Source: Candidatus Anderseniibacteriota bacterium (GTDB taxonomy: Bacteria; Patescibacteriota; Andersenbacteria; UBA10190). From it: 64,000 nucleotides of DNA. The stretch lies in the NCBI GenBank assembly GCA_040900375.1, contig JBBDZC010000018.1:567-64566 (forward strand). Direction: 5' to 3'. This document shows, piece after piece, positions 1 through 64,000 of the stretch. Positions within the stretch are counted from its first letter, which is position 1, and each line of letters opens with the position of its first letter. The notes under the pieces were generated by a model. That model was given only the letters and a program-made list of their open reading frames with translations. It made no database searches and had not been told where the DNA came from. Made by a program: the position numbers and the translations under genes.

Positions 1-2156
1 GCTTGAAGTTCGGATGCTGCTCTTTAAAGTACACTTGAAAGTCCTGACCTGGTTCTTTGTTGTAGTCATCAATGAAGATAGTATTAGCCCGCAACACCGC
101 CGGGAAAGTAGTAATCGTGGGATTGAAAGGATGTCCATTAAAGTTAGCGTCAATTGCAATGTAGGGACGGCTACTATTTGATGGCGCGGCAAAAGTGGTT
201 CGTCGTAAAATCATGTGTTGAGCGACAACCTGCACTGACGGAGTGCTCGGCGGGGCAATGAAGACATTGGTAGAATTACGGAGATTAGAATCTTCTACTA
301 CTAACGACGCATTGAACTCCGCAATACCAACCTTAGTGTTTTGAATATCCGCGTGTCGTACAATCGAAGGCCTCGCTGACGTGGCCATCTCAAGACCGGT
401 ACCCGATTCACGAACAATGAAACCATCTATCAAAGCTTGCGTATCATAAATGCGAGCTACTGAATTGTTAACCCGCCAGGCCCGTAGCTCTTGTATGGCA
501 TGAGGACCGGTGTCGGTGATGGTAATGCCCGTCTGAATTCGCCCATAGAGTTCATTGCCTTTAAACTCCACAAAGGGCGTCCCATCTGTCCAGAAGGATA
601 CTTGAGTAGTCTCAGTGGGGTTAGCCATGTTCGCCCCACGGATTTTTGGGTAGGTAAAATTGGGCCAGGTCAAACTTGCTTTTCCCCAGGCTGCGTAGCC
701 ATGAGCCGTAAATCGCTTCTGCGGATCAAGGCGCGCTCCGCTCGCGGCCACGTTATCACGAAATGTATTATTTGTTCCAGCCATCCAAAAAGGATCACCA
801 TCAATGCCATCAAGACCATTCACCCGCGTTTTCTCTCCACCACTAAAATTTAGGGAGAAATTATGGATGAATTCATTATAAGATTCTCGCCCATCCTCTG
901 CTGCAATCCCCGCTCCTTCTCCATCGTGGACCACGTTATCTTGAATGAGAATGTAGTGGGTATTATGTACCGTCATATTCCATTTGGTCGCACCATCAAT
1001 GGCATTACCAATTACTTTCCCTTGATATCCAGTGTTACTGGAATTACGGGGACCCCATAGATGATGCATGTGAAAGGCGTAGCGGCCAATTTGGTTGGTG
1101 CCCACTTTTGTAAGCTGCCCTTGTGCATCAAACGTGGCGTTATCTAAGGCAAAAGCTCGCGTGCGGCCTAAGTCTTTAAACTGGACGTACCGTACATCAA
1201 GATTCGCCCGGTGGAGATATATTGTATGACCGCGAACTCCGGCGGGGTTGGCGGAGCGCAGTATAATATTGCGTGTCACGTTGCCCAGATGAGGACAAAG
1301 CTTTTCGCCATTAACCAGAGTAGTGATAGTAGTGCCATCACCATCTCGCGCACAGAGATGATCATACTTTAAGGGAGAAGTCATGGTGAGCTGCGTTCCG
1401 TTAATAGCCGTGATAATAAAACGCTCATCTTGATCCATCCCTCCATCGCTTTGGCCAACCGTGCGCGTATCCGGCAGCACTACCTCGTCCCCTACCCGCC
1501 ACCCAGTTGGGGCTTGGTGCAAAGTAAAGGTGGTTTGGCCCGCTTTAGGTTCCTGTCCCAGACGAACAAAAGTGGGATTCTTTACCGCCCCGTGCATAGT
1601 AACATTCCCGAAAGCAATCAGCCCGTTACCATACTGCTTAGGGTCAATGCCAGGATTTCCTACCACTCCTGTCTTAAGAGGCGCGTCAGGAAAAACAATC
1701 TCTGCCTTTACCGCAGCGGGTATCGGGTTTTGCGCCGTACCAATAGTAAGCGTGCCCGGCGCAGGCATTATCATTAAGTCAGCGACAGTAAGGCGAGTGT
1801 TTTTTGTAGTGGAGAAAGCTAGTGTTCCATTAACCTCGATACAATCAAGGGCTGCCTCGCTCTCGACATCATAGGTTACGCTTGTGCCAGCGCCGATTCC
1901 TACTTTATCCCCCGTTGTCGGCAGGCGGTTGAGTGACCACGTAGTGGGGTCAGACCAGGCGCCATTCTTGACGCTACTAATTGTCGGGCTGGCACAAAAG
2001 CGAGGAATAGTATCAGAGGGTGCTTTTACGTGCGTGGCAGTCACTTCAAGCTCTCCTGGGGTAGTTTGGGCAAAGGTGATGAGAGGGAGAAAGAAGAGCA
2101 CAGCAATAACTGTAAGGATTCGTACATTATCACGTGGTGGGGGAAGAAAAGTCATA
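1..2156 (-). CDS. Secreted G8-like / right-handed beta-helix protein, partial (C-terminus runs off the window start)
   Basis: The reverse complement from 2156 downward is an open frame starting with ATG at 2156-2154: MTFLPPPRDNVRILTVIAVLFFLPLITFA|QTTPGELEV... This is a signal peptide with an A-x-A-like cleavage site. The motif WSDPTTWSLNRLPTTGDKVGIGAGTSVTYDV...LDCIEVNGTLAF resembles a G8 domain (recalled from memory, not searched). Later segments (HNTHYILIQDNVVHDGEGAGIA, NNTFRDNVAASGA) look like parallel beta-helix repeats. No ATG-initiated minus-strand ORF from 2156 appears in the ORF track, which fits a frame that leaves the window without a stop. All plus-strand ORFs here are short and in mixed frames. 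Confidence 0.6.
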
Positions 2157-2167
2157 TGAACAATAAT

Positions 2168-2578
2168 TTAGAACGTATGGCCCCCGCTGTGGCTTACTGG
2201 TTGTGGAGAAACGAGTATCTCTTCCTCTGGCATCAGTAGCTCCGGCGCCGCGACGGCTGTCTGTAAACATGCTTGATAGGCCGCTTCCGCTCCAATAGTG
2301 CGACACTCATAATCATGCTCGGCGGGAAATTCACCACAGTGAATAATATGCCCCTGCTTAACTTGCTCACAGTGAGCCTCGGATGCGAGTGTTGATGCGT
2401 CTTCACTTGGTGCTGTCGCTACTTCAGATGGTACTACCTCTTCTTCAATAATATTTGGCTGCTCTAGTAGATTATACAGACGAGCCTGTAAAAGCCCGCC
2501 TTGGTAGAAAGAAAGCACCACAAAGAGAAGGGCGATTACGGCAACAAACGTTAGGACAACTACGGTGCGCTGGGCCAT
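2168..2578 (-). CDS. Hypothetical small membrane-anchored protein, immediately upstream of the G8-like gene in the same orientation
   Basis: 136-aa ORF with an N-terminal hydrophobic helix (VVVLTFVAVIALLFVVLSFY) and an acidic C-terminal part. Its stop lies 12 nt from the ATG of the G8-like gene, so it is probably co-transcribed. No recognisable family. Confidence 0.45.
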   Translation of the reverse strand: MAQRTVVVLTFVAVIALLFVVLSFYQGGLLQARLYNLLEQPNIIEEEVVPSEVATAPSEDASTLASEAHCEQVKQGHIIHCGEFPAEHDYECRTIGAEAAYQACLQTAVAAPELLMPEEEILVSPQPVSHSGGHTF

Positions 2579-2701
2579 ATCAAGAAGGATGTGAACAGTT
2601 CTAGCACTACCAGTGTAGCATAAATTTTTTTATTAAACCATGATTTATTTCTCTGTTTTTCCCCTATTCTATAATCAATCTATTTTGGCTACACTTACTC
2701 C

Positions 2702-5700
2702 ATGCATCCGGTGTGGAGCTATCCTTTTAGGCATGCGCGGCTGGGGCGATTTCTCGTCAGTAGTTTGCTCGCTTTTTTATTGTCCTTCTCTCCGATCTTT
2801 CCGCTCATTACCTGGTATGGCATTGCCACGACCCTCTCGGTGATTGCGGCTACCTTAGCCCCCACACCCTCTCTCCTCGACGATGCTCGGGATAAACCAA
2901 CTCCACCATCATCTCTGCCCGTATCCCCTACTCCCTCACCGACGGTCGCCGAGCCACTCACGACGACGGTTGAACACATTTTAACTGAAGTGAGCGAAGC
3001 AGTGCCCGCTATCTCACTGGGAGATGAGACTAACGCTCCGGTGCACAGCCAGGTGGTGCTCCCGGAACTACGACAACAAGCCGAGCTGATACACTTACCC
3101 GTAACGGTTGTATCTGCCGCCGAGCTCCTCGTGCTCCCGGAACCCGATGTGCCCGCCACGGCCGATCTTACCTTTGCGCTCAAGGTCGAGTTGCCTCGTG
3201 AGTTAGTGCGTAGGCAAGGAGCGACAGCAGGAGCGGCCCCAGCGATTGAGGCGGCCGCAGAAGCGGTGCTCGAGACACCACCGCTTGAAGAACTACCGAC
3301 AGGTAGTGTGCCCCCGAGTGTGGCAGAAATTCTGACACCCAGCCCGAGTCCTTCTCCCTTCGACGATGTTCGGGGTAAACCAAGCCCGACACCCATCTCT
3401 TCTTTCACACCCTTGAGTGAACTTGATGGCGAAGCGAATGAATCTTTTCCGGCCGAGCCTTCGCCAGCGCCCTTTGATACTCCTCCTGTACCTTCCCCTT
3501 CACCGCTGGTTCGCCTCTGGCAGTTCTTGACGGCACATACCCCGACAGTCTCGGCGGCGCTCTTCCCTCCCGAGGAGGCGCCGGCAACTGCCGTAGCCGT
3601 CACGGTGACTGATCCGCTGGGCGAGCCGGTCACTATTATCCCTGTGATCACCGAGGAGGCTGGCCAGGCACTCGTACGCATCCCGCAGGCTCCCACTCAG
3701 TTTCGCCCAGGAAAATATCACCTGATGGTGAGCGTGGTTGAAGGCGACCATGTACTCCAAGCCGAGCAAGACTTCACCTGGGGTGTCCTGGCCTTAAATC
3801 TCAACCAATCAACGTATGAGCCGGGCGAGACCGCCAGTATTGGTATGGCAGTGTTAGATGATGCAGGGCATACACTCTGCGATGCCGATCTTACCTTGGT
3901 CATTACGGCGCCCTCGGGTGCAGTCACGACGCTTTCTACCGCCGAGCAGTCTATCACTACTTCCCCCACCTGCGTTGATCAAAGCGTGACCGATCTGCCC
4001 GATTATGCTACCAGCTACACACCGCAAGAGTTGGGCACCTACGCGCTCAAACTCACGGCGGTAACGGCCAACGGCACCCGGGAGATGCAGCAGTTCTTTA
4101 CAGTTGAGAGTGAGGCTCCCTACATAGTCAGCCGCCAGGGTAGCATGCGTATCTTTCCTTTAGCTGCCTATACTATGAAGGTCACTGTCACGGCCGCGCA
4201 AGACTTCCGGGGCAAGCTCACCGAAACTGTCCCCGGGAGCTTTGCTTTATCGGCGGCCACACTAACTAGGTCCGGGACTACCGAGCGCGGTAATTGGTCA
4301 CTCGACATTCATCCCGATGAGACAACTAAACGCCTTGTCTGGGACAATGTGGAGCTCTCGGCTGGGCAATCGGCGACACTTTCCTACACCTACGACGCGC
4401 CGGATATCAGTCCCGAGTTTTATTTATTAGGACCGCTCGAAGTAATCAGCAGCTCCGGCACCGATAACGACACGCCAGTCTGGCTCGAGCCGCGAGCCTG
4501 GCAGATAGCCGCCGACATCATCACCAATGGGGCTAATGCGATCGATGCGTTAGGGCAGTATGACGATAATCTTACGACACCAGGGCCGATTTACACCAAA
4601 GGGACAGGTCAAGACGCCCCCAATCGGTTGGGGTTGAATGCTCCTTGGTCTGACCCAGCGCTTGATAGTGTGAACAATCGTCTCTTTGTTCCAGACTCCA
4701 GTAACAACCGTGTCTTAGTCTACAACCTCAATGCGGATGATACGCTCATTGACCGCATTCCGGATAATGTCTTAGGCCAAGCTAATTTTTATACCAATGC
4801 ATCCGCCACGACGCAGGCGGGATTGAGCTTTCCTACCGGGCTGGCCTATGACAGTACCAACCAGCGCCTGTTTGTGGTAGATAGTGATAACAGCCGCGTG
4901 CTGGTGTTCGATGTGACGGCGATTACCGACGGCGAGAATGCGGTGAATGTATTGGGCCAAGCGAATTTTACTTCAAGCGGGCCAGCCACGACGCAGGCAG
5001 GGTTGAACTTCCCCCACAAAGCTGCATATGACAGTACTAATAGCCGGTTATTTGTGGCCGATAGTGGTAACAGCCGCGTGCTCGTGTTCGACGTCACCGC
5101 GATTACGAATGGTGAAAATGCGGTGAATATACTAGGGAAAACTAGTTTTACCTCGAGTCTCCCTGCAACCACGCAGTCGGGGATGAGCGATCCTATAGGG
5201 GTAGCGTATGACAGTACTAATAGTCGGTTGTTCGTGGCTGAAGAAGGCAACCACCGCGTTACGGTGTTCGATGTGACGGCGATTACTGATGGCGAGAATG
5301 CGGTGAATGTATTGGGCCAAGCGAATTTCACGTCGGCGGGCTCTGCCACCACCCAATCCGGGATGACCAGCCCCCGCGGGGTAGCCTACGACAGTACTAA
5401 TAGTCGGCTGTTTGTGCCTGAAAGGGGCAACCACCGCGTTACGGTGTTCGATGTGACGGCGATTACCGATGGCGAGAATGCGGTAAACGTACTGGGGCAA
5501 GCGAATTTCACCTCAAGTTCAAGCGCCACGACGCAGGCGGGGATGAGCAGTCCCCGCGGGGCAGCATACGACGCCACCAACAACCTGTTGTTTGTGACTG
5601 CTAGCGGTAACCACCGCATCACCGTCTATGACGTCACCGCGATTACCGATGGCGAGAATGCGGTAGACGCGTTAGGGCAGTATGATAATAGCTTAAGTGC

Positions 5701-8700
5701 CCCTGCTCCCATCTATACCAAAGGCAGCGCTCACAATGCGCCCAACAGATTAGGCATGAGTGTTACTCAAGGTGGGGTTATCTTCGATAGTACCAACGAT
5801 CGCCTCTTTGTCTCGGATTCTGGCAACGATCGTGTCTTGGTCTATAACCTTAATGCGAACGACACGCTCATTGACCGCATTCCCGATAACGTGTTGGGTC
5901 AAGCAAATTTCTATACGAATACTGGGGCCACGACGCAGGCAGGCCTCAATACCCCTCTTGGCCTAGCCTATGATAGTACCAACCAACGGCTATTCGTGAC
6001 TGATGCGAGTAATAACCGGGTGGTAATCTATGATGTCACCGCTATTACCGATGGCGAGAATGCCGTCAATGTGTTGGGGCAAGCAAACTTTACCACGGCG
6101 ACGGCCGCCACCACGCAAGCGGGAATGAGTAGCCCCCGCGGGGTAGCGTACGATAGCGCCAACCAACGATTATTCGTAGGCGATAGCACCAATAATCGTG
6201 TAGTGGTATTCGACGTCACCGCGATTACCGATGGCGAGAATGCGGTGAATGTATTGGGCCAAGCGAATTTTACTTCAAGCGGGGCAGCCACGACGCAAGC
6301 CGGAATGAACAATCCCCAGGGGTTGGCCTACGATAGTACTAACAGCCGGTTGTTTGTAGCTGACAGTAGTAACAACCGTGTCACGACGTTTGACGTCACC
6401 GCGATTACCGATGGCGAGAATGCGGCAAACGTGCTGGGGCAAACAAGCTTTACCGTAAGTACTGCCGCCACCACCCAGGCCGGGATGAGCACCCCCAGCG
6501 CGGCGGCTTACGATAGCACCAACAGCCGGTTATTTGTCAGCGCGACCGGCAATGACCGCGTGACGACGTATAATGTCGCGAGTATCACTAATGGCGAGAG
6601 TGCCGTGAATGTATTAGGTCAAGCTAATTTTACCTCAAGTGGAGAAGCCACTACTCAAGCGGGAATGGCTGATCCCCATGGGTTAGCCTACGACAGCACC
6701 AACAGCCGGTTATATGTAAATGATACTAATAACGATCGGATCATCGTTCATGATGCCGCTGATCCCACGATCACGTGGGACGGCGGGGGTACTGATGGCA
6801 CCTGTGGCGGTGGCGCCGGGGATGGCAATAAGTGGTCGTGTGCGGCGAACTGGAGCGGGGATGTTGTTCCCACTAGTGCTCATATCGCCACCTTCGATGG
6901 CACATCTACTAAAAACGCGACAATTGATGCCAACATTGACGTCTATGGTATTGACATTAATACGGGCTACACCGGGACCATTACCCAGGCCACGGGGGTA
7001 ACCGTCACGGTTGGTAGCGGAGGCTACGACCAAGCGGCGGGTACCTTTACGGGCAGTAATAGCGCCATTGACATCAATGGTGCCTGGGCGCTCTCGGGGG
7101 GGGCGTTTACAAGCACCAGCGGGGCACTCTCCGTCAGCGATGCTTTCACGATCTCGGGCGGGACGTTCACCCATAACTCGGGCACGGTGCAGTTCGATAC
7201 TACCGCCGCCACGATTACGCCTTCCACCGCGAGCTTCAACAATGTCTCGTTTACCAGCGCCGTAACAAAGACTATTGCTGCCAGCAACACTATAACGATA
7301 GTGGGCACGCTCACCCTCACCGACGGCAGCGTGAGCCAAACGACCATTCCGGCCACGGGCTCTATTGCCGCCCAGGGCGACATTACGCAAGCTTCCACGT
7401 TTGATGGTGGTACGGGCCGGCTGGAGATTACGGGGACGGCTACCCAGACTTTTACCGGCAATGCCACCACCACGGCGGGGAACCTACCTGACACCGAAAT
7501 TGACAAGAGCGGCGGCACCCTCACGCTCACCGGCACGATCCGGACTATTGGCCAGGGAGCCGGCGCCTGGACGTACACGACCGGAACACTTGATGCCGGC
7601 ACAAGCACGGTGGTAATGAATGGCGCAATGACTATCACGGGTTCGCATACGTTGAATAACGTCTCACTGCTGACGTCGGGAACGAGAACAATCGCCAACA
7701 ACAATACCCTCACCGTCACCGGCACCCTTACGCTCACCGATGGCTCGATCAATCAAACAACCATCCCGGCCACCGGCTCCATCGCTGCTCAAGGAAATAT
7801 CACGCAGGCGTCAACTTTTGATGGTGGTACGGGCCGGTTAGAGATTACGGGGAGTGCAGCGCAAACCTTCACGGGGAATGCCACGACCTCGGCCGGAAAT
7901 CTGCCAGACTTGGAGATTGACAAGAGCGCTGAAACGCTCACGCTCACCGGCACCATTCGTACGACTGGCCAGGGAGCTGATGCCTGGACGTACACCACCG
8001 GAACATTGGCTGCTGGCACCAGTACGGTGGTGATGGATGGAGCGATGACCATCACGGGTTCGCATACGTTGAATAACGTTTCACTGCTGACGTCGGGAAC
8101 CCGTACTGTTGCCTCTGGCACCACGCTCACAATCGTAGGCACTCTCACACTCACCGATGGGCAAATCAACACCGGCACCGTTGCCGCCCAGGGCAATATT
8201 ACGCAAGGCTCTGCGTTTGATGGTGGTACGGGCCGGCTGGAGATTACGGGGACGGCTACCCAGACCTTTACCGGCAATGCCACCACCACGGCGGGTAGTC
8301 TATCTCGCGTAGAGATTAACAAAAGCGGCGGAACACTGACACTCGCTGGCACGATTCGCACTAGTGGCCAAGGACCAGATGCCTGGACATACACAGCAGG
8401 GACTGTCGCCCCCGGCACGAGCACGGTAGTCTTTGACGGTGGAACAACCGTCACCGGCACGCAGACGTTCAACAACCTGGTAGTCCAAGGTTTCATGACG
8501 GTTGCCGACGGTAACACGCTGACGGTGACAGGTACCCTCACGCTCACCAGTGGGACCATTGTTCAAACGACAATTCCGGCCACGGGCTCTATTGCCGCCC
8601 AGGGCGACATTACGCAAGCTTCCACGTTTGGTGGTGGTACGGGCCGGCTGGAGATTACGGGAAGTGCGAATCAGACCTTTACCGGCAGTGCCGCCGACTC

Positions 8701-11700
8701 GACAGGGCTCCTCCCTAACCTCGAAATTGACAAGAGCGGCGGCACCCTCACGTTCACCGGCACGATCCGGACCGCTGTGGATTGGACATACACCGCTGGC
8801 ACACTCGACGCGACGACGAACGATTCGACGGTTATCTTTGGCGGGGCTTCGACGATCAACATCACTGGCTCGCACACGCTCGACAATGTGACTTTCGGCG
8901 ACAATTTCCAAGTGATCGTCAATATCGCTGATAACACGACGCTCACCATCGCCGGCACCCTCGCGCACACGAAGGCCCAAATCAATCAAACGACTGTCCC
9001 CGCCGCCGGGTCTCTTGCTGCGCAAGGCGATGTGACGGTTGGATCGGCTGCTCCCGGCGGGACTGCCGCCCTTACCTTCTCGGGAGGAAACGCGCAGACT
9101 TACACCGATAACGGCGGCACGAAGACGACAGGGACTGTTACTGTCAATAAGACGGCAGGGTCGGCCGTCACTCTCGCCACGGCCATGTCGTATACCGGCA
9201 CCGGCCAGGATCTCACCATTACCTCCGGCACGCTTGATCTCGCAGGTTTCAACCTCACCATCGCGGATGTCCTCACGGTCAACGGCGGCACCCTTACGGG
9301 GGAAACAGGCGCTGTTGATGTGAATGGCAGTGTCGTTTTGTCTTCCGGCACGCTCACCGCCCCCTCGGGCGCCTTCACTGTTGCCGGCGACTTCACCCAC
9401 AGTAGCGGCACCTTTACCCACAACTCTGGTACCCTCACCCTCGACGGCCCCGACCAAACCCTCGCGGGAGCCACCACCTTTCATAACTTAACCAAGACTG
9501 TCGCGACTGCTCGCACCTTAACCTTCCCGACTGGTTCAGCTAACAAGCAGACCATTGTGGGTACGCTGACCCTCCAAGGGGCATCAGGAGCCTTGCTCTC
9601 GCTGCGCTCGGCTTCCACCGGCACCCAGTGGCAGTTCGACCCTCAAGGCACCCGCACACTGTCCTTCTTAGACGTACAAGACAGCCACAATACCAATAGT
9701 ACGAGTATTGCCACGGCGGGCTTTAATATTACTGATAGTGGTAATAACACGGGCTGGTCGTTTAACCCTGAACCACCCTCTAACTTTGCGGGGACGGCCA
9801 TCTCCGGTACGGCCATCACCTGGACCTGGACGGATAACGCCACGGATGAAACGGGTTTCAAGCTCTTAGACGCGAGCGACACCGTAATTGCCACGATCAA
9901 CACTGCCAATGCGACTTCCTACACGGAAACCGGCCTCGCGGCTGGTACTGACTACAGTCGCAAACTGATTGCGTTCAATGGTGCTGGAGAATCAGCGGCC
10001 ACGAGTACAGTGACCGTCACCACGCTGACTTCACCTCCGACTGCCCCTGAACTGCGCTCACCGAGTAATGAAGCACTCTTAAACACCAATCTCCCCACGT
10101 TCTCCTGGAACAAGAGCACCGACAATGATGATGGGATGGCGACCTACACTCTCACTCTGGGCAGCCTGGTCCTCTCGGGGATTCCGGCGAGTGGCAGCAG
10201 TGCCTCTGACCCAGGGAGTAAAACCCACGTGGCTACCAGCTACACCGCCCAGTACTTTAATGAAAATGATGGCAATCCGGATAATGATTACATTGCCCTG
10301 ACGCTTAAAGACAGTGAGCGGGCGGATATCCCCCTTACTGACGGGGAACACTCGTGGTTCGTGACGGCGCACGATACGGCGGGGAACACCACCACCAGTG
10401 CCAGCCGCAGCTTCACGGTGGATACGCAGGCGCCCACGATTGGCAGTATCAGCTTTAGCCCGCCAGCGTTGTTGAGATCTGGCACCTACCGCTTACAGAG
10501 CGGCTCCCTGGCAGTCACCATCCCCCTCACCGATACCCAGGCCCTCCAGGAAGCCACCGTGACCTTTGCCCAGGCCCGCACGCTCTTTGGTCTCATCACC
10601 AGCTACACCACCCTCCAGAGTTCGACGTATGCCCTATCAGGGACTGCCCGGACGATCATCTTCGCTCCTCGGGAGGCCCTCACCGCGGGAGAGACGTACC
10701 GCATCAACATCACCGTCACTGATACCGCTGGGAACCGCAGGCTCCAGGACCTGACTCTCGTGGTGCTCACCCCCGAAGAGGCAGCCCGCGAGGCCGTTAT
10801 TGAACTCGATGCCGAGACGACGCCCATTGACATTATTATTGAGAAATTACGGGAGGCCTTACCGGATGCGCCCTTGAGTCTGCCGGATTTACAAGCGTCA
10901 GCGCTCCTGCGACGGGATCTGCAGGCCGAGCACTTCACCGCGTTCTGGCAGGGGTTACTAGGTAACCGCCTCATCGCCTGGGTACTCGATCACTTAGGTG
11001 GCTTTCCCCGTGCCCTCTTGGCAACTATTGATATCACCCAGAGCTTATGGGAGCGCTTATTGGCCCTCGCCATCCGGATAGCGGTGGCAGCCGGCACCAT
11101 GATTCGGGATACGAGCCTGGCGCTTGTCCATGGGGTCGTAGCAAGTGTTGATCGCGTCGCGCTCGAAACGACCACTGCCCAACGAATAGTCCGGCTACAG
11201 ACGGCCCGCGGGCTAGCACAGCTCGGCGCTCTCCTCGCCCAGCTGACGCCGACTCTTGGCGAACCGCTGCAGCAGGTGGGAGAAAGTTTAGCGCTGTCGC
11301 CGGATATAGGGATGGAGTATCGGGAGGAGCGCTTAACGACCCAGGCGCAGGTGAGTCGGATTAATACGCAATTACAGGCGGTGGGAAGCTTCTTCCGCGC
11401 CGGGTGGGAGACGGGTAGGGAGACGCGGGTGCGGACGGGACTCAAGAATCGGCAGGAATTGACACAAGGAACAGAACGGTTGCTGGGGCCGGTGGGGAGG
11501 TTGACAAAAACTCTGGCTCTTAAAACCCGAGCGACATACGAACTATGGCTGGATACTACCCCCACACATATTAGTAATGTCCGCGTGACCAAACTCACAC
11601 CGACGAGCGCGACCCTGGAATGGGATACTAACCACCTCGTCCGTTCCACTAAAGTTAACTACGGCACGACCACTAATTATAATCAGGAAGTTATTATCGA

Positions 11701-12100
11701 TGCTCTCGCTGATCACCATCGGGTCACTATCGCTAATCTTTTGCCTCGTACCACCTACTACTTTGAAGTTACTAATCAAGGCAGTAGAAACTATGTCTTC
11801 GACGCCTACTATACCTTAACCACACCCGCGCAGGATGAGCCAAGTCCACCGACGCCGCTGGCACCACAAGACGCCGTCGTTACTGCCAGCGAGCCGGTAT
11901 CGGTCTATGGTGAACCTGTGCCGACAGCCACCATAATTACAACACTATCTCCCGGCACTCGCCTGCGCGCACTCAATGAGCAGTTGGGGTGGATCTCGGT
12001 ACTATTGCCCAGTGGCCAAGAAGGCTGGCTGCAAGCGGATTATATTCAGTTGCAACTTCATGAGGGGGTGTCGGCTCAGTCTAACCACGATACTCTGTAG
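2702..12100 (+). CDS. Giant (3132 aa) cell-surface repeat protein / putative adhesin
   Basis: Single 9.4 kb ORF. The N-terminus has a hydrophobic signal/anchor (FLVSSLLAFLLSFSPIFPLITWYGIATTLSVIAATL). A Pro/Ser/Thr/Glu-rich linker follows, then MG/Ig-like segments. About 13 NHL-type repeats (YDSTNSRLFVADSGNSRVLVFDVTAITDGENAVNVLGQANFTSSG...) are arranged as two blocks, each preceded by ALGQYD(D/N). At least five ~145-aa Thr/Gly-rich repeats follow (TLTLTDGS.NQTTIPATGSIAAQG.ITQASTFDGGTGRLEITG...TFTGNATT.AGNLP..EIDKSGGTLTLTGTIRT). Two FN3-like segments (ISGTAITWTWTDNATDETGFKLL...; VRVTKLTPTSATLEWDTNH...YYFEVTN) and a C-terminal SH3b-like motif (TLSPGTRLRALNEQLGWISVLLPSGQEGWLQADYIQL) complete the architecture. 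Confidence 0.85.
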   Translation: MHPVWSYPFRHARLGRFLVSSLLAFLLSFSPIFPLITWYGIATTLSVIAATLAPTPSLLDDARDKPTPPSSLPVSPTPSPTVAEPLTTTVEHILTEVSEAVPAISLGDETNAPVHSQVVLPELRQQAELIHLPVTVVSAAELLVLPEPDVPATADLTFALKVELPRELVRRQGATAGAAPAIEAAAEAVLETPPLEELPTGSVPPSVAEILTPSPSPSPFDDVRGKPSPTPISSFTPLSELDGEANESFPAEPSPAPFDTPPVPSPSPLVRLWQFLTAHTPTVSAALFPPEEAPATAVAVTVTDPLGEPVTIIPVITEEAGQALVRIPQAPTQFRPGKYHLMVSVVEGDHVLQAEQDFTWGVLALNLNQSTYEPGETASIGMAVLDDAGHTLCDADLTLVITAPSGAVTTLSTAEQSITTSPTCVDQSVTDLPDYATSYTPQELGTYALKLTAVTANGTREMQQFFTVESEAPYIVSRQGSMRIFPLAAYTMKVTVTAAQDFRGKLTETVPGSFALSAATLTRSGTTERGNWSLDIHPDETTKRLVWDNVELSAGQSATLSYTYDAPDISPEFYLLGPLEVISSSGTDNDTPVWLEPRAWQIAADIITNGANAIDALGQYDDNLTTPGPIYTKGTGQDAPNRLGLNAPWSDPALDSVNNRLFVPDSSNNRVLVYNLNADDTLIDRIPDNVLGQANFYTNASATTQAGLSFPTGLAYDSTNQRLFVVDSDNSRVLVFDVTAITDGENAVNVLGQANFTSSGPATTQAGLNFPHKAAYDSTNSRLFVADSGNSRVLVFDVTAITNGENAVNILGKTSFTSSLPATTQSGMSDPIGVAYDSTNSRLFVAEEGNHRVTVFDVTAITDGENAVNVLGQANFTSAGSATTQSGMTSPRGVAYDSTNSRLFVPERGNHRVTVFDVTAITDGENAVNVLGQANFTSSSSATTQAGMSSPRGAAYDATNNLLFVTASGNHRITVYDVTAITDGENAVDALGQYDNSLSAPAPIYTKGSAHNAPNRLGMSVTQGGVIFDSTNDRLFVSDSGNDRVLVYNLNANDTLIDRIPDNVLGQANFYTNTGATTQAGLNTPLGLAYDSTNQRLFVTDASNNRVVIYDVTAITDGENAVNVLGQANFTTATAATTQAGMSSPRGVAYDSANQRLFVGDSTNNRVVVFDVTAITDGENAVNVLGQANFTSSGAATTQAGMNNPQGLAYDSTNSRLFVADSSNNRVTTFDVTAITDGENAANVLGQTSFTVSTAATTQAGMSTPSAAAYDSTNSRLFVSATGNDRVTTYNVASITNGESAVNVLGQANFTSSGEATTQAGMADPHGLAYDSTNSRLYVNDTNNDRIIVHDAADPTITWDGGGTDGTCGGGAGDGNKWSCAANWSGDVVPTSAHIATFDGTSTKNATIDANIDVYGIDINTGYTGTITQATGVTVTVGSGGYDQAAGTFTGSNSAIDINGAWALSGGAFTSTSGALSVSDAFTISGGTFTHNSGTVQFDTTAATITPSTASFNNVSFTSAVTKTIAASNTITIVGTLTLTDGSVSQTTIPATGSIAAQGDITQASTFDGGTGRLEITGTATQTFTGNATTTAGNLPDTEIDKSGGTLTLTGTIRTIGQGAGAWTYTTGTLDAGTSTVVMNGAMTITGSHTLNNVSLLTSGTRTIANNNTLTVTGTLTLTDGSINQTTIPATGSIAAQGNITQASTFDGGTGRLEITGSAAQTFTGNATTSAGNLPDLEIDKSAETLTLTGTIRTTGQGADAWTYTTGTLAAGTSTVVMDGAMTITGSHTLNNVSLLTSGTRTVASGTTLTIVGTLTLTDGQINTGTVAAQGNITQGSAFDGGTGRLEITGTATQTFTGNATTTAGSLSRVEINKSGGTLTLAGTIRTSGQGPDAWTYTAGTVAPGTSTVVFDGGTTVTGTQTFNNLVVQGFMTVADGNTLTVTGTLTLTSGTIVQTTIPATGSIAAQGDITQASTFGGGTGRLEITGSANQTFTGSAADSTGLLPNLEIDKSGGTLTFTGTIRTAVDWTYTAGTLDATTNDSTVIFGGASTINITGSHTLDNVTFGDNFQVIVNIADNTTLTIAGTLAHTKAQINQTTVPAAGSLAAQGDVTVGSAAPGGTAALTFSGGNAQTYTDNGGTKTTGTVTVNKTAGSAVTLATAMSYTGTGQDLTITSGTLDLAGFNLTIADVLTVNGGTLTGETGAVDVNGSVVLSSGTLTAPSGAFTVAGDFTHSSGTFTHNSGTLTLDGPDQTLAGATTFHNLTKTVATARTLTFPTGSANKQTIVGTLTLQGASGALLSLRSASTGTQWQFDPQGTRTLSFLDVQDSHNTNSTSIATAGFNITDSGNNTGWSFNPEPPSNFAGTAISGTAITWTWTDNATDETGFKLLDASDTVIATINTANATSYTETGLAAGTDYSRKLIAFNGAGESAATSTVTVTTLTSPPTAPELRSPSNEALLNTNLPTFSWNKSTDNDDGMATYTLTLGSLVLSGIPASGSSASDPGSKTHVATSYTAQYFNENDGNPDNDYIALTLKDSERADIPLTDGEHSWFVTAHDTAGNTTTSASRSFTVDTQAPTIGSISFSPPALLRSGTYRLQSGSLAVTIPLTDTQALQEATVTFAQARTLFGLITSYTTLQSSTYALSGTARTIIFAPREALTAGETYRINITVTDTAGNRRLQDLTLVVLTPEEAAREAVIELDAETTPIDIIIEKLREALPDAPLSLPDLQASALLRRDLQAEHFTAFWQGLLGNRLIAWVLDHLGGFPRALLATIDITQSLWERLLALAIRIAVAAGTMIRDTSLALVHGVVASVDRVALETTTAQRIVRLQTARGLAQLGALLAQLTPTLGEPLQQVGESLALSPDIGMEYREERLTTQAQVSRINTQLQAVGSFFRAGWETGRETRVRTGLKNRQELTQGTERLLGPVGRLTKTLALKTRATYELWLDTTPTHISNVRVTKLTPTSATLEWDTNHLVRSTKVNYGTTTNYNQEVIIDALADHHRVTIANLLPRTTYYFEVTNQGSRNYVFDAYYTLTTPAQDEPSPPTPLAPQDAVVTASEPVSVYGEPVPTATIITTLSPGTRLRALNEQLGWISVLLPSGQEGWLQADYIQLQLHEGVSAQSNHDTL
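4520..6770 (+). repeat. Intragenic tandem repeats (~180 nt, ~13 copies) encoding NHL/beta-propeller blades inside the giant gene
   Basis: DNA blocks such as gatgtgacggcgattaccgacggcgagaatgcggtgaatgtattgggccaagcgaatttt recur at about 4911, 5271, 5451, 6041, 6221, 6401 and elsewhere with few mismatches. The protein repeat is YDSTN.RLFV.D..N.RV.VFDVTAITDGENAVNVLGQANFTS...ATTQAGM. A higher-order duplication is marked by ALGQYD(D/N) at about 4550 and 5670. Confidence 0.8.
7250..8860 (+). repeat. Intragenic ~435-450 nt tandem repeats (4-5 copies) encoding Thr/Gly-rich beta-solenoid-like units
   Basis: Near-identical DNA segments: 7345-7432 versus 8574-8661 (~88 nt, 1 mismatch) and 7401-7480 versus 8215-8295 (~80 nt, 1 mismatch). 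More diverged copies lie near 7789 and 8100. Confidence 0.8.
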
Positions 12101-12157
12101 CCCTAGTAAACGATTATTAGTTACCTGTTGTGGTGAAGATAGGTATACTGGAAAGCT

Positions 12158-15100
12158 ATGGGCGATTTTACCCACCTCCATGTTCATTCTCACTATTCCC
12201 TACTCGATGGTTTAGGTAAGATTCGGCCCATGCTGGAACGGGCCAAGGAACTCGGCATGGATTCTATGGCCTTGACTGATCATGGCGCGATGTACGGCGT
12301 GATTGAGTTTATGCAAACAGCCAAAGAACTTGGCATTAAGCCAATCATCGGTGTGGAAACCTACCTGGCGCCGAAGGGACATACGAAAAAGCGCGGCAAA
12401 ATAGATAGCAACCCGCGGCACCTGACGCTCTTGGCACAGAATCTCCAGGGTTATAAAAACATGATCAAGCTGGTGACGACTGCCCACCTACATGGCTACT
12501 ACTATCGGCCGCGGATTGATTATGATTTACTCGAGCAACATAGCGAGGGCTTACTAGTGCTCTCGGGATGCTTGAATGGTGACATTGCTCATGCTATTGC
12601 AGAAAAGCGCGACGATGACGCGCGGCAGCTTATTGCCTGGCATATTAATATTTTTGGCAAAGAGCGTTTTTACCTGGAAGTGCAGGACCACCCCAGCCTC
12701 AAGGAACAGCAGATACTCAATGAAGCGTTGATCAACTACAGCCGCGAGTATGATCTACACTTAGTGGCGACGGCTGATTCGCACTACATTCATGCGGATG
12801 ACGCGGAAGCCCAGGATGTTTTAATCTGTGTGCAGACAGGTAAACAAGTTCAGGACAAAGACCGGCTCTGTATGCTGGGAGAAGACTTCTCCTTAAAATC
12901 ACCGGCAGACTTAAAAGAAGCATGGAAAGAATACCCGGATGCGATTGAGAGCACACAGCGAATTGCCGAGTTATGCCAGGTTGATCTCGAATTTGGGGTT
13001 AATCATTTACCCCACTACCCTGTTCCGGCGGGCCAAACACCTGATGATGTGCTCAAGACTCTTTGCGTACAGGGCCTCGCCACGCGTTACCACAAGGAGC
13101 CGCCGGCGGGCGCTCCGGCCAGGCTTGACTATGAATTAGAAGTGATTAAGAAGACAGGCTTTGCTTCTTACTTTTTAATCGTGGCTGACTTTGTTAATGA
13201 GGCCAAGCGCCGCGGCATTCTTGTCGGACCCGGACGAGGGAGTGCGGCTGGCAGTATTGTCTCGTATCTCACTAATATTACGAACATTGATCCGCTGCAC
13301 TACAATTTACTCTTTGAGCGATTCTTAAACCCCGAGCGGGTCTCCATGCCAGATATTGACCTCGATTTTGCCGATGACCGCCGCGATGAAGTGATTGCCT
13401 ATGTCCGGGAAAAATATGGCCAGGAACATGTCGCCCAAATTATTACCTTCGGGACCATGGCCGCGCGCGCGGCCGTGCGTGATGCGGGACGGGCTTTGGG
13501 TTTTCCCTACTCGTTTTGTGATCGCATCGCTAAAGCCATCCCGCTCATGACAAACTTTGCCGAGGCCTTAGAGGAATCAAGTGAGTTGCGCGAGATTTAT
13601 AATGGAGATCCGCAAGCCAAGAAGCTTATTGATACTGCCCGTAAGCTTGAGGGAGTATGCCGCCACGCTTCGACCCACGCGGCAGGTGTGGTCATTACCC
13701 AAGAACCACTCACGGATCACGTGCCGCTGCAACTAGCGAGCACGAGCAGTGGTACGCAAGATACTGTGACGCAATACGCGATGGGTGCAGTGGAAGCTCT
13801 GGGACTGCTTAAGATGGACTTCCTGGGTCTTAAGAATTTGACCATCATTCAAAATACACTTAGCCGCATCCGGACTCGTTTCAATACCGAGGTGGATATT
13901 GATCATCTACCGCTCGCTGATCAAAAAACCTACCAGTTACTCCAAGAAGGCAAATCCACGGGTGTTTTTCAGCTTGAGTCTTCGGGGATGAAGCGCTATC
14001 TCAAAGAACTCAAACCGACGGAATTTGAAGATATTATTTCCATGGTGGCGCTCTATCGGCCGGGACCCATGGATTCTATTCCTGATTTTATTGCGGCCAA
14101 ACATGGTCAGAAGAAAATTACCTACCTCCATCCCCTGTTAGAGCCCATTTTAGAAAAAACCTATGGGGTGATCGTGACGCAAGATCAGGTGCTGCAAATC
14201 GCGCGAGAGTTGGCGGGCTTTACCTACGCGGAAGCCGATATTCTCCGCAAAGCTGTGGGCAAGAAGATTAAGATCTTACTTGATGAGCAACGAGAAAAGT
14301 TTATCAAGGGCGCTATCACTGCCAAAAAAATTGATAAAAAAACTGCCAGGCAAGTATGGGACTTTATTGAGCCTTTTGCGCGATATGGCTTTAATCGAGC
14401 TCATGCCGCCTGCTACGCCATGATCGCCTTTCAAACAGCATATTTAAAAGCTCACTACCCGGCAGAATTTATGGCGGCTCTCTTAACCAGCGATGAGGGT
14501 AACATTGACCGCGCCGCGATTGAAGTGGCGGAAGCAATTAGCATGGGACTAAAAATACTGCCGCCCGATATTAATGAGAGCGGTCAGAATTTCACGGTCG
14601 TGCAAACTGCGGAAGGCGCTGAGGCGATTCGTTTTGGGTTGGGCGCCATTAAAAATGTTGGTCACAACATTGTCTCGGCGCTTATCGCGGAGCGTGATAA
14701 GGCTGGTGAATTCAAAGACCTGGCCGATGTTTTTAGTCGGATTGACTCTAAAGATTTTAATAAGAAGTCCGTCGAAAGTTTAGCCCAAGCCGGGGCGTTT
14801 GACTGTGTGGCAGAGCGTAACGAAGTCTTGCACAACATGGAAAAATTACTCTTGTTCAACCGCACGCTCCACAGTAAAAAAGATTTGGGGCAAAAAGGCC
14901 TCTTTGCAGGAGCACTGGCCAATGCCGCGCCGCCTCGCTTACAACTCGATTCCTTCTCCCCCGCTACGCAAGCAGAGCGACTGCAATGGGAAAAAGAGTT
15001 GCTGGGCATGTATGTGTCAGCGCATCCGTTAAGCGAATTCCATAATCAGCTGCAAAAGATTACTGTTCCCTTAAGTGATTTGACCGATTACCATGCCCAG

Positions 15101-15649
15101 CAAGCGGTGCGCGTGGCCGGAGTGATTACCCGAATCAATAAAATTATCACCAAAAGCCAAAAGCCAATGTTGTTTGTCACTCTCGAGGATATGACAAGCA
15201 AAGCAGAGGTGCTCGTATTTCCTAAGCTGCTCGCACAAACATCTAACTTTTGGACGGATGGCGGGGTCATTATTTGTGAAGGAAAGATGAGCGATAAAGA
15301 AGGCGAGGTTAAAATCCTGGCTGATAAAGTCTGGGGGCTTACGCCCGATGTGATTGCCACGTTTACTAAGGCACCCATCCCACAAGAATCCCAGCGCTCG
15401 TTGGCTTCACTCACGGCCGCCCGGACAATCTTAATCCAACTCCCGCCGCAGACGACAAGTGAGCTGCTGCACCAATTGCGAGAACTCCTCGCTCAATATC
15501 ACCATGCAGATGGAGTGCCCGTAGAGCTCCTTATCCCCCGCCAAGCCAGTGTAGTCCGAGTGCAAACATCATTTCGTCTCCAGCGAGATGAAGCTGTCAC
15601 AAATCTAATCAAAGGCCTCATGGGCAGCCGCGCCGTTCGCTATCAGTGA
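12158..15649 (+). CDS. dnaE: DNA polymerase III alpha subunit
   Basis: 1163 aa. N-terminal PHP-domain signature MGDFTHLHVHSHYSLLDGLGKI...ALTDHGAMYGVIEF. Polymerase core motifs (GPGRGSAAGS, PDIDLDF) and a C-terminal OB fold. Confidence 0.95.
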   Translation: MGDFTHLHVHSHYSLLDGLGKIRPMLERAKELGMDSMALTDHGAMYGVIEFMQTAKELGIKPIIGVETYLAPKGHTKKRGKIDSNPRHLTLLAQNLQGYKNMIKLVTTAHLHGYYYRPRIDYDLLEQHSEGLLVLSGCLNGDIAHAIAEKRDDDARQLIAWHINIFGKERFYLEVQDHPSLKEQQILNEALINYSREYDLHLVATADSHYIHADDAEAQDVLICVQTGKQVQDKDRLCMLGEDFSLKSPADLKEAWKEYPDAIESTQRIAELCQVDLEFGVNHLPHYPVPAGQTPDDVLKTLCVQGLATRYHKEPPAGAPARLDYELEVIKKTGFASYFLIVADFVNEAKRRGILVGPGRGSAAGSIVSYLTNITNIDPLHYNLLFERFLNPERVSMPDIDLDFADDRRDEVIAYVREKYGQEHVAQIITFGTMAARAAVRDAGRALGFPYSFCDRIAKAIPLMTNFAEALEESSELREIYNGDPQAKKLIDTARKLEGVCRHASTHAAGVVITQEPLTDHVPLQLASTSSGTQDTVTQYAMGAVEALGLLKMDFLGLKNLTIIQNTLSRIRTRFNTEVDIDHLPLADQKTYQLLQEGKSTGVFQLESSGMKRYLKELKPTEFEDIISMVALYRPGPMDSIPDFIAAKHGQKKITYLHPLLEPILEKTYGVIVTQDQVLQIARELAGFTYAEADILRKAVGKKIKILLDEQREKFIKGAITAKKIDKKTARQVWDFIEPFARYGFNRAHAACYAMIAFQTAYLKAHYPAEFMAALLTSDEGNIDRAAIEVAEAISMGLKILPPDINESGQNFTVVQTAEGAEAIRFGLGAIKNVGHNIVSALIAERDKAGEFKDLADVFSRIDSKDFNKKSVESLAQAGAFDCVAERNEVLHNMEKLLLFNRTLHSKKDLGQKGLFAGALANAAPPRLQLDSFSPATQAERLQWEKELLGMYVSAHPLSEFHNQLQKITVPLSDLTDYHAQQAVRVAGVITRINKIITKSQKPMLFVTLEDMTSKAEVLVFPKLLAQTSNFWTDGGVIICEGKMSDKEGEVKILADKVWGLTPDVIATFTKAPIPQESQRSLASLTAARTILIQLPPQTTSELLHQLRELLAQYHHADGVPVELLIPRQASVVRVQTSFRLQRDEAVTNLIKGLMGSRAVRYQ

Positions 15650-15682
15650 GGCAAGTTGGTCCGCTCAACGCGTCACCCGCTG

Positions 15683-16822
15683 TTAATTTATACTCCCGAC
15701 TACAATTTCTGTGGCCTCGGGACGAGCGGGAACACTCTTCACCCAAAAAGGTGAGAATTGCACTTCCACTGACTCAACGCTCGGAAACTGTTGAAAATAC
15801 TCTTGCACCTCGGCGGCACTCCGACCGGCAAGGTTATCAGCGGAAAATAATGCTGGCCCCGCCTTACTGGCAAAGACGCCCGTTAGTGTTCCTTTAACAC
15901 GCGCTTCTCCCCGGGTAAAATCACTGCGCGTAATACTGACAGTAAATGATTCGGGTTTATACGACATAAATTCTTCATCGGGTTTTGGGGCCGAGCGCAG
16001 GGCGAGAAGAGTTAAACTCAACAGGTCGTTGTCATCAGGAAAAAAGCCGCGGGCTTTGATTTTTTTCTGCACAGTAAATTCAGTTGTTTTACTGCCGGCG
16101 GCGGCGGAAACACTCTCCTCCACTGTGGTCATAGTGACTAAATCTGGTCGGGTAAGCGCCCCCCCGGCCGCCGCCGTGAGTTCGCCCTCAATCCGCCCAC
16201 GCGCTTGTTTATCAACTTCTTCTTTGGCTCTGCTTATTTCTTCTTCGGTGAGCGGTGTCTCACCACTGACCCCACCACTGAAAGTAGTAGAGCTCTCGGC
16301 ATAGACGACCTTTTGCGCACTAGCGGGTAGCTTATCAATGATAAAGGTGCCGGGTGTGACGTTGCCGGGCAGTCCTTTTTCTTTCGCGGTCACGGCAACT
16401 GATACTTCCCCCAAGGGCGGAACAACCACAGCAGCATCAGTGAGAAAAAAGATGCCGGTGCCTTCGTGGCGTAAATGGGACTTTGGCAGCAGCCGCTGTT
16501 CTTCTGCCTGCTTATTAATTATTTTCACTGTGCCCCGCGCTAAGTCTTCAAATGTCTTTTGGCCCTCGCGCTTAAAAGTCTTAGTTTCCGTGACTTCCTT
16601 CTCCAGTAATTTGGCCGGCAAGATATAGCGGACAAAATCAGGTTCGTGACTAGTTTGCGACAAGGTAATTTCTTGCGTTACTTCCCGTTCATAGGTAGCG
16701 GGACGAACAATGATTGTTGCTTGCGGTAGGCGGGTATACGCCATACTAGCAAAAATCAGGCCAAGCAAAATTCCCGCGCTGGCGACTAGCGCCCGGCGAG
16801 GTATAGCAACGTGTGCAGGCAT
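15683..16822 (-). CDS. Hypothetical N-terminally membrane-anchored protein
   Basis: 379-aa ORF with an N-terminal transmembrane segment (ALVASAGILLGLIFASMAY) and no recognisable motif. Its ATG (16822-16820) lies inside the first terminal inverted repeat of the MITE-like element. Confidence 0.55.
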   Translation of the reverse strand: MPAHVAIPRRALVASAGILLGLIFASMAYTRLPQATIIVRPATYEREVTQEITLSQTSHEPDFVRYILPAKLLEKEVTETKTFKREGQKTFEDLARGTVKIINKQAEEQRLLPKSHLRHEGTGIFFLTDAAVVVPPLGEVSVAVTAKEKGLPGNVTPGTFIIDKLPASAQKVVYAESSTTFSGGVSGETPLTEEEISRAKEEVDKQARGRIEGELTAAAGGALTRPDLVTMTTVEESVSAAAGSKTTEFTVQKKIKARGFFPDDNDLLSLTLLALRSAPKPDEEFMSYKPESFTVSITRSDFTRGEARVKGTLTGVFASKAGPALFSADNLAGRSAAEVQEYFQQFPSVESVEVQFSPFWVKSVPARPEATEIVVGSIN

Positions 16823-17103
16823 ACCCCGTAGAGCTACCTCGATGCGTCCCGTTTGGACGGCATGGCAGCAAGTGAGAGTGGTGGCTGACGAGTAAGGCTG
16901 TTGGTTATTGTATCCATGGGTTTACACTACGAGCGCGTGATCGAGGTGATTCTACGGGGCATACCCCGTAGAGCTACCTCGATGCGTCCCGCTTAGACGG
17001 GACGGCAGCAAGGAAAAGCTGTGGTTTACCCATACGGCTGGTGGGAAGGTAGACATGGACTTTTTAGGACGAATGGGTGATCGAGGTGATTCTACGGGGC
17101 ATA
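16818..17103. repeat. Two tandem copies (~140 bp period) of a MITE-like element bounded by ~27 bp terminal inverted repeats
   Basis: Motif A, ggcataccccgtagagctacctcgatgcgtcccg, occurs at 16818-16851 and 16958-16991. Motif B, gtgatcgaggtgattctacggggcata, occurs at 16937-16963 and 17077-17103. B is an imperfect reverse complement of A (core ccccgtaga...acctcgat). The B1/A2 junction forms a 9-bp perfect palindrome tctacgggg-cata-ccccgtaga. The interiors of the two units diverge after about 55 nt. Confidence 0.55.
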
Positions 17104-17204
17104 AATACACTATTTGAGTATTCAGTTACCATACCAATCTACCCAAGATAAGACAAGGAGCCCCCACAGCGTGACTAGCTTGCCTGTGTTACCATACAGG
17201 GGTT

Positions 17205-18953
17205 ATGCGAAAAAAAATCTCGCCCGATCTTGATCTTGCAACCATGCGCCATACGGCCGCCCACGTCTTGGCCGCCGCTTCTACTAAGTTGCGTCCAGAA
17301 ACAAAGCTAGGGGTTGGACCAGCGATTGATGACGGTTTTTATCATGATCTTGAAGTTAATCCTAACTACACCGAGGAAGATTTAGCTGTATTGCAGGCGA
17401 AAATGGAAGAAATTAAAGAGATGGACTTGCCAATTACCCAGCGCGAGGTAAGCCGCGCCGAGGCTCGTGAGCTGTTTGCGCACGATCCTTATAAACTAGA
17501 GCTAATTGAGGAAGTGGCAGGTGAGACAGTCGGTGTATCGGATATGGGAGAAGGCTTCTTCATCACGCTCTGCAAGGGTGGCCATGTATCTTCAACCGGT
17601 CAGATTGGGGCTTTTAAGCTCACGCGTCTGGCCGGAGTTTATTGGAAGGGAGATACTACCCGGCCACAGCTGCAACGGATTTATGGCCTGGCCTTCCCGA
17701 CACCGGCCGAGCTGGAAGCGCATCTGACCTTGCTGGCAGAGGCGAAAAAACGTGACCACCGCAAACTAGGCCGAGAGTTGGATCTCTTTACCTTCTCCCC
17801 GCTTGTCGGACCGGGGCTGCCGCTCTTTACACCTCGCGGCACCATTATCCGCCGCGAACTGGAGACCTTTCTGCAGTCGCTGCAGGAACCGCACGGCTAT
17901 CAACGAGTTATTATTCCCCATATTACTAAAGCAGATCTGTATAAAACCTCGGGGCACTGGGAAAAATTCCAAGCCGATCTTTTTCACGTGCAGGGCCAGA
18001 GTGAAGAGTCGCTGGTGCTTAAGCCAATGAATTGCCCCCACCATACCCAGATTTATGCGGCGCGGCCGCGCAGCTACCGCGATCTGCCGCTCCGTTTGTC
18101 AGAAGTTACCACGGTGTATCGTGATGAGCAGGCGGGCGAGCTGCAAGGCCTAACCCGCGTGCGATCCATCACCCAAGATGATGCTCATGTGTTTTGTCGC
18201 AGCGATCAAATTGCGGCGGAGGCGGTTATTATCATGCAAATTGTAGAAGAGTTTTATGCCGTGTTTGATTTCACGCTGCGCGTTCGTCTCTCGTTGCGCG
18301 ACCCCGCTAAACCTGATAAGTACTTGGGTTCAGAGGCTACCTGGCAACAGGCAGAAGCAAGCTTACGCACCCTACTCGAAGAGAAAAAGGTAGAATTTGT
18401 GGAGCAAAAGGGCGAGGCGGCTTTTTATGGGCCGAAGATTGATTTTATTGCTCGTGATTCCCTTGGCCGAGACTGGCAACTAGCCACGATCCAGCTTGAC
18501 TTTAATATGCCGGTGCGTTTTGCCCTCACCTACACTGACACTACTGGCCAGGAACAGACGCCAGTGATGATTCACCGAGCAATCTTAGGTTCATTTGAAC
18601 GCTTCATGGCAATTCTACTGGAACACTACGCTGGTACCCTCCCCCTCTGGTTGGCACCAACCCAGGTGGCACTTTTACCCATCGCCGACGCCCAGCACGA
18701 ATATGCCCGCCAAGTCGCTCAAGAACTGGCAGGCAGTGGCTTACGAGTCGAAACCGATGAACGGGCGATCAGTTTGGCCAAGAAAATTCGGGAAGCGCAA
18801 CAAAAAAAGGTACCCGTGATGCTCATTATGGGTAAAAAAGAATTAGCTGATACGACTATCGCGGTGCGTTTACTAAACCAGGGTGATCAAGGCCAAGCCT
18901 CCTTGCCCGAGCTGATACACGAACTTACCCAAAAAATTCGTGAGCGGAAGTGA
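17205..18953 (+). CDS. thrS: Threonyl-tRNA synthetase (lacks the N-terminal TGS domain; editing N2 domain retained)
   Basis: 582 aa. Motifs MRHTAAHVLAAA (editing-domain His pair), DHRKLGRELDLF, class II catalytic motifs, and a C-terminal anticodon-binding domain. Confidence 0.93.
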   Translation: MRKKISPDLDLATMRHTAAHVLAAASTKLRPETKLGVGPAIDDGFYHDLEVNPNYTEEDLAVLQAKMEEIKEMDLPITQREVSRAEARELFAHDPYKLELIEEVAGETVGVSDMGEGFFITLCKGGHVSSTGQIGAFKLTRLAGVYWKGDTTRPQLQRIYGLAFPTPAELEAHLTLLAEAKKRDHRKLGRELDLFTFSPLVGPGLPLFTPRGTIIRRELETFLQSLQEPHGYQRVIIPHITKADLYKTSGHWEKFQADLFHVQGQSEESLVLKPMNCPHHTQIYAARPRSYRDLPLRLSEVTTVYRDEQAGELQGLTRVRSITQDDAHVFCRSDQIAAEAVIIMQIVEEFYAVFDFTLRVRLSLRDPAKPDKYLGSEATWQQAEASLRTLLEEKKVEFVEQKGEAAFYGPKIDFIARDSLGRDWQLATIQLDFNMPVRFALTYTDTTGQEQTPVMIHRAILGSFERFMAILLEHYAGTLPLWLAPTQVALLPIADAQHEYARQVAQELAGSGLRVETDERAISLAKKIREAQQKKVPVMLIMGKKELADTTIAVRLLNQGDQGQASLPELIHELTQKIRERK

Positions 18954-18959
18954 CGGCGG

Positions 18960-19577
18960 CTAGAAATTTAAGGGAATGGCCGGCGAGGCCGCGGGAGTAG
19001 ATTCATCACTCGTACCCGCCACGTCAGCCTCGGGCGCTATCTCCTCCGACAAATCCCTGCCTTGGGCTTGGAGGGACTCGGTAATGAGAGCAAACTGTTC
19101 TTGAATTACCGCGTAGTGATCACGTTTACTTTCTAGTTCCTGGAGAACCGTTTGCACGGCGGCTCGTGCCTCACGCACTGGAGTGCGCATGGCAACTAAT
19201 AGCTCTACCGGCATAACCTCCAGCTGCTGTTGCATTTGCTTGGCACTGTCATCTAACAGCCGGGCCCGCCCGAGCAGCTCCTGGGCGGGGGGGTTTTCCG
19301 AGTCTAATAGCTGCTGCAAAGCCTCGGCATCCTCTTTAACGTACATGACTGCAATTTTCATCCGCTCTTCTTCGTCTCTGATAATGAAGCGTTCCGCCTC
19401 GCGTTTCCACTCGGTCGCTTGCAGCTTGAGCCGGGCCAGGGTTTCGGGTTGGCGGGCTAGGTTAAGAAGTGCTGTCGGGGCCCCCGCTAGACGTTCGGGG
19501 TGAACGGCTACCTCCAGCACTCCTGTGGCTATCGCGGCCGCGACGAGTAGGCCGAAGATAATGATCATTTTAACCAT
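18960..19577 (-). CDS. Hypothetical membrane-anchored coiled-coil protein
   Basis: 205 aa. N-terminal transmembrane segment (MVKMIIIFGLLVAAAIATGVL) followed by a charged, helical, Gln/Glu/Arg-rich region. No family assigned. Confidence 0.5.
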   Translation of the reverse strand: MVKMIIIFGLLVAAAIATGVLEVAVHPERLAGAPTALLNLARQPETLARLKLQATEWKREAERFIIRDEEERMKIAVMYVKEDAEALQQLLDSENPPAQELLGRARLLDDSAKQMQQQLEVMPVELLVAMRTPVREARAAVQTVLQELESKRDHYAVIQEQFALITESLQAQGRDLSEEIAPEADVAGTSDESTPAASPAIPLNF

Positions 19578-19649
19578 AGGGAAAGTATACCTGATCAGGA
19601 GTCAGGCTGCTTATTGCGCAACTAATAGCCTTACCGTAGGATTCTTGAG

Positions 19650-20192
19650 ATGGCTAAGATATATACTAAGACTGGTGATAGCGGGGAAACAGGCCTGATT
19701 GGCGGCAAGCGAATACCCAAAAACCATGTACGCGTCGAAGCGTATGGCACAGTGGATGAAGCTAATGCACTCATTGGTGTAGTCCTGTCCCGCCTAGATG
19801 ATTTTACTCATCGCGCCGAACTCGAGACTATCCAAGGCATGTTATTTGAGATCGGGGCAGTCTTGGCTGACTCGCGAGAAAGCCGCACTCGGCCCAATGA
19901 TAGCGACGTGTTTCGTCTGGAGGGGTTGATTGATGAGTTAACTACCACGTTACCGCCACAAATAACGTTCATTTTACCGGGCGGAACTAACCTGGCGGCG
20001 ATTTTGCACTTAGCCCGAACGGTGGTACGGCGGGCAGAGCGGCGGGTTATTACCGTGAGCCAAGGAGAGGATATCTCACCCACCGTAATTAAATATCTCA
20101 ACCGTCTATCTGATTATCTGCACACGCTGGCCCGCTTCATTAACCACGAACATGGCGTCTACGAGAAACCTTGGCAGTCTTTGAGCAAATAA
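19650..20192 (+). CDS. ATP:cob(I)alamin adenosyltransferase, PduO-type (MMAB-like)
   Basis: N-terminus MAKIYTKTGDSGETGLIGGKRIPKNHVRVEAYGTVDEANALIG matches the PduO-type consensus (MKIYTRTGDKGETSL...RVEAYGT.DE.N..IG). Confidence 0.8.
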   Translation: MAKIYTKTGDSGETGLIGGKRIPKNHVRVEAYGTVDEANALIGVVLSRLDDFTHRAELETIQGMLFEIGAVLADSRESRTRPNDSDVFRLEGLIDELTTTLPPQITFILPGGTNLAAILHLARTVVRRAERRVITVSQGEDISPTVIKYLNRLSDYLHTLARFINHEHGVYEKPWQSLSK

Positions 20193-20203
20193 ATTGAGTA
20201 CTT

Positions 20204-21127
20204 ATGCCTGCTGCACAACCGCCGCGCCTTCTGGCCGTGGTTGGTCCCACCGCCTCCGGAAAAACAGCGCTCGGACTCAACCTGGCCCAGCACTACCAGG
20301 GAGCGGTTATTTCAGCCGATTCTCGCCAGGTATATGCGGGGATGAATATTGGGACCGCTAAATCGCCACAAGCTTGGGCCCACGAGGCTCATAGTCCGCA
20401 GCAAGCCGATATTGTGGAGGGCATCCCTCACTATCTTTTTAATGTCTGCGCACCTGACACTCGGTACACGCTGGCGACGTGGAAAGCAGATGCGACCCAT
20501 GTCATTGATAGACTCCACGCTGCGCAGATTCCTGCCCTCCTTGTCGGGGGAACCATGCTCTACATTGATAGTGTCATGTTTGGGTATGAGCTCCCCCCGG
20601 TTCCTCCTAATGACCACTTTCGCCAGACGCTTATAGCTCAAGACACCGATGCTCTCTATCGTGAGTTACTGACGCGTGATCCGGCAGCAACCTTCGTTGA
20701 ACCTCACAATAAACGGCGCATTATCCGGGCGCTGGAAGTGATGGAAGCCACGGGCAAACCGTTCTCGCAACTGCGGCGACAGCGAGTGCCTCCCTCCCCT
20801 GATTGCTGGCTGGGCCTGTTTCCGGGATGGGAGCAACTGCGAGATAATGTCACCCGTCGGGTAGAAGAGATGCTTGACGCTGGGCTGGTGGAGGAAGTGG
20901 CGAGATTGGTTGAATACTACGGTGAAGCCTTACCACTACTGCAAACGCTGAATTATAAACAAGGATTAGCCTTGCTGCAGGGTCAGATTTCCCGCGAGGC
21001 GGCCGCCATGAGCATGATCGCCGCCACAATGCGGTACGCCCATCGGCAAATGTCCTGGTGGAAAAATAACAAACAGATTCACTGGCTGACGGGAATAGAA
21101 GCTCTGCATCTCAAGTCGCTTGATTAA
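20204..21127 (+). CDS. miaA: tRNA dimethylallyltransferase
   Basis: P-loop LLAVVGPTASGKTALGLNLAQ, then AVISADSRQVYAGMNIGTAK. Typical length (307 aa). Confidence 0.9.
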   Translation: MPAAQPPRLLAVVGPTASGKTALGLNLAQHYQGAVISADSRQVYAGMNIGTAKSPQAWAHEAHSPQQADIVEGIPHYLFNVCAPDTRYTLATWKADATHVIDRLHAAQIPALLVGGTMLYIDSVMFGYELPPVPPNDHFRQTLIAQDTDALYRELLTRDPAATFVEPHNKRRIIRALEVMEATGKPFSQLRRQRVPPSPDCWLGLFPGWEQLRDNVTRRVEEMLDAGLVEEVARLVEYYGEALPLLQTLNYKQGLALLQGQISREAAAMSMIAATMRYAHRQMSWWKNNKQIHWLTGIEALHLKSLD

Positions 21128-21145
21128 ACTTTTCTACGTATACTC

Positions 21146-21167
21146 ATATTTCGATATATCGAAATAT
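21146..21167. terminator. Perfect 22-bp palindrome between convergent miaA and gatB; candidate bidirectional terminator
   Basis: atatttcgatatatcgaaatat is its own reverse complement. It lies in an AT-rich 69-bp gap between two convergent gene ends. Confidence 0.45.
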
Positions 21168-21196
21168 AGTAATAATATGTTAAACAGCAGGCAGGT

Positions 21197-22714
21197 TCAT
21201 GTTTCTTGCAGGCGTTGCTTGAGCAGCATGGTAATTACCGCTGGGTTAGCGATACCTTTCGATTTAGCCATAACTTGACCCATCAGAAACTGCACTGCAG
21301 TTTCTTTGCCGCCTTTAATCTTAGCGACAACCTCGGGATTGGCCGCGATCACTTCATCCACGTATTGCTGTAGTTGTGAAATATCACTTTCCTGGGCTAA
21401 ACCGAGTTGGGCAATAAGCGGGTCAGGGTCCCCGCCTGTTTCTTGCATTTTTTGCAAGAGCGGAGTCAGCGAAGTGCGATTAACTTTACCCTGTTCGACT
21501 AAGATCACCAGCTCGGCAAAATTCTCGGCGGTAATTTTCAGATCTTTTTCCGTGAGCTCATTAACTGCCATGAGATCCCGAATCTGACGCATAATGATAT
21601 TAGCGGCGAGCTGCACTAACTGGGGTAAAGGACCGGGAAAATCGGCTCTTTCTTTGGCCTGTTGCTGTAGTTCCGAGACGGTATTTTCGAAGAAATGAGA
21701 TAACAAAGGCTGCGCGACCAAGAGCGAGGCAGTCTGGGGACTGACTGCCAGGTCACGAGTGAATCGCTCTCGCCGAGCGGCGGGCAATTCCGGCAAGCTC
21801 CGACGGACGCGCTGAAGCTCTTCTTTATTAAAGATAAAAGGAGGGATATCAGGTTCAGGAAAATAGCGGTAATCAGCCGCTGCTTCTTTCGTGCGCTGGG
21901 CAGTGGTAACGCCTGTCTTGGCATTGAAGCCACGTGTGCCCGGCTCCGGCGGCAGTTTGCCTTTCTGCCAGAGTTTTGTCTGGCGCTCGATTTCATAGTT
22001 CAAGGCGCGCTCGACATTGCGGAAGGAGTTAAGGTTTTTAACTTCCGTCTTGGGATAAAGCTTAGTACTGCCTACCTCACGCAGGGAAATGTTAGCGTCG
22101 CAGCGCAGCTGGCCCTTCTCCATATCGGCATCGGCAATATCCAAGGCCCGCATGAGAAGCTGTAGTTCTTGCAAGAAAACTTTAGCGACAGCAGGGGTCG
22201 TAATGTCTGGTTCAGTGACAATTTCCATGAGCGGCGTGCCCGCTCGATTAAAATCAATCAAGGTATAGTCAGCGGCGGCAGGATGGATATTTTTTGCTGC
22301 ATCTTCTTCTAAGTGGATGCGCGTAATCCCCACCGTGTGCGCCTGCTCACCAACAGTAATAGTCAGTGAACCCGGACCGCAGAATGGCTCATCGTACTGA
22401 CTAATTTGGTAACCCTTTGGTAAATCAGGGTAAAAATAACTTTTGCGATCAAATTTACTTTTAGTAGCCAGCACACAGTTTAAAGCCGCCCCCGCTTTCA
22501 GTGTCCAGTCAATTGCTGTGGCATTGGGCACAGGCAGCGTTCCTGGATATCCCAGACAGATCGGGCAAATGGCAGAGTTGGGTGGAGCAGCGCCTAAGAT
22601 ATTAGGGCAAGAACAAAACATCTTACTTTTTGTTTTGAGCTGCACATGAATTTCCAGGCCAATGACAGGTTCAAGCGGCGCAGAATGAGAAATTTTCTTA
22701 CGGGGCATATGCAA
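21197..22714 (-). CDS. gatB: Asp/Glu-tRNA amidotransferase subunit B
   Basis: N-terminus PLEPVIGLEIHVQLKTKSKMFCSCPN (GatB signature). 505 aa with a C-terminal YqeY-like tail. Confidence 0.9.
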   Translation of the reverse strand: MHMPRKKISHSAPLEPVIGLEIHVQLKTKSKMFCSCPNILGAAPPNSAICPICLGYPGTLPVPNATAIDWTLKAGAALNCVLATKSKFDRKSYFYPDLPKGYQISQYDEPFCGPGSLTITVGEQAHTVGITRIHLEEDAAKNIHPAAADYTLIDFNRAGTPLMEIVTEPDITTPAVAKVFLQELQLLMRALDIADADMEKGQLRCDANISLREVGSTKLYPKTEVKNLNSFRNVERALNYEIERQTKLWQKGKLPPEPGTRGFNAKTGVTTAQRTKEAAADYRYFPEPDIPPFIFNKEELQRVRRSLPELPAARRERFTRDLAVSPQTASLLVAQPLLSHFFENTVSELQQQAKERADFPGPLPQLVQLAANIIMRQIRDLMAVNELTEKDLKITAENFAELVILVEQGKVNRTSLTPLLQKMQETGGDPDPLIAQLGLAQESDISQLQQYVDEVIAANPEVVAKIKGGKETAVQFLMGQVMAKSKGIANPAVITMLLKQRLQET

Positions 22715-22745
22715 AAAGCCTAGCCAATATCAGCGTGAAGAGCAA

Positions 22746-24041
22746 TTACTTACGGACGGCGGGCGTCGCCCGCAGCAACGACAGAGCATCACCGACCATG
22801 TAGAGCGAGCCGGTAATGAGCATCATGCTGTCAGGTTTTATCAGCTTGCGGCCCACGGCTAGGGCGTGGGCAAGGGCAGGAATTTCCTGAACATGGGGGT
22901 GATGCGCTCGCAAAGCGCGAGCGACTACGCTGGTATCTTCCGGCTCATAACTACCTTGGGTAACGATTACCTGATCAAACAAAGGGGCAATATCTGTTTC
23001 CAGGCCTAACTGCTTGCCCTTCTTCTGGGCTACAATGAGAACATCAGGGTGCGGCAGCGGCATAGTTTTTAAGAAAGCGGCTAGTGCCTGCACGCCATCA
23101 TTATTGTGCGCTCCGTCTACCAAAATAAAGGGCTTACGGGAGACAATATCGAGCCGGCCTTCCCACACTGCCTGGCTTAGGCCGCGGGTCAGATGAGTGG
23201 GAGTGAGGACAAAGCCCTGGTCACGCAAGAGATGTAGCGTAAGCAACGCGGTGCAGGCATTGGTAATTTGGTGCTGACCCAAAAGCTTGATAAAGAACGT
23301 GTCGGTGATGGTCCCGGTAGTTGTAAATGTTTGTCCAGCTAACGAGGCGTGCGACTCTTTGACCGTAAGATGTTCGCCCACAGAATAGAAAGGTGCTTGT
23401 TGCTGCTGGCAGACGCCGGCAAAGTATTGCAGCAGTGCTGGTTGTGTCTCGGCAGTCACTACCGGTTGCCCCCTTTTAATAATCCCGGCTTTATTAGCAG
23501 CAATCGCCGCCTTATCCTCGCCAATCTCGGGCACATGGTCCAGGCCGATATTGGTAATAACAGCAACCAGCGGCGTAATGACATTGGTTGCATCAAGTGC
23601 TCCGCCCATGCCAACTTCAATAATGGCAATATCAACGCGGGCGCGGGCAAACTGTAAGAAAGTCAGAGCGGTCGTAAACTCAAAAAAAGTTATGGTTAGG
23701 TCGTAAGCGGCAATTTGAGAACGAACATGGGCGATTAAAGCAATTAACGCTTCATCGGTAATCGCTTGACCGTCGACCCGGATGCGTTCATTGAACTGGT
23801 AGAGATGCGGGCTGGTATACAGACCGACTTTATAGCCAGCAGCGCGCAAGGTTGATTCTAAGAAACTGGCAGTACTGCCTTTTCCGTTGGTGCCAGTTAT
23901 ATGGACACTGGGAAAAGAGGTCTGGGGATTGCCGAGGATAGCGCACAGCTTAGTCATGACCTCGAGGCCCAGCTTAATGCCGAAACGCTCGAGGTCGTAA
24001 ATGTACGCTAGCTGTTCATTGAGAGGGGCGGCTTGTGGCAT
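22746..24041 (-). CDS. folC: Folylpolyglutamate synthase / dihydrofolate synthase (Mur ligase family)
   Basis: YIYDLERFGIKLGLEVMTKLCAILGNP...HITGTNGKGSTASFLESTLRAAGYKVGLYTSPHL, typical of FolC. 431 aa. Confidence 0.8.
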   Translation of the reverse strand: MPQAAPLNEQLAYIYDLERFGIKLGLEVMTKLCAILGNPQTSFPSVHITGTNGKGSTASFLESTLRAAGYKVGLYTSPHLYQFNERIRVDGQAITDEALIALIAHVRSQIAAYDLTITFFEFTTALTFLQFARARVDIAIIEVGMGGALDATNVITPLVAVITNIGLDHVPEIGEDKAAIAANKAGIIKRGQPVVTAETQPALLQYFAGVCQQQQAPFYSVGEHLTVKESHASLAGQTFTTTGTITDTFFIKLLGQHQITNACTALLTLHLLRDQGFVLTPTHLTRGLSQAVWEGRLDIVSRKPFILVDGAHNNDGVQALAAFLKTMPLPHPDVLIVAQKKGKQLGLETDIAPLFDQVIVTQGSYEPEDTSVVARALRAHHPHVQEIPALAHALAVGRKLIKPDSMMLITGSLYMVGDALSLLRATPAVRK

Positions 24042-24110
24042 TTACAGGAATTATCAACTGTGAAACGATTATTAATAAGACATATTATTCTCACATAGAA
24101 ACAGTATTTT

Positions 24111-25826
24111 ATGAAATACCCTCTCCCCCGCGACAGTTTTGCCCCGCCCTTTGCGCCAGATGCTTATACCCCTGCAGAAAAGTGGCAACTGGTCCCCTTT
24201 TTTTCTAATCTTGATCAGTCAGTATATGCGCCGCTCATTTTTTCCCCGGAAGTTATCGGCGCTTTATGTTCCCGCGCCAGCCGCGCCGAAGATGACTTGA
24301 GGACCATATTCTTGCGTGAATATGTGGCACCGTTTCTCGAGCCCGAGACAGCTGCTACCGAAGCGGCTGCTCATCATGGTAAAAGCCTCAAGGAATTCAT
24401 TAATTTTCTCCAGGCTTACCCCATTGAGGAAATTTTTTCCAATCCGCGGGCACGGTCATTCTACGCCAAGTGGCTGGCTCAATATGGTGATGATTCGATC
24501 GCCCAGATGGCGGGTATGCATCTCGTTTTTGCCTCGCTCTCGCAAGTTGCGATTAAACATTTCGAAGATCAACGAATTGGCTTAGCCCCGATTGAAAAAT
24601 CGACGCGCTATGTTGATTACTCAACTAAAATCAATGGCCGTTGGCGCTACTATACTGATCCCACTCTCCGAGAATTAGGCTTGGAGCAAGCGTATGAGAC
24701 CGCCATGGATGGTTTGTTTACAACCTACGGACAGCTCCTGCCCCGGCTCATAAGGTGGCTAAGTGAACGCTTCCCGGAGGAAAAACGGTCAGTGGTGGAA
24801 AAGAAGGCTTTTGATGTCTTGCGGGGCTTGCTACCAACCTCGACCCTTTCTCAAGTGGCCTTTTTCGGCAATGGCCAAGCTTACGAATATCTTGTCAGCC
24901 GCTCGGGACACCATCCCTTGGGAGAAATCCGCTGGGCTAGCGAACGTGCATATGAAGAACTGTATAAAGTTGCCCCTTCATTCTTACGCCGCATTAAAGA
25001 TCCTGAGAGTCAAGCACTCGTCAACTCATACCAAGAATATTTAAGCGGCAAGGGCGAGCGCTTGCGGCCTTTGGTGGATAGATTTACGGCTGCCCACCAA
25101 AAAGTAGCGCAGCAAACAAAGGAAGAGACTTCAGTTAAGCTCTTAGAGTACGACCTGGAGGGCGAAGCAAAAGTGATTACCGGCATGCTTTATGCTGCCC
25201 CGAATAATCATGCCAGTTGGTCGGATATATTTTCTCGAGTACGCGCGCTTAACGAGAGTGAGCGGCAGGTAGTCCTGAATGCTTACTTTATCGGCCGCAC
25301 GCAACGTTGGCAAAAGGTTGGGCGCGCCCTCGAAAATATCTTTGTCCGCTTTGAAATCATGATGAATATTGGTGCCTGGCGTGATTTACACCGTCATCGC
25401 ATGCTCACCCAGCAACGGCAGTACTTTTCCTGTATGCATGGATATGACGTGCCGCCAGAGCTGATGAGCGCGGGCCTAGCGGATGAGTTTACAGAGGCAA
25501 TAGAACGGGTGGAGCGCGTGCATCAACACATCGCCGAATACGACCTGGACCTGGCCCAGTATGCGGTGACCATGGCCCACCGGGTACGATTCATGCAGTG
25601 GACTAACTTGCGGGAATGTTTCTGGGAGATTGAGTTACGCACGATTCCCGAGGGGCATCCGGACTACCGGAGAATCGAGCAAGAGAAATTTCGTTTGCTC
25701 CAGAAAGTTTATCCCCTGCTGGCAGAGCGCATGCATGTCAATTTAGACGAGTATAACTTTGCCCGCCGCGGTCAGGAAGAAAAAATCCAGGCTAAGCTCA
25801 AAGAGTTGACCAAGGTTAACGCCTGA
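24111..25826 (+). CDS. thyX: FAD-dependent thymidylate synthase, tandem two-domain ThyX type
   Basis: The C-terminal half carries WRDLHRHRML (RHR motif) and MQWTNLRECFWEIELRT (ThyX NLR...WEI block). The N-terminal half aligns to the same fold (HLVFASLSQVAIKHFEDQRIG...STRYVDYS) but lacks the RHR motif. At 571 aa it matches known duplicated ThyX proteins. Confidence 0.6.
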   Translation: MKYPLPRDSFAPPFAPDAYTPAEKWQLVPFFSNLDQSVYAPLIFSPEVIGALCSRASRAEDDLRTIFLREYVAPFLEPETAATEAAAHHGKSLKEFINFLQAYPIEEIFSNPRARSFYAKWLAQYGDDSIAQMAGMHLVFASLSQVAIKHFEDQRIGLAPIEKSTRYVDYSTKINGRWRYYTDPTLRELGLEQAYETAMDGLFTTYGQLLPRLIRWLSERFPEEKRSVVEKKAFDVLRGLLPTSTLSQVAFFGNGQAYEYLVSRSGHHPLGEIRWASERAYEELYKVAPSFLRRIKDPESQALVNSYQEYLSGKGERLRPLVDRFTAAHQKVAQQTKEETSVKLLEYDLEGEAKVITGMLYAAPNNHASWSDIFSRVRALNESERQVVLNAYFIGRTQRWQKVGRALENIFVRFEIMMNIGAWRDLHRHRMLTQQRQYFSCMHGYDVPPELMSAGLADEFTEAIERVERVHQHIAEYDLDLAQYAVTMAHRVRFMQWTNLRECFWEIELRTIPEGHPDYRRIEQEKFRLLQKVYPLLAERMHVNLDEYNFARRGQEEKIQAKLKELTKVNA

Positions 25827-25910
25827 TTCACCTGGCAGTCTTTAGTAACCCAAGAAGTACGTCACCAGCAGCGCGACCTAGTAGTTTTTCCCGGGAGCAG
25901 CTATAAAGAA

Positions 25911-27266
25911 ATGATGTCCCGAGCCCTCAAAAAAACTGATCTGCGTGTTTGGCGTATTCTCCAGCAAGAACAAGCGCGGCAGCAAGATAAATTATCTCTC
26001 ATCCCTTCGGAAAACTTTTTTTCGCCGGCCGTGCGCGAGGCCGTGGGCTCGGTGTTTATGCACAAATACGCGGAAGGCAATGTGGGCCAGCGCTACTATG
26101 AGGGCAACCAATTGGTAGATGAGCTGGAGTCGCTGGCGCAGGCGCGGGCGAAAAAGGTTTTTAAGTTGCCCCGCGACTGGGAGGTTAATGTGCAAGCCCT
26201 ATCGGGCAGTAACGCTAATCTGGCTGTTTACCTGGCGCTCTTAAAATTCGGCGACACCATGATGGGTATGTATCTGCCGGATGGCGGGCATTTATCTCAC
26301 GGCTGGTCATATGAGCCTCACCAACAACAAGATCCAACCAACTTGGCGTATCTAGGCGGTCGGCGCAAAGTCAACATTTCCTCGCGGATCTTCACCACGA
26401 TTCAATACAAAACTAACCCGAAGACCCAGCGCTTCGATTATCAAGAAATTGAGAAAATTGCAAAACGCTACAAGCCGCGTCTTATTATTACGGGGGGAAC
26501 AGCTTATCCTCGAGACATTAACTACCGCCGCTTCAAAAAAATTGCGCACCAGGTAGGCGCGCTCTATTTAGCAGACATTGCTCACGAAGCGGGGCTTGTG
26601 GCGGCGGGCGTGATTAATTCTCCCGTCGGGATCGCCGATGTTGTCACGATGACCACGCATAAAACATTGCGGGCTGGCCGGGGCGCTATCATTTTAGCCC
26701 GCGCCGAACTCATCAAAAAAATAAATCGCGCGGTGCTACCAGGGCTCCAGGGTGGCCCTTTTAATAATAATATTGCAGGGATTTGCGTCGGCTTAGGCGA
26801 AGCCCTCACACCACAATTTAAGCGATACGCTAAGCAGGTCATCACCAATGCCCACTATCTGGCCGAGTATCTTCAACGATATGGTTTTGTGCTTGTCTCG
26901 GGTGGCGTTGATAAACATCTGATTCTCATTAATCTGACTAGTCAGCCGATCCTCGGCAAAAAGTTTGCCCGGGCTTTAGACTATGGGGGCTTGGTTACCA
27001 ATTTCAATACTATGCCGCAAGAGACCCGTTCCCCCGCTGACCCTTCCGCGCTTCGGCTCGGGACTCCCTGGGTGACTACCCGCGGTATGGGTAAGCCGGA
27101 AATGAAGCAGATTGCCCAGTGGCTTAAGCACGTGATGGAAATCGCCTCACCCTGGGCCGAGACTCCGTTCCCCGAATTCGAGCGGCGTGTGCGGGCATCG
27201 CGGGAAATTAAAGACATCGCCCAGGTGGTAAAAAAGCTTTGCCGGCGGTTTCCGCTGGCCTTTTGA
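25911..27266 (+). CDS. glyA: Serine hydroxymethyltransferase
   Basis: LIPSENFFSPAVREAVGSVFMHKYAEGNVGQRYYEG...; PLP-lysine region TTHKTLRAGRGAII. 451 aa. Confidence 0.95.
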   Translation: MMSRALKKTDLRVWRILQQEQARQQDKLSLIPSENFFSPAVREAVGSVFMHKYAEGNVGQRYYEGNQLVDELESLAQARAKKVFKLPRDWEVNVQALSGSNANLAVYLALLKFGDTMMGMYLPDGGHLSHGWSYEPHQQQDPTNLAYLGGRRKVNISSRIFTTIQYKTNPKTQRFDYQEIEKIAKRYKPRLIITGGTAYPRDINYRRFKKIAHQVGALYLADIAHEAGLVAAGVINSPVGIADVVTMTTHKTLRAGRGAIILARAELIKKINRAVLPGLQGGPFNNNIAGICVGLGEALTPQFKRYAKQVITNAHYLAEYLQRYGFVLVSGGVDKHLILINLTSQPILGKKFARALDYGGLVTNFNTMPQETRSPADPSALRLGTPWVTTRGMGKPEMKQIAQWLKHVMEIASPWAETPFPEFERRVRASREIKDIAQVVKKLCRRFPLAF

Positions 27267-27319
27267 TCCAGCGGTTTTCCACTATACTTTTTTAGCGCAG
27301 CCAGTACTGTAAATAAGAT

Positions 27320-27895
27320 ATGATTTTGTCTGACCGTGATATCAAAGCCGCGCTTAAGTCCGGGAAAATTGTGGTGAAGCCAAAACCCAACTTGGTCATT
27401 CAACTCGGCACCTCGAGTCTTGATCTGCGCCTCGGGTACCATTTTCGTGTCTTTAAGCATCGCCGCAAGCCTTTTATTGACCCTTTGGATCCCGACACGA
27501 TGACGGGAATGACCGAGGAAGTTAAAATCAGCCGGGCGCAACCTTACGTTATCCAACCGGATGAATTTGTCTTAGCTTCAGTTTTGGAATGGATAGAATT
27601 ACCAGACAACATCTCGGCGCGGATTGATGGTCGTAGCAGTCTGGGTCGTATTGGTCTAGTGATCCATTCTACGGCAGGCCATATTGATGCTGGCTTTCAG
27701 GGTTCAATTACGATGGAATTAAGCAATATTGGCATGATGCCAATATTGCTCTATCCCAAAATGCGCATTTGCCAATTAGTATTTGAGCCACTATCTTCAG
27801 CCGCCGAGCGACCTTATACCCAAAAACCCGGCGCCAAGTACGCGGGTAAGACCAGACCGGCCGAGGCAGCATTAGCACAAGAAATCGTTGAATGA
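27320..27895 (+). CDS. dcd: dCTP deaminase
   Basis: MILSDRDIKAALKSGKIVVKP...SSLDLRLG...RSSLGRIGL, the Dcd/dUTPase-fold signature. 191 aa. Confidence 0.9.
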   Translation: MILSDRDIKAALKSGKIVVKPKPNLVIQLGTSSLDLRLGYHFRVFKHRRKPFIDPLDPDTMTGMTEEVKISRAQPYVIQPDEFVLASVLEWIELPDNISARIDGRSSLGRIGLVIHSTAGHIDAGFQGSITMELSNIGMMPILLYPKMRICQLVFEPLSSAAERPYTQKPGAKYAGKTRPAEAALAQEIVE

Positions 27896-28314
27896 TTAAG
27901 TTCAGGGTGAAAAAACTGGCCCCGGGTGCGAAACTGCCGACAAAACATATTGCCACAGATGCGGGCATTGACATTTATACTAACGAATCAAAAACTTTAA
28001 AACCAAGTGAAACCTACCTTTTTTCCACGGGTATTGCTGTCGAGTTTTCCCCGGGATATGTGGCTTTGCTCTGGGATCGCTCTGGATTAGGTAGTAAAGG
28101 CATTCACCGTTTAGCTGGAGTAATTGACTCGGGCTACCGCGGCGAATGGAAAGTGGTGCTGCTCAATACCACTAAAAAATCTTTTACCATTCATAAAGGC
28201 GACAAAATTGTGCAGTGTATCATGCAAAAATTTGAGCCTGTAAAAATTATGGAAGTCAAAAAATTGCGGCTCACCAAGCGCGGCAGTAAAGGTTTTGGCA
28301 GCTCGGGGCGCTAG
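27892..28314 (+). CDS. dut: dUTP diphosphatase
   Basis: AGIDIYT...IDSGYRGEWKVVLLNTTKKSFTIHKGDKIVQ (dUTPase motifs 3-4). Overlaps the dcd stop by 4 nt. Confidence 0.9.
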   Translation: MIKFRVKKLAPGAKLPTKHIATDAGIDIYTNESKTLKPSETYLFSTGIAVEFSPGYVALLWDRSGLGSKGIHRLAGVIDSGYRGEWKVVLLNTTKKSFTIHKGDKIVQCIMQKFEPVKIMEVKKLRLTKRGSKGFGSSGR

Positions 28315-28337
28315 GACATTTACCCCACTTCGCAGAA

Positions 28338-28358
28338 AGCCACGGCCTTTGAGGCCGT
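28338..28358. terminator. Hairpin between convergent dut and the DNPH1-like gene
   Basis: ccacggcc-tttga-ggccgtgg: an 8-bp perfect stem inside a 50-bp convergent gap. Confidence 0.5.
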
Positions 28359-28364
28359 GGAGCT

Positions 28365-28736
28365 TCACAAAAGTTGCTTGAGTATGAGGATAATATGCTC
28401 TTCGGTAATATAGGGATGGATTGCCTTAGTCACAAACTGGATCGCGGGGGAGGCTTCTTCAGCGCCTTCATAAAACGCGATGACTTCCTTGCCTGCCGCA
28501 TTCGCCCACCCAAGCTCAATGCCGCTTCCCGTAGAAGCAATGGAAACCTCAGCAATAACGAGGTCGCAGCTGGCTATATCCTGCTTAGTGATGTGAAGTT
28601 CCTCCTTCTTCTCGCGGGGATGGATTAACTCTACCCGGCCTTTCTCTTCAGCCGCGAATTGCTCCAGCGCATTGAAAAAGATGGGAGTGTGGCGGTGACC
28701 GCCGGAGGGGTGGGAAATAAACCACTTTGACATCAC
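28365..28736 (-). CDS. DNPH1/Rcl-like 2'-deoxynucleoside 5'-phosphate N-hydrolase (nucleoside 2-deoxyribosyltransferase fold)
   Basis: CDLVIAEVSIASTGSGIELGWANAAGKEVIAFYE aligns with the Rcl/DNPH1 core DVVVAEVT.PSLGVGYELG.A.ALGKPIL, including the catalytic Glu of the ELG motif. N-terminal WFISHPSGGHR compares with YFCGSIRGGR. 123 aa. Confidence 0.6.
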   Translation of the reverse strand: MMSKWFISHPSGGHRHTPIFFNALEQFAAEEKGRVELIHPREKKEELHITKQDIASCDLVIAEVSIASTGSGIELGWANAAGKEVIAFYEGAEEASPAIQFVTKAIHPYITEEHIILILKQLL

Positions 28737-28785
28737 TTAAGCTTAGAGGTTTTACTCCCTGCTCGCAAATCTCGAAGTAACCGGC

Positions 28786-29454
28786 CTAACTGGCGATGAG
28801 CCGAGGTTTAACATACTGCCAGACTTCTTCATGAAGATCTTCACGTGTTCGCTCTTGGCCCTGGCCATCGACACCGGCAATTGTAATCCAACCCTGTACC
28901 GCAGCAACTTTAAGATAGGCTGCCCGGATCGCGGTCAGTTTTTCTTTGGTCTCGAAGAAATCTTTATTCTTTTCCTTCAAGCGCCGCAGTGAGACAGCCA
29001 CAGGGGTATCAAGAAAAAGAACTAGGTCGGGTTGCGGCAGAGTGGGTTGACCCGTAAAGCAGAGCCACCAAATCCAATCATACATTTCTTGCCACTCCTG
29101 GCCGCGTAACCCCATGGTCTGGTACGCAAACGCGCTGGTACAAAAACGGTCCGAGACAACGAGCTGGCGGCCCGATTTTTCACTGGTGTGAGCAGTGATG
29201 TCCTCGGCACGCGAGAAGAAATCCTGAATGTATAACAACGCCTGCTCCCGGCGAGAGAAGGGTTTTTTATTCTTATGGAGCAGGAACTTATCGTAGATCA
29301 GGCGCCCGGTTGCCCGATCTTCTTGGGGAAAATGGAGCGAGAGCGGCTGATATTTTTCTTGCTGGAGGCGGCGCACGAGCCAGTCCGTCTGGGTTTGGCT
29401 ACCGCCCGCATCCAGGGCTTCAATAACGATGAAGGGAGAAGGTCGCTTAGGCAT
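28786..29454 (-). CDS. Thymidylate kinase-family paralog with degenerate Walker A (Lys replaced)
   Basis: Tmk fold is indicated by FIVIEALDAGGSQTQ (consensus IVIEGLDGSGKSTQ) and VVSDRFCTSAFAYQ (DRY..S.AYQ). The P-loop Lys and Ser/Thr are replaced (GGSQT). The gene overlaps the upstream tmk stop by 8 nt. Confidence 0.55.
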   Translation of the reverse strand: MPKRPSPFIVIEALDAGGSQTQTDWLVRRLQQEKYQPLSLHFPQEDRATGRLIYDKFLLHKNKKPFSRREQALLYIQDFFSRAEDITAHTSEKSGRQLVVSDRFCTSAFAYQTMGLRGQEWQEMYDWIWWLCFTGQPTLPQPDLVLFLDTPVAVSLRRLKEKNKDFFETKEKLTAIRAAYLKVAAVQGWITIAGVDGQGQERTREDLHEEVWQYVKPRLIAS

Positions 29455-30175
29455 AGGCTTGGAGTAACTGCGGAAATTTAAGACGCAGGTTTTCCCAAAC
29501 TAATTCTGCCACGTCATCAACGTTCAATAGCTCCTCTCCCTCCACACAGAGGATCCGGAGAAACCGCGCGGGATCTTGCTGGCACAGGAGATCATATTCA
29601 TTGTAGAGTCGTTGTTGAATTTCCAGGTGATCGGTATACTCATCCTTGTCTTGCATCTTTTCTTTTCGTTTCTCTAAAAGACCAACAGAGATCTCGGGCA
29701 GTATATCTAAAAAAAGTGAAATGTGTTCCAAGGGCATCTGTTGCTCTTGATATTCATAGCGGCTAACAGCGGCTTGAATTTTATCCCGAAAGAGTTCGGT
29801 TTCCTGCACGTCCAATCCCTCAATGGTCATAAAGGCAATACTGCTGGCTACGTACCGATCATAGATGACTATTTCTCCTAATTTGAGGGCCTGTAGAACT
29901 TCTGCGCGGTGCTCGGCACGATTGTGTGCAAATAGGCGCATTTTTTCCGGCCACGGTATCGCCTGCCAGCGCCCATCTTTATTCTGGAGCTTTTGCTTTA
30001 ATTTTTGGCCGCTGGAAGTGGTATAATCGGGACTTTCAAAATGATGAACAACGTGCCCCATAAATCGCAGGCGCCGGAGGAGATGCTGAACCTGGGTATG
30101 CTTGCCGGACGAATCAAGGCCATCAAAAGCAATCAGCAGGCCAGTGGGTTTAGGCGCAGGACACATACATTCCAC
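29447..30175 (-). CDS. tmk: Thymidylate (dTMP) kinase
   Basis: LIAFDGLDSSGKHTQ (intact Walker A), IYDRYVASSIAFM (DRY motif), and a LID-like LEKRKEKMQDKDEYTDHLE segment. The true start is probably an internal Met (MCPAPK...). Confidence 0.7.
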   Translation of the reverse strand: MECMCPAPKPTGLLIAFDGLDSSGKHTQVQHLLRRLRFMGHVVHHFESPDYTTSSGQKLKQKLQNKDGRWQAIPWPEKMRLFAHNRAEHRAEVLQALKLGEIVIYDRYVASSIAFMTIEGLDVQETELFRDKIQAAVSRYEYQEQQMPLEHISLFLDILPEISVGLLEKRKEKMQDKDEYTDHLEIQQRLYNEYDLLCQQDPARFLRILCVEGEELLNVDDVAELVWENLRLKFPQLLQAYA

Positions 30176-30260
30176 TTAGTTAGTACAACAATACCATAAA
30201 TTCGCCTCTTTAATTCTCAAGTTTTCTGACCTACCCGGAACTCAAAAGTTTTTGAAGGCT

Positions 30261-30935
30261 TTACAGCGCCACCCGGATACCTGGACTCATGGTGCTCTTA
30301 AGTGTGCAATTTTTAATTAGCCGGCCTTTGACGGCGGATGGCTTGGCTTGGCGGACAGCTTCGAGGACAGCCGTCACGTTTTTGACAATCTGGTCTGTTT
30401 CCCAGCTAGTCTTACCCACCGCTTCATGGATATTGCCAAGCTGATCCATCTTAAATGACAATTTACCGCCGAGAAGTTCCCGGACCACACTGGCTGGATC
30501 GGCACTCACTGTTCCCGTCTTGGGATTAGGCATTAATCCCTGGGGGCCTAAGGTGCGGGCAATCTTAGCAATTTTAGGCATCATCGCGGGCGTGGCCACT
30601 ACTACATCAGCCTTAAGCTGACCGGATTTCACAACGGCCGCAATGAGCTCTTCTCCCCCAACAATCGCGGCGCCAGCTTGCTGGGCCGTTGCCTGCTCCG
30701 CGTCATCCGCAAAGACAGCAATCTTCTTGGCTTTGGGGGCCCCAGCCGGCAAGGTAACACTCGCCCGCACGATCTGATCAGATTTAGTAGGATCAACTCC
30801 AAGATGAATATGAACTTCAATCGTCTCATCCACATTCGGCCGCGCGTGCTCGCGCAAAAAGGCGACTGCGGTGGTTAGATCAACCGCTTGCGCCGGGGCT
30901 TTCTCCTGCACCGTTTTGTATCGTTTACTGCGCAT
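30261..30935 (-). CDS. rplA: 50S ribosomal protein L1
   Basis: VQEKAPAQAVDLTTAVAFLREHARPNVDETIEVHIHLGVDP...KIAVFA. The ORF-track start at 30977 overlaps rplK; the internal Met at 30935 (MRSKRYKTVQEK) is the likely start. Confidence 0.9.
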   Translation of the reverse strand: MRSKRYKTVQEKAPAQAVDLTTAVAFLREHARPNVDETIEVHIHLGVDPTKSDQIVRASVTLPAGAPKAKKIAVFADDAEQATAQQAGAAIVGGEELIAAVVKSGQLKADVVVATPAMMPKIAKIARTLGPQGLMPNPKTGTVSADPASVVRELLGGKLSFKMDQLGNIHEAVGKTSWETDQIVKNVTAVLEAVRQAKPSAVKGRLIKNCTLKSTMSPGIRVAL

Positions 30936-30936
30936 A

Positions 30937-31356
30937 CTATTGAACAGTAATACCCATGGACCGAGCCGTCCCTTCAATAATTTTCATAGCGGCCTCTAGG
31001 TCACGGGCAGACAAGTCGGCCATTTTACGTTCCGCAATCTCCCGCACCTGGGCGCGTTTGACAGTGCCTACTTTATTAGTATTCGGCATGCCAGAACCTT
31101 TGGTCACTTTGGCGGCTTTCTTGAGTAGTTCGGCAGCGGGCGGAGTTTTTAGTTTCAGCGACATGCTGCGATCATCATAAATTGTCACCTCAACAGGAAT
31201 AATATCACCCATCATTTCTCGGGTCATATCGTTAAACCTGGTAACGAATTCTTGCAAGTTAACACCATGCTGCCCTAAAGCTGTTCCTACCGGCGGCGCC
31301 GGGGTGGCTTTACCACCGGGAGCTTGTAATTTAACAATGGTCTTTATCTGGGGCAT
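30937..31356 (-). CDS. rplK: 50S ribosomal protein L11
   Basis: [42 protein letters not shown]. Confidence 0.92.
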
Positions 31357-31387
31357 GTTACGAGGCTATAAATTAAGTAGCGGGCTT

Positions 31388-31960
31388 TCAAACTTCCTTC
31401 TTTACCTGTAAAAAGTCAAGTTCTACAGGAGTTTCGCGGCCAAAGACATTAACCAACACCTTAACGGTACCCTTAGCTTCATTAATTTCGGCAATTTTAC
31501 CTTCAAAATCCCTGAAAGGACCGTCCATGATCTTAACCGAATCACCCTCCACCACATCAATCTTATACTTAGGCTCTTCTTCACCCATGCGCTTAAGGAG
31601 GCGATCAACTTCTTCTTGGGAGACGGGCGTGGGCGTCGTGCCGGAACCGACGAAGCCAGTAACATTTGGCGTATTACGCACCACATACCATGAGTCTTCC
31701 GTAACAATCATCTGCACTAGCACGTAGCCGGGAAAGAGCCGTTCTTCGATAGTCTGGCGTTTACCATTCTTAACTCGGATTTTTTTCTCGCGCGGCACGA
31801 TTACTTGAAAGATCTTCTCTTCCATGCCCATTGACTCAATACGCTGGCGCAAATTACGCGCCACGTTGTCTTCATAACCAGAGTATGTGTGAAGAACATA
31901 CCACGCCCGATTATCCGAGTTATGGATGACAGGTTTTGATTGCTGTTTGAGATCGGCCAT
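31388..31960 (-). CDS. nusG: Transcription antitermination factor NusG
   Basis: WYVLHTYSGYEDNVARNLRQRIE (NGN domain) and a C-terminal KOW (GDSVKIMDGPFRDFEGKIAEI). Confidence 0.9.
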   Translation of the reverse strand: MADLKQQSKPVIHNSDNRAWYVLHTYSGYEDNVARNLRQRIESMGMEEKIFQVIVPREKKIRVKNGKRQTIEERLFPGYVLVQMIVTEDSWYVVRNTPNVTGFVGSGTTPTPVSQEEVDRLLKRMGEEEPKYKIDVVEGDSVKIMDGPFRDFEGKIAEINEAKGTVKVLVNVFGRETPVELDFLQVKKEV

Positions 31961-31971
31961 AGGAAGCTCGT

Positions 31972-32196
31972 TTAAATAAGAGCGTTAATGATAAGAGTTA
32001 AAAGATAATCAATGCCCCCAGTAATAAAGCCTAGAATGAGACAGGTAATGATAACCAGGATAGTATAACGAATTGTTGTCTCCCGAGACGGCCAGGAGAC
32101 TTTCTTGAGTTCGCCGCGAGCTTCACTAAAAAACTGCATGATTGCGTACGGTCCACGGCTTAGCTTTGATAGGGCAGGGTAAGCAATTTTAACCAT
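31972..32196 (-). CDS. secE: Preprotein translocase subunit SecE
   Basis: 74 aa: FFSEARGELKKVSWPSRETTIRYTILVIITCLILGFITGGIDYLL, in the conserved secE-nusG-rplK-rplA order. Confidence 0.75.
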   Translation of the reverse strand: MVKIAYPALSKLSRGPYAIMQFFSEARGELKKVSWPSRETTIRYTILVIITCLILGFITGGIDYLLTLIINALI

Positions 32197-32205
32197 ATAT
32201 TTCTG

Positions 32206-32230
32206 GTCTTAAAAAAGCCCCGGTGGGCTT
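32206..32230 (-). terminator. Intrinsic terminator downstream of gyrB (minus strand)
   Basis: On the minus strand the hairpin aagccc-accg-gggctt is followed by TTTTTTAAGA. It lies 45 nt after the gyrB stop. Confidence 0.5.
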
Positions 32231-32274
32231 ATGGAAAAACAATAGAATAAACCCGAGAAAGACGCAAGGGCTCC

Positions 32275-34272
<1,998 letters not shown>

Positions 34273-34444
34273 TTAAGAAGTTGAAATATATGCCTGTACT
34301 AATGAAGAAACAGGGTTTATCCCTGTCGATCTAACCTAAAATATCCTAGCATATTTAGGCGGTATTGAACAGAGAGATTATCACCATGATAAAGCCATTA
34401 TTATACCTTCACAGAGCCATTATTTTTCATGGTGGCCGGAGATT

Positions 34445-36799
34445 TTACTCGCGGATCAAGGCTGCTAATTCACGACGGAGCGTCGCTACAATTTCATTGT
34501 GTCTGGCATTCACTTCATCATCAGTTAAGGTACGCTCCAACGACTGATATTTCAGGTGAAATGCTACACTCTTAGCAAGCTGGGGATCGTGCTCAACATC
34601 AGCCGCATCATAGATATCAAATAAATCAACATCAACCACGAGATCCTTACCCACCCGCTCAATAATTTCTTGGACCGTCTCAATCCGGACCTCGGGGGCG
34701 ACAATGACCGAGAGATCACGAAATACTGGCGGGTACTTGCTGATGGGACTGTACTGATGGGGTGGGAGCAGGGACACGGGTTGGAGGGACGGCGGTTGCC
34801 TGGTGGCAGCAGCAACGGCGACATCAAGGTTCATTTCTAGGACAGCGAGAGGAGAAGAAATTTTTAAGGCCGAGCGGATCGAGGGAGACAAGGCACCAAT
34901 GAAACCTTCGGCAAAAGCAGGGGTATTGTTGGCAAGCCCCATCATTGCTACTACTTGAGCAGCAATACCCTGCACGACCGCCTCGGCATTGTCTTCGCCG
35001 ACAATGACAACCGCTAGATGGTGACTCTCAATTATACCGGCGACCTGTCCCCCAGTTCCCGGTTTAAAGACAATCCCAATTTCAAAGAGCTGTTGCCGGC
35101 GCCATTCGGCTTTATTTTTCACGACATTAGCGAGGAGGCTAGGCAAGAGACGTGTGCGCAAGTTCTTAAGCTCCGGTGAGACGGGATTAAGAAGACTGAT
35201 GGAGGGCTGATCAGCGCTGCCCGCGAGGCGAGCAAGAGCCGCTGGCTCGAAAGAATAATTGTATGTCTCCGTTAAGCCTAATTTTACAAGCAGATCACGC
35301 ACCGCCTCGCGCCATTGGATATTCAGTGGCAAAGCCACGGCGCTGACGGGTGGTAAAACTGCGGCCGGAATACTGTCAGGACCCTGCAACCTGATTGCTT
35401 CTTCGATCAAATCATGTTCGCCAGTAAGATCAAGCCGGTCGGCAGGCGGGGTCACAAGCCACTGGTTGGTCTGCTTGGTTATCGTGCAGCGTAAGCGACT
35501 CAAAGCTTCGTGAGTCTTGTCAGTAGAGATGGTCCACCCGGCTACGTGACTGACCTGCTCGGGCCGCAGTGTAATGGGCGGAGGTTGCCAGGCGTTAGGG
35601 TAGTAATCGAGGACAGTGGTAAGCTTTGCTCCTGTGAGCTCTTGCAGGAGTGCCGCCGCCCGGGCAAGTGCGAGCCGGGTGCGAGCCGGGTCAAGACCTT
35701 TACTAAAACGTAGTGAAGCAGCAGTTTGCAAGCCAAGTTGGGCGGCTGACGCGACGATAGCCGGCGGAGAAAAGTTTGCTGCTTCCAGCCACAGGGAAGT
35801 GGTGGCAGATTGTACTTCACTACTATGCCCCCCCATAATGCCGGCAAGAGCGACCGGTTGATTGTCACTAACAATAACCAAATTGGCCGCAGTTAGAGTG
35901 CGCTCTACGCCATCGAGCGTTACTAATTTTTCGGTACTGGTAGCAGCCCTGACGCCGATTGTTGGCCCGGGCAAGGTAGCAGCATCGAAAGCGTGCGTAG
36001 GTTGGCCAGTCTCGAGCATGACGTAATTCGTGATATCGACCACATTGTTAATTGGTCGAATATCCAGATGGAGCAACCGGGCTTGCAGCCAGAGGGGCGA
36101 AAGTGTGACGTGAGTGTGCTCGAGCAGAGCGCCGGAGTACCGTGGTGTCTGTTGATCATTTTCGATCTTGAGCGACCAGTCAGTGGCCGCCTCGCCAGCA
36201 CGAGGTAGTGTCTTAGATATTGGCTCGGTCACAACTACTTTAAGCAGAGCGGCGAGCTCACGAGCCAGGCCAAGGTGTCCCGAGGAATCCGAAGCGCGAT
36301 TAGGGGTAATGTCTGCCTCGAGAATCGTGTCAGGGGGAATATGCTGGCTCAACGATGTGCCCAGAGGGGTATCAGGCGGCAGGATAAAGATACCGCCATG
36401 GGCAGTACCTAAGCCTAGCTCGCGCAACGAATTCAGCATACCCGGACTATGTTGCCCCCGGATCGCGGCTTCTTGCAGGACGAAGTTATGACCTTTTTCA
36501 TCTTTAAGCGTGCTGCCCGGCGGGGCAAACGGCACGAGATCGCCAACCTCGATATTTATCGCCCCACACACCACGCGGATGCGGCGTTGGCCATCAGTCA
36601 CAGTTGCCAAGCGCAAACGGTCAGCATTGGGATGCGGCAATAATTCCTCAACACGCACGACAGTAATCTGGGGATCAAGGTAATATTCCTGCCCAACCAC
36701 TGTTTCAAAGCTATGGAGGGTGAGGACTTGGGCTACTTCAGCCGGGGAGAGCTTTAAATCCAGGATTAGTTCTTGCAGCCAGCGATAGGAAATTTTCAT
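34445..36799 (-). CDS. pheT: Phenylalanyl-tRNA synthetase beta subunit
   Basis: MKISYRWLQELILDLKLSPAEVAQVLTLHSFE (N-terminal tRNA-binding domain). 784 aa with B3/4 and B5 domain signatures. Confidence 0.9.
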   Translation of the reverse strand: MKISYRWLQELILDLKLSPAEVAQVLTLHSFETVVGQEYYLDPQITVVRVEELLPHPNADRLRLATVTDGQRRIRVVCGAINIEVGDLVPFAPPGSTLKDEKGHNFVLQEAAIRGQHSPGMLNSLRELGLGTAHGGIFILPPDTPLGTSLSQHIPPDTILEADITPNRASDSSGHLGLARELAALLKVVVTEPISKTLPRAGEAATDWSLKIENDQQTPRYSGALLEHTHVTLSPLWLQARLLHLDIRPINNVVDITNYVMLETGQPTHAFDAATLPGPTIGVRAATSTEKLVTLDGVERTLTAANLVIVSDNQPVALAGIMGGHSSEVQSATTSLWLEAANFSPPAIVASAAQLGLQTAASLRFSKGLDPARTRLALARAAALLQELTGAKLTTVLDYYPNAWQPPPITLRPEQVSHVAGWTISTDKTHEALSRLRCTITKQTNQWLVTPPADRLDLTGEHDLIEEAIRLQGPDSIPAAVLPPVSAVALPLNIQWREAVRDLLVKLGLTETYNYSFEPAALARLAGSADQPSISLLNPVSPELKNLRTRLLPSLLANVVKNKAEWRRQQLFEIGIVFKPGTGGQVAGIIESHHLAVVIVGEDNAEAVVQGIAAQVVAMMGLANNTPAFAEGFIGALSPSIRSALKISSPLAVLEMNLDVAVAAATRQPPSLQPVSLLPPHQYSPISKYPPVFRDLSVIVAPEVRIETVQEIIERVGKDLVVDVDLFDIYDAADVEHDPQLAKSVAFHLKYQSLERTLTDDEVNARHNEIVATLRRELAALIRE

Positions 36800-37839
36800 G
36801 AAAATTGCTTGAGAAAATCTAAGCTGCCTGACCAGAATAGCCGAATATCATCAATGCTGTGCTGGAGCATAGCCAGCCGATCAACCGCTCCGCCAAAAGC
36901 AAAACCCGAGTAAGCCTCGGGGTCAATGTTCATGTTGCGGAGCACGACGGGGTGTACCATACCGGCGCCCATGACCTCAAGCCAGCCAGTGTGTTTGCAA
37001 ATCCGGCAACCCTTGCCAGTACAAAATACACACTGGAGATCAACTTCATAGCCTGGTTCAACAAAGGGAAAATATGATGGCCGGAGGCGAACTTGAGCGG
37101 CCTTATTAAAGAAGCGAGAATAAAAAACTTCAATGGTACCTTTGAGATCAGCCACGGAAATAGCAGAGGCAACCACCAATCCCTCAAATTGGTAAAAAGT
37201 CGTCTCGTGAGTAGCGTCGGTGCGCTCGGCGCGAAACACGCGGCCAGGAAACAGCAAACGAAATGGGGGGGACAACTGTTGCTCACGGACAACACGCACC
37301 TGCATCGCGGAGGTTTGGGTCCGTAAAATGTGGCCATCGGTCAGGTAAAAGGTGTCGGTCTCGGCGCGCGTAGGATGCTGCGGCGGAATATTTAATAAGT
37401 CAAAATTATATTCTGGCTCTTCGACTAAAGGACCTTCCACGACCATGAATCCCAGGCTCGCAAAAATATCCTGGATGGCCCGGAGTGTGATCGTGAGAGG
37501 ATGGAGGTGACCAGGCTGGGGCATGCCGGAGAGCTTGGTGAGCGGGACAGCCTGTTTGACTGGCAACGGGACAGCGTCACGGTCGCGGCGGAGTACTGCT
37601 TGCTTGAGTTGGTACTGTTGTTCAAGGCGGGATCGCAACTCATTAGCCTGTTGACCTAATAAACGACGTTTCTTGGCCGGTAAATCTTTCACCGTTCGCA
37701 GTAATTTTGGCACTAAGCCCTTACGACCAATATAGGTAACACGCCACTCTTCGAGCTGGCGAGAAGTAGTAACTTGAGCCAGTGAGTGGTCCGCTTTATG
37801 TTGAAGCTTGGTTAGATCGTCGCTTGAGAGAGCGGTCAT
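36796..37839 (-). CDS. pheS: Phenylalanyl-tRNA synthetase alpha subunit
   Basis: HPLTITLRAIQDIFASLGFMVVEGPLVEEPEYNFDLLNIPPQHPTR plus class II motifs 2 and 3. Overlaps the pheT start by 4 nt. Confidence 0.92.
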   Translation of the reverse strand: MTALSSDDLTKLQHKADHSLAQVTTSRQLEEWRVTYIGRKGLVPKLLRTVKDLPAKKRRLLGQQANELRSRLEQQYQLKQAVLRRDRDAVPLPVKQAVPLTKLSGMPQPGHLHPLTITLRAIQDIFASLGFMVVEGPLVEEPEYNFDLLNIPPQHPTRAETDTFYLTDGHILRTQTSAMQVRVVREQQLSPPFRLLFPGRVFRAERTDATHETTFYQFEGLVVASAISVADLKGTIEVFYSRFFNKAAQVRLRPSYFPFVEPGYEVDLQCVFCTGKGCRICKHTGWLEVMGAGMVHPVVLRNMNIDPEAYSGFAFGGAVDRLAMLQHSIDDIRLFWSGSLDFLKQFS

Positions 37840-38227
37840 AACTTAAAAATATCAACTCGGCAAAGATAAATAAAATGGTGAGGATAACAGTGAGCCACCA
37901 CTGGTATAAACGCACGAGTGTCAGTAGCAGTAAGATATTGAGAAAAAGCCCCAGGATTACTCCCTGCCGTAATGCAGTCCGCACACTATACGCTGGTAAT
38001 TGTTCTCGGCTCACAAGACGACGGACACCATAACCGATTAGGCCCGTACCCGCGGCAACGGCTAAAAAGAGACTAAGAAAAAAAAGAACATACCCCGCTG
38101 GGCCAGCTTGCACCGGATCTAAAAATAAAATAATGAGCATCCAAATGCTGCCCGCAACCAAAGTCATAAGCCCAGAGCCAACCACAAAAGCGTGGACAGT
38201 CATGGGCACAAATACGCGGTCAAGCAC
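37796..38227 (-). CDS. Hypothetical polytopic membrane protein
   Basis: 143 aa with 3-4 predicted transmembrane helices. Overlaps the pheS start by 44 nt. No family assigned. Confidence 0.45.
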   Translation of the reverse strand: MLDRVFVPMTVHAFVVGSGLMTLVAGSIWMLIILFLDPVQAGPAGYVLFFLSLFLAVAAGTGLIGYGVRRLVSREQLPAYSVRTALRQGVILGLFLNILLLLTLVRLYQWWLTVILTILFIFAELIFLSYDRSLKRRSNQAST

Positions 38228-38482
38228 AGCATAGGCAGCAGTGTATCAGAAAGTTGATTACTTGGGGAAACGGGGCTTTATATACGCCAGCCTCGCACCT
38301 TTAGGGGGTGCGAGGGTCAAACGCTGCGCGCGGCGAGGCAATATGTGGAGCCGGCCGCGCTTGTATGTGTGCGTGATGATCTCCCCTTGTGATATCACCA
38401 TCTACCACGCCTAAGCACTGATATCCTGTCCACACAAGATATCATTTCACTTTACCGTTACCGATTAAGACTGGCAAGCTCG

Positions 38483-38557
38483 CGGACCCGACCGGATTCG
38501 AACCGGCGATCTTCGCCGTGACAGGGCGACGCTTTAAACCAACTAAGCTACGGGTCC
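38483..38557 (-). tRNA. tRNA-Asp (anticodon GTC)
   Basis: Reverse complement GGACCCG-TA-GCTT-AGTTGGTTTA-AAGC-G-TCGCC-CTGTCAC-GGCGA-AGATC-GCCGG-TTCGAAT-CCGGT-CGGGTCC-G. All four stems pair. Anticodon loop CU-GUC-AC. CCA is not encoded. Confidence 0.85.
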
Positions 38558-38752
38558 CAACTACGCTCTGTCTTCCCGACAGAGCTACGCTGGGCAAGTA
38601 TATGTCAATAAATGAATACTTGAAAATATCAGGAACAATAGAAAGGATACCTAAAACGATATAGTTGTCTAGCAATGCTCTCGTGGACTTACTAACTGAA
38701 GTCTGTAGCCTCATTGTTGTATCTTTTAGTTACTTACGGAAAGAGCCAATGT

Positions 38753-38848
38753 AGTGTGGCGCCTAGCCGTCGGGCGGTAATCATTAATGTAAAATATTGC
38801 GAGTTGCATTAGCGCCACACTACATTGGCGAGTGAGGGTGGTGGCGGC
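38753..38848. other. 17-bp perfect inverted repeat enclosing a 62-nt loop, directly 3' of the minus-strand tRNA(CAT)
   Basis: ccaatgtagtgtggcgc at 38753-38769 and gcgccacactacattgg at 38832-38848 are exact reverse complements. The tRNA 3' end is at 38859. Confidence 0.5.
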
Positions 38849-38858
38849 TGGAGTCGAA

Positions 38859-38932
38859 CCAGCGACCTCGGGCTTATGAGTCCCACGCTCTAACCAGCTG
38901 AGCTACGCCACCTAAGTACTACTAGTTAAAAG
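38859..38932 (-). tRNA. Elongator-type tRNA with CAT anticodon (tRNA-Met or lysidine-modified tRNA-Ile2)
   Basis: Reverse complement GGTGGCG-TA-GCTC-AGCTGGTTA-GAGC-G-TGGGA-CTCATAA-GCCCG-AGGTC-GCTGG-TTCGACT-CCAGC-CGCCACC-A. G1-C72 is paired. Anticodon loop CU-CAU-AA. One A31xG39 mismatch in the anticodon stem. Confidence 0.8.
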
Positions 38933-39341
38933 GAAAAGAAATAAAAACGCAAAACCACTACTGCCCTGTATTGCTGCTCCTATAATTCTATGCCTCTTTA
39001 ATCTAATGAAACACACTAAAATACAACACCCCCTCACGGGGTGTTGTTAAGTCGTTACACTCTCCTTTGAGTCGGATGCTTACCTCATTTCGCGCGGTAG
39101 CTTTACCATAAACATCGGACCAAAAGCACAAGTGTGAAACGGAACTCTTTGAAACTCCAACAGACAGTAAAAGGCTCGATTTGTGTGCCCAAACAGTGTC
39201 TGTGGGTTACCTCCACCATTCCGCGTTCTGGCTTGCGGTGCAAGAGTATTTTGAGGTATTACTTGCTTTTACGTTAATAGTCAATTATGCTAGCAAGCAC
39301 GTTGCTGTAGGTTTTAGGATAGGGATAAGGCAGCATTTTAA

Positions 39342-39416
39342 CGCGGGGTGGAGAAGTAGTATCTCGCCTGGCTCATAACCAGGAGGACGGCCGTGCAATT
39401 CGGCCCCCCGCCACCA
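39342..39416 (+). tRNA. Initiator-like tRNA-fMet (anticodon CAT) with CCA encoded
   Basis: CGCGGGG-TG-GAGA-AGTAGTA-TCTC-G-CCTGG-CTCATAA-CCAGG-AGGAC-GGCCG-TGCAATT-CGGCC-CCCCGCC-A-CCA. The 5' half (CGCGGGGUGGAG..GCUCAUAACC) closely matches E. coli tRNA-fMet. The 1:72 position is an unpaired CxC (E. coli has CxA), preserving the initiator hallmark. The anticodon stem has only two of the three canonical G-C pairs. The T-loop (TGCAATT) is non-canonical. Confidence 0.75.
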
Positions 39417-39448
39417 TTAAGGAAGTAACAATATACCTCCAAAAGTAG

Positions 39449-40663
39449 GTGACGCCGTCGAATGGGTCAGCTTACTTAGAAAGCCTCACTAGTCGCCGTA
39501 GTATACTCGGGGGAAGCCTTATATGCTACGACTACATGCTTAAGCTCTTCCATGTTTTTCTGCTCGTGCTGGCGATTGGCCTGGTTGTACAAAGCACACT
39601 TTGGAAAAATATTGATGTTCTAGATGCGGAAGAATGGATGAGTGCTACTGTCTTCCTCTACCAAGGTGACGCGCGGGTCTTTAATAAATTTACTTATGGT
39701 TATCCCGGCACGCCGCTGCTGCTGCTGGCGGGAGCGATCCATGTTGTTTTGGCTATTCCGCTAACGACAAGTTTTACTGGCAGCCTGGCCACCCTTATTT
39801 CCCTTTCGGCCGCGGGGATTGCGGCTACCTGCAAATTGCTGCGGCCGAGGAGTTTATGGTGGATAGCGGCTACGGGTATTATTCTCTGTAACCGTCTCTA
39901 TGCGGCCGTGACTCCCCCCTCGGCAGCGGTCGCTCCCCTGATTGTTCTTATTTTTTTGTTGTCCCTTTATATCTACGAGCAGCGCAGTCAGTCACTGCGC
40001 GTACACATTATGCTCGGGATTAGTTTAGGTGTTGGCGCGGCGCTGCGTCTGGACATTACCGCGGCAGTTGGTTTCTTACTGCTGATTTTTCTGCTGCCAA
40101 GTCTCGGAGGGAAAAGAATCGGGGTGATTGTCAGTACTGCGTTTCTCTCTTTTTTCTTGCTCAATCCCTTCCTGTGGTTTACGCCCCTTGGTCACCTGCA
40201 GGCGATTATCGCTAAAATACACTACCACTGGGCTGATTATGAGACAGAGCGCTTGACGATACCTCTTTTCCTTAACCGGGCAGCTGTTGGCTTACTGGGG
40301 TTCAGCTTGGCTGTAGTACTACTTTTCCTACGGCAACGCCTGCCTCTCCTCATTTCCCGAAAATTCCTCCTCTACACAGTTTTTGTTACTATCAGCATAA
40401 GCATTATCCTATGGCAAGCGAGTTATCAAGTACCGTGGTATTTTTATCCCCTAATTTTTTTCTGGGAAGCCCTTTTGTCTCTTTTTCTTCTCGATTTAGC
40501 CGCCTTAGTTCACTATCCTTTCTTGACTTCCCTGCGAGCCCAGCAATTACTGCGACAATCAGTCCAAATCAGTGTGATCATTCTCCTCGTCGGGGCGCAA
40601 GTTCTCCTGCTGCTTACCGAACATTTTCTTCCCGAGGGTATTTACTTGCTCTCTCTTCCCTAA
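39449..40663 (+). CDS. GT-C fold membrane glycosyltransferase (PMT/ArnT, GT39/GT83-like)
   Basis: 404 aa with about 10 predicted transmembrane helices. First periplasmic-loop motif DAEEWMSATVFLYQGDARVFNKFTYGYPGTPLLLL matches the PMT/ArnT DE..Y...A.....G.......KPPL signature. The true start may be the internal Met (MLKLFHVFLL). Confidence 0.55.
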   Translation: MTPSNGSAYLESLTSRRSILGGSLICYDYMLKLFHVFLLVLAIGLVVQSTLWKNIDVLDAEEWMSATVFLYQGDARVFNKFTYGYPGTPLLLLAGAIHVVLAIPLTTSFTGSLATLISLSAAGIAATCKLLRPRSLWWIAATGIILCNRLYAAVTPPSAAVAPLIVLIFLLSLYIYEQRSQSLRVHIMLGISLGVGAALRLDITAAVGFLLLIFLLPSLGGKRIGVIVSTAFLSFFLLNPFLWFTPLGHLQAIIAKIHYHWADYETERLTIPLFLNRAAVGLLGFSLAVVLLFLRQRLPLLISRKFLLYTVFVTISISIILWQASYQVPWYFYPLIFFWEALLSLFLLDLAALVHYPFLTSLRAQQLLRQSVQISVIILLVGAQVLLLLTEHFLPEGIYLLSLP

Positions 40664-40678
40664 CCCGACCTTAAATAT

Positions 40679-42277
40679 ATGGCCACAAGTTCACGTCCAC
40701 GACCGTTGGTTGTCACTATCTTGGACGGGTGGGGTATCAGTTTTGTCAAAGAGGGTAACGCAATTATGGCGGCGACCACGCCCACGATGGACATGTTTGC
40801 CCGACACTATCCGAGTGCGGGCATTTTAGCCGCCGGGATTGAAGTCGGCCTACCCTGGGGCGAGGTAGGTAATTCGGAAACGGGCCATAGCAATATCGGC
40901 GCCGGCCAAGTGCAGTACCAGGCGCTGCCGAGTATTGATAAAGCCATTGAAGATCGGTCCTTCTTTGCCAACCAAGTTCTCCTGCAAGCAATTGCGCATG
41001 TCAAAAGAAACAATTCCAACCTTCATATCATGGGTCTGGCGAGTACCGGTGGCGTGCACGCTCATCTCAACCATCTCTTTGCTCTCTTGCGTCTCGTCGC
41101 TCATGAACAAATCTATGATCATGTTTTTCTGCACCTTTTCACGGACGGCCGTGATTCCCCACCCCAGAGTGCGCTGGCATACTTGCGGCAAACGGCAGAG
41201 GTTATGGCGCAGTATAAAATTGGCAAGATTGCCTCGGTGACTGGTCGCCTCTATGCCATGGATCGCAATGAGAACTGGGAGCGAACGCAGGCGACTTTTA
41301 ACCTGCTCACCGGCGGACCCCGACAGGTTGGCGCCTCAACTGCCGAGCAAGCAGTTACACAAGCTTATGAGCGCAACATATTTGACGAGATGATTCCGCC
41401 CACCGCGATTACCGAGGGCGGGGGTCCCCTGGCAACAATCCGCGATAACGACGCCGTGATTTTCTTTAACTACCGTCCCGATCGCGCCCGCCAAATCACG
41501 CGCGCTTTTGTGGAAACAGATTTCACCAATTTTCGTCGCCCCACTGTGCCCACTAATCTTTTCTTTGCCACGATGACTCAATATGATCCTCGGCTGCCCG
41601 CCCCCGCGGCTTTTATTGAAGAGCCTGTTGCTCTGCCCCTAGCTAAAGTCATTTCGCAAGCGGGTCTTACCCAATTGCATATCGCAGAAACGGAAAAATA
41701 TGCTCATATTACTTATTACCTTAATGGCGGACACGAACAACCTTTTCCTGGAGAAGAGCACGTGCTCATTAAGTCATCAGGGATTAAAAACTTTGCCGAG
41801 CGACCGCACATGGAAGCCGAGGCAATTACCGATCGGCTCTTGCACGAAATTCAGCGCGGACTTTTTGATGTTTACTTTGTGAATCTCGCCAATGCTGATA
41901 TGGTCGGCCATTCGGGCGACATCGCGGCCACGATTGAGGCATGCACGTTTGTCGATCAATGCTTAGCCCGTCTTCATACGGCGGTTCAGGCAGCTCATGG
42001 CGCGCTCTTGGTGACAGCTGATCATGGCAATGCGGAAGAAAAACTACATCCTAAAACTAAGGCAGTCGAGACCGATCACACGAGCAATCCCGTGCCGCTC
42101 CATTATGTGATTGAGCATCTGCGGCGAACAACACCCCGCAGTGAAGCAGAGCTCGTGGCGCTCTTTTCCTCCCCCATTGGTGTCTTGGCTGACATTGCGC
42201 CCACTATATTAGACATTTTAGATATTCCTCTGCCCCCTCATATGACGGGAATCTCGCTCCTCAATTCACTGCAGTAG
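40679..42277 (+). CDS. gpmI: 2,3-bisphosphoglycerate-independent phosphoglycerate mutase
   Basis: PLVVTILDGWGIS, GLPWGEVGNSETGHSNIGAGQVQYQ, ADMVGHSGD. 532 aa. Confidence 0.9.
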   Translation: MATSSRPRPLVVTILDGWGISFVKEGNAIMAATTPTMDMFARHYPSAGILAAGIEVGLPWGEVGNSETGHSNIGAGQVQYQALPSIDKAIEDRSFFANQVLLQAIAHVKRNNSNLHIMGLASTGGVHAHLNHLFALLRLVAHEQIYDHVFLHLFTDGRDSPPQSALAYLRQTAEVMAQYKIGKIASVTGRLYAMDRNENWERTQATFNLLTGGPRQVGASTAEQAVTQAYERNIFDEMIPPTAITEGGGPLATIRDNDAVIFFNYRPDRARQITRAFVETDFTNFRRPTVPTNLFFATMTQYDPRLPAPAAFIEEPVALPLAKVISQAGLTQLHIAETEKYAHITYYLNGGHEQPFPGEEHVLIKSSGIKNFAERPHMEAEAITDRLLHEIQRGLFDVYFVNLANADMVGHSGDIAATIEACTFVDQCLARLHTAVQAAHGALLVTADHGNAEEKLHPKTKAVETDHTSNPVPLHYVIEHLRRTTPRSEAELVALFSSPIGVLADIAPTILDILDIPLPPHMTGISLLNSLQ

Positions 42278-42279
42278 AC

Positions 42280-43740
42280 TTAAAGACGTGGCTGCTGCCA
42301 CCAATTGTGAGCTTGCTCATACACGGAAGCGACGTGAAAAAGCCGCTCTTCTTTAAAATGAGGGGCGGCGATCTGGAGGCCCACCGGCAGGCTTGAAGCA
42401 AACCCACAGGGCACAGAGAGAGCCGGCAAGCCCGCCACGCTTAAGGGGACCGTCAGGGCATCGGATAAATACATCGCCAGCGGATCGTCTACCTTGCTTC
42501 CCAAGGTAAAAGCGGTTTCCGGAGCAACGGGGCCTACCACCACATCAACCTCTTTAAAGGCTTCTTCATATTCGCGCCGAATGAGCATGCGGACCCGGCT
42601 CGCTTGTTGGTACCAGGCCTCATAATAGCCGGCTGACAAAGCATAGGAACCCATAAGAATCGCCCGCTTAACTTCCGCACCAAACCCTTGGCCGCGTACC
42701 TCCAGGTAATGCTCTACGAGGGAGTGGCTGGATAGCGACACGGGCGCGTAGCGTAAGGCGTCGAAGCGAGCTAAATTAGTCGAGGCTTCCGCCTTGGCAA
42801 TGAGGTAGTAGACAGCAATAGCGGCAGGCGTGAGCGGCAAGGAGAGATTGATAATTGTGGCGCCTTGATCTGCCAGGGCAGCAATGGCCGCTTTAACGAC
42901 CGTTGTAACTTCAGGTGATACGCCTTCAGCAAAAAACTCCTGGGGCACACCCACTTTAATTCCCTTGAGACTGCCGTGACAAAATGTCTCATACGCCGGT
43001 ACCGGCAGGGGTGAGCTCGTCGCATCCTGGGAATCGTGGCCAGCCAGGACTGACAACATAATGGCCGCGTCTTGTACGGTACGCGTAAAAGGCCCCACTT
43101 GATCAAGGCTGCTGCCATACGCAATGACGCCAAAGCGACTGACGCGTCCGTAGGTTGGCTTGAGGCCCACGACCCCGCAGAAACTAGCCGGTTGGCGGAT
43201 GGAGCCGCCCGTATCTGTACCGAGAGCCGCAAGGACGCTACCGCTGGCGACGGCGGCGGCGGAGCCGCCACTACTGCCTCCTGCCACGCGAGCGGGCTGC
43301 CAGGGGTTGTGAGTGGGACCATAAGCAGAATATTCAGTACTCGAACCCATGGCGAATTCATCTAAATTGGTTTTACCAATCAAAATGGCACCAGCTTTTT
43401 TTAAATGAGTGATCACGGTCGCGTCATAGGGTGCCATGAAGTTCTGGAGTATTTTTGAAGCGGCAGTCGTGTGACCTTCCGTGGTACAGATCAAATCCTT
43501 GATGGCGACCGGAACGCCGTGGAGTGGCCCTAGGACCGTGCCCTGGGCGCGTTGTTTATCACTGGCGGTCGCAGCTGTGCGCGCGTGGCCGGCAAATACT
43601 TCCAGAAAGGCATGAAGAGTTGGTTCCCACTGGGCAATGGTTGTAAGCGCTTCCTCAACCAGGTCAGCAGCCGAGACTTCTTGTTTGTCTAATGCGGCGC
43701 GGGCCGCCACTAAGGTATTGGGAAGAACGGGAGAGGCCAT
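42280..43740 (-). CDS. gatA: Glu-tRNA(Gln)/Asp-tRNA(Asn) amidotransferase subunit A
   Basis: Amidase signature GKTNLDEFAMGSSTEYSAYGPTHNPW...GGSSGGSAAAVA. 486 aa. Confidence 0.95.
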   Translation of the reverse strand: MASPVLPNTLVAARAALDKQEVSAADLVEEALTTIAQWEPTLHAFLEVFAGHARTAATASDKQRAQGTVLGPLHGVPVAIKDLICTTEGHTTAASKILQNFMAPYDATVITHLKKAGAILIGKTNLDEFAMGSSTEYSAYGPTHNPWQPARVAGGSSGGSAAAVASGSVLAALGTDTGGSIRQPASFCGVVGLKPTYGRVSRFGVIAYGSSLDQVGPFTRTVQDAAIMLSVLAGHDSQDATSSPLPVPAYETFCHGSLKGIKVGVPQEFFAEGVSPEVTTVVKAAIAALADQGATIINLSLPLTPAAIAVYYLIAKAEASTNLARFDALRYAPVSLSSHSLVEHYLEVRGQGFGAEVKRAILMGSYALSAGYYEAWYQQASRVRMLIRREYEEAFKEVDVVVGPVAPETAFTLGSKVDDPLAMYLSDALTVPLSVAGLPALSVPCGFASSLPVGLQIAAPHFKEERLFHVASVYEQAHNWWQQPRL

Positions 43741-43746
43741 ACTTCC

Positions 43747-44049
43747 CTACTCGAAGACAGCTTGCACGTGCACATGCGCCCGGGTTACTCGGGGTGCTAA
43801 TTCCAGTAACCGGGTGGCGGAACTTAAGTAATCTGACCGCGGCACATCAGCCCGAGCGATATTATGGAGTCCGCTCATATCGGAAGCCTGTGGCACACCT
43901 TGGGTATCAATTTTTTGAATGAGAGAAAAATGCTTAAGAATACCCTCCAGCTTGAGTGCAGCATCACGGATTTCTGCTTCGGTTAAAGCAAGTCTGCCTA
44001 AAGTGGCTGTGCGACGAACAGTTTCGGTCGTTATGAGAGCGTGGGTCAT
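43747..44049 (-). CDS. gatC: Amidotransferase subunit C
   Basis: 100 aa: ITTETVRRTATLGRLALTEAEIRDAALKLEGILKHFSLIQKIDTQGV. Immediately upstream of gatA. Confidence 0.85.
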   Translation of the reverse strand: MTHALITTETVRRTATLGRLALTEAEIRDAALKLEGILKHFSLIQKIDTQGVPQASDMSGLHNIARADVPRSDYLSSATRLLELAPRVTRAHVHVQAVFE

Positions 44050-44113
44050 AGAGCAATAATTATCCTTTCCATCCGTGGATTAATTTTCTTAGGGGAAACG
44101 CTGCAGTTACTAA

Positions 44114-46165
<2,052 letters not shown>

Positions 46166-46207
46166 CTACTCAAAAACCTTCAAGTAGGTTAGTTGTCAGG
46201 TTTGGTT

Positions 46208-46657
46208 TTAGTCGGTGAAACACTCACCGGGCCCTAAGCGCAAGCGCCGTTCTTCCTGAAAGGCGTTACCGTCAGGAAATCGGCCGGTGACCTGTACGCA
46301 AGGGGTAATACCATCACTCGGCAGATACTTTGCTTCTCCTTCGTAGCCCGCAGTGCTTGTATCTGGGACAGACCCATACTCGACTGCTCCTGTAAGCGGG
46401 GTAGATTCTTGGGCAAATAATGATAACTCATACAAGCCTTGTTCTAACCCCGAATTAGCGGCATAGAAAGCGCGCTCGGAAGAGATCGCGTCCGTGGTAG
46501 CGCGAATTTGGCGAGCTAAGATAATGCTAAAAAGGATGGCAGAGGAAACAATAATCGCGAGCATAATGAGCGACATGTAAATCGCAATATCGCCGCGCTG
46601 CTGGTGACCCGCGGGTTGCTTAAGTCTCCGAGTGGTTAGGGAGGATAGCATAGTCAT
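46208..46657 (-). CDS. PilX-like minor pilin / pilus-associated protein
   Basis: 149 aa. N-terminus RGDIAIYMSLIMLAIIVSSAILFSIILA resembles a PilX N-terminal domain. Last gene of the pilus operon. Confidence 0.45.
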   Translation of the reverse strand: MTMLSSLTTRRLKQPAGHQQRGDIAIYMSLIMLAIIVSSAILFSIILARQIRATTDAISSERAFYAANSGLEQGLYELSLFAQESTPLTGAVEYGSVPDTSTAGYEGEAKYLPSDGITPCVQVTGRFPDGNAFQEERRLRLGPGECFTD

Positions 46658-47256
46658 TACGGCGGGCTTAAAAAGGGAATAACTTGCCGCGAAGTAACCG
46701 AGCTCTGGAGGGTGACCGTGTGGTCTGATTTTTTTCGGGAAGTAGCTGCCACACTGATGGTCACAAAGCCTTGGTTGAGAAGCTTGTTGTCGGGGTCTAC
46801 ATTTGCCGCTCGCGCGATAAAGGTGAGCGTATCAATCTGCGTGTCGCGACTCACTAAAGAGTCATACGAGCTGTAGACTATCAGGCTACAGTCTTCTTCA
46901 GGCGGCACGTTTTCCGCCGCCCGTGCGAGCGTGCGTGCGGCACTATCATGGCGATAACTGACGCAGGTACCATTTTGGTTACGGAAAAACAGGAATGAAC
47001 TTGTTCCCGTAAAGGTATTGCCGTAACCGGTACGTACTTCCCGGTTGAGCAACTCTAAAGCAAATCGTAGGTCTGCCTGAATTTTTTGTTCACCAATGTG
47101 ACGGCGCTCGGTAAACACAAATTGGGAGAAAATACCCATAATTATCAACAGCAAGAGCGAAAAGATGCCAATCGCGACAATAATCTCAATAAGTGTATAA
47201 CCACGGCTATGCGCCAGGGGCAAACGAGAGGTAGCGAAGGTATCCATACAGCACAT
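46657..47256 (-). CDS. Prepilin-type minor pilin (PilW-like)
   Basis: Class III signal RGYTLIEIIVAIGIFSLLLLII (G|YTLIE with Glu at +5). The ORF-track start at 47304 overlaps the upstream gene; the internal Met at about 47256 or 47247 is more likely. Confidence 0.6.
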   Translation of the reverse strand: MCCMDTFATSRLPLAHSRGYTLIEIIVAIGIFSLLLLIIMGIFSQFVFTERRHIGEQKIQADLRFALELLNREVRTGYGNTFTGTSSFLFFRNQNGTCVSYRHDSAARTLARAAENVPPEEDCSLIVYSSYDSLVSRDTQIDTLTFIARAANVDPDNKLLNQGFVTISVAATSRKKSDHTVTLQSSVTSRQVIPFLSPP

Positions 47257-47257
47257 A

Positions 47258-47812
47258 TCAAGGCTTATACCAGTTATATAACACTTCTTTGACTTCGGCT
47301 TCACGCGTCAGGCCCCGGCTTTGCCACGTGACTTTCGCACTGATTGTAATCAAGGGGGGCGTACTATTCTGCGCGGTACAATCAACACTGATTAATCGGC
47401 TATAGGGCGTCAGGGTGGCCGCACTCGGATGGTGGGTCCACAGATTGGTATCGGTTATCCGCAACCGCTGCTGGGCTAAGCTCGGGTTAGCGGTGATAAA
47501 CAACGTGGTCACGGGATCATGGTCAATCGTAAATTGGTAGTCGCTACTCGAAGCCTCGTCACAAATATCCTTCGTCCACGCTTCCCCCGAAAACCAATTC
47601 GTATCACGGTAGGCTTGGACTAACTCCAGCCCCTCGCGCGCCAGATTAGCGGCAATAAATCTTTCTTGGGCAATGCCGACAATGTTCTGGGTGCGCGATA
47701 CCAGTTGCACTATCGCGAGGGATCCGCCCACGAGTAAAAAGGTAGCAATTAACACGCCGAGGAGAGACATGCCGCGTTGTAACTTAATTAATTGGCCAGA
47801 CCACGTCAGCAT
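47258..47812 (-). CDS. Minor pilin-like protein (PilV-like, atypical prepilin motif)
   Basis: QRGMSLLGVLIATFLLVGGSLAIVQLV is a hydrophobic N-terminal helix after an RG motif but lacks Glu at +5. 184 aa. Confidence 0.45.
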   Translation of the reverse strand: MLTWSGQLIKLQRGMSLLGVLIATFLLVGGSLAIVQLVSRTQNIVGIAQERFIAANLAREGLELVQAYRDTNWFSGEAWTKDICDEASSSDYQFTIDHDPVTTLFITANPSLAQQRLRITDTNLWTHHPSAATLTPYSRLISVDCTAQNSTPPLITISAKVTWQSRGLTREAEVKEVLYNWYKP

Positions 47813-47813
47813 A

Positions 47814-48338
47814 TTATTCTCGTTCTAATTGACCGTAGGGATACACTGCTAAACGGACGATTGTAGTGCCTAGTTTGAGTTCGAAGCGACCCGGGTTTTT
47901 AACGGCACCATCAACCAATAATTCAATTGTTGGCGGCTGCCCCAAAAATAAGAAGCTTTTGTCTCCCGTCGCGACTACCCCCGCCGGTAACTCTTCCTGT
48001 TGAATAACATAATCAATCCCGGGAGAATACTGCTGGTCGGCAGCATCATCACCAGTATCAGCAAATAACAAAAGCGTCTGACCATCAATAAAGACGCCGA
48101 CGTCGGAGCAGCGGGCGGGTTCCCCTGGATTATCCAGAAGACAGTCTGGATCACGCTCTTCTTGAAGGGCTCGTTTTTGGGCATCACGAAGGGTAAATTC
48201 AATTTTTTGTTGCGCTAATAACAAGGCTTGACTATCGCGGGTTGAAGGAAAAGCCACAGTTAGAATGGTAATCATAATACCAATGATCACGACGGTGACT
48301 ACTACTTCAAGTAAAGTAAATCCTGAACTTGCCGGCAT
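47814..48338 (-). CDS. Prepilin-type pseudopilin (GspH/FimT-like)
   Basis: SGFTLLEVVVTVVIIGIMITIL is a canonical G|FTLLE prepilin cleavage/methylation motif. 174 aa. Confidence 0.7.
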   Translation of the reverse strand: MPASSGFTLLEVVVTVVIIGIMITILTVAFPSTRDSQALLLAQQKIEFTLRDAQKRALQEERDPDCLLDNPGEPARCSDVGVFIDGQTLLLFADTGDDAADQQYSPGIDYVIQQEELPAGVVATGDKSFLFLGQPPTIELLVDGAVKNPGRFELKLGTTIVRLAVYPYGQLERE

Positions 48339-48434
48339 CTCTTTAAGTGTACCTTAGTGTTGTCACAATTTACACGCCCACCCCTTCAGCTGCTATCCTT
48401 GAGTAAGGTGTGCGGAAGCGAACTTTGGTATTCC

Positions 48435-49238
48435 TTAGACACCCCACAGGAGCAAAAAAAATCGTGTGGGCAACTGGGGGACAAGTAACACGAGGATAGC
48501 GGCGCCAGCCAAGAATGGCCCAAACGGTATGGCTGTCTTCATTGTACTGTGGCCGCGGGTAAGCAGCGCGATACCCACAAGACCACCGATTGTAAAAGCC
48601 AGAAAAAGAACCATCACGGTGGCCGTGACACCAAACAAAGCGCCGAGGGGAATAAGTAATTTGATGTCCCCCAGGCCTATTCCCTGACCGCGAGTAATGA
48701 GCCAGAGAGAGAAAAGAAAACCCGCGCCAATGACTATCCCGCCGACGATGTCCCACGGCAGGAGCGTTGGTTGGAGTAATATTAGCGTCACACAGAAAAC
48801 ACTTAAGACAATAAGATACTGATCAGGCAAAAGAAATGTCGCACGATCAACAAATGCCAACACCAGTAAACAGGCAACAATGCCGAGAGTGACGAGACTG
48901 GCGACCATGCTGGTAATGGTGCTGGGAAAAGAACTGAAGATGACAACCGCGGCCACCCCCATAGCAAATTCGACGAGCGGATACTGCAAGGATATAGCAG
49001 CACCACAACGCTGGCAGCGGCCTCTAAGTAAGATAAATGAGAGGAGCGGCACCAGCTCCCACCAACGGAGTGTCTGCTGGCACTCTGGACAATATGACCG
49101 CGCGGGCTCGACCGCGCGGGTTGATGAAGCCGCTTTGTGTTTAATGTATCGCAAGATCACGACATTGAGAAAACTGCCAAGCAGCGTCCCGAGAATAAAA
49201 ATAAGCGGGGTGACTACCGTAATTTCCGGCCAGGCCAT
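48435..49238 (-). CDS. pilD: Prepilin peptidase (A24 family)
   Basis: GSFLNVVILRY, the Zn-binding CPECQQTL...WELVPLLSFILLRGRCQRCGAAIS..YPLVE, and a second catalytic Asp region (GLGDIKLL). 267 aa. Confidence 0.9.
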   Translation of the reverse strand: MAWPEITVVTPLIFILGTLLGSFLNVVILRYIKHKAASSTRAVEPARSYCPECQQTLRWWELVPLLSFILLRGRCQRCGAAISLQYPLVEFAMGVAAVVIFSSFPSTITSMVASLVTLGIVACLLVLAFVDRATFLLPDQYLIVLSVFCVTLILLQPTLLPWDIVGGIVIGAGFLFSLWLITRGQGIGLGDIKLLIPLGALFGVTATVMVLFLAFTIGGLVGIALLTRGHSTMKTAIPFGPFLAGAAILVLLVPQLPTRFFLLLWGV

Positions 49239-49245
49239 ACACTAC

Positions 49246-49728
49246 TTAGCTACTGGGGCAGCGCAAGGGGGGACCACTTAGTGTCTGACTCGCACAAACA
49301 GTAGCGACAACCTTAAAGACTCCGGTGGCATCAATACAGTAATGTTTATCCTCTTCGCTCTTGAGCGGCGCGCTGATGCAGTACTCCTTGCGTTGTGATT
49401 CACGAATAGTCACCGCATAGGAAGTCGGGTAGGTTATGGGGTAATTATCGGCGGTCGGCTCTCCCAGCTGCTTATCAATATCGGCGATAATTGTTGCGAC
49501 TTCGGTTTGAATCGAGGCATGCGCGCGCCAATTCAGATAACTTGCTCCCTGACTATCGTATACTTGCTCTGCTAACCAGCGGAGCTGCACCACGTCACTA
49601 CGAATGGCATTATCATGAGCCTTTTCTCGCCCATAGATCACCCCAATCAAAATGAGGATGGAGAGGATCCCAATAATGGCAATAACGATCAAAAGCTCAA
49701 TCAACGTAAAGCCTTTCGTCTCTGGCAT
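49246..49728 (-). CDS. Type IV pilin (paralog 2)
   Basis: [29 protein letters not shown] prepilin leader plus the N-terminal alpha-helix. 160 aa with Cys residues near the C-terminus. Confidence 0.8.
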   Translation of the reverse strand: MPETKGFTLIELLIVIAIIGILSILILIGVIYGREKAHDNAIRSDVVQLRWLAEQVYDSQGASYLNWRAHASIQTEVATIIADIDKQLGEPTADNYPITYPTSYAVTIRESQRKEYCISAPLKSEEDKHYCIDATGVFKVVATVCASQTLSGPPLRCPSS

Positions 49729-49757
49729 TTTTATATCGTATCACAAAGTACTGCAGC

Positions 49758-49787
49758 AAAACACTCGCCGATTGCTGGCGAGTGTTT
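49758..49787 (-). terminator. Strong hairpin terminator/attenuator between the two pilin genes
   Basis: Perfect 11-bp stem aaacactcgcc / ggcgagtgttt with a 7-nt loop. On the minus strand it is followed by TTTTGCTGCAG. Confidence 0.55.
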
Positions 49788-49812
49788 CGTTAACAGCTGT
49801 TAGTATGACAGG

Positions 49813-50262
49813 CTAACAACCAGCACCGGCAGATGTGCAAACTAACGCTGTATTGCTCTGATCAAACGCACCAGTTTCATCAACACAGATAAACGACGTT
49901 GTAAGACTGGCGAGATTTGATTCGATACAGAAGTTAGAAGAATCAGCCTGCACTCCCATTGCACCACCAGCACTGGTAGTATCAGTTTTCAACTGGGGGA
50001 CTGAAGTTTCGATCCCTCCTTTACAGTTCGTAGCATTCGGCGTGCCAAAACACGTGGCAAAGCCAGCATAACTAGCGCTATTAGCATCATAGTAAACTTC
50101 GGCGAGTGTGCGCATCTGACCAACGTTTGACTTGATGCGTGCATCATTAGCCTTTTCCCGCGCGTTGCCTAGCGCCACCAAAACTAACGCGGCCAAGATA
50201 CCAATAATGGCAATGACTACCAGCAATTCGATGAGGGTAAACCCACGCTCATGTTTGTTCAT
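49813..50262 (-). CDS. pilA: Type IV major pilin candidate
   Basis: [41 protein letters not shown] strong RBS (GAGAGGAGGTGAGGG, 9-nt spacer) precedes it and a terminator hairpin follows. 149 aa. Confidence 0.85.
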
Positions 50263-50265
50263 ACA

Positions 50266-50280
50266 CCCTCACCTCCTCTC
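50266..50280 (-). promoter_or_regulatory. Shine-Dalgarno region of pilA
   Basis: The minus strand reads GAGAGGAGGTGAGGGTGT-ATG. Confidence 0.5.
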
Positions 50281-50398
50281 ATGATAGCTGTGCTTGTTTT
50301 CCACATACGACCTTCCCTCAAGTATACATCTAAATAGCAACAAATAAAAAGCGAGGGGGCGACCACGCAAGAGATAGCGAGAAATACTCAATCTTTTT

Positions 50399-51889
50399 TC
50401 ACGAAGGGTGACAGCGCCAAATAACAACTAACGAATCGCGGTCGTAGGGGTTAAAGGGAAAAATCTTGCCCAGGCGGCAATACGTTGCGTAAAAGTTAGC
50501 GTCAAGTAGGCTCGACTGATGCAATTGAAGTTGCTGGGGATTATGGGGATTGAGTCCGCCGAACGTAATGATGGTTTTGACGTGGCCGGCGATAAGTTCG
50601 CTCGTTCTGGTAGGAATATCAAATATTCCAAATTGGAAAAATTTATAGGCGGTCTCCACATAATTTTTGAAAATAGGTCGGCCGGTTTCGAGAGCGATCA
50701 GGGGGGTAACGTAAAACTCGCCGTAGATGGGCTCGGCTTGCTCGGTAACCTGCGCCACATACGCGGTGATGTCCTCTAAATGAGCAATGACGCCCTGCTC
50801 GGCAAAATGGAGGTAATACCACGAAAAAGTAATCATGAGCATTCCTAGAAGGACCGCCGTGACTCCCCTAAATATACGAGGGGTAAGGCGAGCCCGAAGT
50901 AGCTCAAGGGTGGCGCCCCAGCTAAAAGCTAGCCAGGGGGCCGCCATCTTGAGATACAAGAAATAAATATCTTTATACAACAATAAAAAGGTGGTGATGC
51001 TACCAAGTATTAACATACTGATCAGGAGGAGAGATTTGGCGCGAGCTCCGACCGAGGGAGTAGACTGGCGATACCACCAGAACTGCAACAGCCCGAGTAA
51101 TGGTAAGCCGGCAGCAAGCACTATATCGTGCCGAAGAAACATCTGGAAAATGTATTTTTTGGAAAAAACTGCAACCTCGCCAATGTGGCTTAAGAACACA
51201 TTATGCAGGTATAGGTCACCCTGCCACCACCAGAAAAAAATCGTGACCACTCCAAAAATCAGTGTAAAGCCCGCCACGAGACGCCGCGCGAGGGCAGCCT
51301 GCTTGGTGAGGAACAAAAATGCCAGCAAAGGGATAAAGAGCACTACAGCATATACTTTAGTCAGGGCGGCGAGACCGAATAATACGCCACCCAACAGTGG
51401 CCAGCGTTTAAGACTACTGAAAGTCGCGAGCAGACTTAAACTCACCACCAAATGAATATCAGAGACAAAGTCAGTGGTGTGGAGTACTACAAATGAAAAA
51501 AGATACAGCACCGTGGTAAGGAGAGCCACAAGGCGGGAAAAAGCGCCCGCCGCAAGACGATAGATGACCCAGACATCAATAATGGTGAGCCCCACCGGCA
51601 CCAGGTTGAATGATTGCCAACTAAAACCTATAAGACTCCCAATCAGGGCAAAAAAATACGGAATAAACGGCGGTGAAGAGTAAAAGAAATCTCGGTAGGG
51701 AAAACTCCCCTGGGTTATCAAGTAGGCAATGTATATATAAAAATTCCCATCAGAAAAGCGGGGCGCCGAGTTTATAATTTTCGTCACTATGAAAAACACT
51801 ACCGCACCGACAACCACAACGGTGGCACTATGTATGCGAACCGAGGAGAAGCTCGACCACAGGTGTGAGGGGTGACGATCGGCGCGCAT
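50399..51889 (-). CDS. GT-C fold membrane glycosyltransferase (PMT/ArnT-like) embedded in the pilus operon
   Basis: 496 aa with about 12 transmembrane helices. Loop motif DGNFYIYIAYLITQGSFPYRDFFYSSPPF parallels the PMT/ArnT D..Y...A....G......PPL signature. Lies between the pilin genes and pilC. Confidence 0.55.
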   Translation of the reverse strand: MRADRHPSHLWSSFSSVRIHSATVVVVGAVVFFIVTKIINSAPRFSDGNFYIYIAYLITQGSFPYRDFFYSSPPFIPYFFALIGSLIGFSWQSFNLVPVGLTIIDVWVIYRLAAGAFSRLVALLTTVLYLFSFVVLHTTDFVSDIHLVVSLSLLATFSSLKRWPLLGGVLFGLAALTKVYAVVLFIPLLAFLFLTKQAALARRLVAGFTLIFGVVTIFFWWWQGDLYLHNVFLSHIGEVAVFSKKYIFQMFLRHDIVLAAGLPLLGLLQFWWYRQSTPSVGARAKSLLLISMLILGSITTFLLLYKDIYFLYLKMAAPWLAFSWGATLELLRARLTPRIFRGVTAVLLGMLMITFSWYYLHFAEQGVIAHLEDITAYVAQVTEQAEPIYGEFYVTPLIALETGRPIFKNYVETAYKFFQFGIFDIPTRTSELIAGHVKTIITFGGLNPHNPQQLQLHQSSLLDANFYATYCRLGKIFPFNPYDRDSLVVIWRCHPS

Positions 51890-51922
51890 TCAAGAAAAGC
51901 CGGGTCAGTCTAGTGGTATCGC

Positions 51923-53128
51923 TTAGAGGACTAAGACCAAGTTATAAATCGGTAAGAGCACCGCGGCGACCACAATGCCGACGCCAATGCCTAAGATAAT
52001 CACTAGCAGCGGCTCCAAAAAGACAGTCACTGATTCGAGCATTTCTTCAACATCGCGGCGGAAAAAATAGTTTGCTTCTTTAAAAGCTTTTTCAATTTCA
52101 CCGCTACGCTCACCAATACTAACCATGGTAGTGAGCATCGGTGGTATATAGGGCTCATGTTCCCAGACGGAAGAAATACTGGCACCATCTTTAATGGCCA
52201 CGACCGTATCATCAAGAATGTTTTGATAGACCCGATTACCGAGTGATTCCCGGGCTAATTTAAGCGATTCTAGGATAGGCACGTCGCTGCTAAACAGGGT
52301 GTGGAGAATCGACGTCAGCCGGGCCAAATACACTTTAGTAAAAAGTTTGCTCAAGAGCGGGAGCCGCAAGACCCAGGTGCTGATATTATATTGACCCTCG
52401 GGTGTTTTAAGATACGAGCGCAGGAGAAAACCTAAAGCCACCGCGATGAGACCAAAAATATACCAGTAGCCCTGAATGGCATTAGTAATAATAATCAATA
52501 TCCGCGTCGGCAATGGCAGTTGCACTTGGGCTTCTTCAAATAAAGTAACTAGTTGGGGAACGACAAAAATAAACATGAGTAGCACGACAAAGGCGACAGC
52601 GGTGAGGACAAAGGCGGGATACATCAGGGCCGAACGGACTTTGCGCACAAAGAAGTAGTTCTGCTCTAAGTAGTCAGCCATAATTCCCAGCGCGTCGGAG
52701 AGACGACCACTGGCTTCGCCGGTGCGCACTACCCCAATAAAGAAGAGAGAAAAGGCTTCGGGATGTTTGGTCATGGCAATCGAGAGCGCCTCCCCACCTT
52801 CAATATCATATGACATCTCTTGGAGCAGACGATGTAAAGCTGGTTTTTCTACTTGTTTGGTTAAGGCTTGTAAGGCTTGAAGAACCGGCACACCAGCTCG
52901 GATCATGGAGGAGATTTGGCGGCTAAAGAGAATAAGGTCACGGGTGTTAACTTTACCGCCGAGAACGGTCCGATGCAGCAGTGACGTATCATTAAAAATT
53001 TGTAAATCAATCGGCACCAGGCCGTGACTCTGCAGTAACACGGTGGCCCGTTCTTCGGTTTGGGCGCGGAGCTTGCCTTTAACTTCTTTGCCGTCCGCCG
53101 TGCGTGCGCGATAGGAATACTGGGGCAT
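51923..53128 (-). CDS. pilC: Type IV pilus assembly platform protein (GspF/PilC family)
   Basis: 401 aa with two T2SS-F repeats and three transmembrane segments. The N-terminus MPQYSYRARTADGKEVKGKL is typical of PilC. Confidence 0.9.
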   Translation of the reverse strand: MPQYSYRARTADGKEVKGKLRAQTEERATVLLQSHGLVPIDLQIFNDTSLLHRTVLGGKVNTRDLILFSRQISSMIRAGVPVLQALQALTKQVEKPALHRLLQEMSYDIEGGEALSIAMTKHPEAFSLFFIGVVRTGEASGRLSDALGIMADYLEQNYFFVRKVRSALMYPAFVLTAVAFVVLLMFIFVVPQLVTLFEEAQVQLPLPTRILIIITNAIQGYWYIFGLIAVALGFLLRSYLKTPEGQYNISTWVLRLPLLSKLFTKVYLARLTSILHTLFSSDVPILESLKLARESLGNRVYQNILDDTVVAIKDGASISSVWEHEPYIPPMLTTMVSIGERSGEIEKAFKEANYFFRRDVEEMLESVTVFLEPLLVIILGIGVGIVVAAVLLPIYNLVLVL

Positions 53129-53221
53129 TAACTACCTCCACTACGTTACTCTGTCATTGAGAGACATTCCGGCCATGCTTGTATGGTAGCAAATTTAGAT
53201 GACCGTGTCCCGTATGCCAAC

Positions 53222-54274
53222 TTAGTGTGTTAAAGTTTTGGCAGTGGAGAAATAAGGGCGAGCATCTTGGAGACGGACCGCGCCGGCATCAACTAGGGCT
53301 TGCAAACTGGCATCGAGAGTCTGCATGCCCACATCAGAGCTCGTTTGAATAATACCCAGAATCTGGTGGACATTACCTTCACGAATAACATTCCGGATCG
53401 CCGTTGTGGCAATCATAATTTCCACCGCGGGAATTCGGCCGCCCTCTAGCCAGGGTAACAAGCGCAAAGAAACAACGCCGGATAAAGTCGTCGAAAGCTG
53501 CGAGCGAATTTGGTGCTGCTGGACCGGCGGAAAAGAATCAATTAAACGCTCAATCGTTTGCCCCGCATCATTCGTGTGCAGGGTAGCAAAGACTAAGTGT
53601 CCTGTTTCCGCGACTGTGATCGCCGTTTGCATCGATTCTAAATCGCGGAGCTCGCCAATCATAATCACGTTAGGATCCTGGCGCAGCGTGGCGCGAATGG
53701 CCGTGGCAAAAGAAGCAGCATCGTGCCCGACTTCGCGTTGGTCAATGATGGATTGCTTGTCCACAAACTGATACTCAATGGGATCCTCTACGGTAATAAT
53801 GTGCTCGCGCCGGCTTTCGTTGATGTAATCGATGAGCGAGGCCATAGTGGTTGATTTACCGTGACCGGCCGGACCGACCACTAACACGAAACCCTGCTTA
53901 AGCTCGGCAAATTGAGTTATCTGGGGCGGCAAGTGCAGTTCCTCCACCGTACGGATGTCTTTGGGAATGAGCCGCAGGGCAGCTGTAATTTCGCCTAAGT
54001 GATAAAAGACATTCACGCGAAAACGGGTACCATCCTGTAAACCATAGGAAAAATCACTCTGTTTTTCTTCGGCAAGTTCTTTAAGCCGCCGCTCTTTGTC
54101 ATTCTTCAGCAGCTCATCTATCATCTGCTGGGCTTCGGCGGAAGCGAGAATCTCGGTGCCGATTGGTTGTAATTGGCCGTCAATTCGAAAAAAAGGAGTT
54201 CGTCCCGCGCTAATGTGGACATCGGACACACCAGCATCTTTTGACTCACGCAACAGGTCATCAATAATACGCAT
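53222..54274 (-). CDS. pilT: Pilus retraction ATPase
   Basis: Walker A GPAGHGKST, HIITVEDPIEY, and the PilT-type AIRATLRQDPNVIMIGELRD...HLVFATLHT. 350 aa. Confidence 0.9.
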   Translation of the reverse strand: MRIIDDLLRESKDAGVSDVHISAGRTPFFRIDGQLQPIGTEILASAEAQQMIDELLKNDKERRLKELAEEKQSDFSYGLQDGTRFRVNVFYHLGEITAALRLIPKDIRTVEELHLPPQITQFAELKQGFVLVVGPAGHGKSTTMASLIDYINESRREHIITVEDPIEYQFVDKQSIIDQREVGHDAASFATAIRATLRQDPNVIMIGELRDLESMQTAITVAETGHLVFATLHTNDAGQTIERLIDSFPPVQQHQIRSQLSTTLSGVVSLRLLPWLEGGRIPAVEIMIATTAIRNVIREGNVHQILGIIQTSSDVGMQTLDASLQALVDAGAVRLQDARPYFSTAKTLTH

Positions 54275-54310
54275 GGCTGTTTTTTAAAGTTAAGAAAGTA
54301 CGTTAACGGG

Positions 54311-54706
54311 CTACGCGGTTGCTTTTTTGTTTTCCAAAAGCCTGGTGATCTTTTCCACGACTTCTGTAGGCGTGTAGTGAGCTTTGATGATGTAATCATT
54401 GGCACCAAGTTTTATACCACGCTCCACATCGGGTTTTTGTCCTAAATTAGTCAAGAGAATAATAGGTAACTCCTGCGTGCGCTTATCGCGCCGCAGCGCC
54501 TCCAGAATTTCAAAACCATCCATTTTTGGTAAGACAATATCAAGCAGCAGTAGGTTAGGTAGAGGATCTTTTTGGAGTCGTTGCCACGCTGTTTCTCCAT
54601 CCTCGGCAATTTCCACCTGAAAACCCAGGCTCGCTAATTTAGTGTGGTACATGCCTGAAATAAAGGAATCATCTTCGACTAGTAAGATAGATTTTGCGTC
54701 ATTCAT
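54311..54706 (-). CDS. Single-domain response regulator (CheY-like receiver)
   Basis: ILLVEDDSFISGMY...LLLLDIVLPKMDGFEILEALR...IILLTNLG...GANDYIIKAHYTP, with phospho-acceptor Asp in LLDIVLP. 131 aa. Confidence 0.85.
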   Translation of the reverse strand: MNDAKSILLVEDDSFISGMYHTKLASLGFQVEIAEDGETAWQRLQKDPLPNLLLLDIVLPKMDGFEILEALRRDKRTQELPIILLTNLGQKPDVERGIKLGANDYIIKAHYTPTEVVEKITRLLENKKATA

Positions 54707-54718
54707 ACAATTATAGAT

Positions 54719-56467
54719 TTAAGTGCCTAGCTGCTCTTCACTAGTTACGCGCATCACATCTTCGTATTGAACCTCGCCCACGAGAGCCTTGAGGAGCCCA
54801 TCTTCACGCATCGTCAGGTTACCTTCCTTCTGTGATACATCTCGTAGTGTATCATATTCTCCCGAGTCATTAATAGCGTTGCGAAAAGCCCGACTAACCG
54901 GAACGGTCTCAAAGATGGCAACACGACCGACTGAGCCGGCCTCGTGACAGGCGGGACAACCAGGACTTTCATAGAGCACTTCGGGCCGCCGTTGATTATT
55001 GTCATTTTTATACTCCGCCGGTACGGCGGCGAGCGCCTGGGTGATCTTTTCCCGCAAACCAGCAGGCATCTTCACTGCCCGCTTGCACTCTTGGCATAGT
55101 TTCGCGACTAGCCGTTGGGCCACGAGCAGCCGAAGCGTAGCCGTGAGCAGAAATGGGTCAATGCCCATATCAACCAAGCGCGGCACTGTCCCGACAGCAT
55201 CATTGGTATGAATTGTGGATAAAACTAAGTGCCCGGTTAACGAGGCATGGACTGACAGCGCCGCGGTATCGCGGTCACGTATTTCCCCTACCATTAAGAT
55301 GTCAGGGTCTTGCCGCAGCAAATTCCGTAAACCAGAAACAAAAGTTAGTCCGATATCGGGTGCAATCTGGGTTTGGTTGATGCCGGGAATATCGTATTCC
55401 ACTGGATCTTCGAGAGTCACAATATTTACATCCTGTGAATTCAGTTGCGTCAACGCCGTAAAGAGCGTGGTTGATTTGCCTGAACCAGTGGGCCCAGAGA
55501 TGAGAATAATACCGTGGGGAGCACGCAAATGCTCTTGCAAAATTTTCTCTTGGGTACCGCGCAAGCCAAGTTGATTAAAGGATGGTGCGCCCTGCGACTT
55601 ATCAAGGATACGGAGTGCTGCTTTTTCACCGTAGGTTGTGGGCATTGTGGAAACACGAAAATCAAAGGAGCGGCCTTCAATGGCGATAGAAAAGCGGCCA
55701 TCCTGCGGCAGGCGCGATTCGTCAATTTTGAGGCTCGATAAGATTTTAATGCGGGAAATGATGGCAGCGTGAATTTTCCGCGGCAGGATTAAAGAGTTAT
55801 GAAGATCACCGTCAATACGGTAGCGAATTCTGACATCTTTTTCTGTTGGTTCGACATGGATATCAGAGGCATGACCTTCAATCGCGTGGCGAATAATCAC
55901 AGCGACGACTTTCGTGATTGGCGCTTCTTCGATAAAACGAGTAATATCTTGGGTTTCTTTGCCGCTGACATCAGTTTGAGCAAGTTCTCTCGTAAAATCT
56001 TTAAGCGCGCCGCCAATCTCGGCTTGGATTTCCGCGGCTCCGCCTAAGGCTTTATTAATCCCCTCTTGCGAGGCTAAGTAAATTTCTGGGTGCAGGCCTT
56101 TCTTTTTGGCAATAAACTTCACCGCTTCTAAAGCCTGGAAATCATCGGGGGATTCCATGGCGATAAGTAATTTAGTCTCCTTCTCGTCAAAAGCAAAAAA
56201 ACGGTAGGTGGCGGCGGCCTGGCGAGAAATAGTCGCCATGGCTTGTTCGTTAATTCTCGTGGATGTCAAATCAATGTATGGTATCCGCAACATTTCGGCG
56301 CGGACTTGGGCTAGCTGTTCGGGATACACCATTTTTTCTTTCAGGAGCACTTCTTCCATGGCCAAACTTTCTTTAGCCATAAGATTGTGAATACGCTCCA
56401 ACTGCGTAGGCTTAATTAAGCCCCGCTCAAGCAGTTTTTGTTCTAGTTGCAATTGGTTATCTGCCAT
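54719..56467 (-). CDS. pilB: Pilus assembly (extension) ATPase, GspE/PilB family
   Basis: N-terminal T2SSE_N domain, Walker A GPTGSGKST, Asp box, tetra-Cys motif CQECK...CPACHEAG. 582 aa. Confidence 0.9.
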   Translation of the reverse strand: MADNQLQLEQKLLERGLIKPTQLERIHNLMAKESLAMEEVLLKEKMVYPEQLAQVRAEMLRIPYIDLTSTRINEQAMATISRQAAATYRFFAFDEKETKLLIAMESPDDFQALEAVKFIAKKKGLHPEIYLASQEGINKALGGAAEIQAEIGGALKDFTRELAQTDVSGKETQDITRFIEEAPITKVVAVIIRHAIEGHASDIHVEPTEKDVRIRYRIDGDLHNSLILPRKIHAAIISRIKILSSLKIDESRLPQDGRFSIAIEGRSFDFRVSTMPTTYGEKAALRILDKSQGAPSFNQLGLRGTQEKILQEHLRAPHGIILISGPTGSGKSTTLFTALTQLNSQDVNIVTLEDPVEYDIPGINQTQIAPDIGLTFVSGLRNLLRQDPDILMVGEIRDRDTAALSVHASLTGHLVLSTIHTNDAVGTVPRLVDMGIDPFLLTATLRLLVAQRLVAKLCQECKRAVKMPAGLREKITQALAAVPAEYKNDNNQRRPEVLYESPGCPACHEAGSVGRVAIFETVPVSRAFRNAINDSGEYDTLRDVSQKEGNLTMREDGLLKALVGEVQYEDVMRVTSEEQLGT

Positions 56468-56508
56468 GATTGAGCCTGTGCTTGGATTACTGGACCAGCC
56501 ACCAGCAC

Positions 56509-56790
56509 TTACAAGAAGGGGTTGGCTTTACCGGTAGCCGCAGGCGGTTGAACTGGCAGTGCACCGCTGATAATTAACTGTTTATCAAGAGAAAGATATG
56601 AGGCTGTCTGCAAAAACTGAAGATTAAAACCTGACGTGCTGTCTTCGCTTAGCTCACCAGGTAATGGGCTGGATGGGCCAGTTGGTTGGCTTTGTGAGGG
56701 TAATAAGGAAAGGACAAGGGCGCTGACTAGCGCGGCCGCAATTAAGACAGCCGATAAAATAATTATGACTCGTGTCTGTTTATTGGCCAT
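56509..56790 (-). CDS. Hypothetical pilus-operon membrane-anchored protein
   Basis: Likely start at the internal MANKQTRVIIILSAVLIAAALVSALVLSLL, giving one transmembrane segment then a Pro/Ser-rich segment. The ORF-track start at 56862 would overlap the pilO-like gene by 83 nt. Confidence 0.35.
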   Translation of the reverse strand: MANKQTRVIIILSAVLIAAALVSALVLSLLPSQSQPTGPSSPLPGELSEDSTSGFNLQFLQTASYLSLDKQLIISGALPVQPPAATGKANPFL

Positions 56791-57379
56791 GATTTTCTCC
56801 CCGATGCTTATAAAAGTTAATATCCATGCGCGCGCCGAGTTGATCGAGCGTCGTGGGATCACGTTGCAAGCGCAGGGAAACTACATCCATTAAACGCGCC
56901 GAGCGCTCAAGCTGTTCCAAAAAGAGCCGCAGCTGTTGGTAGGAACCGCGAGCCTCGATATTCACAGCGAGAGGCTCAATGGTAGCAGGCACATTCACTA
57001 ATTCTCCCCGAGCCCGTAAGGCTTGGACTTTACTTTTCTCACCCTCACTATTATTAGCAAGCCCGATAATGGTCACGCCAGTAGTTTCCGCAGTGCGATG
57101 GAAAATCCGTGTCGCATCATCGAGAGCATCATCAGTCGGCAAAACTACGGCTAATTGTTGTTCGTGCTGCTGCTGACGAGTGAGTACCTCTTTCTTTTGA
57201 TCAATCGTTAAGAGAAACTGTTGTTTTTCCACAATGGCTGCCTCCACGCCCGCCACGGCAGCTTGCTGTTCCCGCAAACTTTTCAACATTGGCTGAAAAA
57301 TTGCAAAAATGGCGATAATAGCCACGAGAATTATGCCGGTCAAGAGTAAGTAGGGTAAGTTCAGTGATTGTTTAGCCAT
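56780..57379 (-). CDS. pilO: PilO-like pilus assembly protein
   Basis: 199 aa: N-terminal transmembrane segment (LLLTGIILVAIIAIFAIF), a coiled-coil, then a periplasmic domain. Position after the pilN-like gene fits pilO. Confidence 0.55.
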   Translation of the reverse strand: MAKQSLNLPYLLLTGIILVAIIAIFAIFQPMLKSLREQQAAVAGVEAAIVEKQQFLLTIDQKKEVLTRQQQHEQQLAVVLPTDDALDDATRIFHRTAETTGVTIIGLANNSEGEKSKVQALRARGELVNVPATIEPLAVNIEARGSYQQLRLFLEQLERSARLMDVVSLRLQRDPTTLDQLGARMDINFYKHRGENHGQ

Positions 57380-57382
57380 AAC

Positions 57383-57997
57383 CTAGAGACTATTCGGGGG
57401 CAGATTCGGGCGACTACCTTGTAAGGCTTCCGGTGGAAAGTTGAGCGTAGCTTGAAAACTGTAGTTGATTGTCGTCACAGTTCCGTCAGGTGATGCAGTT
57501 TCATTACGGGCAATAGAAGCTAGATCAACAGCTGTAAACATTGTTTTTCGTGTAGGACTTGTGGTCAGACTAGCCAGAGTTTGCGCCACTTCATCAATAT
57601 TAGGGGTATTGCCGCTGACGATCAGTTGGCCTTCCCGAGTCGTCATTTCTAGATCAATCAATACCGTGGGCGCGGGTAAGAGTCGTTCAATTTCTTGCAA
57701 GAGAGGCAGCGGGCTCACGTGCGTGGCCAGCAGTTCCTCAAGAGCATCAATTCGTTCTTCAAACAACGTGATGCGAGTGACATCATCACCAGCTTCGATG
57801 ATTCTTCGCTCTAACCCCTGTAACTGGGCCTGGGATCGAGTTAAGGCTCTAGCAGCACTGGACTGGAGTCCCGCGAGGATACCCCACATGACTACCAGCA
57901 GCACGACAATGCCAATGGATAAACTAAACAATGCTCGCCGGCGCCGGCGAATGGACGCTAGGTAGGCTGTGCCTGGAGCTAAATTAATCGTTGCCAT
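57383..57997 (-). CDS. pilN: PilN-like pilus assembly protein
   Basis: 204 aa: short basic cytoplasmic N-terminus (INLAPG..RRRRRALF), a single transmembrane segment, and a periplasmic domain. Immediately downstream of pilM. Confidence 0.6.
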   Translation of the reverse strand: MATINLAPGTAYLASIRRRRRALFSLSIGIVVLLVVMWGILAGLQSSAARALTRSQAQLQGLERRIIEAGDDVTRITLFEERIDALEELLATHVSPLPLLQEIERLLPAPTVLIDLEMTTREGQLIVSGNTPNIDEVAQTLASLTTSPTRKTMFTAVDLASIARNETASPDGTVTTINYSFQATLNFPPEALQGSRPNLPPNSL

Positions 57998-58060
57998 ACC
58001 ATATTGTTACAGGGCATCATTAAACTCGACTAGAAGCCGAAGGAAAAAATAATAGACTCA

Positions 58061-59164
58061 TTATACTTTACTAAATCCGCGCTGCGCAAGGCCGACCGCC
58101 ACGGCGTACATGGGACCGAGTTCATGCAAACGGGCATCGAGAGTTTGCGGATATGCTAAACCTCGCCAAGGATTGCCAACCGTGACACTATGGCCAATAA
58201 ACTCGGACCACACGGCAGTTAGTCCGCGCAAGTTAGCGCCGCCGCCAATTAAAACTGTCTTCGTCAGCGCGCGGCCAGCTTTACGTTCATACAACTGCAG
58301 CAGATGTTGGGCTTGATCCAAGATTTTCTGCACCACTTGCATGGCAGCAATCGTTAATTCAGGAGGGGCTTGATTGATTAAGCCAAATTCCACCTTTTTC
58401 TGTTCCGCGGCCGCGGGGGAAAGAGCTAGAGCTTGAGCAATGTTGGCCGAGATGGCACGACCGCCATGCTCAATCGTGTGAGAGACGCGTGGCGTTCCGC
58501 CGTCAATAATGTGGAAGGTGGTAACACGATCGCCGATATCCACAATCATGGCGGAGTCATATTGATTGGTCAGCAAGGATCGTACTAAGGGAAATGTTTC
58601 GACCTCGAGCGCGAAGAGTTCAAGACGCAACAGTTCCATAAGTTTGGTGTAGCGTGTCACCAGGTCCTTCGGCGCCGCGGTAACAAAAACGGGCACGGTT
58701 TGCAGGTTCGACGACGGTGACACAGGCGTAGCGGGCGGGGCGGTAGTCGGTTTTTCATTTTCCATGTGCGGCGGTTGACCAACGCGACTCCACCCTAACA
58801 CCATCTCATCTAAATTAGCCGGGACGACATCACGCGCAGCAAAGTGCACGGCCTTATCCATATCAGGCTCGGGAATATCAGGCAGCGTCAAGACCGTCGA
58901 GAAGACCACGCTTGAAGGCAATGCCGCAATTACCTGGTCCGTTGACACGCTGGCACTATCAAGCATGCGCGATACCACTGCCGCCACGGCGCGGATCTCA
59001 TCTTCGTCATCACCAACAACGTCAGTTAATAAATTAGAGAGATTGGCCTGGGCATACGTGACCACTTCTAAGCGCCGGCGACGATCAATGAGTTCCACTA
59101 CCTTTAAAGAAGAGGTGCCAATATCCAAACCAATATAGGCCGACGAAGAACTGAATAATGCCAT
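58061..59164 (-). CDS. pilM: Actin-like ATPase PilM
   Basis: AYIGLDIGTSSLKVVEL (actin/FtsA-fold phosphate-1 motif) with a DxG and GGGA region. The ORF-track start at 59203 may be upstream of the real start (MALFSSSSAYIGLDIG at 59164). Confidence 0.85.
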   Translation of the reverse strand: MALFSSSSAYIGLDIGTSSLKVVELIDRRRRLEVVTYAQANLSNLLTDVVGDDEDEIRAVAAVVSRMLDSASVSTDQVIAALPSSVVFSTVLTLPDIPEPDMDKAVHFAARDVVPANLDEMVLGWSRVGQPPHMENEKPTTAPPATPVSPSSNLQTVPVFVTAAPKDLVTRYTKLMELLRLELFALEVETFPLVRSLLTNQYDSAMIVDIGDRVTTFHIIDGGTPRVSHTIEHGGRAISANIAQALALSPAAAEQKKVEFGLINQAPPELTIAAMQVVQKILDQAQHLLQLYERKAGRALTKTVLIGGGANLRGLTAVWSEFIGHSVTVGNPWRGLAYPQTLDARLHELGPMYAVAVGLAQRGFSKV

Positions 59165-59241
59165 AGGAAAACCTTGCCAATGAAAGTACTCCGAGTATAC
59201 CATGAAGCTATAAGTTAATTTGATATTATTGCCCTACGTAT

Positions 59242-59805
59242 ATGTCGCCCCTGTGGATTGTTATCAGTGTGCTGGTCGTTTTGGGAGGATGGTTTCTCGT
59301 TGCCTACAATTCTTTAGTCCGTCGTAATAATCAGGTTAAGGAAGCCTGGAGTGATATTGATGTGCAGCTCAAACGGCGCCATAACCTTATTCCTAATTTA
59401 GTAGAGACTGTTAAAGGTTACGCGCAGCATGAACGCGAGGCATTTGATTCGGTCACCAAAGCGCGGGCCCAAGCTTTGGGGGCAAGTACGCCGGCCGAGC
59501 ACGCTCAAGCTGAAAACATGCTCACAAATTCGCTCAAGTCCCTCTTTGCCGTGGCGGAAGCTTATCCAGAACTTAAAGCCAACACGAATTTTCTCGAGCT
59601 GCAACGAGAATTAGCTGACACAGAAAATAAAGTGATGGCGGCGCACCGGTTTTATAACAGCAATGTGCGTGACTACAACACGGTTGTCCAGTCAGTGCCC
59701 ACGAATGTCATCGCCAGTCTCTTTGGCTTTAAGGAGCATGAATTCTTCGAATTGGATGACGAGGCCGCGCGCTCGGTGCCAAACATCAGCTTCACAAATA
59801 AATAG
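59242..59805 (+). CDS. lemA: LemA family protein
   Basis: N-terminal transmembrane segment, then YNSLVRRNNQVKEAWSDIDVQLKRRHNLIPNLVETVKGYAQHEREAFDSVTKAR, typical of LemA. 187 aa. Confidence 0.85.
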   Translation: MSPLWIVISVLVVLGGWFLVAYNSLVRRNNQVKEAWSDIDVQLKRRHNLIPNLVETVKGYAQHEREAFDSVTKARAQALGASTPAEHAQAENMLTNSLKSLFAVAEAYPELKANTNFLELQRELADTENKVMAAHRFYNSNVRDYNTVVQSVPTNVIASLFGFKEHEFFELDDEAARSVPNISFTNK

Positions 59806-59871
59806 GCAATTACCCCTGCTCACTAAAGCGCGTTGCGCTTTTTTTGGTGCTAGTTATGCTTCTAATTACTA

Positions 59872-60777
59872 TTGCTAGCAACTATGGCGACGCTCTACGA
59901 ACAGATCAGTACAAACAAAATTAGATCATTCATCTTAATGGTCGTGGTCTTAGTGGTGGTCATTGGCCTCGTGGGACTCTACTCCTACGCGGTCCGGGGC
60001 GATTTATCGCTGCCAATCCTCGCCGCCATTATCGCCATTCCCAGCGCCCTCATTGGTTACTTCGCGGGTGATAAAATTGCGTTGGCCAGCAACGGCGCCA
60101 AGCCGCTGCCTGATGAAGCGGCACCTGATCTTCATAATGTGATCGAGAATCTGGCCATTACCGCCGGCATTCCGAAACCAAAGCTCTACCTCATTGATTC
60201 ACCGGCGCTCAATGCGTTTGCTACAGGCCGAGATCCTAAGCACGCCTCCATCGCGGTCACACGGGGATTAGTTGAGCGCTTGGAACGCAGCGAACTGGAA
60301 GGCGTCTTAGCCCACGAGCTGGCCCACGTCAAAAATTATGATATTCGCTTTGGCACCTTAGTAGCGATCTTTGTGGGCTTTGTGGTGATTCTGGCTGATC
60401 TTTTTATGCGCGCTTCGTTGTGGGGCGGTTTGCGCACGCGTGGTGACCGCGAGCACGGGCAAGCCGGTGGTATTCTAGCACTGGTGGGTCTCGTGTTGCT
60501 GATCGTCTCTCCGATTATCGTCAAACTGATTCAACTGGCCGTCTCGCGGCAGCGAGAATATTTAGCGGACGCTTCGGGAGCGCTCTTAACACGCTACCCG
60601 GAAGGGTTGGCCTCCGCCCTAGAAAAAATCAGTGCCTCGCCCCCTCTGGAAACCGCCGGCAATGCGACGGCGCATTTGTATATTGCCAATCCCTTCCGGG
60701 CACGCACTATCGCGCACCTCTTTGCCACTCATCCCCCTATTGAAGAACGGATCCGACGACTGCGCGAGTCAGTCTAG
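59872..60777 (+). CDS. htpX: M48-family zinc metalloprotease (HtpX-like)
   Basis: HEXXH motif in VLAHELAHVKNYD, four transmembrane segments, and a third zinc-ligand Glu region (REYLADASG). 301 aa. Confidence 0.8.
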   Translation: MLATMATLYEQISTNKIRSFILMVVVLVVVIGLVGLYSYAVRGDLSLPILAAIIAIPSALIGYFAGDKIALASNGAKPLPDEAAPDLHNVIENLAITAGIPKPKLYLIDSPALNAFATGRDPKHASIAVTRGLVERLERSELEGVLAHELAHVKNYDIRFGTLVAIFVGFVVILADLFMRASLWGGLRTRGDREHGQAGGILALVGLVLLIVSPIIVKLIQLAVSRQREYLADASGALLTRYPEGLASALEKISASPPLETAGNATAHLYIANPFRARTIAHLFATHPPIEERIRRLRESV

Positions 60778-61262
60778 GATTTAAAAAGATACGCGGTAAC
60801 CAGAGCAGGAGAAAATCCGCGTGCTAATAAAAACCGTCCGAGTTTTTCTCTACTACCCGCAGTGGGGACATGAGTTTTTTGCCATTGCTGGGCCGCGCGC
60901 TCGAGCAGGTTTTTTTCCGCGGCGGCGGGGAGGGTTCCGGCCAGCGTGTCAGCAATAATCTCGGCCGCTATCCCTCGCTCTTTAAGCTTCCCGCGCAGCC
61001 AGCGAGGACCTACCGCCTTGGTCCGTAGCACGCTGACGCTATAGTCGTGAGCAAACTGCGCATCATTGAGTAATTTTTTGTTCTTTAGCCAGGCTGTCAC
61101 CGCCTCAATCTGCGCGGGGGAAAACTGCTTGCGCGCTAATTTATGGCGCATTTCCGCCTCGGAATGGTCGCGGCGGCTTAAAATAGCTTGCGCCTGATAA
61201 TAGGGATCATTATGCTGGCTGGGCGATGACATTGGCGACATTATGTAATCGTACTGTAACAC
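60774..61262 (-). CDS. recX: RecA regulator RecX
   Basis: Three-helix repeat pattern (SEAEMRHKLARKQFSPAQIEAVTAWLKNKKLLNDAQFAHDYSVSVLRTKAVGPRWLRGKLKERGIAAEII). 162 aa. Shares a 4-nt ctag stop overlap with the convergent htpX-like gene. Confidence 0.6.
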   Translation of the reverse strand: MLQYDYIMSPMSSPSQHNDPYYQAQAILSRRDHSEAEMRHKLARKQFSPAQIEAVTAWLKNKKLLNDAQFAHDYSVSVLRTKAVGPRWLRGKLKERGIAAEIIADTLAGTLPAAAEKNLLERAAQQWQKTHVPTAGSREKLGRFLLARGFSPALVTAYLFKS

Positions 61263-61365
61263 GCTAGAATAATATTGACAGATTACTAGACACCATATTA
61301 TCTCTACCTAATATCCGTTATACTGGTGCGTGTACTCTTACATCCCTACGCTATAAATAAAGCTC

Positions 61366-63918
61366 ATGGAAAATCCTATCCAAGATAAACTTACCAGCCG
61401 CTTAAAAAACGTTTTATCAACGGCCGCCAAAGTTTCTCAAGAACTCAAGAGCCGCCGGATTGGCACGGAGCATGTTCTCTACGGCATGATGCAAGAAACA
61501 GGCTCGCTGGCGTACAGTATTTTGAAAAAGTTTGGTTTTACACCCGAGTTTATCCGGACCCAACTTGAGCAAGCGGAGAAATCAGCCGTTTGGAAGGAAG
61601 AGCTTTCCCCCCACACCCGCGCGATTTTTGAAAAAGGAGCACGGACGGCTTTTCAATACCACCATCGGTACATTGGCACCGAGCATGTGCTCTTTGGCAT
61701 GCTGACGCTCAAGGATTCAACGGCATACAAGCTTTTGGAGAAGTCGCCGGTAGACGTCAAGGCGCTTACGCAACAAGTGCAAATTGTGCTCAAGAGCACT
61801 TCCCATTTTCCTGATCTATCAAACTTCCTTGGCATGCCCGTAGCTTTGCCGCCCGCACACCAAACACCCGCTAAGAAAGGGCGGGCCCTGCCGCCTGGCC
61901 TTACTGAAGGAGGCACGGCGAGTGATCCGCGCAAGCAGAAGACGCCGGCGATTGACTACTTTACCCAAGATTTAACTGCCGCTGCCGCTGCCGGAAAATT
62001 CGATGTCATTATTGGCCGGACAAAAGAAATTGAGCGCGTCATGAGCATTTTAAATCGCAAGACGAAGAATAACCCGATCCTGATTGGCGAACCGGGGACC
62101 GGCAAGACAGCGATTGTGACGGGCTTGGCCCAGCGTATTGCCAGTGGCCAAGTGCCGCCGAAACTTCAGGGGAAGCGAATCCTATCGCTCGATATGACCA
62201 GTATTCTGGCGGGTACGACTTTCCGCGGCGAATTTGAGGAACGGGTCAAGGAACTCATGCGAGAGTTAGAAGCAAACAAGAATACGATTCTCTTTATTGA
62301 TGAGATCCATACCATTGTCGGCGCGGGCTCGGCCGGCGGCAGTCTTGATGCGGCAAATATGCTGAAGCCGGTGCTCGCGCGGGGCGAAGTGAGTATCATC
62401 GGTGCCACGACACTTGATGAATTTCGTAAGCATGTGGAGAAAGATGCCGCCCTCGAGCGGCGCTTCCAACCAGTCCAAGTTAAAGAGCCAACGCCGGCCG
62501 AGACGATTACCATCCTTGAAGGCGCGCGTGAAGCGTACGAACAACACCATGGTTTGACCGTTACCGATGAAGCCATTCAGGCAGCCGTGGAGATGAGTGT
62601 GCGTTATATTCCTGATCGCTTCTTGCCAGATAAAGCTTTTGATTTACTCGACGAGGCCGCTGCCACCTTGCAACTAAAGATTGCGGGCAGCAACGAAGCC
62701 AAGGAAGCGCATGGTCTCAAGCAAGAATTGGAAAAGTTACGTCTCAAGAAAGAAGAAGCCATTGAAGCAGAAAACTACGAGGAGGCTCTTCAGGCAAAGC
62801 GGCAAGAAGATGCCTTAACGGAAAAATTAGCTGCTTTTGCCCGGAAAGCGACGGCGGAGAACGAAGCGAAGCGTCCATCCATTACGACAGAGAATATTGC
62901 CAAAGTAGTGGCTGATGCTACGGGGGTGCCCGTAACGCGGCTGCTGAAATCAGAATCAAAGAAGCTCGCTAAGCTCGAAGACGTTTTGCGGCAGCATGTC
63001 ATTGGTCAAGAAGAAGCAATTACAGTGGTGGCGCGCTACGTCCGGCGCAGTCGAGCGGGCATCGCTCATCCCAATCGTCCGCTGGGCTCATTCATTTTCT
63101 TGGGTCCCACCGGGGTTGGTAAGACAGAAACAGCGAAGGTCTTAGCCCGGGAGGTGTTTGAAAATGCCGAGGCTCTGATTCGCGTTGATATGTCAGAGTT
63201 TATGGAGGGCCATGCAGTCTCGCGTTTGATTGGCGCTCCGGCTGGATACGTAGGCTACGAAGAGGGCGGCAAATTAACGGAAAAGATACGGCGTCAGCCT
63301 TACTCGATTGTGCTCTTTGACGAGATCGAAAAGGCCCATCGCGACATTACTAACATTCTGCTGCAGATCTTAGACGAAGGGCAGCTGACTGATGCGCATG
63401 GCCGCACAGTCAACTTTAGGAATACCATTATTATCATGACGAGCAATATTGGTTCTGCCCAACTGGCCCAGCAAGCGCGCATGGGCTTTGCGCTCCCCGA
63501 GGAGAGCATCGCGCGCGAAGCGGCGGAGCAGCGGTACGAGGAAATGAAGGAGACGGTATTGCATGAACTCTCGGATCACATGGCCCCGGAACTGTTGGGG
63601 AGAATTGACCAAGTGGTGGTGTTCGCTCCCCTGTCGCGAAATGATCTCTTGCGCATTACTGATCTCCATGTCCGCGAACTGCAGGAACGGTTAAATATCA
63701 AACATATTAAGCTCGACGTTTCCAAGGGCGTGCGGGAGGAAATCGCTGATAAAGCGTTTGCCGTGGGCAAGGGCGCCCGGCCGATTCGGCAGATTGTCCA
63801 GGAACTCTTAGAAGATCCAATCGCTCATTCGGTGATCAGCGAAGAACTGGCCGAGGGGCAAGCTATACGCGCGAGCAAGACCGGCGGAAAAATAAAAGTT
63901 ATCCCCGGAAAAAAATAA
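61366..63918 (+). CDS. clpC: Clp/Hsp100 AAA+ chaperone, ClpC-like (two Clp_N repeats, short middle domain)
   Basis: Two Clp_N repeats (IGTEHVLYGMM, IGTEHVLFGML). AAA1 Walker A GEPGTGKTAIV, AAA2 GPTGVGKTETAK, and the sensor/GAR region. A short coiled-coil linker suggests ClpC rather than ClpB. 850 aa. Confidence 0.85.
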   Translation: MENPIQDKLTSRLKNVLSTAAKVSQELKSRRIGTEHVLYGMMQETGSLAYSILKKFGFTPEFIRTQLEQAEKSAVWKEELSPHTRAIFEKGARTAFQYHHRYIGTEHVLFGMLTLKDSTAYKLLEKSPVDVKALTQQVQIVLKSTSHFPDLSNFLGMPVALPPAHQTPAKKGRALPPGLTEGGTASDPRKQKTPAIDYFTQDLTAAAAAGKFDVIIGRTKEIERVMSILNRKTKNNPILIGEPGTGKTAIVTGLAQRIASGQVPPKLQGKRILSLDMTSILAGTTFRGEFEERVKELMRELEANKNTILFIDEIHTIVGAGSAGGSLDAANMLKPVLARGEVSIIGATTLDEFRKHVEKDAALERRFQPVQVKEPTPAETITILEGAREAYEQHHGLTVTDEAIQAAVEMSVRYIPDRFLPDKAFDLLDEAAATLQLKIAGSNEAKEAHGLKQELEKLRLKKEEAIEAENYEEALQAKRQEDALTEKLAAFARKATAENEAKRPSITTENIAKVVADATGVPVTRLLKSESKKLAKLEDVLRQHVIGQEEAITVVARYVRRSRAGIAHPNRPLGSFIFLGPTGVGKTETAKVLAREVFENAEALIRVDMSEFMEGHAVSRLIGAPAGYVGYEEGGKLTEKIRRQPYSIVLFDEIEKAHRDITNILLQILDEGQLTDAHGRTVNFRNTIIIMTSNIGSAQLAQQARMGFALPEESIAREAAEQRYEEMKETVLHELSDHMAPELLGRIDQVVVFAPLSRNDLLRITDLHVRELQERLNIKHIKLDVSKGVREEIADKAFAVGKGARPIRQIVQELLEDPIAHSVISEELAEGQAIRASKTGGKIKVIPGKK

Positions 63919-63933
63919 GGAGGAGCAAGCGTT

Positions 63934-64000
63934 GCTCTACTCGTTGGCCACAGCTCTCGGTGATATTCTGGCCCCACCCCGCTGCCTGGGGTGCCTGCGA
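63934..64000 (+). CDS. ComF/amidophosphoribosyltransferase-like protein, 5' partial (runs off window end)
   Basis: RBS aggagg at 63918-63923, then a TTG start giving LLYSLATALGDILAPPRCLGCLR. This resembles the ComFC N-terminal Zn-finger (FPPRC.GC) region. Confidence 0.35.

Follow-up and report, generated by a model that had tools for sequence, protein, structure and literature searches.

A variant member of the DNPH1-type superfamily encoded next to two Tmk-like genes in the thymidylate island of a Candidatus Andersenbacteria bacterium

The thymidylate island and its accessory gene

The window analysed here is a stretch of 64,000 nucleotides of contig JBBDZC010000018.1 (Candidatus Anderseniibacteriota bacterium), in which the genes for thymidylate supply lie together in the order folC, ThyX, glyA, dcd, dut, the gene under study (the target) and two Tmk-like genes, followed by rplA-rplK-nusG-secE-gyrB. 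The features of the island are as follows.

22746..24041, minus strand: FolC-like Mur-ligase-family protein (folylpolyglutamate synthase type)
24111..25826, plus strand: double-domain ThyX-like flavin-dependent thymidylate synthase, 571 aa
25911..27266, plus strand: glyA, serine hydroxymethyltransferase
27320..27895, plus strand: dcd, dCTP deaminase
27892..28314, plus strand: dut, dUTPase, convergent with the target
28340..28360, no strand assigned: GC-rich hairpin of 9 bp within the 50 nt that separate dut and the target; -20.2 kcal/mol and z -2.26 when folded
28365..28736, minus strand: target, NDT-superfamily ORF and member of the 'WF' subfamily, identified by ORF scan, homology, profiles and AlphaFold2
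28786..29454, minus strand: TmkB, Tmk-like paralogue directly upstream of the target, with the P-loop EALDAGGSQT (29392..29421), which has no lysine
29447..30175, minus strand: TmkA, Tmk-like, with the canonical P-loop DSSGKHT and a stop codon that overlaps the start of tmkB

The target protein has 123 aa when read from the GTG at 28736 and 122 aa from the ATG at 28733, one codon in, and a deposited protein of Candidatus Andersenbacteria (CPR) matches the ATG form with 100% identity; the compact bacterial host supposed in a first-pass annotation of this DNA is thus a reduced CPR bacterium. The same annotation had placed an ORF at 28365-28736 beside dut and tmk, and both statements hold: dut is convergent with the target, a Tmk-like gene encoded on the target's strand immediately precedes it, and the ORF is confirmed as a real gene, well beyond a chance ORF, by its homologues (55 with E<=1e-3; 381 representative clusters with E<=1e-10), its confident fold and purifying selection. 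Values of pN (0.19-0.42) were far below those of pS (0.65-0.90), the two being given separately and not as a dN/dS ratio, with synonymous sites saturated in this comparison. The hairpin between dut and the target was spotted by eye and then folded separately; a consensus scan for promoters and terminators, which gave no more sites than in shuffled sequences, did not flag it. It is possibly a two-way terminator.

All 12 distinct genome and metagenome loci of the WF subfamily sit in the thymidylate island. The WF gene directly follows tmkB wherever upstream sequence was available, and the subfamily signature was encountered nowhere except immediately behind two Tmk-like genes, with dut/dcd or glyA/thyX(A) alongside. 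This linkage holds in a locus with rearranged gene order (L003) and in one with ThyA and DHFR instead of ThyX (L008). The P-loop lysine of TmkB is missing in all 10 orthologues aligned, and islands with such a TmkB were found both with the target gene (11) and without it (at least 10). An HMM search under relaxed settings in the gaps of the islands without the gene revealed no cryptic copy. About half of otherwise identical islands are without the gene; therefore it is accessory in the thymidylate island, and an obligate pair of TmkB and the target is ruled out by the islands that carry only the former.

An uncharacterised 'I-Y-x-x-H' sister family of about 120 aa (e.g., P0052 and P0061), found mostly in CPR bacteria, has the same length and fold as the target and also keeps His9, Pro40, Ser/Thr50, the core motif, Ser96 and Tyr109. 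It differs in having Tyr, not Phe, in strand beta1 and another loop after it (H-S-S-x-F-D..E-L-Y-x-P-L) and, unlike the WF subfamily, shows no linkage to thymidylate genes in at least 30 loci.

To our knowledge, CPR/Patescibacteria have no de novo nucleotide synthesis, and because nucleotides are not made in this way, the supply, balance and cleaning of dNTP precursors are central to their symbiotic lifestyle. The compact island (dcd-dut, thyX or thyA+folA, glyA, folC, tmkA, tmkB) has two unexplained parts, namely the Lys-less Tmk paralogue and an NDT-superfamily protein, present in roughly half of the lineages, whose non-canonical active site has Phe/Thr/Glu and an invariant His.

Fold and family placement

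The AlphaFold2 model of the target (monomer; pLDDT 95.2, pTM 0.89) has the five-stranded alpha/beta (flavodoxin-like) fold that is common to NDT, DNPH1 and MilB. Its best Foldseek matches in the PDB were DNPH1, MilB and BcmB (probability 1.00, TM 0.70-0.77); among the 94 matches at E<=1e-3, the 50 listed were all DNPH1/Rcl, MilB or BcmB with a probability of 1.00. When the family profile was compared with the PDB, DNPH1/Rcl came first (E 2.6e-8), followed by BcmB (2.6e-5); the value for MilB was 0.01, and the true transferases were matched weakly (0.008-0.3). The family alignment by hhalign likewise gave DNPH1 a probability of 97.8% (E 1.2e-12) versus 69% (E 4.4e-5) for LlNDT, and the best single-sequence match in the PDB was BcmB (E 2.6e-4). 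The target is a member of the NDT superfamily, the same as human DNPH1, and the DNPH1/Rcl-type relation put forward in the first-pass annotation stands at this level.

Names in databases are of little help. Pfam PF05014 was matched marginally, at 29.3 bits against a gathering cut-off of 28.8 and over residues 51-94 only, and several relatives fall below the threshold (P0052, 28.1; P0061, 21.4; P0043, 26.9; P0049, 15.3 bits). PHROGs gave only a weak 'nucleoside deoxyribosyltransferase' match (E 0.0018), no NCBIfam model matches the target, and an enzyme of the LOG/PpnN type found no support from Pfam or the fold search. A best HMM match to a deoxyribosyltransferase had been set beforehand as evidence against hydrolysis. 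PF05014 was matched, but the test cannot discriminate, because human DNPH1 also matches PF05014 'Nuc_deoxyrib_tr' and the transferase name of this model is therefore uninformative for the target.

It is very improbable that the target is what the public records call it, a true nucleoside 2'-deoxyribosyltransferase with unphosphorylated deoxynucleosides as substrates. Some members are so named by NCBI and JGI, and the only Pfam and PHROG matches bear the name, but the name stems from PF05014. The solved transferases (LlNDT 1f8x, LhPDT 1s2d, TbPDT 2a0k) share the superfamily and the covalent-Glu chemistry, but their triad Tyr7/Asp72/Glu98 is Phe6/Thr50/Glu74 in the target, their 5'-OH-binding Asp92 is Ser68, and Asn123' is Ser96 by way of DNPH1 S128, the direct alignment of Asn123 being unreliable. 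Their C-terminal Tyr carboxylate tail is also missing. Asp92 and Val93 of the transferase are Gly-Thr in the variant chain 4hx9 (D92G/V93T/N123S), which we take to be an engineered phosphate-accepting enzyme, where the target has Ser-Thr. The public name is thus contradicted by the residues, which is a practical warning for annotation.

Active-site residues compared with known enzymes

The residues considered below correspond by HMMER and hhalign alignments. All features are on the minus strand.

28698..28724: strand beta1 and following loop, W5-F6-I7-S8-H9-P10-S11-G12-G13, subfamily signature; F6 = DNPH1 Tyr24 and H9 = Gly27 by alignment
28617..28619: invariant Pro40 after beta2; aligns with DNPH1 E55, LlNDT Pro42 and a MilB Pro
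28587..28589: Thr50, aligned with DNPH1 Asp80 and LlNDT Asp72 (general acid); never Asp in the subfamily
28509..28550: core motif E63-V-S-I-A-S68-T-G-S-G-I-E74-L-G76, with Ser68 the predicted phosphate-binding residue and Glu74 the predicted covalent nucleophile
28449..28451: invariant Ser96; aligns with DNPH1 Ser128' (phosphate ligand from the partner subunit)
28410..28412: Tyr109 on beta5, in 151/152 broad-family members

The subfamily signature reads WF..SHPSG..TPxFF, and the codons of E74 (28515-28517), F6 (28719-28721) and H9 (28710-28712) were checked on the sequence. The peptide CDLVIAEVS..GSGIELGWANAAGKEVIAF, in which the first-pass annotation saw the DNPH1/Rcl core with a catalytic ELG glutamate, comprises residues 57-89. 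The glutamate is upheld: Glu74 aligns with the DNPH1 nucleophile E104 and with LlNDT E98, and lies after beta3 and, as in DNPH1, within x-G-x-E-L-G. Two of the 52 close members have Asp at this position, and the other 50 have Glu, as do 150 of 152 broad members. Over the same 52 close and 152 broad members, Ser68, Ser96, His9, Tyr109 and Glu/Asp74 are invariant or nearly so. Ser68 and Ser96 match the phosphate-binding S98 and S128' of DNPH1, a homodimer with a shared active site, by sequence alignment only. The roles of the nucleophile and of these serines were described for DNPH1/Rcl (PMC10603095, PMC10483697), and because both serines are kept, a nucleoside 5'-monophosphate is the likely ligand of the target.

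The rest of the DNPH1 core is not kept. The DNPH1 triad is Y24/D80/E104, with Asp80 as the proposed general acid (PMC10603095) and Tyr24 hydrogen-bonded to the nucleophile, and only its Glu is found in the target. The Tyr24 column is Phe6 (Phe in all 50 subfamily members having that column), and the Asp80 column is Thr50 in the HMMER, hhalign local and hhalign global alignments alike (Thr 43, Arg 9 in the subfamily). A failure of the putative catalytic residues to align, named in advance as grounds for rejecting the DNPH1 reading, is accordingly seen for the Tyr and the Asp and not for the Glu. In addition, the helical E55/H56 element of DNPH1, which serves to activate water and stabilise the leaving group, is replaced by Pro40/Arg41, position 41 being His in 28/52 close and 128/152 broad members, and Gly27 is replaced by the invariant His9. 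DNPH1 (PDB 4fyh, 8qhr, 8os9) and the target have the same fold and order of secondary structures, but the target is about 25 residues shorter, lacks the 'shielding loop' that separates beta2 from the following helix, shares only 17-22% identity and, unlike DNPH1, is bacterial, operonic with Tmk and optional. It is not a DNPH1 orthologue: it is a variant of the DNPH1-type superfamily and not a bacterial DNPH1.

The Phe is met in the CMP and hydroxymethyl-CMP N-glycosidases MilB, BcmB and BlsM (PDB 4jem, 4jen, 5vto), which share with the target the Phe at the Tyr position, a Pro four residues past it (F-x-x-x-P), a Pro following beta2 and the core-motif Ser and Glu. Their details differ. The MilB/BcmB motif F-L-(G/A)-(G/A)-P-F-(R/K), in which a base-stacking Phe is followed by an Arg or Lys binding the hydroxymethyl group or the phosphate (PMC4081090), is matched by F-I-S-H-P-S-G in the first Phe and the Pro only. 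The base-stacking Phe22 and hydroxymethyl-reading Arg23 of MilB are Ser11 and Gly12 in the target, and the conserved Asp78 of MilB, which contacts ribose and base, is not kept: when phmmer aligns the target with 4jem, the Asp of 'LDHDEI' falls on Thr50. Genes of the MilB type, too, occur in linkage with genes of the thymidylate synthase family (PMC4081090), but MilB has its partner, a CMP hydroxymethylase, within an antibiotic cluster, and the partners of the target are a housekeeping ThyX or ThyA+DHFR.

In three characterised relatives, MilB/BcmB, AvNRT and TbPDT-Y5F, Phe at the triad-Tyr position goes with ribose over deoxyribose (PMC4081090, PMC7308715). AvNRT, the N-ribosyltransferase of Archaeoglobus veneficus, is a natural precedent for Phe with ribose (PMC7308715); this tetrameric enzyme acts on nucleosides, uses Asp79 and Asn113 for the 5'-OH and keeps the general acid Asp62 (PMC7308715). 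Phe6 therefore argues against a strict 2'-deoxy preference of the target, and the two indications of sugar preference diverge, the gene context suggesting deoxyribose and Phe6 ribose.

This divergence bears on the proposal that the target is functionally equivalent to animal DNPH1, i.e., a 2'-deoxy-specific hydrolase of 5-hydroxymethyl-dUMP and other dNMPs, which we regard as unlikely. DNPH1 is its best profile match, it keeps the nucleophile as well as the two serines for the phosphate, its neighbours are all deoxynucleotide genes, and thymidylate synthases might conceivably be a source of hydroxymethyl-dUMP. On the other hand, Tyr24, Asp80 and E55/H56 are lost and the identity is low; the missing Tyr is the residue that enforces deoxy specificity in the superfamily (PMC4081090, PMC7308715, PMC12884076), and the sister family that bears a Tyr is the one without thymidylate linkage.

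Possible activity and role in the island

The best explanation, to which we assign a probability of about 0.45, is that the target is an N-glycosidase of (d)NMPs which forms a covalent intermediate on Glu74 and whose task, close to Tmk, is to police or salvage pyrimidine monophosphates. It would be a small, probably dimeric NDT-superfamily enzyme binding a nucleoside 5'-monophosphate, whose 5'-phosphate would be held by Ser68 and Ser96, the latter probably from the partner subunit, while the N-glycosidic bond would be cut through a covalent sugar-phosphate ester on Glu74. The catalysis-assisting Tyr and Asp of DNPH1 and the transferases would be replaced by Phe6 and Thr50, and candidates for stabilising the leaving base are the family-invariant His9 and, in most relatives, the His after Pro40. 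The absence of two of the three canonical triad residues and the Arg41 in place of the usual His speak against this explanation, as does the 280-fold loss in kcat/KM caused by the Y-to-F exchange in rat Rcl (PMC10483697), and the ribo-associated Phe fits poorly with an all-deoxy neighbourhood.

The target is probably co-transcribed with tmkA-tmkB and is optional in the island, from which we infer an auxiliary gate-keeping or salvage role: a pyrimidine monophosphate unfit for Tmk would be removed, or its sugar-phosphate re-used. Candidate substrates are 5-hydroxymethyl-dUMP, dUMP, 5-methyl-dCMP or the ribo analogue 5-methyl-UMP. Of the two uses suggested in the first-pass annotation, cleansing of the pool that feeds Tmk is plausible and fits the accessory distribution. 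A catabolic entry yielding deoxyribose-5-phosphate is without support; deoC and deoB, as well as tdk and RNR, were absent among the window ORFs scanned. If the protein is active, the chemistry of DNPH1, MilB and DmtZ would extend to a triad without both Tyr and Asp, and the reaction would be a new way to sanitise the pool or else a salvage step that needs no PRPP.

The salvage step could also take the form of base exchange, in which a phospho(deoxy)ribosyltransferase passes the Glu74-bound sugar-5-phosphate to a free pyrimidine (thymine or uracil), not to water, and makes dTMP, dUMP or the ribo analogue directly for Tmk/ThyX, without thymidine phosphorylase, thymidine kinase or PRPP. A natural precedent is DmtZ, a phage NDT-family dAMP hydrolase and deoxyribose-5-phosphate transferase encoded next to a dut-like gene (NAR 2026, PMC12884076), which both hydrolyses dAMP and transfers deoxyribose-5-phosphate to a base with the non-Asp residue Asn77 in its triad Tyr6 (essential)/Asn77/Glu103 and is specific for purines (dAMP/Z) in the Z-genome pathway (PMC12884076). 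DmtZ and the target have in common the NDT family, the dut-type neighbour, a non-Asp residue at the 'Asp' position and the Pro after beta2, a likeness at the level of fold and description; proteins of the Gordonia phages Ghobes and Archimedes, which belong to the DmtZ phage group, were among the BFVD fold matches of the target. The phosphate-binding serines are present, and a salvage step yielding dTMP would be well placed immediately behind the Tmk genes. Where DNPH1 has E55, which activates water, the target has the invariant Pro40, and LlNDT Pro42, a conserved Pro said to exclude water, falls in the same column. Pro40 was downgraded as a hallmark of transferases, as the pure hydrolase MilB has a Pro in the same column and the P57A exchange left the balance of transfer and hydrolysis in DmtZ unshifted (PMC12884076). 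Moreover, DmtZ retains its Tyr6 where the target has Phe6, the target profile is much nearer to hydrolases than to transferases, and the ORFs scanned in the window include no gene that would supply a base. Base exchange by the target is accordingly doubtful, and it is a more distant prospect that the WF subfamily represents a cellular nucleotide:base sugar-phosphate transferase like DmtZ, loading scavenged thymine or uracil, perhaps together with the Lys-less TmkB. If base transfer were true, auxotrophic CPR bacteria could feed Tmk/ThyX without PRPP, thymidine phosphorylase or thymidine kinase.

The N-glycosidase explanation has also to be weighed against loss of function, namely that the target binds nucleotides with weak catalysis or none, for instance as a sensor or a partner of the Tmk pair, and has kept the phosphate pocket while losing efficient chemistry. 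The replacement of two triad residues by Phe6 and Thr50 would suit such a protein. The natural Phe-bearing enzymes MilB, BcmB and AvNRT are active, however (PMC4081090, PMC7308715), as is DmtZ with Asn at the Asp position (PMC12884076). Glu74 (Asp in few), G-I-E-L-G, His9 and Tyr109 are essentially invariant over 200 sequences, which is the pattern of an active site, and the occurrence of TmkB without the target gene shows that no obligate complex is needed. We consider a binding protein improbable for these reasons, although about half of the islands do without the gene and the lysine loss in all the aligned TmkB orthologues suggests a locus rich in altered enzymes. The pocket residues have drifted further in the in-synteny relative L016, to W-Q..S-N and Asp74, a hint that the constraint on the pocket is relaxed.

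The target gene and its setting

The NDT-superfamily gene lies on the minus strand and runs from a GTG start at 28736 to 28365, encoding 123 aa. An ATG one codon inside yields a 122-aa product with 100% identity to a deposited protein labelled 'MAG: nucleoside 2-deoxyribosyltransferase [Candidatus Andersenbacteria bacterium]'. The peptide quoted in the first-pass annotation corresponds to residues 57-89, and the codons of F6, H9 and E74 were verified in the raw sequence. A word-indexed search returned 55 homologues, and a family profile run against 1.84 billion representatives gave 1231 matches at E<=1e-3 (381 at E<=1e-10). The AlphaFold2 model is confident (pLDDT 95.2, pTM 0.89), and non-synonymous differences from eleven orthologues (0.19-0.38 per site) are below the saturated synonymous ones (0.69-0.90 per site). 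On these three grounds the target is a genuine gene and no chance ORF, as first annotated. It is located within a compact thymidylate island:

22746-24041, minus strand, folC-like
24111-25826, plus strand, double-domain ThyX, 571 aa
25911-27266, plus strand, glyA
27320-27895, plus strand, dcd
27892-28314, plus strand, dut
28365-28736, minus strand, target
28786-29454, minus strand, tmkB
29447-30175, minus strand, tmkA

The neighbours named at first reading were found as described: dut is convergent with the target, and a Tmk-like gene is directly upstream on the same strand. The thymidylate locus that houses the target belongs to a reduced bacterium. The 50-nt gap between dut and the target contains a perfect 9-bp, GC-rich hairpin (28340-28360; -20.2 kcal/mol, z -2.26), which was not flagged by a consensus terminator scan because it has no clean T-run. 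Since the tmkA stop overlaps the tmkB start and this hairpin follows the target, the latter would most simply be the last gene of a tmkA-tmkB-target transcript.

ThyX in principle needs no DHFR. The double-domain ThyX comprises two Thy1 stretches; its score with the NCBIfam thyX model is 24 bits (cut-off 87.9). ThyA plus DHFR occupies its slot in sister lineages (L008, 2404..3267), and DHFR adjoins the double ThyX in L004 (1931..4136).

As CPR chromosome segments go, the window is ordinary; it also contains DnaE, ThrRS, MiaA, GatB, GatA, LigA, iPGM, PheST, GyrB, SecE-NusG-L11-L1 and type IV pilus genes. The 3132-aa ORF at 2702..12100 (+), with NHL repeats, a lactonase-like beta-propeller and fn3, Big_13 and SH3_3 domains, encodes a very large surface protein of a kind that is typical for CPR, and the L003 island has a comparable protein of 3331 aa at its flank. 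No Pfam match at E<=1e-5 was obtained for four ORFs, which are 204-404 aa long:

15683..16822, minus strand
18960..19577, minus strand
39449..40663, plus strand
57383..57997, minus strand

Family placement and active-site residues

The sole Pfam match of the target is PF05014 'Nuc_deoxyrib_tr' (29.3 bits, cut-off 28.8, residues 51-94), most of its relatives score below that threshold, and an NCBIfam search gave no family match. Because human DNPH1 (66.8 bits) and Lactobacillus leichmannii NDT (LlNDT, 77.3 bits) both match PF05014, the Pfam name cannot tell a hydrolase from a transferase. More discriminating tests favour the monophosphate-hydrolase side of the superfamily. The top single-sequence PDB match is the CMP N-glycosidase BcmB (E 2.6e-4), with Rcl/DNPH1 and MilB next. 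When 33 family members were combined into a profile, E values were 2.6e-8 to 7.5e-8 for Rcl/DNPH1, 2.6e-5 for BcmB, 0.01 for MilB and 0.008-0.3 for genuine transferases; with a 204-sequence profile, hhalign gave DNPH1 97.8% probability (E 1.2e-12) versus 69% for LlNDT (E 4.4e-5). All 50 Foldseek PDB matches listed are DNPH1/Rcl, MilB or BcmB (TM 0.65-0.77, identity 17-23%).

The DNPH1 and LlNDT sequences were confirmed against PDB chains, and the alignments agree on all correspondences listed.

Table. Aligned residues (target in 123-aa numbering; DNPH1; LlNDT; role or remark)
Glu74; E104; E98; nucleophile
Ser68; S98; D92; phosphate ligand in DNPH1, 5'-OH binder in NDT
Ser96; S128'; none given; partner-subunit phosphate ligand
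Phe6; Y24; Y7; triad Tyr column
Thr50; D80; D72; Asp also in MilB
His9; G27; none given; His invariant in target family
Pro40/Arg41; E55/H56; Pro42 (for Pro40); Pro also in MilB

The variant chain 4hx9, which we take to be an engineered phosphate-accepting enzyme, differs from LlNDT by D92G/V93T/N123S/F13R, and S68-T69 and S96 of the target occupy places matching these changes. The DNPH1 triad is Y24/D80/E104, phosphate is held by S98 and S128', H56 serves to stabilise the leaving base, and water activation is proposed for E55 (PMC10603095). The Tyr-Glu hydrogen bond is very short, and the rat Y-to-F change costs 280-fold in kcat/KM (PMC10483697). By these correspondences, the target keeps the nucleophile and a predicted phosphate pocket but has lost the E55/H56 element as well as two residues of the triad. 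Thus, the original proposal of a DNPH1/Rcl core with the catalytic ELG glutamate is partly supported: the target resembles DNPH1 in fold, nucleophile and phosphate pocket, whereas Tyr24 and Asp80 are replaced, and by DNPH1's own defining residues the target falls outside that family. The public transferase label is even less apt.

Conservation was assessed over 52 close and 152 broader members. Glu74 (rarely Asp), Ser68, Ser96, His9, Pro40 and Tyr109 are essentially invariant throughout. In the 'Asp' column, close members have Thr or Arg and broad-family members Ser or Thr; Asp itself occurs in 2/152 broad members and in none of the close ones. Most members have Lys or Arg at the next position. 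This pattern shows that the missing triad residues are not random losses and marks the family as a separate branch whose active site is arranged in its own way. An in-synteny copy in L016 (8001..8363) has W-Q-V-S-N, in which Gln replaces Phe and Asn replaces His, and G-I-D-L-G, in which Asp replaces Glu, and retains Ser68, Ser96 and Tyr109; relaxed constraint or a changed substrate in that lineage could account for this drift.

Sugar preference, hydrolysis and transfer

Within the superfamily, no determinant of 2'-deoxy versus ribo preference is better documented than the choice between Tyr and Phe at the triad Tyr position. MilB and BcmB, which share Phe with the target, prefer CMP, and MilB F17Y reverses this to dCMP (PMC4081090). 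The ribosyltransferase AvNRT (Phe7) accepts ribonucleosides only, and TbPDT Y5F gains ribonucleoside acceptance (PMC7308715); the Tyr of the phage enzyme DmtZ is described as excluding ribosylated substrates (PMC12884076). By analogy, the invariant Phe6 predicts tolerance of, or preference for, a 2'-OH, which conflicts with an entirely deoxynucleotide-metabolism neighbourhood. A ribo substrate sensible beside Tmk and ThyX would be 5-methyl-UMP; deoxy candidates would be 5hm-dUMP, dUMP and 5m-dCMP.

The likeliest reading of the target is a putative (d)NMP N-glycosidase that acts through a covalent bond to Glu74 and has an auxiliary part in policing the pool or in salvage (probability about 0.45). 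Hydrolysis is ranked first, and its main rival is transfer of the sugar-phosphate to a free base. DmtZ (2026), a natural NDT-family enzyme encoded beside a dut-type gene, sets the precedent: it combines hydrolysis of a dNMP with transfer of deoxyribose-5-P onto a free base, and its 'Asp' position is occupied by Asn (PMC12884076). The target shares with it the predicted monophosphate pocket, the dut neighbour and, following beta2, a Pro in the place of the water-activating Glu of DNPH1. However, the hydrolase MilB has the same Pro, DmtZ P57A leaves the activity balance unchanged (PMC12884076), and the target profile is much closer to hydrolases than to transferases. Added interest comes from these testable Phe/Tyr and hydrolase/transferase questions and from the conserved lysine-less Tmk paralogue alongside.

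Linkage to thymidylate genes and accessory status

In the broad ~120-aa family, beta1 reads 'I-Y-x-x-H' (Tyr in 122/152 members). The target subfamily has the signature 'W-F-x-S-H-P-S-G ... T-P-x-F-F' (WF), with Phe in all 50 members having that column, and among the loci examined the agreement between this signature and genomic context is perfect. All WF loci (12 distinct genome or metagenome loci; listed as L001/L010, L003, L004, L006/L011, L008, L009 and L012-L016) fall in a thymidylate island, and wherever upstream sequence is available the gene comes straight after tmkB. This holds despite rearranged gene order (L003) and replacement of ThyX by ThyA+DHFR (L008, P0049 contigs). At least 30 I-Y loci lack such linkage, the few exceptions being L026 and L040 (Tmk nearby), L045 (Dut) and L030 (GlyA).

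A Phe-type broad-family member ('K-I-F-I-S-H'; L103, 3540..3989) is 1.5 kb from a lysine-containing Tmk, with dcd on the same contig, which hints that Phe-type members were drawn to thymidylate genes more than once. Three broad-family fusions (P0060, P0071, P0128) comprise one with a ~220-aa N-terminal domain, peptidase S51-like by eye, one with a C-terminal SAM-methyltransferase-like domain, and one tandem of two NDT-like domains, the second of which carries another motif, G-L-G-Y-E-I. A Thermodesulfobacteriota contig (L041, 7453..8273 and ~11874) has three paralogues within ~4.5 kb.

Metagenome contigs were searched with TmkB and the region downstream of tmkB was inspected. A WF gene follows immediately in 11 lysine-less-TmkB islands and is missing from at least 10. 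In eight loci without the gene tmkB abuts dut within 11 bp; the lysine-less P-loop was read out in five, the other three not being read by the search pattern. Where the gaps are wider, they contain small ORFs with no relation to the target, and searching them with relaxed HMM settings turned up no cryptic copy. TmkB identities to the window TmkB interleave between islands with and without the target, implying that the WF gene was gained or lost repeatedly. Given these comparable islands, dTTP synthesis can proceed without the target, and TmkB is likewise independent of it. In some islands lacking the target (L059, 4174..4422; L062, 1147..1416) the slot between tmkB and dut is occupied by a short hydrophobic, membrane-like ORF (~80-90 aa) unrelated to the NDT family.

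The TmkB P-loop (29392..29421, minus strand) reads EALDAGGSQT instead of GxGK(S/T)T. The lysine is replaced by Ser or Gly in 10/10 aligned orthologues and at least 21 metagenome loci, with the DR(F/Y/W) motif retained. Its companion is invariably a canonical TmkA, and the tmkA stop codon lies within the overlap with the start of tmkB. TmkB may be a pseudokinase, may pair with another subunit in a heterodimer, or may be an enzyme that does not use ATP.

Follow-up and report, generated by a model that had tools for sequence, protein, structure and literature searches.

Thymidylate kinase (Tmk) is an essential enzyme, and the lysine of its Walker-A motif is among the most invariant of catalytic residues. 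To our knowledge, the P-loop kinase domains that lack this lysine, for instance the GK domain of MAGUK proteins, are non-catalytic binders, and a P-loop kinase that is active without it would, as far as we know, be unprecedented. The APS-kinase-like domain of fungal ATP sulfurylase, which is non-catalytic, is a further domain without the Walker lysine. A Tmk-derived case has been described in Sulfolobus acidocaldarius, where the polyphosphate kinase PPK3 combines cPPK3 (Saci_2019) with rPPK3 (Saci_2020), a regulatory subunit that is inactive, each of the two being an exapted paralog of Tmk (PMC12995831). Both subunits are without the dTMP-binding residues and form an a2b2 heteromer; rPPK3 retains the ATP-binding residues and is without the DRx arginine, and the neighbouring genes are polyphosphate and phosphate genes, i.e. 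ppx, pstSC, CHAD, SixA and NUDIX (PMC12995831). PPK3 indicates that Tmk paralogs are able to become non-catalytic partners (PMC12995831). In the MAGUK GK domain, which has the NMP-kinase fold, catalysis has been lost and the NMP and phosphate pocket is reused for binding (PMC3335814, PMC4718807).

The locus described here, from an Andersenbacteria-like genome of the CPR, resembles PPK3 in that two adjacent Tmk paralogs, tmkA and tmkB, lie in one operon and one of them is without catalytic residues. It differs in that TmkB keeps the DRx arginine and loses the P-loop lysine, which is the reverse of rPPK3, in that TmkA keeps dTMP-site residues (F79..R83, SSxAF), in that its surroundings consist of rplK/rplA, dut, dcd, glyA, thyX and folC and not of phosphate genes, and in that tmkB also occurs without tmkA. 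A PPK3-type polyphosphate kinase pair was rejected as an identification on these three defining features (the P-loop/DRx pattern, the dTMP residues and the neighbourhood). With the MAGUK GK domain TmkB shares the loss of catalytic P-loop residues and a conserved NMP and phosphate pocket, a likeness that is a functional analogy only, as the MAGUK domain is eukaryotic, lies inside scaffold proteins and binds phosphopeptides, whereas TmkB is a free-standing bacterial protein with a conserved donor-site LID.

Two Tmk paralogs in a thymidylate gene cluster

The features of the window (the whole 64-kb stretch of DNA that was analysed) that bear on tmkB are as follows.

22746..24041, minus strand: folC-like gene of the Mur ligase family (PF08245, PF02875; FOL3_C on the ortholog in locus L001)
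24111..25826, plus strand: thyX, 571 aa, two-domain, with two Thy1 stretches (PF02511, 112.7 bits)
25911..27266, plus strand: glyA, serine hydroxymethyltransferase (open reading frame; PF00464 on the L001 ortholog)
27320..27895, plus strand: dcd, dCTP deaminase (PF22769, 155 bits)
27892..28314, plus strand: dut, dUTPase, a conserved neighbour convergent with the tmk operon (PF00692, 105 bits)
28365..28736, minus strand: NDT-superfamily protein of 123 aa, downstream of tmkB (PF05014, 29.3 bits)
28786..29454, minus strand: tmkB, lysine-less Tmk-family paralog (open reading frame with ATG start, 222 aa)
29143..29151, minus strand: DRF motif of TmkB (D102-R103-F104) with the Walker-B/phosphate-clamp arginine, retained (from alignment)
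29386..29421, minus strand: remodelled P-loop of TmkB, E12-T23, EALDAGGSQTQT (read directly; aligned to 2pbr)
29447..29454, minus strand: overlap of tmkA and tmkB, 8 nt, ATGCCTAA, the ATG of tmkB lying inside the tmkA stop (TAA) (read directly)
29447..30175, minus strand: tmkA, lysine-bearing Tmk paralog, M. tuberculosis/eukaryote-like (242 aa from GTG)
ATG at 30166, minus strand: alternative start of tmkA, as called by NCBI (239 aa, P0121)
30261..31356, minus strand: rplK-rplA, directly upstream of tmkA (open reading frames); tmkA and tmkB continue this L11-L1 string

The open reading frames and the PF02223 matches of both products bear out the claim of the sequence-only reading that two genes of the Tmk fold lie here in tandem with an 8-nt overlap; they run head-to-tail on the minus strand. 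Its further claim, that the two are translationally coupled, holds in part. The tandem is conserved and coupling is frequent, the two genes overlapping by 4 nt (ATGA) in 14 distinct loci and by 8 nt in the present one, but the overlap is not universal, as in about 17 other loci the junction is a gap of 2-94 nt. TmkA and TmkB are only about 20% identical and are therefore old paralogs.

The minus-strand string gyrB-secE-nusG-rplK-rplA-tmkA-tmkB, with the 123-aa gene at its end, converges on thyX, glyA, dcd and dut on the plus strand, and the order secE-nusG-rplK-rplA-tmkA-tmkB recurs in all related loci, save for tmkA in the loci that are without it. tmkB thus sits in a thymidylate supercluster of folC, thyX, glyA, dcd and dut. 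No further Tmk gene besides tmkA and tmkB was found within the 64-kb window, and PADLOC and PHROGs gave only generic Tmk-like matches and no link to a defence system. The sequence of the 123-aa NDT-superfamily protein, which carries an IELGWA motif, resembles those of nucleoside-5'-monophosphate N-glycosidases; its best PDB match is the CMP N-glycosidase 4jen (2.6e-4), followed by Rcl/DNPH1 and MilB/BlsM, and the gene follows tmkB in about 13 of about 54 loci.

To judge by its sequence, in which the catalytic set is complete, TmkA appears to be a competent Tmk. It matches PF02223 with 68 bits, TIGR00041 with 59.7 bits (under the cutoff of 83.25) and NF005923 with 74 bits (under its cutoff of 193); its AF2 model has a pLDDT of 95.1, and its PDB profile matches are the P. 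falciparum, human and M. tuberculosis Tmks. Residues D18, K22, T24, P46, Y48, F79, N82, R83, D103-R104-Y105, S108-S109, F112, R167 and D179 are invariant, as are the motifs F79..R83, DRY, SSxAF and DEYTD. The P-loop GLDSSGKHTQ, which had been called canonical, does carry the lysine but has no GK[ST]: the family loop is G[ILV]DS[ST]GK[AEH]T, in which the residue after the lysine, His here and A, E or H across the family, is never Ser or Thr, as in M. tuberculosis TMPK. With TMPKs of that type (1g3u; NF005923) TmkA shares GxDxxGK-x-T, [FS]P.Y, LFAxxR, DRYVAS and an acidic D.Y..D LID segment; it differs in being only 28% identical to the M. tuberculosis sequence, and in its placement in a CPR/DPANN branch. 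In a rough neighbour-joining tree this branch, 'GK-x-TQ / Leu158', holds TmkA, and TmkB falls into a 'classical' branch with the E. coli and human Tmks.

The remodelled P-loop of TmkB and its conservation

TmkB has the length and the predicted fold of canonical Tmk (EC 2.7.4.9; PF02223; Aquifex 2pbr, P. falciparum 2wwf, human 1e2d). It matches PF02223 (Thymidylate_kin) with 73 bits (cutoff 27) and TIGR00041 with 76.8 bits, under the equivalog cutoff of 83.25; its AF2 model (pLDDT 94.2) has the Tmk fold, and Foldseek matched the model to Tmks only, the best matches (TM 0.70-0.75) being those of P. falciparum, human, yeast and Aquifex. The P-loop Asp, the FP..R segment, the stacking aromatic residue, the DR[FY] clamp, S..AYQ, an Aquifex-like LID (SLRRLKEK..DFFE) and the thymidylate-pathway gene context are shared with canonical Tmk. 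The differences, beside the missed TIGR00041 cutoff and the residues His41, Lys56, Trp127 and Trp130, which are invariant and specific to TmkB, lie in the P-loop and probably in the position that reads thymine O4. Where Tmks generally have EGxDGxGK[ST]TQ, TmkB has EALDAGGSQTQ, which HMMER pairs without a gap with EGIDGSGKTTQ of Aquifex Tmk (2pbr). The Walker-A lysine is thereby replaced by Ser19 (AGC, 29400-29398), the Mg-binding Ser/Thr by Gln20 (CAA, 29397-29395) and the first Walker glycine by Ala13, and in place of GxxxxGK[ST] the family reads AxxxxGSQ throughout. The gap-free alignment confirms the two replacements that the sequence-only reading had picked out, Lys to Ser and Ser/Thr to Gln. 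A GK[ST] is out of reach of a single base change, as AGC to AAR and CAA to ACN or TCN need two changes each.

The replacement of the lysine is conserved in every ortholog compared. A word-index search found 237 homologs of TmkB, and of the 120 listed, which are 58-73% identical, all 120 carry the loop EALDAGGS[QS]T/A/S-Q. The motif is likewise invariant over all 37 distinct loci, in which a codon census found synonymous sites saturated and all synonymous codons in use, the codon of Ser19 being always AGY; no other invariant stretch of the family is as long as the P-loop. A sequencing error and a recent pseudogene, both of which the sequence-only reading had raised, fail on this invariance and saturation. 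That the lysine-less loop is an error, or the mark of a decaying gene, has in our view a virtually nil probability, given the identical motif in the 120 listed homologs and in 37 loci from independent assemblies, an intact tmkB reading frame and a fold predicted with high confidence; we found no point in its support. An apparent frameshift of tmkB in one locus (L033) is a masked run of N and not a mutation.

When 1.84 billion cluster representatives were searched exhaustively, the TmkB family formed one 50% cluster plus fragments, with a gap in bit score from 300 to 82 (34% identity) between the family and its next relatives. The GTDB species genomes with tmkB are all Andersenbacteria-like MAGs (29 loci), and the family as a whole is confined to CPR genomes of the Andersenbacteria-like kind. 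Mean pairwise identity over 24 genomes is 0.551 for TmkB, 0.546 for RplA, 0.490 for TmkA, 0.704 for Dut and 0.740 for Dcd. TmkB is thus about as conserved as ribosomal protein L1 (RplA) and more conserved than TmkA, which it exceeds in 77% of the genome pairs.

The positions of TmkB that are at least 90% conserved comprise the loop E12-T23 including Asp15, H41-F-P-Q-E-D, A48-T-G, Y54, K56, F57, L58, R69-E-Q-A-L, Tyr75 at the stacking position, D102-R103, S107, Y111-Q112, W127, W130, R158, K162, D165 and E168 of the LID, and R202-T-R. Apart from the replaced residues, both pockets are under strong purifying selection, including the Gly-rich anion hole and Arg47. D102 and R103 of the DR[YFH] phosphate clamp are invariant in two alignments. 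The LID basic residues and the adenine-stacking arginine are present. The LID aligns with K142-R143 of the human and K148-R149/R153 of the E. coli enzyme: R158 pairs with the adenine-stacking arginine of human TMPK (R143) and with R149 of E. coli Tmk, and K162 with E. coli R153.

The sequence-only reading had described the substrate site as kept. This holds for DRF and S..AYQ, both of which are present, but probably not for the base-reading position. In a MAFFT alignment and a PfTMPK profile alignment, Phe79, invariant in TmkB, stands where the human, Plasmodium and E. coli enzymes have the arginine that reads thymine O4 (R76 in the human enzyme). The Aquifex alignment differs by a 3-residue insertion and pairs Arg82 of TmkB with the base-reading arginine, so that in the F/Y-x3-R segment of the NMP site Tyr75 is kept and the arginine becomes Phe79 or Arg82 depending on the alignment. 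The exchange for Phe79 suggests a changed base preference. The donor-site elements other than the lysine and the Ser/Thr, namely the glycine-rich loop, Arg158, Lys162, Asp165 and Glu168 of the LID and the DRF arginine, are the most conserved part of TmkB, which points to a pocket that is used rather than abandoned; a donor pocket so remodelled and yet so intensely conserved fits such use. Judged from its conservation, the P-loop without the lysine has been fixed and maintained by selection in a protein that functions, and is not the trace of a broken gene.

TmkB without TmkA, and lysine-less relatives elsewhere

tmkA lies directly upstream of tmkB in 25 of 27 GTDB species, and in the metagenome loci with enough downstream sequence tmkB comes next after tmkA in 27 of 27; tmkA was seen in no other context. 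One clade is without tmkA, represented by four independent assemblies: L013 and L033 (GTDB), L074 (JGI) and L075 (Logan). In these loci rplA is followed by tmkB after 5-7 nt, a clean deletion of tmkA, and the gene was absent from 10 kb on each side of tmkB in L013 and L033, from a shorter stretch in L074 and from 3.2 kb in L075. Their closest relative by RplA, L010 (13% divergence), still has tmkA, which suggests that the loss is recent. The ratio of TmkB to RplA divergence is 0.95 in the tmkA-less lineage against 0.99, i.e. the constraint on TmkB is unrelaxed. The tmkA-less genomes keep dcd and dut, and a dTMP kinase would therefore still be needed from somewhere. Over 24 genomes TmkA and TmkB showed no covariation of rates beyond their shared phylogeny (r = 0.50, as against 0.70 and 0.76 with RplA). 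As TmkB persists with unchanged constraint after the loss of TmkA, its function is independent of TmkA: TmkB does not depend on TmkA. The suggestion that TmkB is a regulatory partner of the intact Tmk is weakened by the tmkA-less clade with its unrelaxed TmkB and by the missing covariation.

Among the 141 full-length representatives nearest TmkB the lysine is missing in 17, namely six members of the TmkB family and 11 of the 135 others, which have G, S, T or D instead. The loops of the latter read GIDG[AC]GGETQ, GIDGAGS[TN]TQ, G.DG.GT[ST]TQ, GPDASGSTTQ, GLDGAGTESL and GIDGAGDTTQ, and in the rough neighbour-joining tree the lysine-less proteins form several separate lineages inside the classical branch. 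They turn up repeatedly among sequences of other CPR bacteria, of DPANN and of phages, and those with a named source belong to Nitrososphaeria/Aigarchaeota and Gracilibacteria. On another CPR contig, with the order gyrB-secE-nusG-rplK-dcd-[GGETQ gene]-DeoC-like, the lysine-less gene occupies the same syntenic site as tmkB, and tmkA was absent from its 5 kb flanks. On archaeal contigs the lysine-less gene stands alone or before a NUDIX gene, and on a phage-like contig that also carries dCMP deaminase and ThyX it is overlapped by NT5C. The LID arginine equivalent to Arg158 is present in 16 of 17 lysine-less proteins (94%) and in 22 of 124 lysine-bearing ones (18%). It was rejected as a compensating basic residue specific to lysine-less proteins, as it marks the whole classical branch including the E. 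coli and human enzymes, and on the sequences compared it is a permissive background and not proof of compensation. A B-like fragment of 106 aa (P0250) has the canonical loop EAINGAGKTTQ and, from its sequence, indicates a lysine-bearing ancestor or sister of TmkB; a homolog search from it for a lysine-bearing sister clade gave one further fragment only. Full-text literature searches turned up no account of a Tmk, or of any NMP kinase, without the lysine. The family, which may be termed an atypical NMP-kinase paralog or a pseudo-enzyme, has no prior description in the literature searched.

Possible roles of TmkB

Our tentative preference, which we would put somewhat short of an even chance, is that TmkB is a functional, Tmk-derived, nucleotide-binding pseudo-kinase or sensor in the thymidylate (dTMP) branch. 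TmkB would no longer perform ordinary ATP-dependent phosphotransfer, and nucleotide binding would remain. A pyrimidine dNMP (dTMP or dUMP) might be bound in the remodelled NMP pocket, and an adenine nucleotide or phosphate, without turnover, in the lysine-less donor pocket. The protein could be a homodimer, or a heterodimer with TmkA through the usual Tmk dimer helices, and might sense, buffer or hand on a dNMP and so tune the ThyX-to-dTDP flux, or else the flux towards the NMP-N-glycosidase-like enzyme encoded next to it; both the ligand and the target are what we infer. We favour this reading because both catalytic residues of Walker A are gone and a complete Tmk adjoins, and because the lysine-less P-loop kinase folds known to us are non-catalytic. 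The PPK3 pair adds a precedent (PMC12995831). In agreement with it, the motif is under purifying selection with synonymous sites saturated, the Tmk fold is predicted with high confidence, TmkB is as conserved as RplA and more so than TmkA, tmkB follows tmkA in 27 of 27 loci, the two genes are co-transcribed, the thymidylate context is conserved, and kinase activity could be supplied by TmkA. Against it stand the tmkA-less clade, which keeps tmkB, the lack of rate covariation between TmkA and TmkB beyond phylogeny, and the lysine-less Tmk-likes that occur alone in CPR, DPANN and phage-like contigs; moreover, the LID residues and the adenine-stacking arginine would be unneeded by a pure dNMP binder, and their retention argues against one. 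The pseudo-kinase proposed in the sequence-only reading therefore stands as far as the lysine-less P-loop is fixed and selected in a functional protein, but the substrate site appears remodelled and the idea of a partner has lost ground.

Several of the observations would be easier to understand if TmkB were an active dNMP kinase, possibly for dTMP, without the Walker-A lysine or the Mg-binding Ser/Thr, which we regard as a strong rival, somewhat less likely than the pseudo-kinase. Arg158, Lys162 and Lys164 of the LID and Arg103 of the DRF motif might then take over charge neutralisation, Gln20 and Thr21 might bind metal or phosphate, and TmkA would be a dispensable kinase, either accessory or of a different specificity. 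The deletion of tmkA in four independent assemblies with TmkB equally constrained, the greater conservation of TmkB, the P-loop as its most conserved segment and the retained LID and DRF residues all speak for such activity, as do the 11 of 135 non-TmkB representatives without the lysine, the frequency of the LID arginine among lysine-less proteins, the CPR lineage with a lysine-less gene at the syntenic site of tmkB, and several lysine-less genes that are the sole Tmk-like gene within 5-10 kb, in organisms with tiny genomes or in a phage-like nucleotide module. Activity would, however, be without a precedent known to us among P-loop kinases; the relative P0277 has Asp at the lysine position, which argues against phosphate binding there; a third Tmk may lie elsewhere in the genome, the search having covered the 64-kb window and the fetched flanks; and the universal retention of tmkA elsewhere would need explaining. 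The wider proposal, that TmkB and the recurrent lysine-less Tmk-likes of CPR, DPANN and phages are fully active dTMP/dNMP kinases and that TmkB is the sole Tmk of the tmkA-less Andersenbacteria, we consider unlikely. That the remodelled site carries out a different reaction, e.g. as a nucleotidase, in phosphotransfer from a non-nucleotide donor or in a dNMP-modifying step, perhaps together with the downstream NMP-N-glycosidase-like protein, is distinctly improbable. The Ser19-Gln20 pair is invariant and not drifting, the thymine-O4 arginine has probably given way to Phe79, and the lysine-less relatives adjoin NT5C, NUDIX and DeoC-like genes as tmkB adjoins the Rcl/CMP-glycosidase-like gene, a co-occurrence that ordinary tmk genes may share; but the analysis revealed neither a candidate nucleophile nor a new catalytic motif in TmkB, and the glycosidase-like gene is found in only about a quarter of the loci. 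Still less probable is an obligate heteromer of TmkA and TmkB with TmkB as a regulatory or scaffolding subunit like rPPK3, or, further, a polyphosphate kinase of the PPK3 type. The tandem of paralogs of which one is without catalytic residues, the frequent stop/start overlap, the finding that tmkA never occurs without tmkB (27/27 loci with enough downstream sequence) and PPK3 itself (PMC12995831) are in its favour; yet TmkB outlives TmkA unrelaxed, its degeneration is the opposite of that of rPPK3, TmkA keeps the dTMP-site residues and matches ST1543 far more weakly than it does true Tmks, and the neighbours are thymidylate genes and not ppx, pst or CHAD.

In TmkB, then, Ser-Gln has taken the place of the lysine and the Mg-binding hydroxyl, in a protein encoded within the central cluster for dTTP synthesis of a streamlined lineage of the CPR. 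If it is non-catalytic, as we tentatively prefer, TmkB would be a second case after PPK3, and a mechanistically opposite one, of Tmk paralogs recruited as pseudo-enzymes, and would suggest that ultra-small bacteria regulate their dTTP supply in a way so far unrecognised. If it is active, a textbook requirement of P-loop kinases would be overturned, TmkB would be, as far as we know, the first natural P-loop kinase without the invariant lysine, and the label 'dTMP kinase' on genes of CPR bacteria, DPANN and phages would have to be reread. Automatic annotation labels the homologs of TmkB either 'dTMP kinase' or 'hypothetical protein' and is, on either reading, uninformative for genes of this type at present.

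Lysine-bearing sequences

The P-loop of tmkA, the 'intact' Tmk (window 29447-30175, minus strand), reads GK-His-Thr, and within the tmkA family the residue after the lysine is Ala, Glu or His and never Ser/Thr, as is likewise the case in the M. tuberculosis TMPK. The protein falls in a CPR/DPANN branch of Tmk, in which the LID position that holds the adenine-stacking Arg in classical Tmks is instead occupied by Leu. A further sequence, P0250, is a B-like fragment of 106 aa (REQALLYIQDFYS; 47% identical), in which a canonical EAINGAGKTTQ loop is still present and which may represent a lysine-bearing sister of the tmkB family.

Lysine-less genes without a tmkA neighbour

One Andersenbacteria clade has cleanly lost tmkA, and there rplA is followed after 5-7 nt by a fully conserved tmkB.

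tmkB in tmkA-less loci:
L013, 9998-10651
L033
L074, 10001-10651
L075, 675-1325

L074 and L075 also carry an inserted 94-aa GIY-YIG ORF, flanked by tmkB and dut. Other Tmk-like genes without the Walker lysine, with GGETQ, GTSTQ, GTTTQ or GSNTQ loops, are hosted by another CPR lineage, archaea, a Gracilibacteria-like contig and a phage-like contig.

Lysine-less Tmk-like genes other than tmkB:
L004/L005, 5001-5627
L006, 5001-5627
L007, 5001-5642 (phage-like metagenome contig, 1-10642)
L008, 7001-7591
L039, 8001-8618

No second Tmk-like gene was found within 0.5-8 kb of any of these. Genes of dNMP/dNTP catabolism (DeoC-like, NUDIX, NT5C) often adjoin them, in a tally drawn from lysine-less genes alone. 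In L007, a single gene string comprises RtcB, NT5C, the lysine-less gene, an N6/N4 DNA methyltransferase, a dCMP deaminase and a 516-aa ThyX.

Nucleotide-related neighbours in the window

28365-28736, minus strand, NDT-superfamily ORF of 123 aa, 49 nt 3' of tmkB
24111-25826, plus strand, thyX of 571 aa with two Thy1 stretches

The top solved relatives of the NDT-superfamily ORF are nucleoside-5'-monophosphate N-glycosidases, namely the CMP N-glycosidase 4jen (2.6e-4), Rcl/DNPH1 and MilB/BlsM, and its IELGWA motif is catalytic-Glu-like. About one in four related loci have such an ORF after tmkB, and in some of them it overlaps the tmkB stop. The two Thy1 stretches make thyX look like a tandem-fused ThyX; its orthologs in the related loci L001 (577 aa) and L049 are of the same size.

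What the first reader, a model, noticed from the sequence alone, without database searches (positions are those of the whole stretch)
46208..59203. Complete secretin-less type IV pilus locus (13 kb) on one strand
The gene order is pilM-pilN-pilO-(small membrane ORF)-pilB-CheY-like receiver-pilT-pilC-GT-C glycosyltransferase-pilin-pilin-pilD-four minor pilins. No PilQ secretin or PilP is present anywhere in the window. The absence of PilQ and PilP fits a single-membrane (monoderm) envelope. The presence of pilT implies a retractile, force-generating pilus, which could serve motility, DNA uptake or host attachment; a comF-like gene begins at the window end. The arrangement differs from the usual proteobacterial split into pilMNOPQ, pilBCD and pilT loci.
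Basis: partly seen in the sequence, partly recalled or inferred. Interest (0 to 1): 0.6.

Follow-up and report, generated by a model that had tools for sequence, protein, structure and literature searches.

The report
Secretin-less type IV pilus locus, CPR bacterium
This is a real and complete type IV pilus gene cluster without an outer-membrane pore, but it belongs to an ultra-small "candidate phyla radiation" bacterium, where such clusters are a known hallmark; the one unusual item is a membrane glycosyltransferase gene inserted beside the main pilin gene.

Summary
Window 46208-59203 carries 16 co-directional genes, all on the minus strand: pilM-pilN-pilO, a small bitopic ORF, pilB, a CheY-type receiver, pilT, pilC, a GT-C glycosyltransferase, two pilins, pilD and four minor-pilin-like genes. 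PilT is a true PilT: it passes the TIGR01420 cutoff, carries an AIRNVIRE motif, and matches solved PilT better than PilU or PilB. No secretin or PilP was detected among the ORFs scanned across the window (all those of 110 aa or more). The gene starting at 63932 is ComF-family.

The organism is a Candidatus Andersenbacteria MAG (Patescibacteria/CPR). The whole locus, its flanks and the receiver between pilB and pilT are syntenic in other CPR genomes. The literature already describes co-localised pilB/T/C/M/N/O/D without PilQ as a CPR hallmark. In cultured Saccharibacteria such pili have been tied to twitching and host attachment, and many T4P genes are essential there. So this is a new member of a known kind.

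Only the GT-C gene is unusual. It is absent from every related pilus locus. It has an ArnT-like fold (model pLDDT 92). Its family normally sits in housekeeping contexts, so pilin glycosylation is a positional hypothesis (about 25%). Interest is low to moderate.

The parts
58061..59164 (-). pilM, the actin-like cytoplasmic alignment protein (367 aa; the longest ORF extends to 59203).
   Evidence: PF11104 E 2e-33 and TIGR01175 134.5 bits against a cutoff of 133. The start follows the gene call on an identical contig.
57383..57997 (-). pilN, a bitopic alignment protein (204 aa).
   Evidence: PF05137 E 2.8e-4, 21.3 bits, just below the cutoff. The N-terminus reads MATINLAP and is followed by a TM helix. 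The position is conserved in CPR loci.
56780..57379 (-). pilO, a bitopic alignment protein (199 aa).
   Evidence: PF04350 E 3e-4, 21.4 bits against a cutoff of 22. It also gives a weak GspM hit, E 2e-5. It is syntenic in relatives.
56509..56790 (-). Small conserved bitopic protein (93 aa). It has an N-terminal TM helix and a conserved C-terminal ...LPVxPPxxTGKxNPF motif. Its role is unknown.
   Evidence: It lies at the same position, after pilO and before pilB, in Andersenbacteria and in more distant CPR loci that share a G(K/R)xNPF motif. It has no Pfam hit, and no PilP match in Pfam or in PDB sequences.
54719..56467 (-). pilB, the extension ATPase (582 aa).
   Evidence: T2SSE E 6e-125 plus an MshEN N-domain. 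The best NCBIfam model is type_IV_pilB (519 bits, below the equivalog cutoff). The best solved relatives are Myxococcus and Geobacter PilB. Walker A is GPTGSGKS, with CQEC at residue 458 and CPAC at residue 504.
54311..54706 (-). Stand-alone CheY-type receiver (131 aa) between pilB and pilT.
   Evidence: Response_reg E 2e-23. A stand-alone receiver of 127-141 aa with the DD, D, T/S and K positions conserved occupies the same position in this window and 18 related CPR loci.
53222..54274 (-). pilT, the retraction ATPase (350 aa).
   Evidence: TIGR01420 426 bits against a cutoff of 319. It scores 296-330 bits to solved PilT, 239 to PilU and about 108 to PilB. AIRNVIRE lies at residue 292 and Walker A is GPAGHGKS.
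51923..53128 (-). pilC, the polytopic platform protein (401 aa).
   Evidence: T2SSF matched twice, E 1e-51. GspF and Thermus-PilC models match at full length but below their equivalog cutoffs.
50399..51889 (-). GT-C fold membrane glycosyltransferase (496 aa), inserted between pilC and the major pilin gene.
   Evidence: PMT_2 42.6 bits against a cutoff of 26.1. NCBI names it a GT39-family protein of an Andersenbacteria MAG. The AF2 model has pLDDT 92.4. Best folds are ArnT 5f15/5ezm (TM 0.63-0.64), then STT3, ALG9, Pmt4 and PglB. D47 and D67 in the first external loop are nearly invariant, and C471/C493 in the C-terminal domain are invariant. The gene is absent from all related pilus loci.
49813..50262 (-). 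Pilin A (149 aa), the probable major pilin.
   Evidence: N_methyl E 1e-10, with the prepilin site MNKHERG|FTLIELLV. It is the only gene in the locus with a strong GGAGGTG ribosome-binding site, and a hairpin follows it.
49761..49785 (-). Terminator-like hairpin directly after pilin A (ACACTCGCC - loop - GGCGAGTGT, then TTTG).
   Evidence: The sequence was read. A 68-nt stretch folds at -26.8 kcal/mol. The consensus terminator scan did not call it because the T-run is short.
49246..49728 (-). Pilin B (160 aa).
   Evidence: N_methyl E 2e-7, with the site MPETKG|FTLIELLI.
48435..49238 (-). pilD, the prepilin peptidase with an N-terminal domain (267 aa).
   Evidence: A24_N_bact E 1e-28 and Peptidase_A24 E 2e-13.
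47814..48338 (-). Minor pilin 1, GspH/FimU-like (174 aa).
   Evidence: N_methyl E 2e-6. It gives a weak GspH hit, E 3e-9, below cutoff. The site is MPASSG|FTLLEV.
47258..47812 (-). Minor pilin 2, weakly PilV-like and non-canonical, with Gly at position +5 (184 aa).
   Evidence: TIGR02523 PilV E 2e-7, below cutoff. It has no Pfam hit. The sequence is shown.
46657..47247 (-). Minor pilin 3, GspJ/PilW-like (196 aa).
   Evidence: N_methyl E 3e-6, with weak GspJ and ComGF hits. The site is HSRG|YTLIEI. The start follows the gene call.
46208..46657 (-). Fourth small membrane-anchored protein of the minor-pilin block (149 aa). Calling it PilX/GspK-like rests on position only.
   Evidence: It has no family hit. 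It is conserved at this position in relatives at 38-53% identity.
63932..64000 (+). Start of a ComF-family gene. This is context and not part of the operon.
   Evidence: The complete 232-aa product on identical contig L001 matches TIGR00201 ComF (E 4.5e-24) and GntX (E 1.3e-24), both below cutoff. It also matches DZR_2 (E 5.5e-5).

Best explanation
This is the standard type IVa-like pilus machine of a Patescibacteria (CPR) bacterium, here a Candidatus Andersenbacteria MAG. It is encoded as one co-directional block.

Shown by sequence:
- A PilM-PilN-PilO alignment complex with a CPR-specific small bitopic partner.
- A PilC platform.
- A PilB extension ATPase and a PilT retraction ATPase.
- A PilD prepilin peptidase.
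- Two pilins and a block of four minor-pilin-like proteins.
- No secretin or PilP in the window.

Inferred from established knowledge of type IVa pili:
- PilD cleaves the prepilins at G|F.
- The minor-pilin-like block is expected to prime assembly.
- PilB, acting through PilC, polymerises pilin A into a fibre that crosses a single-membrane envelope without a secretin.
- PilT depolymerises the fibre, giving a retractile, force-generating pilus.

Inferred from cultured Saccharibacteria:
- The likely roles are attachment to a host cell and twitching.
- A contribution to DNA uptake, together with ComEC, ComF and DprA, is possible.

Inferred from position and conservation only:
- The stand-alone receiver between pilB and pilT, once phosphorylated, biases the machine between extension and retraction.
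- The inserted GT-C enzyme uses a polyprenyl-phosphate sugar on the outer face of the membrane. It may glycosylate the pilins it is co-encoded with.
For: - Family assignments for 13 of the 16 genes.
- PilT identity and PilB identity.
- Canonical prepilin sites.
- Tight gene spacing on a single strand.
- No secretin or PilP among the ORFs scanned in the 64 kb window.
- Taxonomy: the closest PilB loci, at 60-68% identity, are mostly labelled Andersenbacteria (a few are labelled Saccharibacteria or simply 'bacterium'), and NCBI's own name for the GT-C protein agrees.
- Synteny: the block ClpB-HtpX-LemA | pilMNO-small-pilB-receiver-pilT-pilC-pilin(s)-pilD-minor pilins | LigA is syntenic in six long Andersenbacteria-type loci. 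The core is also syntenic in loci labelled Ryanbacteria or Kaiserbacteria and in other MAG loci with the same gene order.
- Literature: CPR genomes co-localise PilB, T, C, M, N, O and D and lack PilQ (PMC6744442). T4P is a hallmark of the phylum (PMC13293708). TM7x T4P locus 1 has the same parts and drives twitching (PMC11623550). Most T4P genes are essential in Southlakia, and ComEC mediates transformation there (PMC10633639).
- GT-C donor type: ArnT-like fold. A GT2+GtrA/DPMS_TM (Dpm1-like) gene family lies within a few genes of the GT-C gene in 13 of 30 homologue loci, all in the distant group, and is usually immediately adjacent.
Against: - No experiment or expression data exist for this organism.
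- The PilN and PilO hits fall just under the Pfam cutoffs.
- Two of the four 'minor pilins' lack a recognisable prepilin motif.
- The PilB and PilC models do not separate T4aP from T2SS. GspE scores 507 against PilB at 519 bits, and GspF is the best PilC hit, all below equivalog cutoffs.
- The rest of the genome could not be searched for a secretin, ComEC, DprA or a histidine kinase.
- The GT-C family is not generally linked to pilus genes. Only 2 of 41 homologue loci have pilus genes within 10 kb, and one adjacent pilin is about what chance would give.
Confidence: 0.88

Rival explanations
1. The machine is mainly a competence (DNA-uptake) pilus. It would capture extracellular DNA and retract to deliver it to ComEC/ComF, feeding a cell that is expected to lack nucleotide synthesis.
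For: - A ComF-family gene lies 4.7 kb from pilM and RecX lies 1.6 kb away.
- LigA directly follows the minor pilins, even in distant CPR loci.
- The window also carries a nucleotide-salvage cluster: ThyX, two thymidylate kinases, dCTP deaminase/dUTPase genes and a nucleoside deoxyribosyltransferase.
- The literature proposes DNA scavenging by CPR pili (PMC6744442).
Against: - It is not a ComG-type system. ComGA scores 248 bits against a cutoff of 300, ComGB is weak, and PilM, PilN, PilO and PilT are all present.
- In Southlakia, ComEC, ComF and DprA are dispensable for growth while T4P genes are essential, so the essential role of the pilus there is not competence (PMC10633639).
- In TM7x, T4P-1, the locus of this type, is tied to twitching (PMC11623550).
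- The nearby ComF, RecX and LigA genes could reflect conserved housekeeping synteny.
Confidence: 0.3
2. The locus is a type II secretion-like pseudopilus that exports proteins, rather than a surface pilus.
For: - PilB scores almost as well on GspE (507 bits) as on PilB (519 bits).
- PilC's best model is GspF.
- PilO hits GspM.
- Minor pilins hit GspH and GspJ.
- Saccharibacteria have been described as having T2SS-like genes (PMC10633639).
Against: - A bona fide PilT retraction ATPase sits inside the operon. T2SS do not normally include one (established knowledge).
- PilM/N/O are present rather than GspL/M/C, and there is no GspD.
- All the Gsp hits are below their equivalog cutoffs.
- Pili are seen on cultured CPR cells (PMC13293708).
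Confidence: 0.05
3. The GT-C gene is a general envelope glycosyltransferase acting on lipid, wall polymer or other surface proteins. It merely landed in the pilus operon and has nothing to do with pilins.
For: - The family has 173 representatives at E<=1e-30.
- In the closest homologues it sits in a fixed NDK - GT-C - PCMT context. In the distant archaeal-type homologues it sits beside Dpm1-like GT2, aRF1 and a tRNA synthetase.
- Only 2 of 41 homologue loci have pilus genes nearby.
- The nearest solved fold, ArnT, modifies a lipid.
- All related pilus loci work without it.
Against: - Here it is 33 nt downstream of pilC, co-directional, and immediately upstream of the probable major pilin. Its composition matches its neighbours.
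- P. aeruginosa TfpW sets a precedent: a GT-C enzyme modelled on ArnT and encoded next to pilA glycosylates pilin (10.1101/2020.04.19.049825).
- One distant homologue (L100) is flanked by a pilin and a sugar nucleotidyltransferase.
Confidence: 0.65

Closest known systems
CPR/Patescibacteria type IV pilus loci (Meheust et al. 2019, PMC6744442; Nanosynbacter lyticus TM7x T4P locus 1, PMC11623550; Southlakia epibionticum T4P1, PMC10633639)
   Same: - The same parts list in one cluster: PilB, PilT, PilC, PilM, PilN, PilO, PilD, a major pilin and several minor pilins.
- No PilQ.
- Direct synteny with Andersenbacteria-, Ryanbacteria- and Kaiserbacteria-labelled loci, at 60-68% PilB and 70-75% PilT identity to the closest.
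   Different: - A GT-C glycosyltransferase lies between pilC and the pilin gene. None of the 80 related loci fetched has one.
- The stand-alone receiver between pilB and pilT and the small G(K/R)xNPF protein after pilO are conserved in these CPR loci, but they are not mentioned in the papers read here.
Type IVa pili of diderm bacteria (Pseudomonas, Myxococcus, Neisseria)
   Same: - Homologous PilB, PilT, PilC, PilM, PilN, PilO, PilD and pilins with G|FxxxE.
- PilT carries the AIRNxIRE motif.
- The minor-pilin block has GspH-, PilV- and GspJ-like members.
   Different: - No PilQ secretin and no PilP.
- Everything is in one operon instead of split pilMNOPQ, pilBCD and pilT loci.
- No PilY1-like adhesin was detected in the locus.
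Type IV pili of monoderm Firmicutes (Clostridium, Streptococcus sanguinis)
   Same: Secretin-less, with PilB, PilC, PilD, PilM, PilN, PilO and PilT and several pilins in one or a few clusters.
   Different: - The gene order differs.
- The CPR-specific receiver and small protein are present here.
- Sequence identity is only about 37-39% for PilB against the Clostridia and Bacillales loci fetched.
P. aeruginosa group IV pilin glycosylation by TfpW (10.1101/2020.04.19.049825)
   Same: - A polytopic GT-C enzyme with an Asp-containing motif in the first external loop.
- Modelled on or closest to ArnT.
- Encoded directly beside the major pilin gene.
   Different: - TfpW is 646 aa with a C-terminal TPR domain and lies downstream of pilA.
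- The protein here is 496 aa with a small alpha/beta C-terminal domain containing two invariant Cys, and it lies upstream of the pilin.
- No homology to TfpW was tested, and no sugar-biosynthesis genes lie in the window.

Membership tests
Type IVa-like pilus system | PilB-type extension ATPase (T2SSE core, N-terminal MshEN/GSPII domain, tetracysteine motif) | tested here: met
   T2SSE E 6e-125 and MshEN E 8e-13. The best model is type_IV_pilB and the best PDB matches are PilB. CQEC and CPAC are present.
Type IVa-like pilus system | PilT retraction ATPase distinct from PilB, PilU and TadA | tested here: met
   TIGR01420 426 bits against a cutoff of 319. It scores 296-330 bits to solved PilT, 239 to PilU, about 108 to PilB and 38 to the TadA model. 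An AIRNVIRE motif is present.
Type IVa-like pilus system | PilC platform with two T2SSF domains | tested here: met
   PF00482 matched in two stretches, E 1e-51.
Type IVa-like pilus system | PilM-PilN-PilO alignment subcomplex | tested here: met
   PilM passes TIGR01175 (134.5 against 133). PilN and PilO fall 0.6-1.5 bits under the Pfam cutoffs, but they have the right size, topology and order, and PilN has an INLAP N-terminus.
Type IVa-like pilus system | Prepilin peptidase and pilins with a class III signal (G|F/Y xxxE) | tested here: met
   PilD matches A24_N_bact plus Peptidase_A24. Four proteins pass N_methyl and have a G|F/YTLxE site.
Type IVa-like pilus system | Set of four core minor pilins (H/I/J/K-like) | tested here: inconclusive
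   Two are canonical. One is weakly PilV-like and lacks Glu5. One has no detectable family.
Diderm T4aP | PilQ secretin and PilP lipoprotein | tested here: not met
   No Secretin or PilP hit among the ORFs scanned in the 64 kb window, nor on the extra DNA of L001. The small post-PilO protein does not match PilP in Pfam or in PDB sequences. The rest of the genome was not searchable.
CPR-type pilus locus | Synteny and close homology with pilus loci of Patescibacteria genomes | tested here: met
   The order, including flanks, is identical in six long Andersenbacteria-type loci. The core order is also found in loci labelled Ryanbacteria or Kaiserbacteria and in other MAG loci with the same gene order.
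ComG competence pilus | ComGA/ComGB/ComGC-type components, no PilT and no PilMNO | tested here: not met
   ComGA 248 bits against a cutoff of 300, ComGB 126 against 240, ComGC 25 against 75. PilT and PilM/N/O are present.
Type II secretion system | GspD secretin, GspC/L/M, GspE/F at equivalog level, no retraction ATPase | tested here: not met
   GspE 507 bits against a cutoff of 630 and GspF 337 against 424. No GspD, GspC or GspL was detected, and PilT is present.
GT-C glycosyltransferases (PMT_2 / GT39-like, ArnT-like fold) | Polytopic GT-C fold with a conserved acidic residue in the first external loop | tested here: met
   PMT_2 scores above its cutoff. The model has pLDDT 92.4, and the top Foldseek hits are ArnT, STT3, ALG9, Pmt4 and PglB. 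D47 and D67 are nearly invariant across 36 homologues.
GT-C glycosyltransferases (PMT_2 / GT39-like, ArnT-like fold) | Polyprenyl-phosphate-sugar donor | tested here: inconclusive
   A Dpm1-like GT2+GtrA/DPMS_TM gene family lies within a few genes of the GT-C gene, usually immediately adjacent, in 13 of 30 homologue loci, all in the distant group. No such gene is in this window.
Pilin glycosyltransferase (TfpW-like function) | Transfers sugar to pilin Ser/Thr | not testable with these tools
   Only gene position supports it. The family is rarely pilus-linked.
CheY-type phosphorylatable receiver | Acidic pocket DD, phospho-acceptor Asp, conserved Thr/Ser and Lys | tested here: met
   The alignment of the window's receiver with 18 CPR orthologues keeps DD, D and K in at least 90% of the sequences and T or S in all of them. 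The cognate kinase was not found in the window.

The most novel reading that the evidence does not exclude
Two linked readings remain possible.

1. The GT-C enzyme, uniquely inserted between pilC and the major pilin gene, is a dedicated pilin O-glycosyltransferase. It would use a polyprenyl-phosphate sugar. As far as I know, that would make it the first genetically linked pilin-glycosylation system in a CPR bacterium, and it would bear on how these epibionts vary or mask their host-binding fibre.

2. The stand-alone receiver conserved between pilB and pilT across CPR classes, and the conserved small G(K/R)xNPF protein after pilO, are undescribed core parts of the CPR pilus machine. The receiver would act as an extension/retraction switch. 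The small protein would act as a secretin-independent partner of PilN and PilO.
Probability: 0.25. Interest if true: 0.55.

Novelty: new member of a known kind. Interest (0 to 1): 0.3.

Why it matters
Type IV pili are the main known surface organelle of CPR bacteria. In cultured Saccharibacteria, most pilus genes are essential and pili have been tied to host attachment and twitching. This locus adds one more well-preserved example and confirms the secretin-less, single-operon design in Andersenbacteria. That alone is not news.

Three observations could be useful to the field:
- The receiver domain sits between the two motor ATPases in this window and 18 related CPR loci. This points to a conserved, phosphorylation-dependent control of pilus dynamics in organisms with few signalling genes.
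- A small conserved bitopic protein follows PilO across CPR classes.
- One lineage has placed a GT-C glycosyltransferase beside its major pilin. This gives a concrete candidate for the pilin glycosylation that Saccharibacteria studies have only predicted.

Tried and rejected
1. Small post-PilO protein as a truncated PilP that keeps only the PilN/O-binding segment. This was rejected as unsupported. None of 9 orthologues gave a PilP hit in Pfam even at E<=10. A 13-sequence profile matched only TM helices in PDB sequences, which include the Myxococcus machine entry 3jc8, whose PilN chain was among those matches.

2. GT-C family as a general pilus-linked family. This was rejected. Of 41 homologue loci, only L099 (a minor pilin and PilD 3.6 kb or more away) and L100 (an adjacent convergent pilin) have pilus genes nearby. 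The usual neighbours are housekeeping genes.

3. GT-C as a recent foreign insertion. There is no compositional signal. Its GC is 0.486 and GC3 0.549, within the range of its neighbours.

4. Operon boundaries from promoter and terminator consensus scans. They were uninformative. 15 promoter-like and 17 terminator-like sites were found, against 15.2 and 15.7 expected from shuffles.

5. First AlphaFold run with a 3-sequence alignment. It was unusable (pLDDT 48) and was replaced by a 36-sequence run.

6. The search for related loci with the 36-sequence alignment. It failed because no stretch was conserved enough, and it was repeated with 9 sequences.

7. c-di-GMP binding by the PilB MshEN domain. 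The motif model scored 20 bits against a cutoff of 38, so no claim is made.

8. PilX/GspK identity of the last gene (46208-46657). It has no family hit at E<=0.1, so the label rests on position only.

Full report
**1. What is in the sequence**

The interval 46208-59203 holds 16 ORFs, all on the minus strand and transcribed from 59203 downwards. Pfam and NCBIfam scans give the following.

| Gene | Key evidence |
|---|---|
| PilM | PF11104 E 2e-33; TIGR01175 134.5 bits, cutoff 133 |
| PilN | PF05137 21.3 bits, cutoff 22.8 |
| PilO | PF04350 21.4 bits, cutoff 22 |
| Small ORF | no hit |
| PilB | T2SSE E 6e-125 plus MshEN |
| Stand-alone receiver | Response_reg E 2e-23 |
| PilT | TIGR01420 426 bits, cutoff 319 |
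| PilC | T2SSF twice, E 1e-51 |
| GT-C membrane glycosyltransferase | PMT_2 42.6 bits, cutoff 26.1 |
| Two pilins | N_methyl; sites MNKHERG\|FTLIE and MPETKG\|FTLIE |
| PilD | A24_N_bact plus Peptidase_A24 |
| Four small proteins | see below |

- Of the last four proteins, two are canonical prepilins (G|FTLLE and G|YTLIE).
- One is weakly PilV-like without Glu5 (TIGR02523 E 2e-7, below cutoff).
- One has no detectable family.
- Gaps between genes run from -11 to 136 nt.
- Gene calls on an identical metagenomic contig suggest slightly later starts for pilM (59164), the small ORF (56790) and minor pilin 3 (47247).

**2.

PilT is not a second extension ATPase.
- It passes the PilT/PilU family cutoff.
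- It scores 296-330 bits to solved PilT proteins of Aquifex, Geobacter and Pseudomonas. It scores 239 bits to a solved PilU and about 108 bits to PilB. The TadA model reaches only 38 bits.
- It carries AIRNVIRE at residue 292. From memory, AIRNLIRE is a PilT signature.

PilB matches solved Myxococcus and Geobacter PilB over its full length and has CQEC and CPAC motifs.

No secretin or PilP appears among the ORFs scanned across the window (all those of 110 aa or more). The remaining genes are:
- a 3132-aa NHL/fn3/SH3 surface protein, DnaE and ThrRS;
- MiaA, GatB, FolC, ThyX, SHMT and dCTP deaminase/dUTPase genes;
- two thymidylate kinases, ribosomal proteins L1 and L11, NusG and GyrB;
- PheST, iPGM, GatA, GatC and LigA;
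- LemA, HtpX, RecX and ClpB.

The gene that begins at 63932 is complete on contig L001. It matches the ComF family (TIGR00201 E 4.5e-24; GntX E 1.3e-24; both below the curated cutoffs).

**3. Whose genome it is**

- A scan of one genome per species with PilB returned loci at 60-68% identity that are mostly labelled Candidatus Andersenbacteria (a few are labelled Saccharibacteria or simply 'bacterium'). Next came other Parcubacteria-group MAGs at about 40%. Planctomycetota, Mollicutes-like and Firmicutes loci scored 35-39%.
- NCBI names the window's GT-C protein as coming from a Candidatus Andersenbacteria MAG on a 77-kb contig.
- That lineage belongs to the Patescibacteria group.
- ClpB (73-77%) and LigA (59-64%) identities to the same loci agree with this placement.

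**4. Comparison with relatives**

tblastn of all window proteins against the 80 fetched loci shows that six long Andersenbacteria-type loci share the complete order: ClpB - HtpX - LemA | pilM N O - small ORF - pilB - receiver - pilT - pilC - one to three pilins - pilD - minor pilins | LigA.

More distant loci with the same gene order, some labelled Ryanbacteria or Kaiserbacteria, keep pilM ... pilB - receiver - pilT - pilC - pilin - pilD, and several also keep LigA.

The receiver is a stand-alone protein of 127-141 aa in this window and 18 related CPR loci. The acidic DD pair, the phospho-acceptor Asp and the Lys are conserved in at least 90% of the sequences, and the Thr/Ser position is T or S in all of them. 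Most non-CPR loci fetched lack it at that position.

The small ORF after pilO is also conserved.
- In Andersenbacteria it has a TM helix and ends in ...LPVxPPxxTGKxNPF.
- In other CPR classes a 98-137-aa protein at the same place shares ...FxxLxDxxxPxxxEPxGRxNPFxP.
- I tested whether it is a truncated PilP. Neither Pfam nor a profile search of PDB sequences supports this.

**5. The one gene that does not belong**

The GT-C gene (50399-51889) has no counterpart in any related pilus locus. In the long Andersenbacteria-type loci, pilC is followed by the pilin within about 1190-1275 nt of the pilC start, which leaves no room for it.

What is known about the protein and its family:
- It starts 33 nt after pilC and ends 136 nt before pilin A. 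Its GC and GC3 match its neighbours.
- A full HMMER search finds 173 cluster representatives at E<=1e-30, mostly 450-490 aa.
- With 36 homologues, AlphaFold gives a confident model (pLDDT 92.4, pTM 0.92).
- The best solved matches are ArnT (TM 0.63-0.64), followed by STT3, ALG9, Pmt4, PglB and AftA. This is the GT-C fold.
- D47 and D67 in the first external loop are nearly invariant. C471 and C493 in the C-terminal domain are invariant, which fits an extracytoplasmic domain.

Homologue neighbourhoods:
- The closest group always shows NDK - GT-C - PCMT.
- A distant group lies on contigs with aRF1, so these are archaeal-type. In that group a GT2+GtrA/DPMS_TM (Dpm1-like) gene family lies within a few genes of the GT-C gene, usually immediately adjacent; it appears in 13 of the 30 homologue loci examined. 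This supports a polyprenyl-phosphate-sugar donor.
- Only two of 41 loci have pilus genes within 10 kb. L100 has a convergent pilin and a sugar nucleotidyltransferase next to it. That is about the chance expectation in pilin-rich CPR genomes.

The precedent for pilin modification by a neighbouring GT-C enzyme is P. aeruginosa TfpW (10.1101/2020.04.19.049825). However, TfpW is larger, has a TPR domain and lies downstream of pilA. I therefore rate pilin glycosylation here at roughly one in four. The more likely reading is a general envelope glycosyltransferase that is co-transcribed with the pilus genes.

**6. Likely mechanism**

Shown: the parts list.

Inferred from established type IVa pilus biology:
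- PilD processes the prepilins.
- The minor-pilin-like block is expected to prime assembly.
- PilB drives PilC-mediated polymerisation of pilin A.
- PilT depolymerises the fibre.
- PilM/N/O, plus the small protein, connect the motors to the outside.
- No secretin is needed because there is no outer membrane.

Pilin A is probably the major subunit. It alone has a strong GGAGGTG ribosome-binding site, and a stable hairpin follows it at 49761-49785 (-26.8 kcal/mol over a 68-nt stretch). This hairpin could attenuate read-through. The consensus promoter and terminator scans were no better than shuffles.

Function is inferred from cultured relatives.
- TM7x T4P locus 1, which has the same parts, is tied to twitching, and its second pilus is tied to host binding (PMC11623550).
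- T4P genes are essential in Southlakia, while ComEC, ComF and DprA are dispensable for growth but needed for transformation (PMC10633639).
- Host attachment and motility are therefore the leading roles. DNA uptake is a plausible additional role, given ComF, RecX and LigA nearby.

**7. Novelty**

Meheust et al. 2019 state that CPR genomes co-localise PilB, PilT, PilC, PilM, PilN, PilO and PilD, and that PilQ is not found. They note that this is consistent with a non-Gram-negative envelope (PMC6744442). A 2026 review calls T4P a hallmark of the phylum (PMC13293708).

The finding is thus a correct reading of an already described kind of locus. It is a new member, not a new kind.

The conserved receiver and the small protein were not mentioned in the papers I read. 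A full-text search for response regulator with pilB, pilT and Patescibacteria gave only two papers, neither of which appears from title and abstract to concern CPR pilus loci. That is weak evidence that they are undescribed.

Overall interest is low to moderate (0.3).

Noticed in passing
window 2702-12100 (+): A giant 3132-aa ORF has NHL repeats, fn3, Big_13, MG2-like and C-terminal SH3_3 domains. It lies directly upstream of dnaE (12158-15649). It looks like a large surface or adhesin-type protein.
   Followed up: partly
window 54311-54706 (-) and 18 related CPR loci (L002-L009, L011-L018, L021, L027): A stand-alone CheY-type receiver is conserved exactly between pilB and pilT across several CPR classes, with the phosphorylation residues conserved. 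No kinase is in the window. The CPR pilus papers read here do not mention it.
   Followed up: partly
window 56509-56790 (-); L013 9690-9986, L014 9567-9980, L016 3486-3836, L017 9498-9803, L018 2109-2465, L021 9476-9802: A small bitopic protein always follows pilO in CPR loci and ends in a conserved G(K/R)xNPF motif. It has no known family. The PilP-fragment idea was tested and found no support.
   Followed up: yes
window 44114-46105 (-) and L013, L015, L017, L021: NAD-dependent DNA ligase LigA directly follows the minor-pilin block on the same strand. This holds in Andersenbacteria and also in distant CPR loci at 42-46% identity. It may be conserved synteny or a link to DNA uptake; this was not resolved.
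   Followed up: no
window 24111-30175: A dense deoxynucleotide-salvage cluster. It contains an unusually long ThyX (571 aa), SHMT, two adjacent dCTP deaminase/dUTPase genes, a nucleoside 2-deoxyribosyltransferase-like gene and two tandem thymidylate-kinase paralogues (28786-29454 and 29447-30175).
   Followed up: no
L093-L120 (metagenome contigs): Distant homologues of the GT-C protein (25-32% identity) lie on contigs that encode aRF1, so these are archaeal-type. The order is conserved: Dpm1-like GT2+GtrA/DPMS_TM, GT-C, aRF1, then a ~780-aa protein read by eye as a class I aminoacyl-tRNA synthetase. The family is therefore shared between CPR bacteria and probably small-genome archaea.
   Followed up: partly
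window 15683-16822 (-), 39449-40663 (+), 18960-19577 (-), 37796-38227 (-): These ORFs have no confident family. 15683-16822 gives only a sub-threshold Baseplate_J hit (E 3e-4). 18960-19577 gives a weak CpoB-like lipoprotein hit.
   Followed up: no
window 54719-56467 (-), residues 1-60 of PilB: The N-terminus matches the MshEN domain, but the c-di-GMP-binding motif model scores only 20 bits against a cutoff of 38. Whether this CPR PilB senses c-di-GMP is open.
   Followed up: no

Follow-up and report, generated by a model that had tools for sequence, protein, structure and literature searches.

Why does the type IV pilus operon of an ultra-small bacterium carry a gene for a membrane glycosyltransferase directly beside its pilins? 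The question is raised by a stretch of 64,000 nucleotides (hereafter the window) from a MAG of Candidatus Andersenbacteria, a bacterium of the Candidate Phyla Radiation (CPR). An earlier note on this DNA had argued from the neighbouring pilins that the enzyme glycosylates a component of the pilus. Among the surface machineries of CPR/Patescibacteria, type IV pili are the best conserved, and a part in host-cell attachment has been ascribed to them; pilin glycosylation in these bacteria has so far been predicted in silico only (PMC11623550). A glycosyltransferase embedded in the pilus operon would give a concrete candidate for this modification. Envelope biosynthesis in Patescibacteria is minimal, so that the target of such an enzyme would be informative on their cell surface. 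We find that the enzyme belongs to an ordinary class, which the earlier note recognised correctly, while the position of its gene is suggestive and of interest but unvalidated.

The gene lies within a complete type IV pilus locus, encoded entirely on the minus strand in the order pilM-N-O-x-B-RR-T-C / pilin-pilin-pilD / four minor pilins. The upstream machinery at 53222-59203 (pilT, a receiver-domain gene, pilB, a small ORF, pilO, pilN and pilM) was delineated from its ORFs and from synteny with relatives, whose Pfam matches (T2SSE, Response_reg, MshEN, PilO, PilM_2) fall on the same gene-for-gene layout. It leads into pilC (51923-53128), which encodes the platform protein (Pfam T2SSF, E 1.2e-51). 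The glycosyltransferase gene (50399-51889) begins 33 nt after the end of pilC, and 136 nt separate it from the gene for pilin 1 (49813-50262) further downstream; the ORF coordinates and common strand confirm the placement between pilC and the pilins described previously. Pilin 1, the probable major pilin, has 149 aa, six cysteines and a TDTTSAGG patch (N_methyl, E 9.5e-11; NCBIfam prepilin domain). Pilin 2 (49246-49728) has 160 aa, ends in RCPSS (N_methyl, E 1.8e-07) and has orthologues in all relatives. The prepilin peptidase gene pilD comes next (48435-49238; A24_N_bact, E 1.3e-28; Peptidase_A24, E 2.2e-13), and the locus closes at 46208-48338 with four minor-pilin-like genes (47814-48338, 47258-47812, 46657-47304 and 46208-46657), identified by N_methyl matches in two, by a prepilin-leader regular expression and by an order conserved in relatives. 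No genes for sugar-donor synthesis or for a flippase were found in the 64-kb window.

The ORF at 50399-51889 is a real gene: the ORF scan returns exactly this span as a minus-strand frame of 496 aa with an ATG start, and NCBI names its product 'glycosyltransferase family 39 protein'. The protein matches Pfam PMT_2 (PF13231) at residues 72-222 with an E-value of 9.6e-11, scoring 42.6 bits where the gathering threshold is 26.1 and covering the whole 160-position model. With matches reported at E<=0.1, the only other Pfam family to appear is GT87, whose 16.2 bits lie under the cut-off of 25; neither PMT (PF02366) nor PMT_4TMC was found, and NCBIfam returned no ArnT or other curated match at the same threshold. 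The AlphaFold2 model is highly confident (pLDDT 92.9, pTM 0.92), and everything that Foldseek retrieved with it at E<=0.1 is a GT-C enzyme (ArnT, Pmt4, STT3, ALG9, DPY19, PglB, AglB, GPI-MT-I, AftA, AftD, PimE and EmbB). ArnT is the best of these fold matches (5f15/5ezm, E 3e-7, TM 0.63/0.58) and Pmt4 the third best. Sequence searches of the PDB detected GPI mannosyltransferase I alone, with an E-value of 3e-4 for the single sequence and of 2e-16 for the family profile, the latter over the N-terminal ~240 residues; the ArnT sequences in the PDB were matched neither by phmmer nor by the profile. Sequence, profile and predicted fold thus identify a GT-C-fold glycosyltransferase, and the PMT/ArnT-like class proposed in the earlier note is borne out by the PMT_2 score above threshold, the profile match and the Foldseek results.

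Hydrophobicity and the AlphaFold model describe a polytopic protein with about 11 transmembrane helices, close to the 'roughly 12' given previously, and a C-terminal alpha/beta domain of ~135 aa. The PMT/ArnT-type periplasmic-loop motif noticed before corresponds to an acidic motif in the first loop, R44-F-S-D47-G. In the 85 family members used for conservation and profile work D47 is nearly invariant and D67 is likewise at least 90% conserved, and the protein keeps all near-invariant residues of the family, including D47, D67, D140, D307 and C471/C493. The counterpart of D47 in GPI mannosyltransferase I, by alignment, is the first Asp in the luminal T-D-I-D motif (DxD) of that enzyme. The Cys471-Cys493 pair is invariant and belongs to the C-terminal domain, where the model places beta-strands at 439-446, 471-480 and 483-493; this domain is therefore predicted not to be an all-helical TPR. 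The sequence contains no DE dipeptide anywhere, and regular expressions found neither a DDx motif in loop 1 nor a Yx6PFx7P motif in loop 4.

How would such an enzyme operate? Fold and conserved residues suggest a cytoplasmic N-terminus followed by the 11 or so helices, with loop 1 oriented outward. The conserved polar residues would then face the exterior: D47/Y51/Y65/D67 in loop 1, D140, K178/Y180, H235 together with R253-H254-D255 in the long loop 4, and D307/Y309/Y312. The C-terminal domain with its Cys471-Cys493 pair would also lie outside the membrane. Judging by the fold, the donor would be a single sugar on a polyprenyl-phosphate carrier made elsewhere in the genome, and the sugar would be passed to an acceptor on the outer side of the membrane, with D47 as a metal ligand or the catalytic base. 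The enzyme is intact and probably active.

The protein was compared with several characterised enzymes. ArnT (GT83) is the best full-length structural match and shares the PMT_2 domain, a similar size and the arrangement of transmembrane helices with a C-terminal periplasmic domain, but identity in the structural alignment is 14-16% and no ArnT is matched at the sequence level; with a likeness confined to the modelled structure, the protein does not appear to be an ArnT orthologue. The host lineage, to our knowledge, does not make lipid A. The GT39 protein O-mannosyltransferases (fungal Pmt1/2/4 and actinobacterial Pmt) have in common with it the GT-C fold, the acidic residue of loop 1 and a Dol-P/polyprenyl-P-mannose class of donor. 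They differ in that our protein has no PMT (PF02366) or PMT_4TMC match, DE dipeptide or MIR domain, and the Foldseek alignments to Pmt1/2 extend over ~260-300 columns only, all of which argues against GT39 membership. GPI mannosyltransferase I (PIG-M/Gpi14, GT50) is the sole PDB sequence match and the one whose luminal DxD meets D47, while GT87 (PimE) is the sub-threshold second Pfam match; PIG-M and PimE act on glycolipids, however, and do not have the ~135-aa extracytoplasmic domain, and we would assign the protein to neither GT50 nor GT87. Within the GT-C clan, the family lies on the margin of the part that comprises PMT_2, ArnT, GT87 and PIG-M.

That family now emerges from the sequence searches as a widespread, uncharacterised group of stand-alone GT-C enzymes of ~470 aa found across Patescibacteria, with 173 cluster representatives (50%-identity clusters) at E<=1e-30; the family representatives number 1,862 in total. 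Within the 85-member set, PMT_2 is matched by 46/85 proteins, GT87 by 12/85 and PIG-M by 2/85; a 1051-aa 'fusion' ORF at one locus (L029) has no Pfam match. Judged by the Pfam matches of the neighbours, the usual context is housekeeping rather than pilus loci. The GT-C gene follows ndk at L002-L004, L018-L020, L022 and L023, and follows ilvD and an ogt-like gene in the L024/L026/L028 group; other arrangements are hisS-ilvD-x-GT-C (L006/L007/L009) and prmC/GT-C/prfA (L037). Beside family members we found ndk, tgt, dinB, pcm, ilvD, hisS, ogt-like and prmC/prfA genes, and no GT2 lipid-sugar synthase, GtrA flippase or wall genes. A search with tblastn using all Pil proteins of the window, combined with the prepilin-leader expression (which recovered 4 window prepilins as a positive control), detected no Pil homologue or prepilin in 29/30 family contigs. 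The co-occurrence with pilins that the earlier note proposed to look for is thus not a property of the family: a pilin neighbour is present in just 1 of ~26 distinct loci, L030, where the GT-C gene adjoins an orphan pilin co-oriented with a sugar nucleotidyltransferase (NTP_transferase).

Our preferred explanation, for which we see roughly equal grounds for belief and doubt, is that the gene encodes an intact member of this Patescibacteria-wide family, acting on a general envelope acceptor, and that it came to lie beside the pilins by a lineage-specific insertion. The family's usual acceptor would most likely belong to the cell envelope at large, be it proteins (secreted or at the surface) or a glycopolymer (lipid-linked or of the wall), and would not be pilin specifically; we propose this target as a default. 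A narrower version of the same explanation, which we consider improbable, sees an enzyme specific for glycolipids or glycopolymers, in the manner of ArnT, PimE/PIG-M or YfhO/GtrC: the extracytoplasmic third component of a system of GT2 synthase, flippase and GT-C that would modify a membrane glycolipid or a polymer of the wall and have no protein as acceptor. Such three-component systems are widespread, GT87 (PimE-type) is the second commonest Pfam match in the family, and the best profile match in the PDB and the best fold match both have lipid acceptors. The similarity of fold and profile to the protein-acting Pmt4, STT3 and PglB is nearly as strong, however; no GT2 synthase or GtrA-type flippase adjoins the GT-C gene in any locus examined, and polymers of this kind are not known in Andersenbacteria.

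The insertion becomes evident when the locus is compared with that of its relatives. Seven of them have the same gene-for-gene order, with PilC 59-78% identical to that of the window, and none of the seven carries the GT-C gene at the pilus locus. Absence from otherwise identical pilus loci was the observation named beforehand in the earlier note as contrary to its proposal, so the comparison refutes the proposal on the note's own terms. By this comparison the gene is a lineage-specific insertion between the stop of pilC and a conserved leader upstream of the pilin. The same junction is occupied in L016/L017 by an unrelated Avd-like gene; a diversity-generating role for the latter was discarded, as the L016 locus holds no TR/VR repeat and no RT of a DGR. 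The flanks of the GT-C gene show no direct or inverted repeats, and no phage or PHROG relatives of it were found. Recent horizontal transfer was rejected on these grounds and because GC, GC3 and codon usage are within the host range; this host-like composition indicates long residence. Under the preferred explanation, the place of the gene next to the pilins would largely be where the insertion happened to land.

Where could the inserted copy have come from? In the family tree the window protein sits on a long branch. Its nearest neighbour, P0012, is encoded between gatA and gpmI, another junction of the same syntenic block, and relocation of that copy is possible in terms of position, but the two proteins are 36% identical against 64-74% for the flanking genes. 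Divergence of this degree would be less typical of a core enzyme of the envelope than of a fast-evolving gene for surface variation, and in this respect it speaks against the preferred explanation. Simple relocation of an ndk-linked orthologue was rejected because the proteins of that clade are 71-82% identical to one another and 38-40% identical to the window protein.

The junctions of the insertion also bear on its expression. The 33-nt spacer between pilC and the GT-C gene (51890-51922) contains no Shine-Dalgarno-like sequence and no terminator, which implies read-through from the pilus-machinery operon; the gene would then be co-transcribed with this operon and expressed at a low level. 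A scan for promoters and terminators gave nothing above shuffle expectation. On the other side, an element at 50263-50345 (minus strand) aligns with the pilC-pilin intergenic regions of three relatives (L013, L014, L015). It comprises a -10-like TATACT (50326-50321), the conserved leader AAGGTCGTATGTGGAAAACAA (50314-50294) and a Shine-Dalgarno sequence GGAGGTGA (50276-50269), and may function as a promoter of the pilin. The conserved pilin leader thus persists downstream of the inserted gene, and between the stop codon of the latter and this element there is no stable hairpin or terminator (z = 0.28). A sigma-70 -35/-10 promoter was rejected for the pilin: the spacer between TTGTTG and TATACT is 11 nt, and the -35 call was dropped on that account. 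The missing Shine-Dalgarno sequence, the unique insertion and the long branch would fit a passenger gene, inactive or poorly expressed here, or a protein that has the GT-C fold but contributes to pilus biogenesis without catalysis. Yet the frame is full length, every near-invariant residue is kept, the model is very confident and the composition is host-like, and we regard either possibility as very improbable.

Is there, then, still a case for modification of pilin? The earlier note held that pilin O-glycosylation usually proceeds through PglL/TfpO-type enzymes and not GT39/83-type ones, which overlooks TfpW, a GT-C arabinosyltransferase of the Pseudomonas aeruginosa group IV pilin that is encoded next to pilA. 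TfpO/PilO and PglL are pilin-modifying membrane enzymes of another superfamily, Wzy_C/O-antigen-ligase-like; they use Und-PP-oligosaccharide donors, and neither Pfam nor the fold search matched the window protein to them. TfpW glycosylates its pilin on Ser/Thr and occurs in some strains only. It resembles the window protein in being a polytopic GT-C enzyme with ~11 transmembrane helices, an acidic loop-1 motif and a C-terminal domain outside the membrane, encoded beside a pilin gene in some lineages only, and its polyprenyl-phosphate-sugar donor is of the class suggested for our enzyme. The described motifs of TfpW are DDx in loop 1 and Yx6PFx7P in loop 4, together with a C-terminal TPR domain (10.1101/2020.04.19.049825). 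Compared by description, TfpW has 646 aa and the TPR domain, whereas the window protein has 496 aa, a predicted alpha/beta C-terminal domain with a disulfide, SDG in place of DDx and no Yx6PFx7P. The TfpW gene lies downstream of pilA and is linked to a specific pilin allele and a D-Araf donor cluster, whereas the GT-C gene lies upstream of pilin 1 and its conserved leader, next to a pilin allele that is common to gene-less relatives and with no donor genes.

By analogy with TfpW, the enzyme might be a dedicated pilin O-glycosyltransferase, acquired as a variable accessory gene and co-expressed with the pilus machinery, which would transfer a sugar from polyprenyl phosphate to Ser/Thr of pilin 1 and/or pilin 2 at the outer face before assembly. 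The candidate sites would be the TDTTSAGG patch of pilin 1 and the C-terminal Ser of the pilins. Such decoration would alter the surface properties of the pilus, for instance host recognition or phage evasion. The Ser/Thr-rich patches that the earlier note suggested looking for are indeed present, but they are identical in relatives without the gene: pilin 1 is 77-81% identical to the pilins of these relatives and equal in S+T content, and no gain of Ser/Thr that would indicate co-adaptation distinguishes the genome carrying the GT-C gene. This sits poorly with the situation in P. aeruginosa, where each of the pilin glycosyltransferases goes with a particular pilin allele. The gene also stands upstream of the pilin's own leader, with no Shine-Dalgarno sequence and outside any pilin-accessory cassette; no sugar-donor genes are nearby, another relative has an unrelated gene at the pilC-pilin junction, and pilins are rare next to other family members.

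The same-strand position in a rigidly conserved pilus operon, with no terminator between pilC and the pilins, together with the intactness of the gene, nevertheless has the look of a recruited pilin-modifying accessory gene and counts against the preferred explanation. At L030 an independent family member has pilin and NTP_transferase neighbours, and the divergence and positional variability of the sub-clade would fit an accessory gene for surface variation. Absence from relatives is no disproof either, because TfpO and TfpW are themselves strain-variable accessory genes, tfpO likewise adjoining pilA. Given this precedent, pilin glycosylation is still plausible, though we lean towards disbelief, and the comparative evidence leans against a dedicated pilin role. 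For a one-off insertion missing from all related pilus loci examined, sugar-coating of the pilus is possible but unproven.

A more speculative proposal, which we think unlikely, is that a fast-evolving, positionally mobile sub-clade of this Patescibacteria-specific family was recruited into the type IV pilus operon, where it decorates the pilins through which the episymbiont makes contact with its host. If so, the CPR would gain its first enzyme for pilin glycosylation, and pilus surface chemistry would differ among near-identical lineages in a manner analogous to, and independent of, TfpW/TfpO in Pseudomonas.

General envelope glycosylation had also been argued in the earlier note from a supposed second paralog at 39449-40663, and this argument finds no support. 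The ORF gives a BLASTP E of 3.2 against the GT-C protein and, with the 85-sequence family profile, an hhalign probability of 18%; neither Pfam nor NCBIfam yields a match at E<=0.1, and a homologue search returned only itself, named 'hypothetical protein'. Paralogy was rejected on these grounds, and by sequence comparison the ORF encodes an orphan membrane protein for which no homology to the GT-C enzyme could be demonstrated. Its single-sequence structure model (pLDDT 53.6) is too low in confidence for fold comparison. The first loop of this protein (LDAEEW...QG) resembles loop 1 of the GT-C enzyme by eye only.

Both the reading frame and the annotation of its neighbours bear out the placement of the GT-C glycosyltransferase gene (50399-51889, minus strand, ATG start, 496 aa) between pilC and the pilins. 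All of its neighbours in the pilus locus lie on the same strand: upstream are pilM (58061-59203), pilN, pilO, a small unannotated ORF (89-117 aa; 56509-56862), pilB (54719-56467), a stand-alone receiver-domain gene (54311-54706), pilT (53222-54274) and, directly before the gene, pilC (51923-53128), while downstream follow prepilins 1 (49813-50262) and 2 (49246-49728), the prepilin peptidase gene pilD (48435-49238), four minor-pilin-like genes and ligA. The pilC stop is separated from the GT-C ATG by 33 nt, and the GT-C TGA from the ATG of pilin 1 by 136 nt. In the database the protein is a singleton, encoded on a 77-kb contig of a Candidatus Andersenbacteria MAG and listed by NCBI as 'glycosyltransferase family 39 protein'.

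Sequence and structural evidence together uphold the proposed PMT/ArnT-like enzyme class at the level of fold and clan. Pfam PMT_2 matches the protein across the full model length (42.6 bits, cut-off 26.1), with GT87 as a second, sub-threshold match; NCBIfam returned no match, and among PDB sequences the single sequence weakly matches GPI mannosyltransferase I (E 3e-4). An exhaustive profile search over 1.84 billion cluster representatives recovered 1,862 relatives at E<=1e-3, of which 591 reach <=1e-10 and 173 reach <=1e-30; almost all are 450-500 aa long and align over their whole length. The profile of an 85-member family alignment matches GPI mannosyltransferase I (E 2e-16) and nothing else in the PDB, and Pfam recognizes PMT_2 in 46, GT87 in 12 and PIG-M in two of the 85 members. 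The AlphaFold2 model built from the family alignment is very confident (pLDDT 92.9, pTM 0.92), and its Foldseek matches at E<=0.1 are exclusively GT-C enzymes, with ArnT at the top (E 3e-7, TM 0.63/0.58), followed by Pmt4, STT3, ALG9, DPY19, PglB, AglB, GPI-MT-I, AftA, AftD, PimE and EmbB. Near-invariant in the family are D47, Y51, G61, Y65, D67, P74, T138, D140, G168, Y180, D307, Y309, Y312, G390, P396, D412, N414, C471 and C493. The model helices suggest an 11-TM, N-in/C-out topology, in which all conserved polar residues would fall outside, as would a disulfide-capable C-terminal alpha/beta domain.

Orthology with ArnT, PMT (GT39), PIG-M or PimE was rejected; the protein belongs to a distinct, uncharacterized family essentially confined to Patescibacteria. 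Genome scanning found members in MAGs labelled Andersenbacteria, Saccharibacteria, Gracilibacteria, Peribacteraceae and unclassified Patescibacteria, the one other label being an 'Oligoflexaceae' MAG (contig L005). There, a gene for a 462-aa protein (8541-9929) overlaps the start of the GT-C homologue by 4 nt; the C-terminal half of its product is a short-chain dehydrogenase (adh_short_C2) and the N-terminal ~225 residues are unannotated. DprE2 is likewise an SDR, and by analogy the 462-aa protein could be a sugar-modifying partner of the homologue.

What could account for the presence of such a gene in a pilus operon? The PilC relatives examined share 78% (P0154), 76% (P0156 and P0159), 67% (P0168), 63% (P0173), 62% (P0191) and 59% (P0221) identity, and the contigs of these seven match the window gene for gene, from htpX, lemA, pilM, pilN, pilO, the small ORF, pilB, the receiver gene, pilT and pilC through two pilins, pilD, four minor pilins, ligA and gatC to gatA. 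The small ORF and the receiver-domain gene hold the same positions in all seven. In every one of them the pilin directly follows pilC and the GT-C gene is absent; the gene of the window is therefore a lineage-specific insertion. Absence from otherwise identical pilus loci is just what the earlier note had named as refuting its suggestion that the enzyme glycosylates pilin, and it counts against that suggestion.

The junction alignment shows a conserved pilin-proximal element intact downstream of the GT-C gene, with a -10-like TATACT, the leader AAGGTCGTATGTGGAAAACAA and the SD GGAGGTGA, which places the insertion between the stop codon of pilC and the pilin's putative promoter. The region upstream of the major pilin gene (pilin 1; window 50263-50345, minus strand; 9207-9291, 9207-9370 and 2804-2962 in the relatives' contigs L013, L014 and L015) is strongly conserved, with leader AAGGTCGTATGTGGAAAACAA and SD GAGAGGAGGTGAGGGT, although the relatives' proteins are only ~60-80% identical, and it may constitute a conserved promoter and 5'-UTR regulatory element for the pilin. 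No terminator was found after the GT-C gene and, unlike for pilC and pilin 1, no SD before it; its expression is likely low-level read-through from the machinery operon. The insertion has a host-like composition and no flanking repeats, and no phage relatives of the gene were found. The site tolerates insertions, since an unrelated 123-aa Avd-like gene occupies the same junction in contigs L016 (9229-9600) and L017 (2635-3006).

The relative carrying this Avd-like gene has a PilC 67% identical to that of the window. The gene matches Pfam 23S_rRNA_IVP/bAvd and the PHROG 'Avd protein of DGR' (E 1.2e-9); neither a reverse transcriptase nor a template/variable repeat pair was found in the 17-kb locus. 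Scattered between the pilus-locus genes of L016 are AT-rich intergenic repeats of 60-70 nt and AATTTCCAATT type, which fall into two families (520-579, 1268-1327, 10951-11010 and 16368-16427; 1358-1426, 11057-11125, 13145-13213 and 16451-16519) and were not seen in the window.

The window protein forms its own long branch. It is 38-40% identical to an ndk-linked clade (L001-L004) with internal identity of 71-82%, and its nearest neighbour in the distance tree is P0012 (524 aa, 36% identity). The P0012 gene (L036, 3652-5226) follows ligA-gatC-gatA, with a 23-nt overlap at the end of gatA, and converges on gpmI; its flanking proteins are 64-74% identical to their window counterparts. In the window and its relatives, the ligA-gatC-gatA block comes straight after the pilus locus, and gatA abuts gpmI without a GT-C gene in the window (42277/42280) and in its closest relative (L039). 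The window/P0012 sub-clade is thus found at more than one junction of a single syntenic block: its position varies, and it has diverged far more than the genes around it.

Elsewhere, we screened family contexts on 30 contigs (L001-L012, L018-L032 and L036-L038; ~26 distinct loci, many including 10 kb of flanking sequence to either side) by tblastn with every window Pil protein and by a prepilin-leader regex, which recovered four prepilins of the window as a positive control. Co-occurrence with pilins, which the earlier note had proposed to check, was confined to one locus: on the 244-kb metagenome contig L030 (9887-12633), a family member of 29% identity is convergent with an orphan prepilin (11349-11867), which is itself co-oriented with a sugar-phosphate nucleotidyltransferase (11929-12633). 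The remaining contexts are housekeeping and conserved within clades: ndk then GT-C, followed by pcm, tgt or dinB (L002-L004, L018-L020, L022, L023); hisS-ilvD-(small ORF)-GT-C in the Gracilibacteria/Peribacteria group, the small ORF encoding an ogt-like DNA-binding protein in L024, L026 and L028; and prmC/GT-C/prfA in L037. None of the family members was seen to have a GT2 lipid-sugar synthase or a GtrA-type flippase as a neighbour.

The best supported reading, to which we give an even chance, is that of a predicted active GT-C enzyme using a polyprenyl-phosphate-sugar donor, whose family would normally serve general envelope or surface glycosylation; this copy would have come to rest at an intergenic position in the pilus operon where insertions are tolerated. 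An enzyme whose acceptor is solely a lipid or polymer (ArnT/PIG-M/PimE/YfhO-like) would be a narrower version of the same. An inactive passenger gene is unlikely because the catalytic residues are fully conserved.

A dedicated pilin glycosyltransferase is a tentative possibility, sustained by the position in the operon, the pilin adjacency in L030, the accessory-like variation of the window/P0012 sub-clade and the precedent of TfpW/TfpO. Encoded beside pilA in only some strains, TfpW is an O-glycosylating GT-C enzyme that acts on pilin (10.1101/2020.04.19.049825; PMC11841053). The window protein, however, fails every TfpW-defining feature among those tested, namely size, DDx motif, Pro-rich motif, TPR domain, position downstream of pilA and linkage to pilin alleles; if TfpW-like in action, it is an independent recruit and not a member of that family. 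Nor do pilin features correlate with the enzyme when the window is compared with GT-C-less relatives: pilin 1 shares 77-81% identity with pilins from the two closest of these, with 17.4% Ser+Thr against their 18.0-18.7%, the TD(T/S)T(S/A)A patch and C-terminal disulfide loop are common to both, and the C-terminal Ser of pilin 2 is present in most relatives.

Automated annotation already recognizes the enzyme class, and there are known GT-C enzymes that act on pilins. The novelty is modest: a defined Patescibacteria-wide GT-C family, with one lineage carrying a divergent copy within its pilus operon. To date, pilin glycosylation in CPR is no more than a computational prediction (PMC11623550), and our search turned up no paper that connects Patescibacteria with this enzyme class; that the window holds the first CPR pilin glycosylation system seems to us rather unlikely.

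The supposed second paralog (39449-40663, plus strand), immediately upstream of gpmI, did not withstand comparison. This 404-aa polytopic protein of about 12 helices, without a soluble domain, gave E 3.2 against the GT-C protein by BLASTP, zero Pfam or NCBIfam matches and 18% probability against the family profile in hhalign, and its sole match among 5.8 billion clusters is itself. Its loop 1 (LDAEEW...QG) resembles a GT-C loop 1 by eye only, its single-sequence structure model is unusable (pLDDT 53.6), and NCBI lists a 375-aa version as 'hypothetical protein WEA04_04400'.

Elsewhere in the window, a giant 3132-aa ORF (2702-12100, plus strand) with NHL repeats, a lactonase-like beta-propeller, fn3, Big_13 and a C-terminal SH3_3 is probably a huge surface protein; its GC (0.568; GC3 0.625) is above that of the rest. 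Between dnaE and thrS, a 379-aa ORF (15683-16822, minus strand) has a weak, sub-threshold Baseplate_J match (E 3e-4, 20.6 bits, cut-off 21.1). A dTMP-pathway cluster with SHMT, dCTP deaminase and dUTPase includes an unusually long ThyX (24111-25826, plus strand; 571 aa, two Thy1 stretches) and tandem thymidylate-kinase-like genes (28786-29454 and 29447-30175, minus strand) overlapping by 8 nt.
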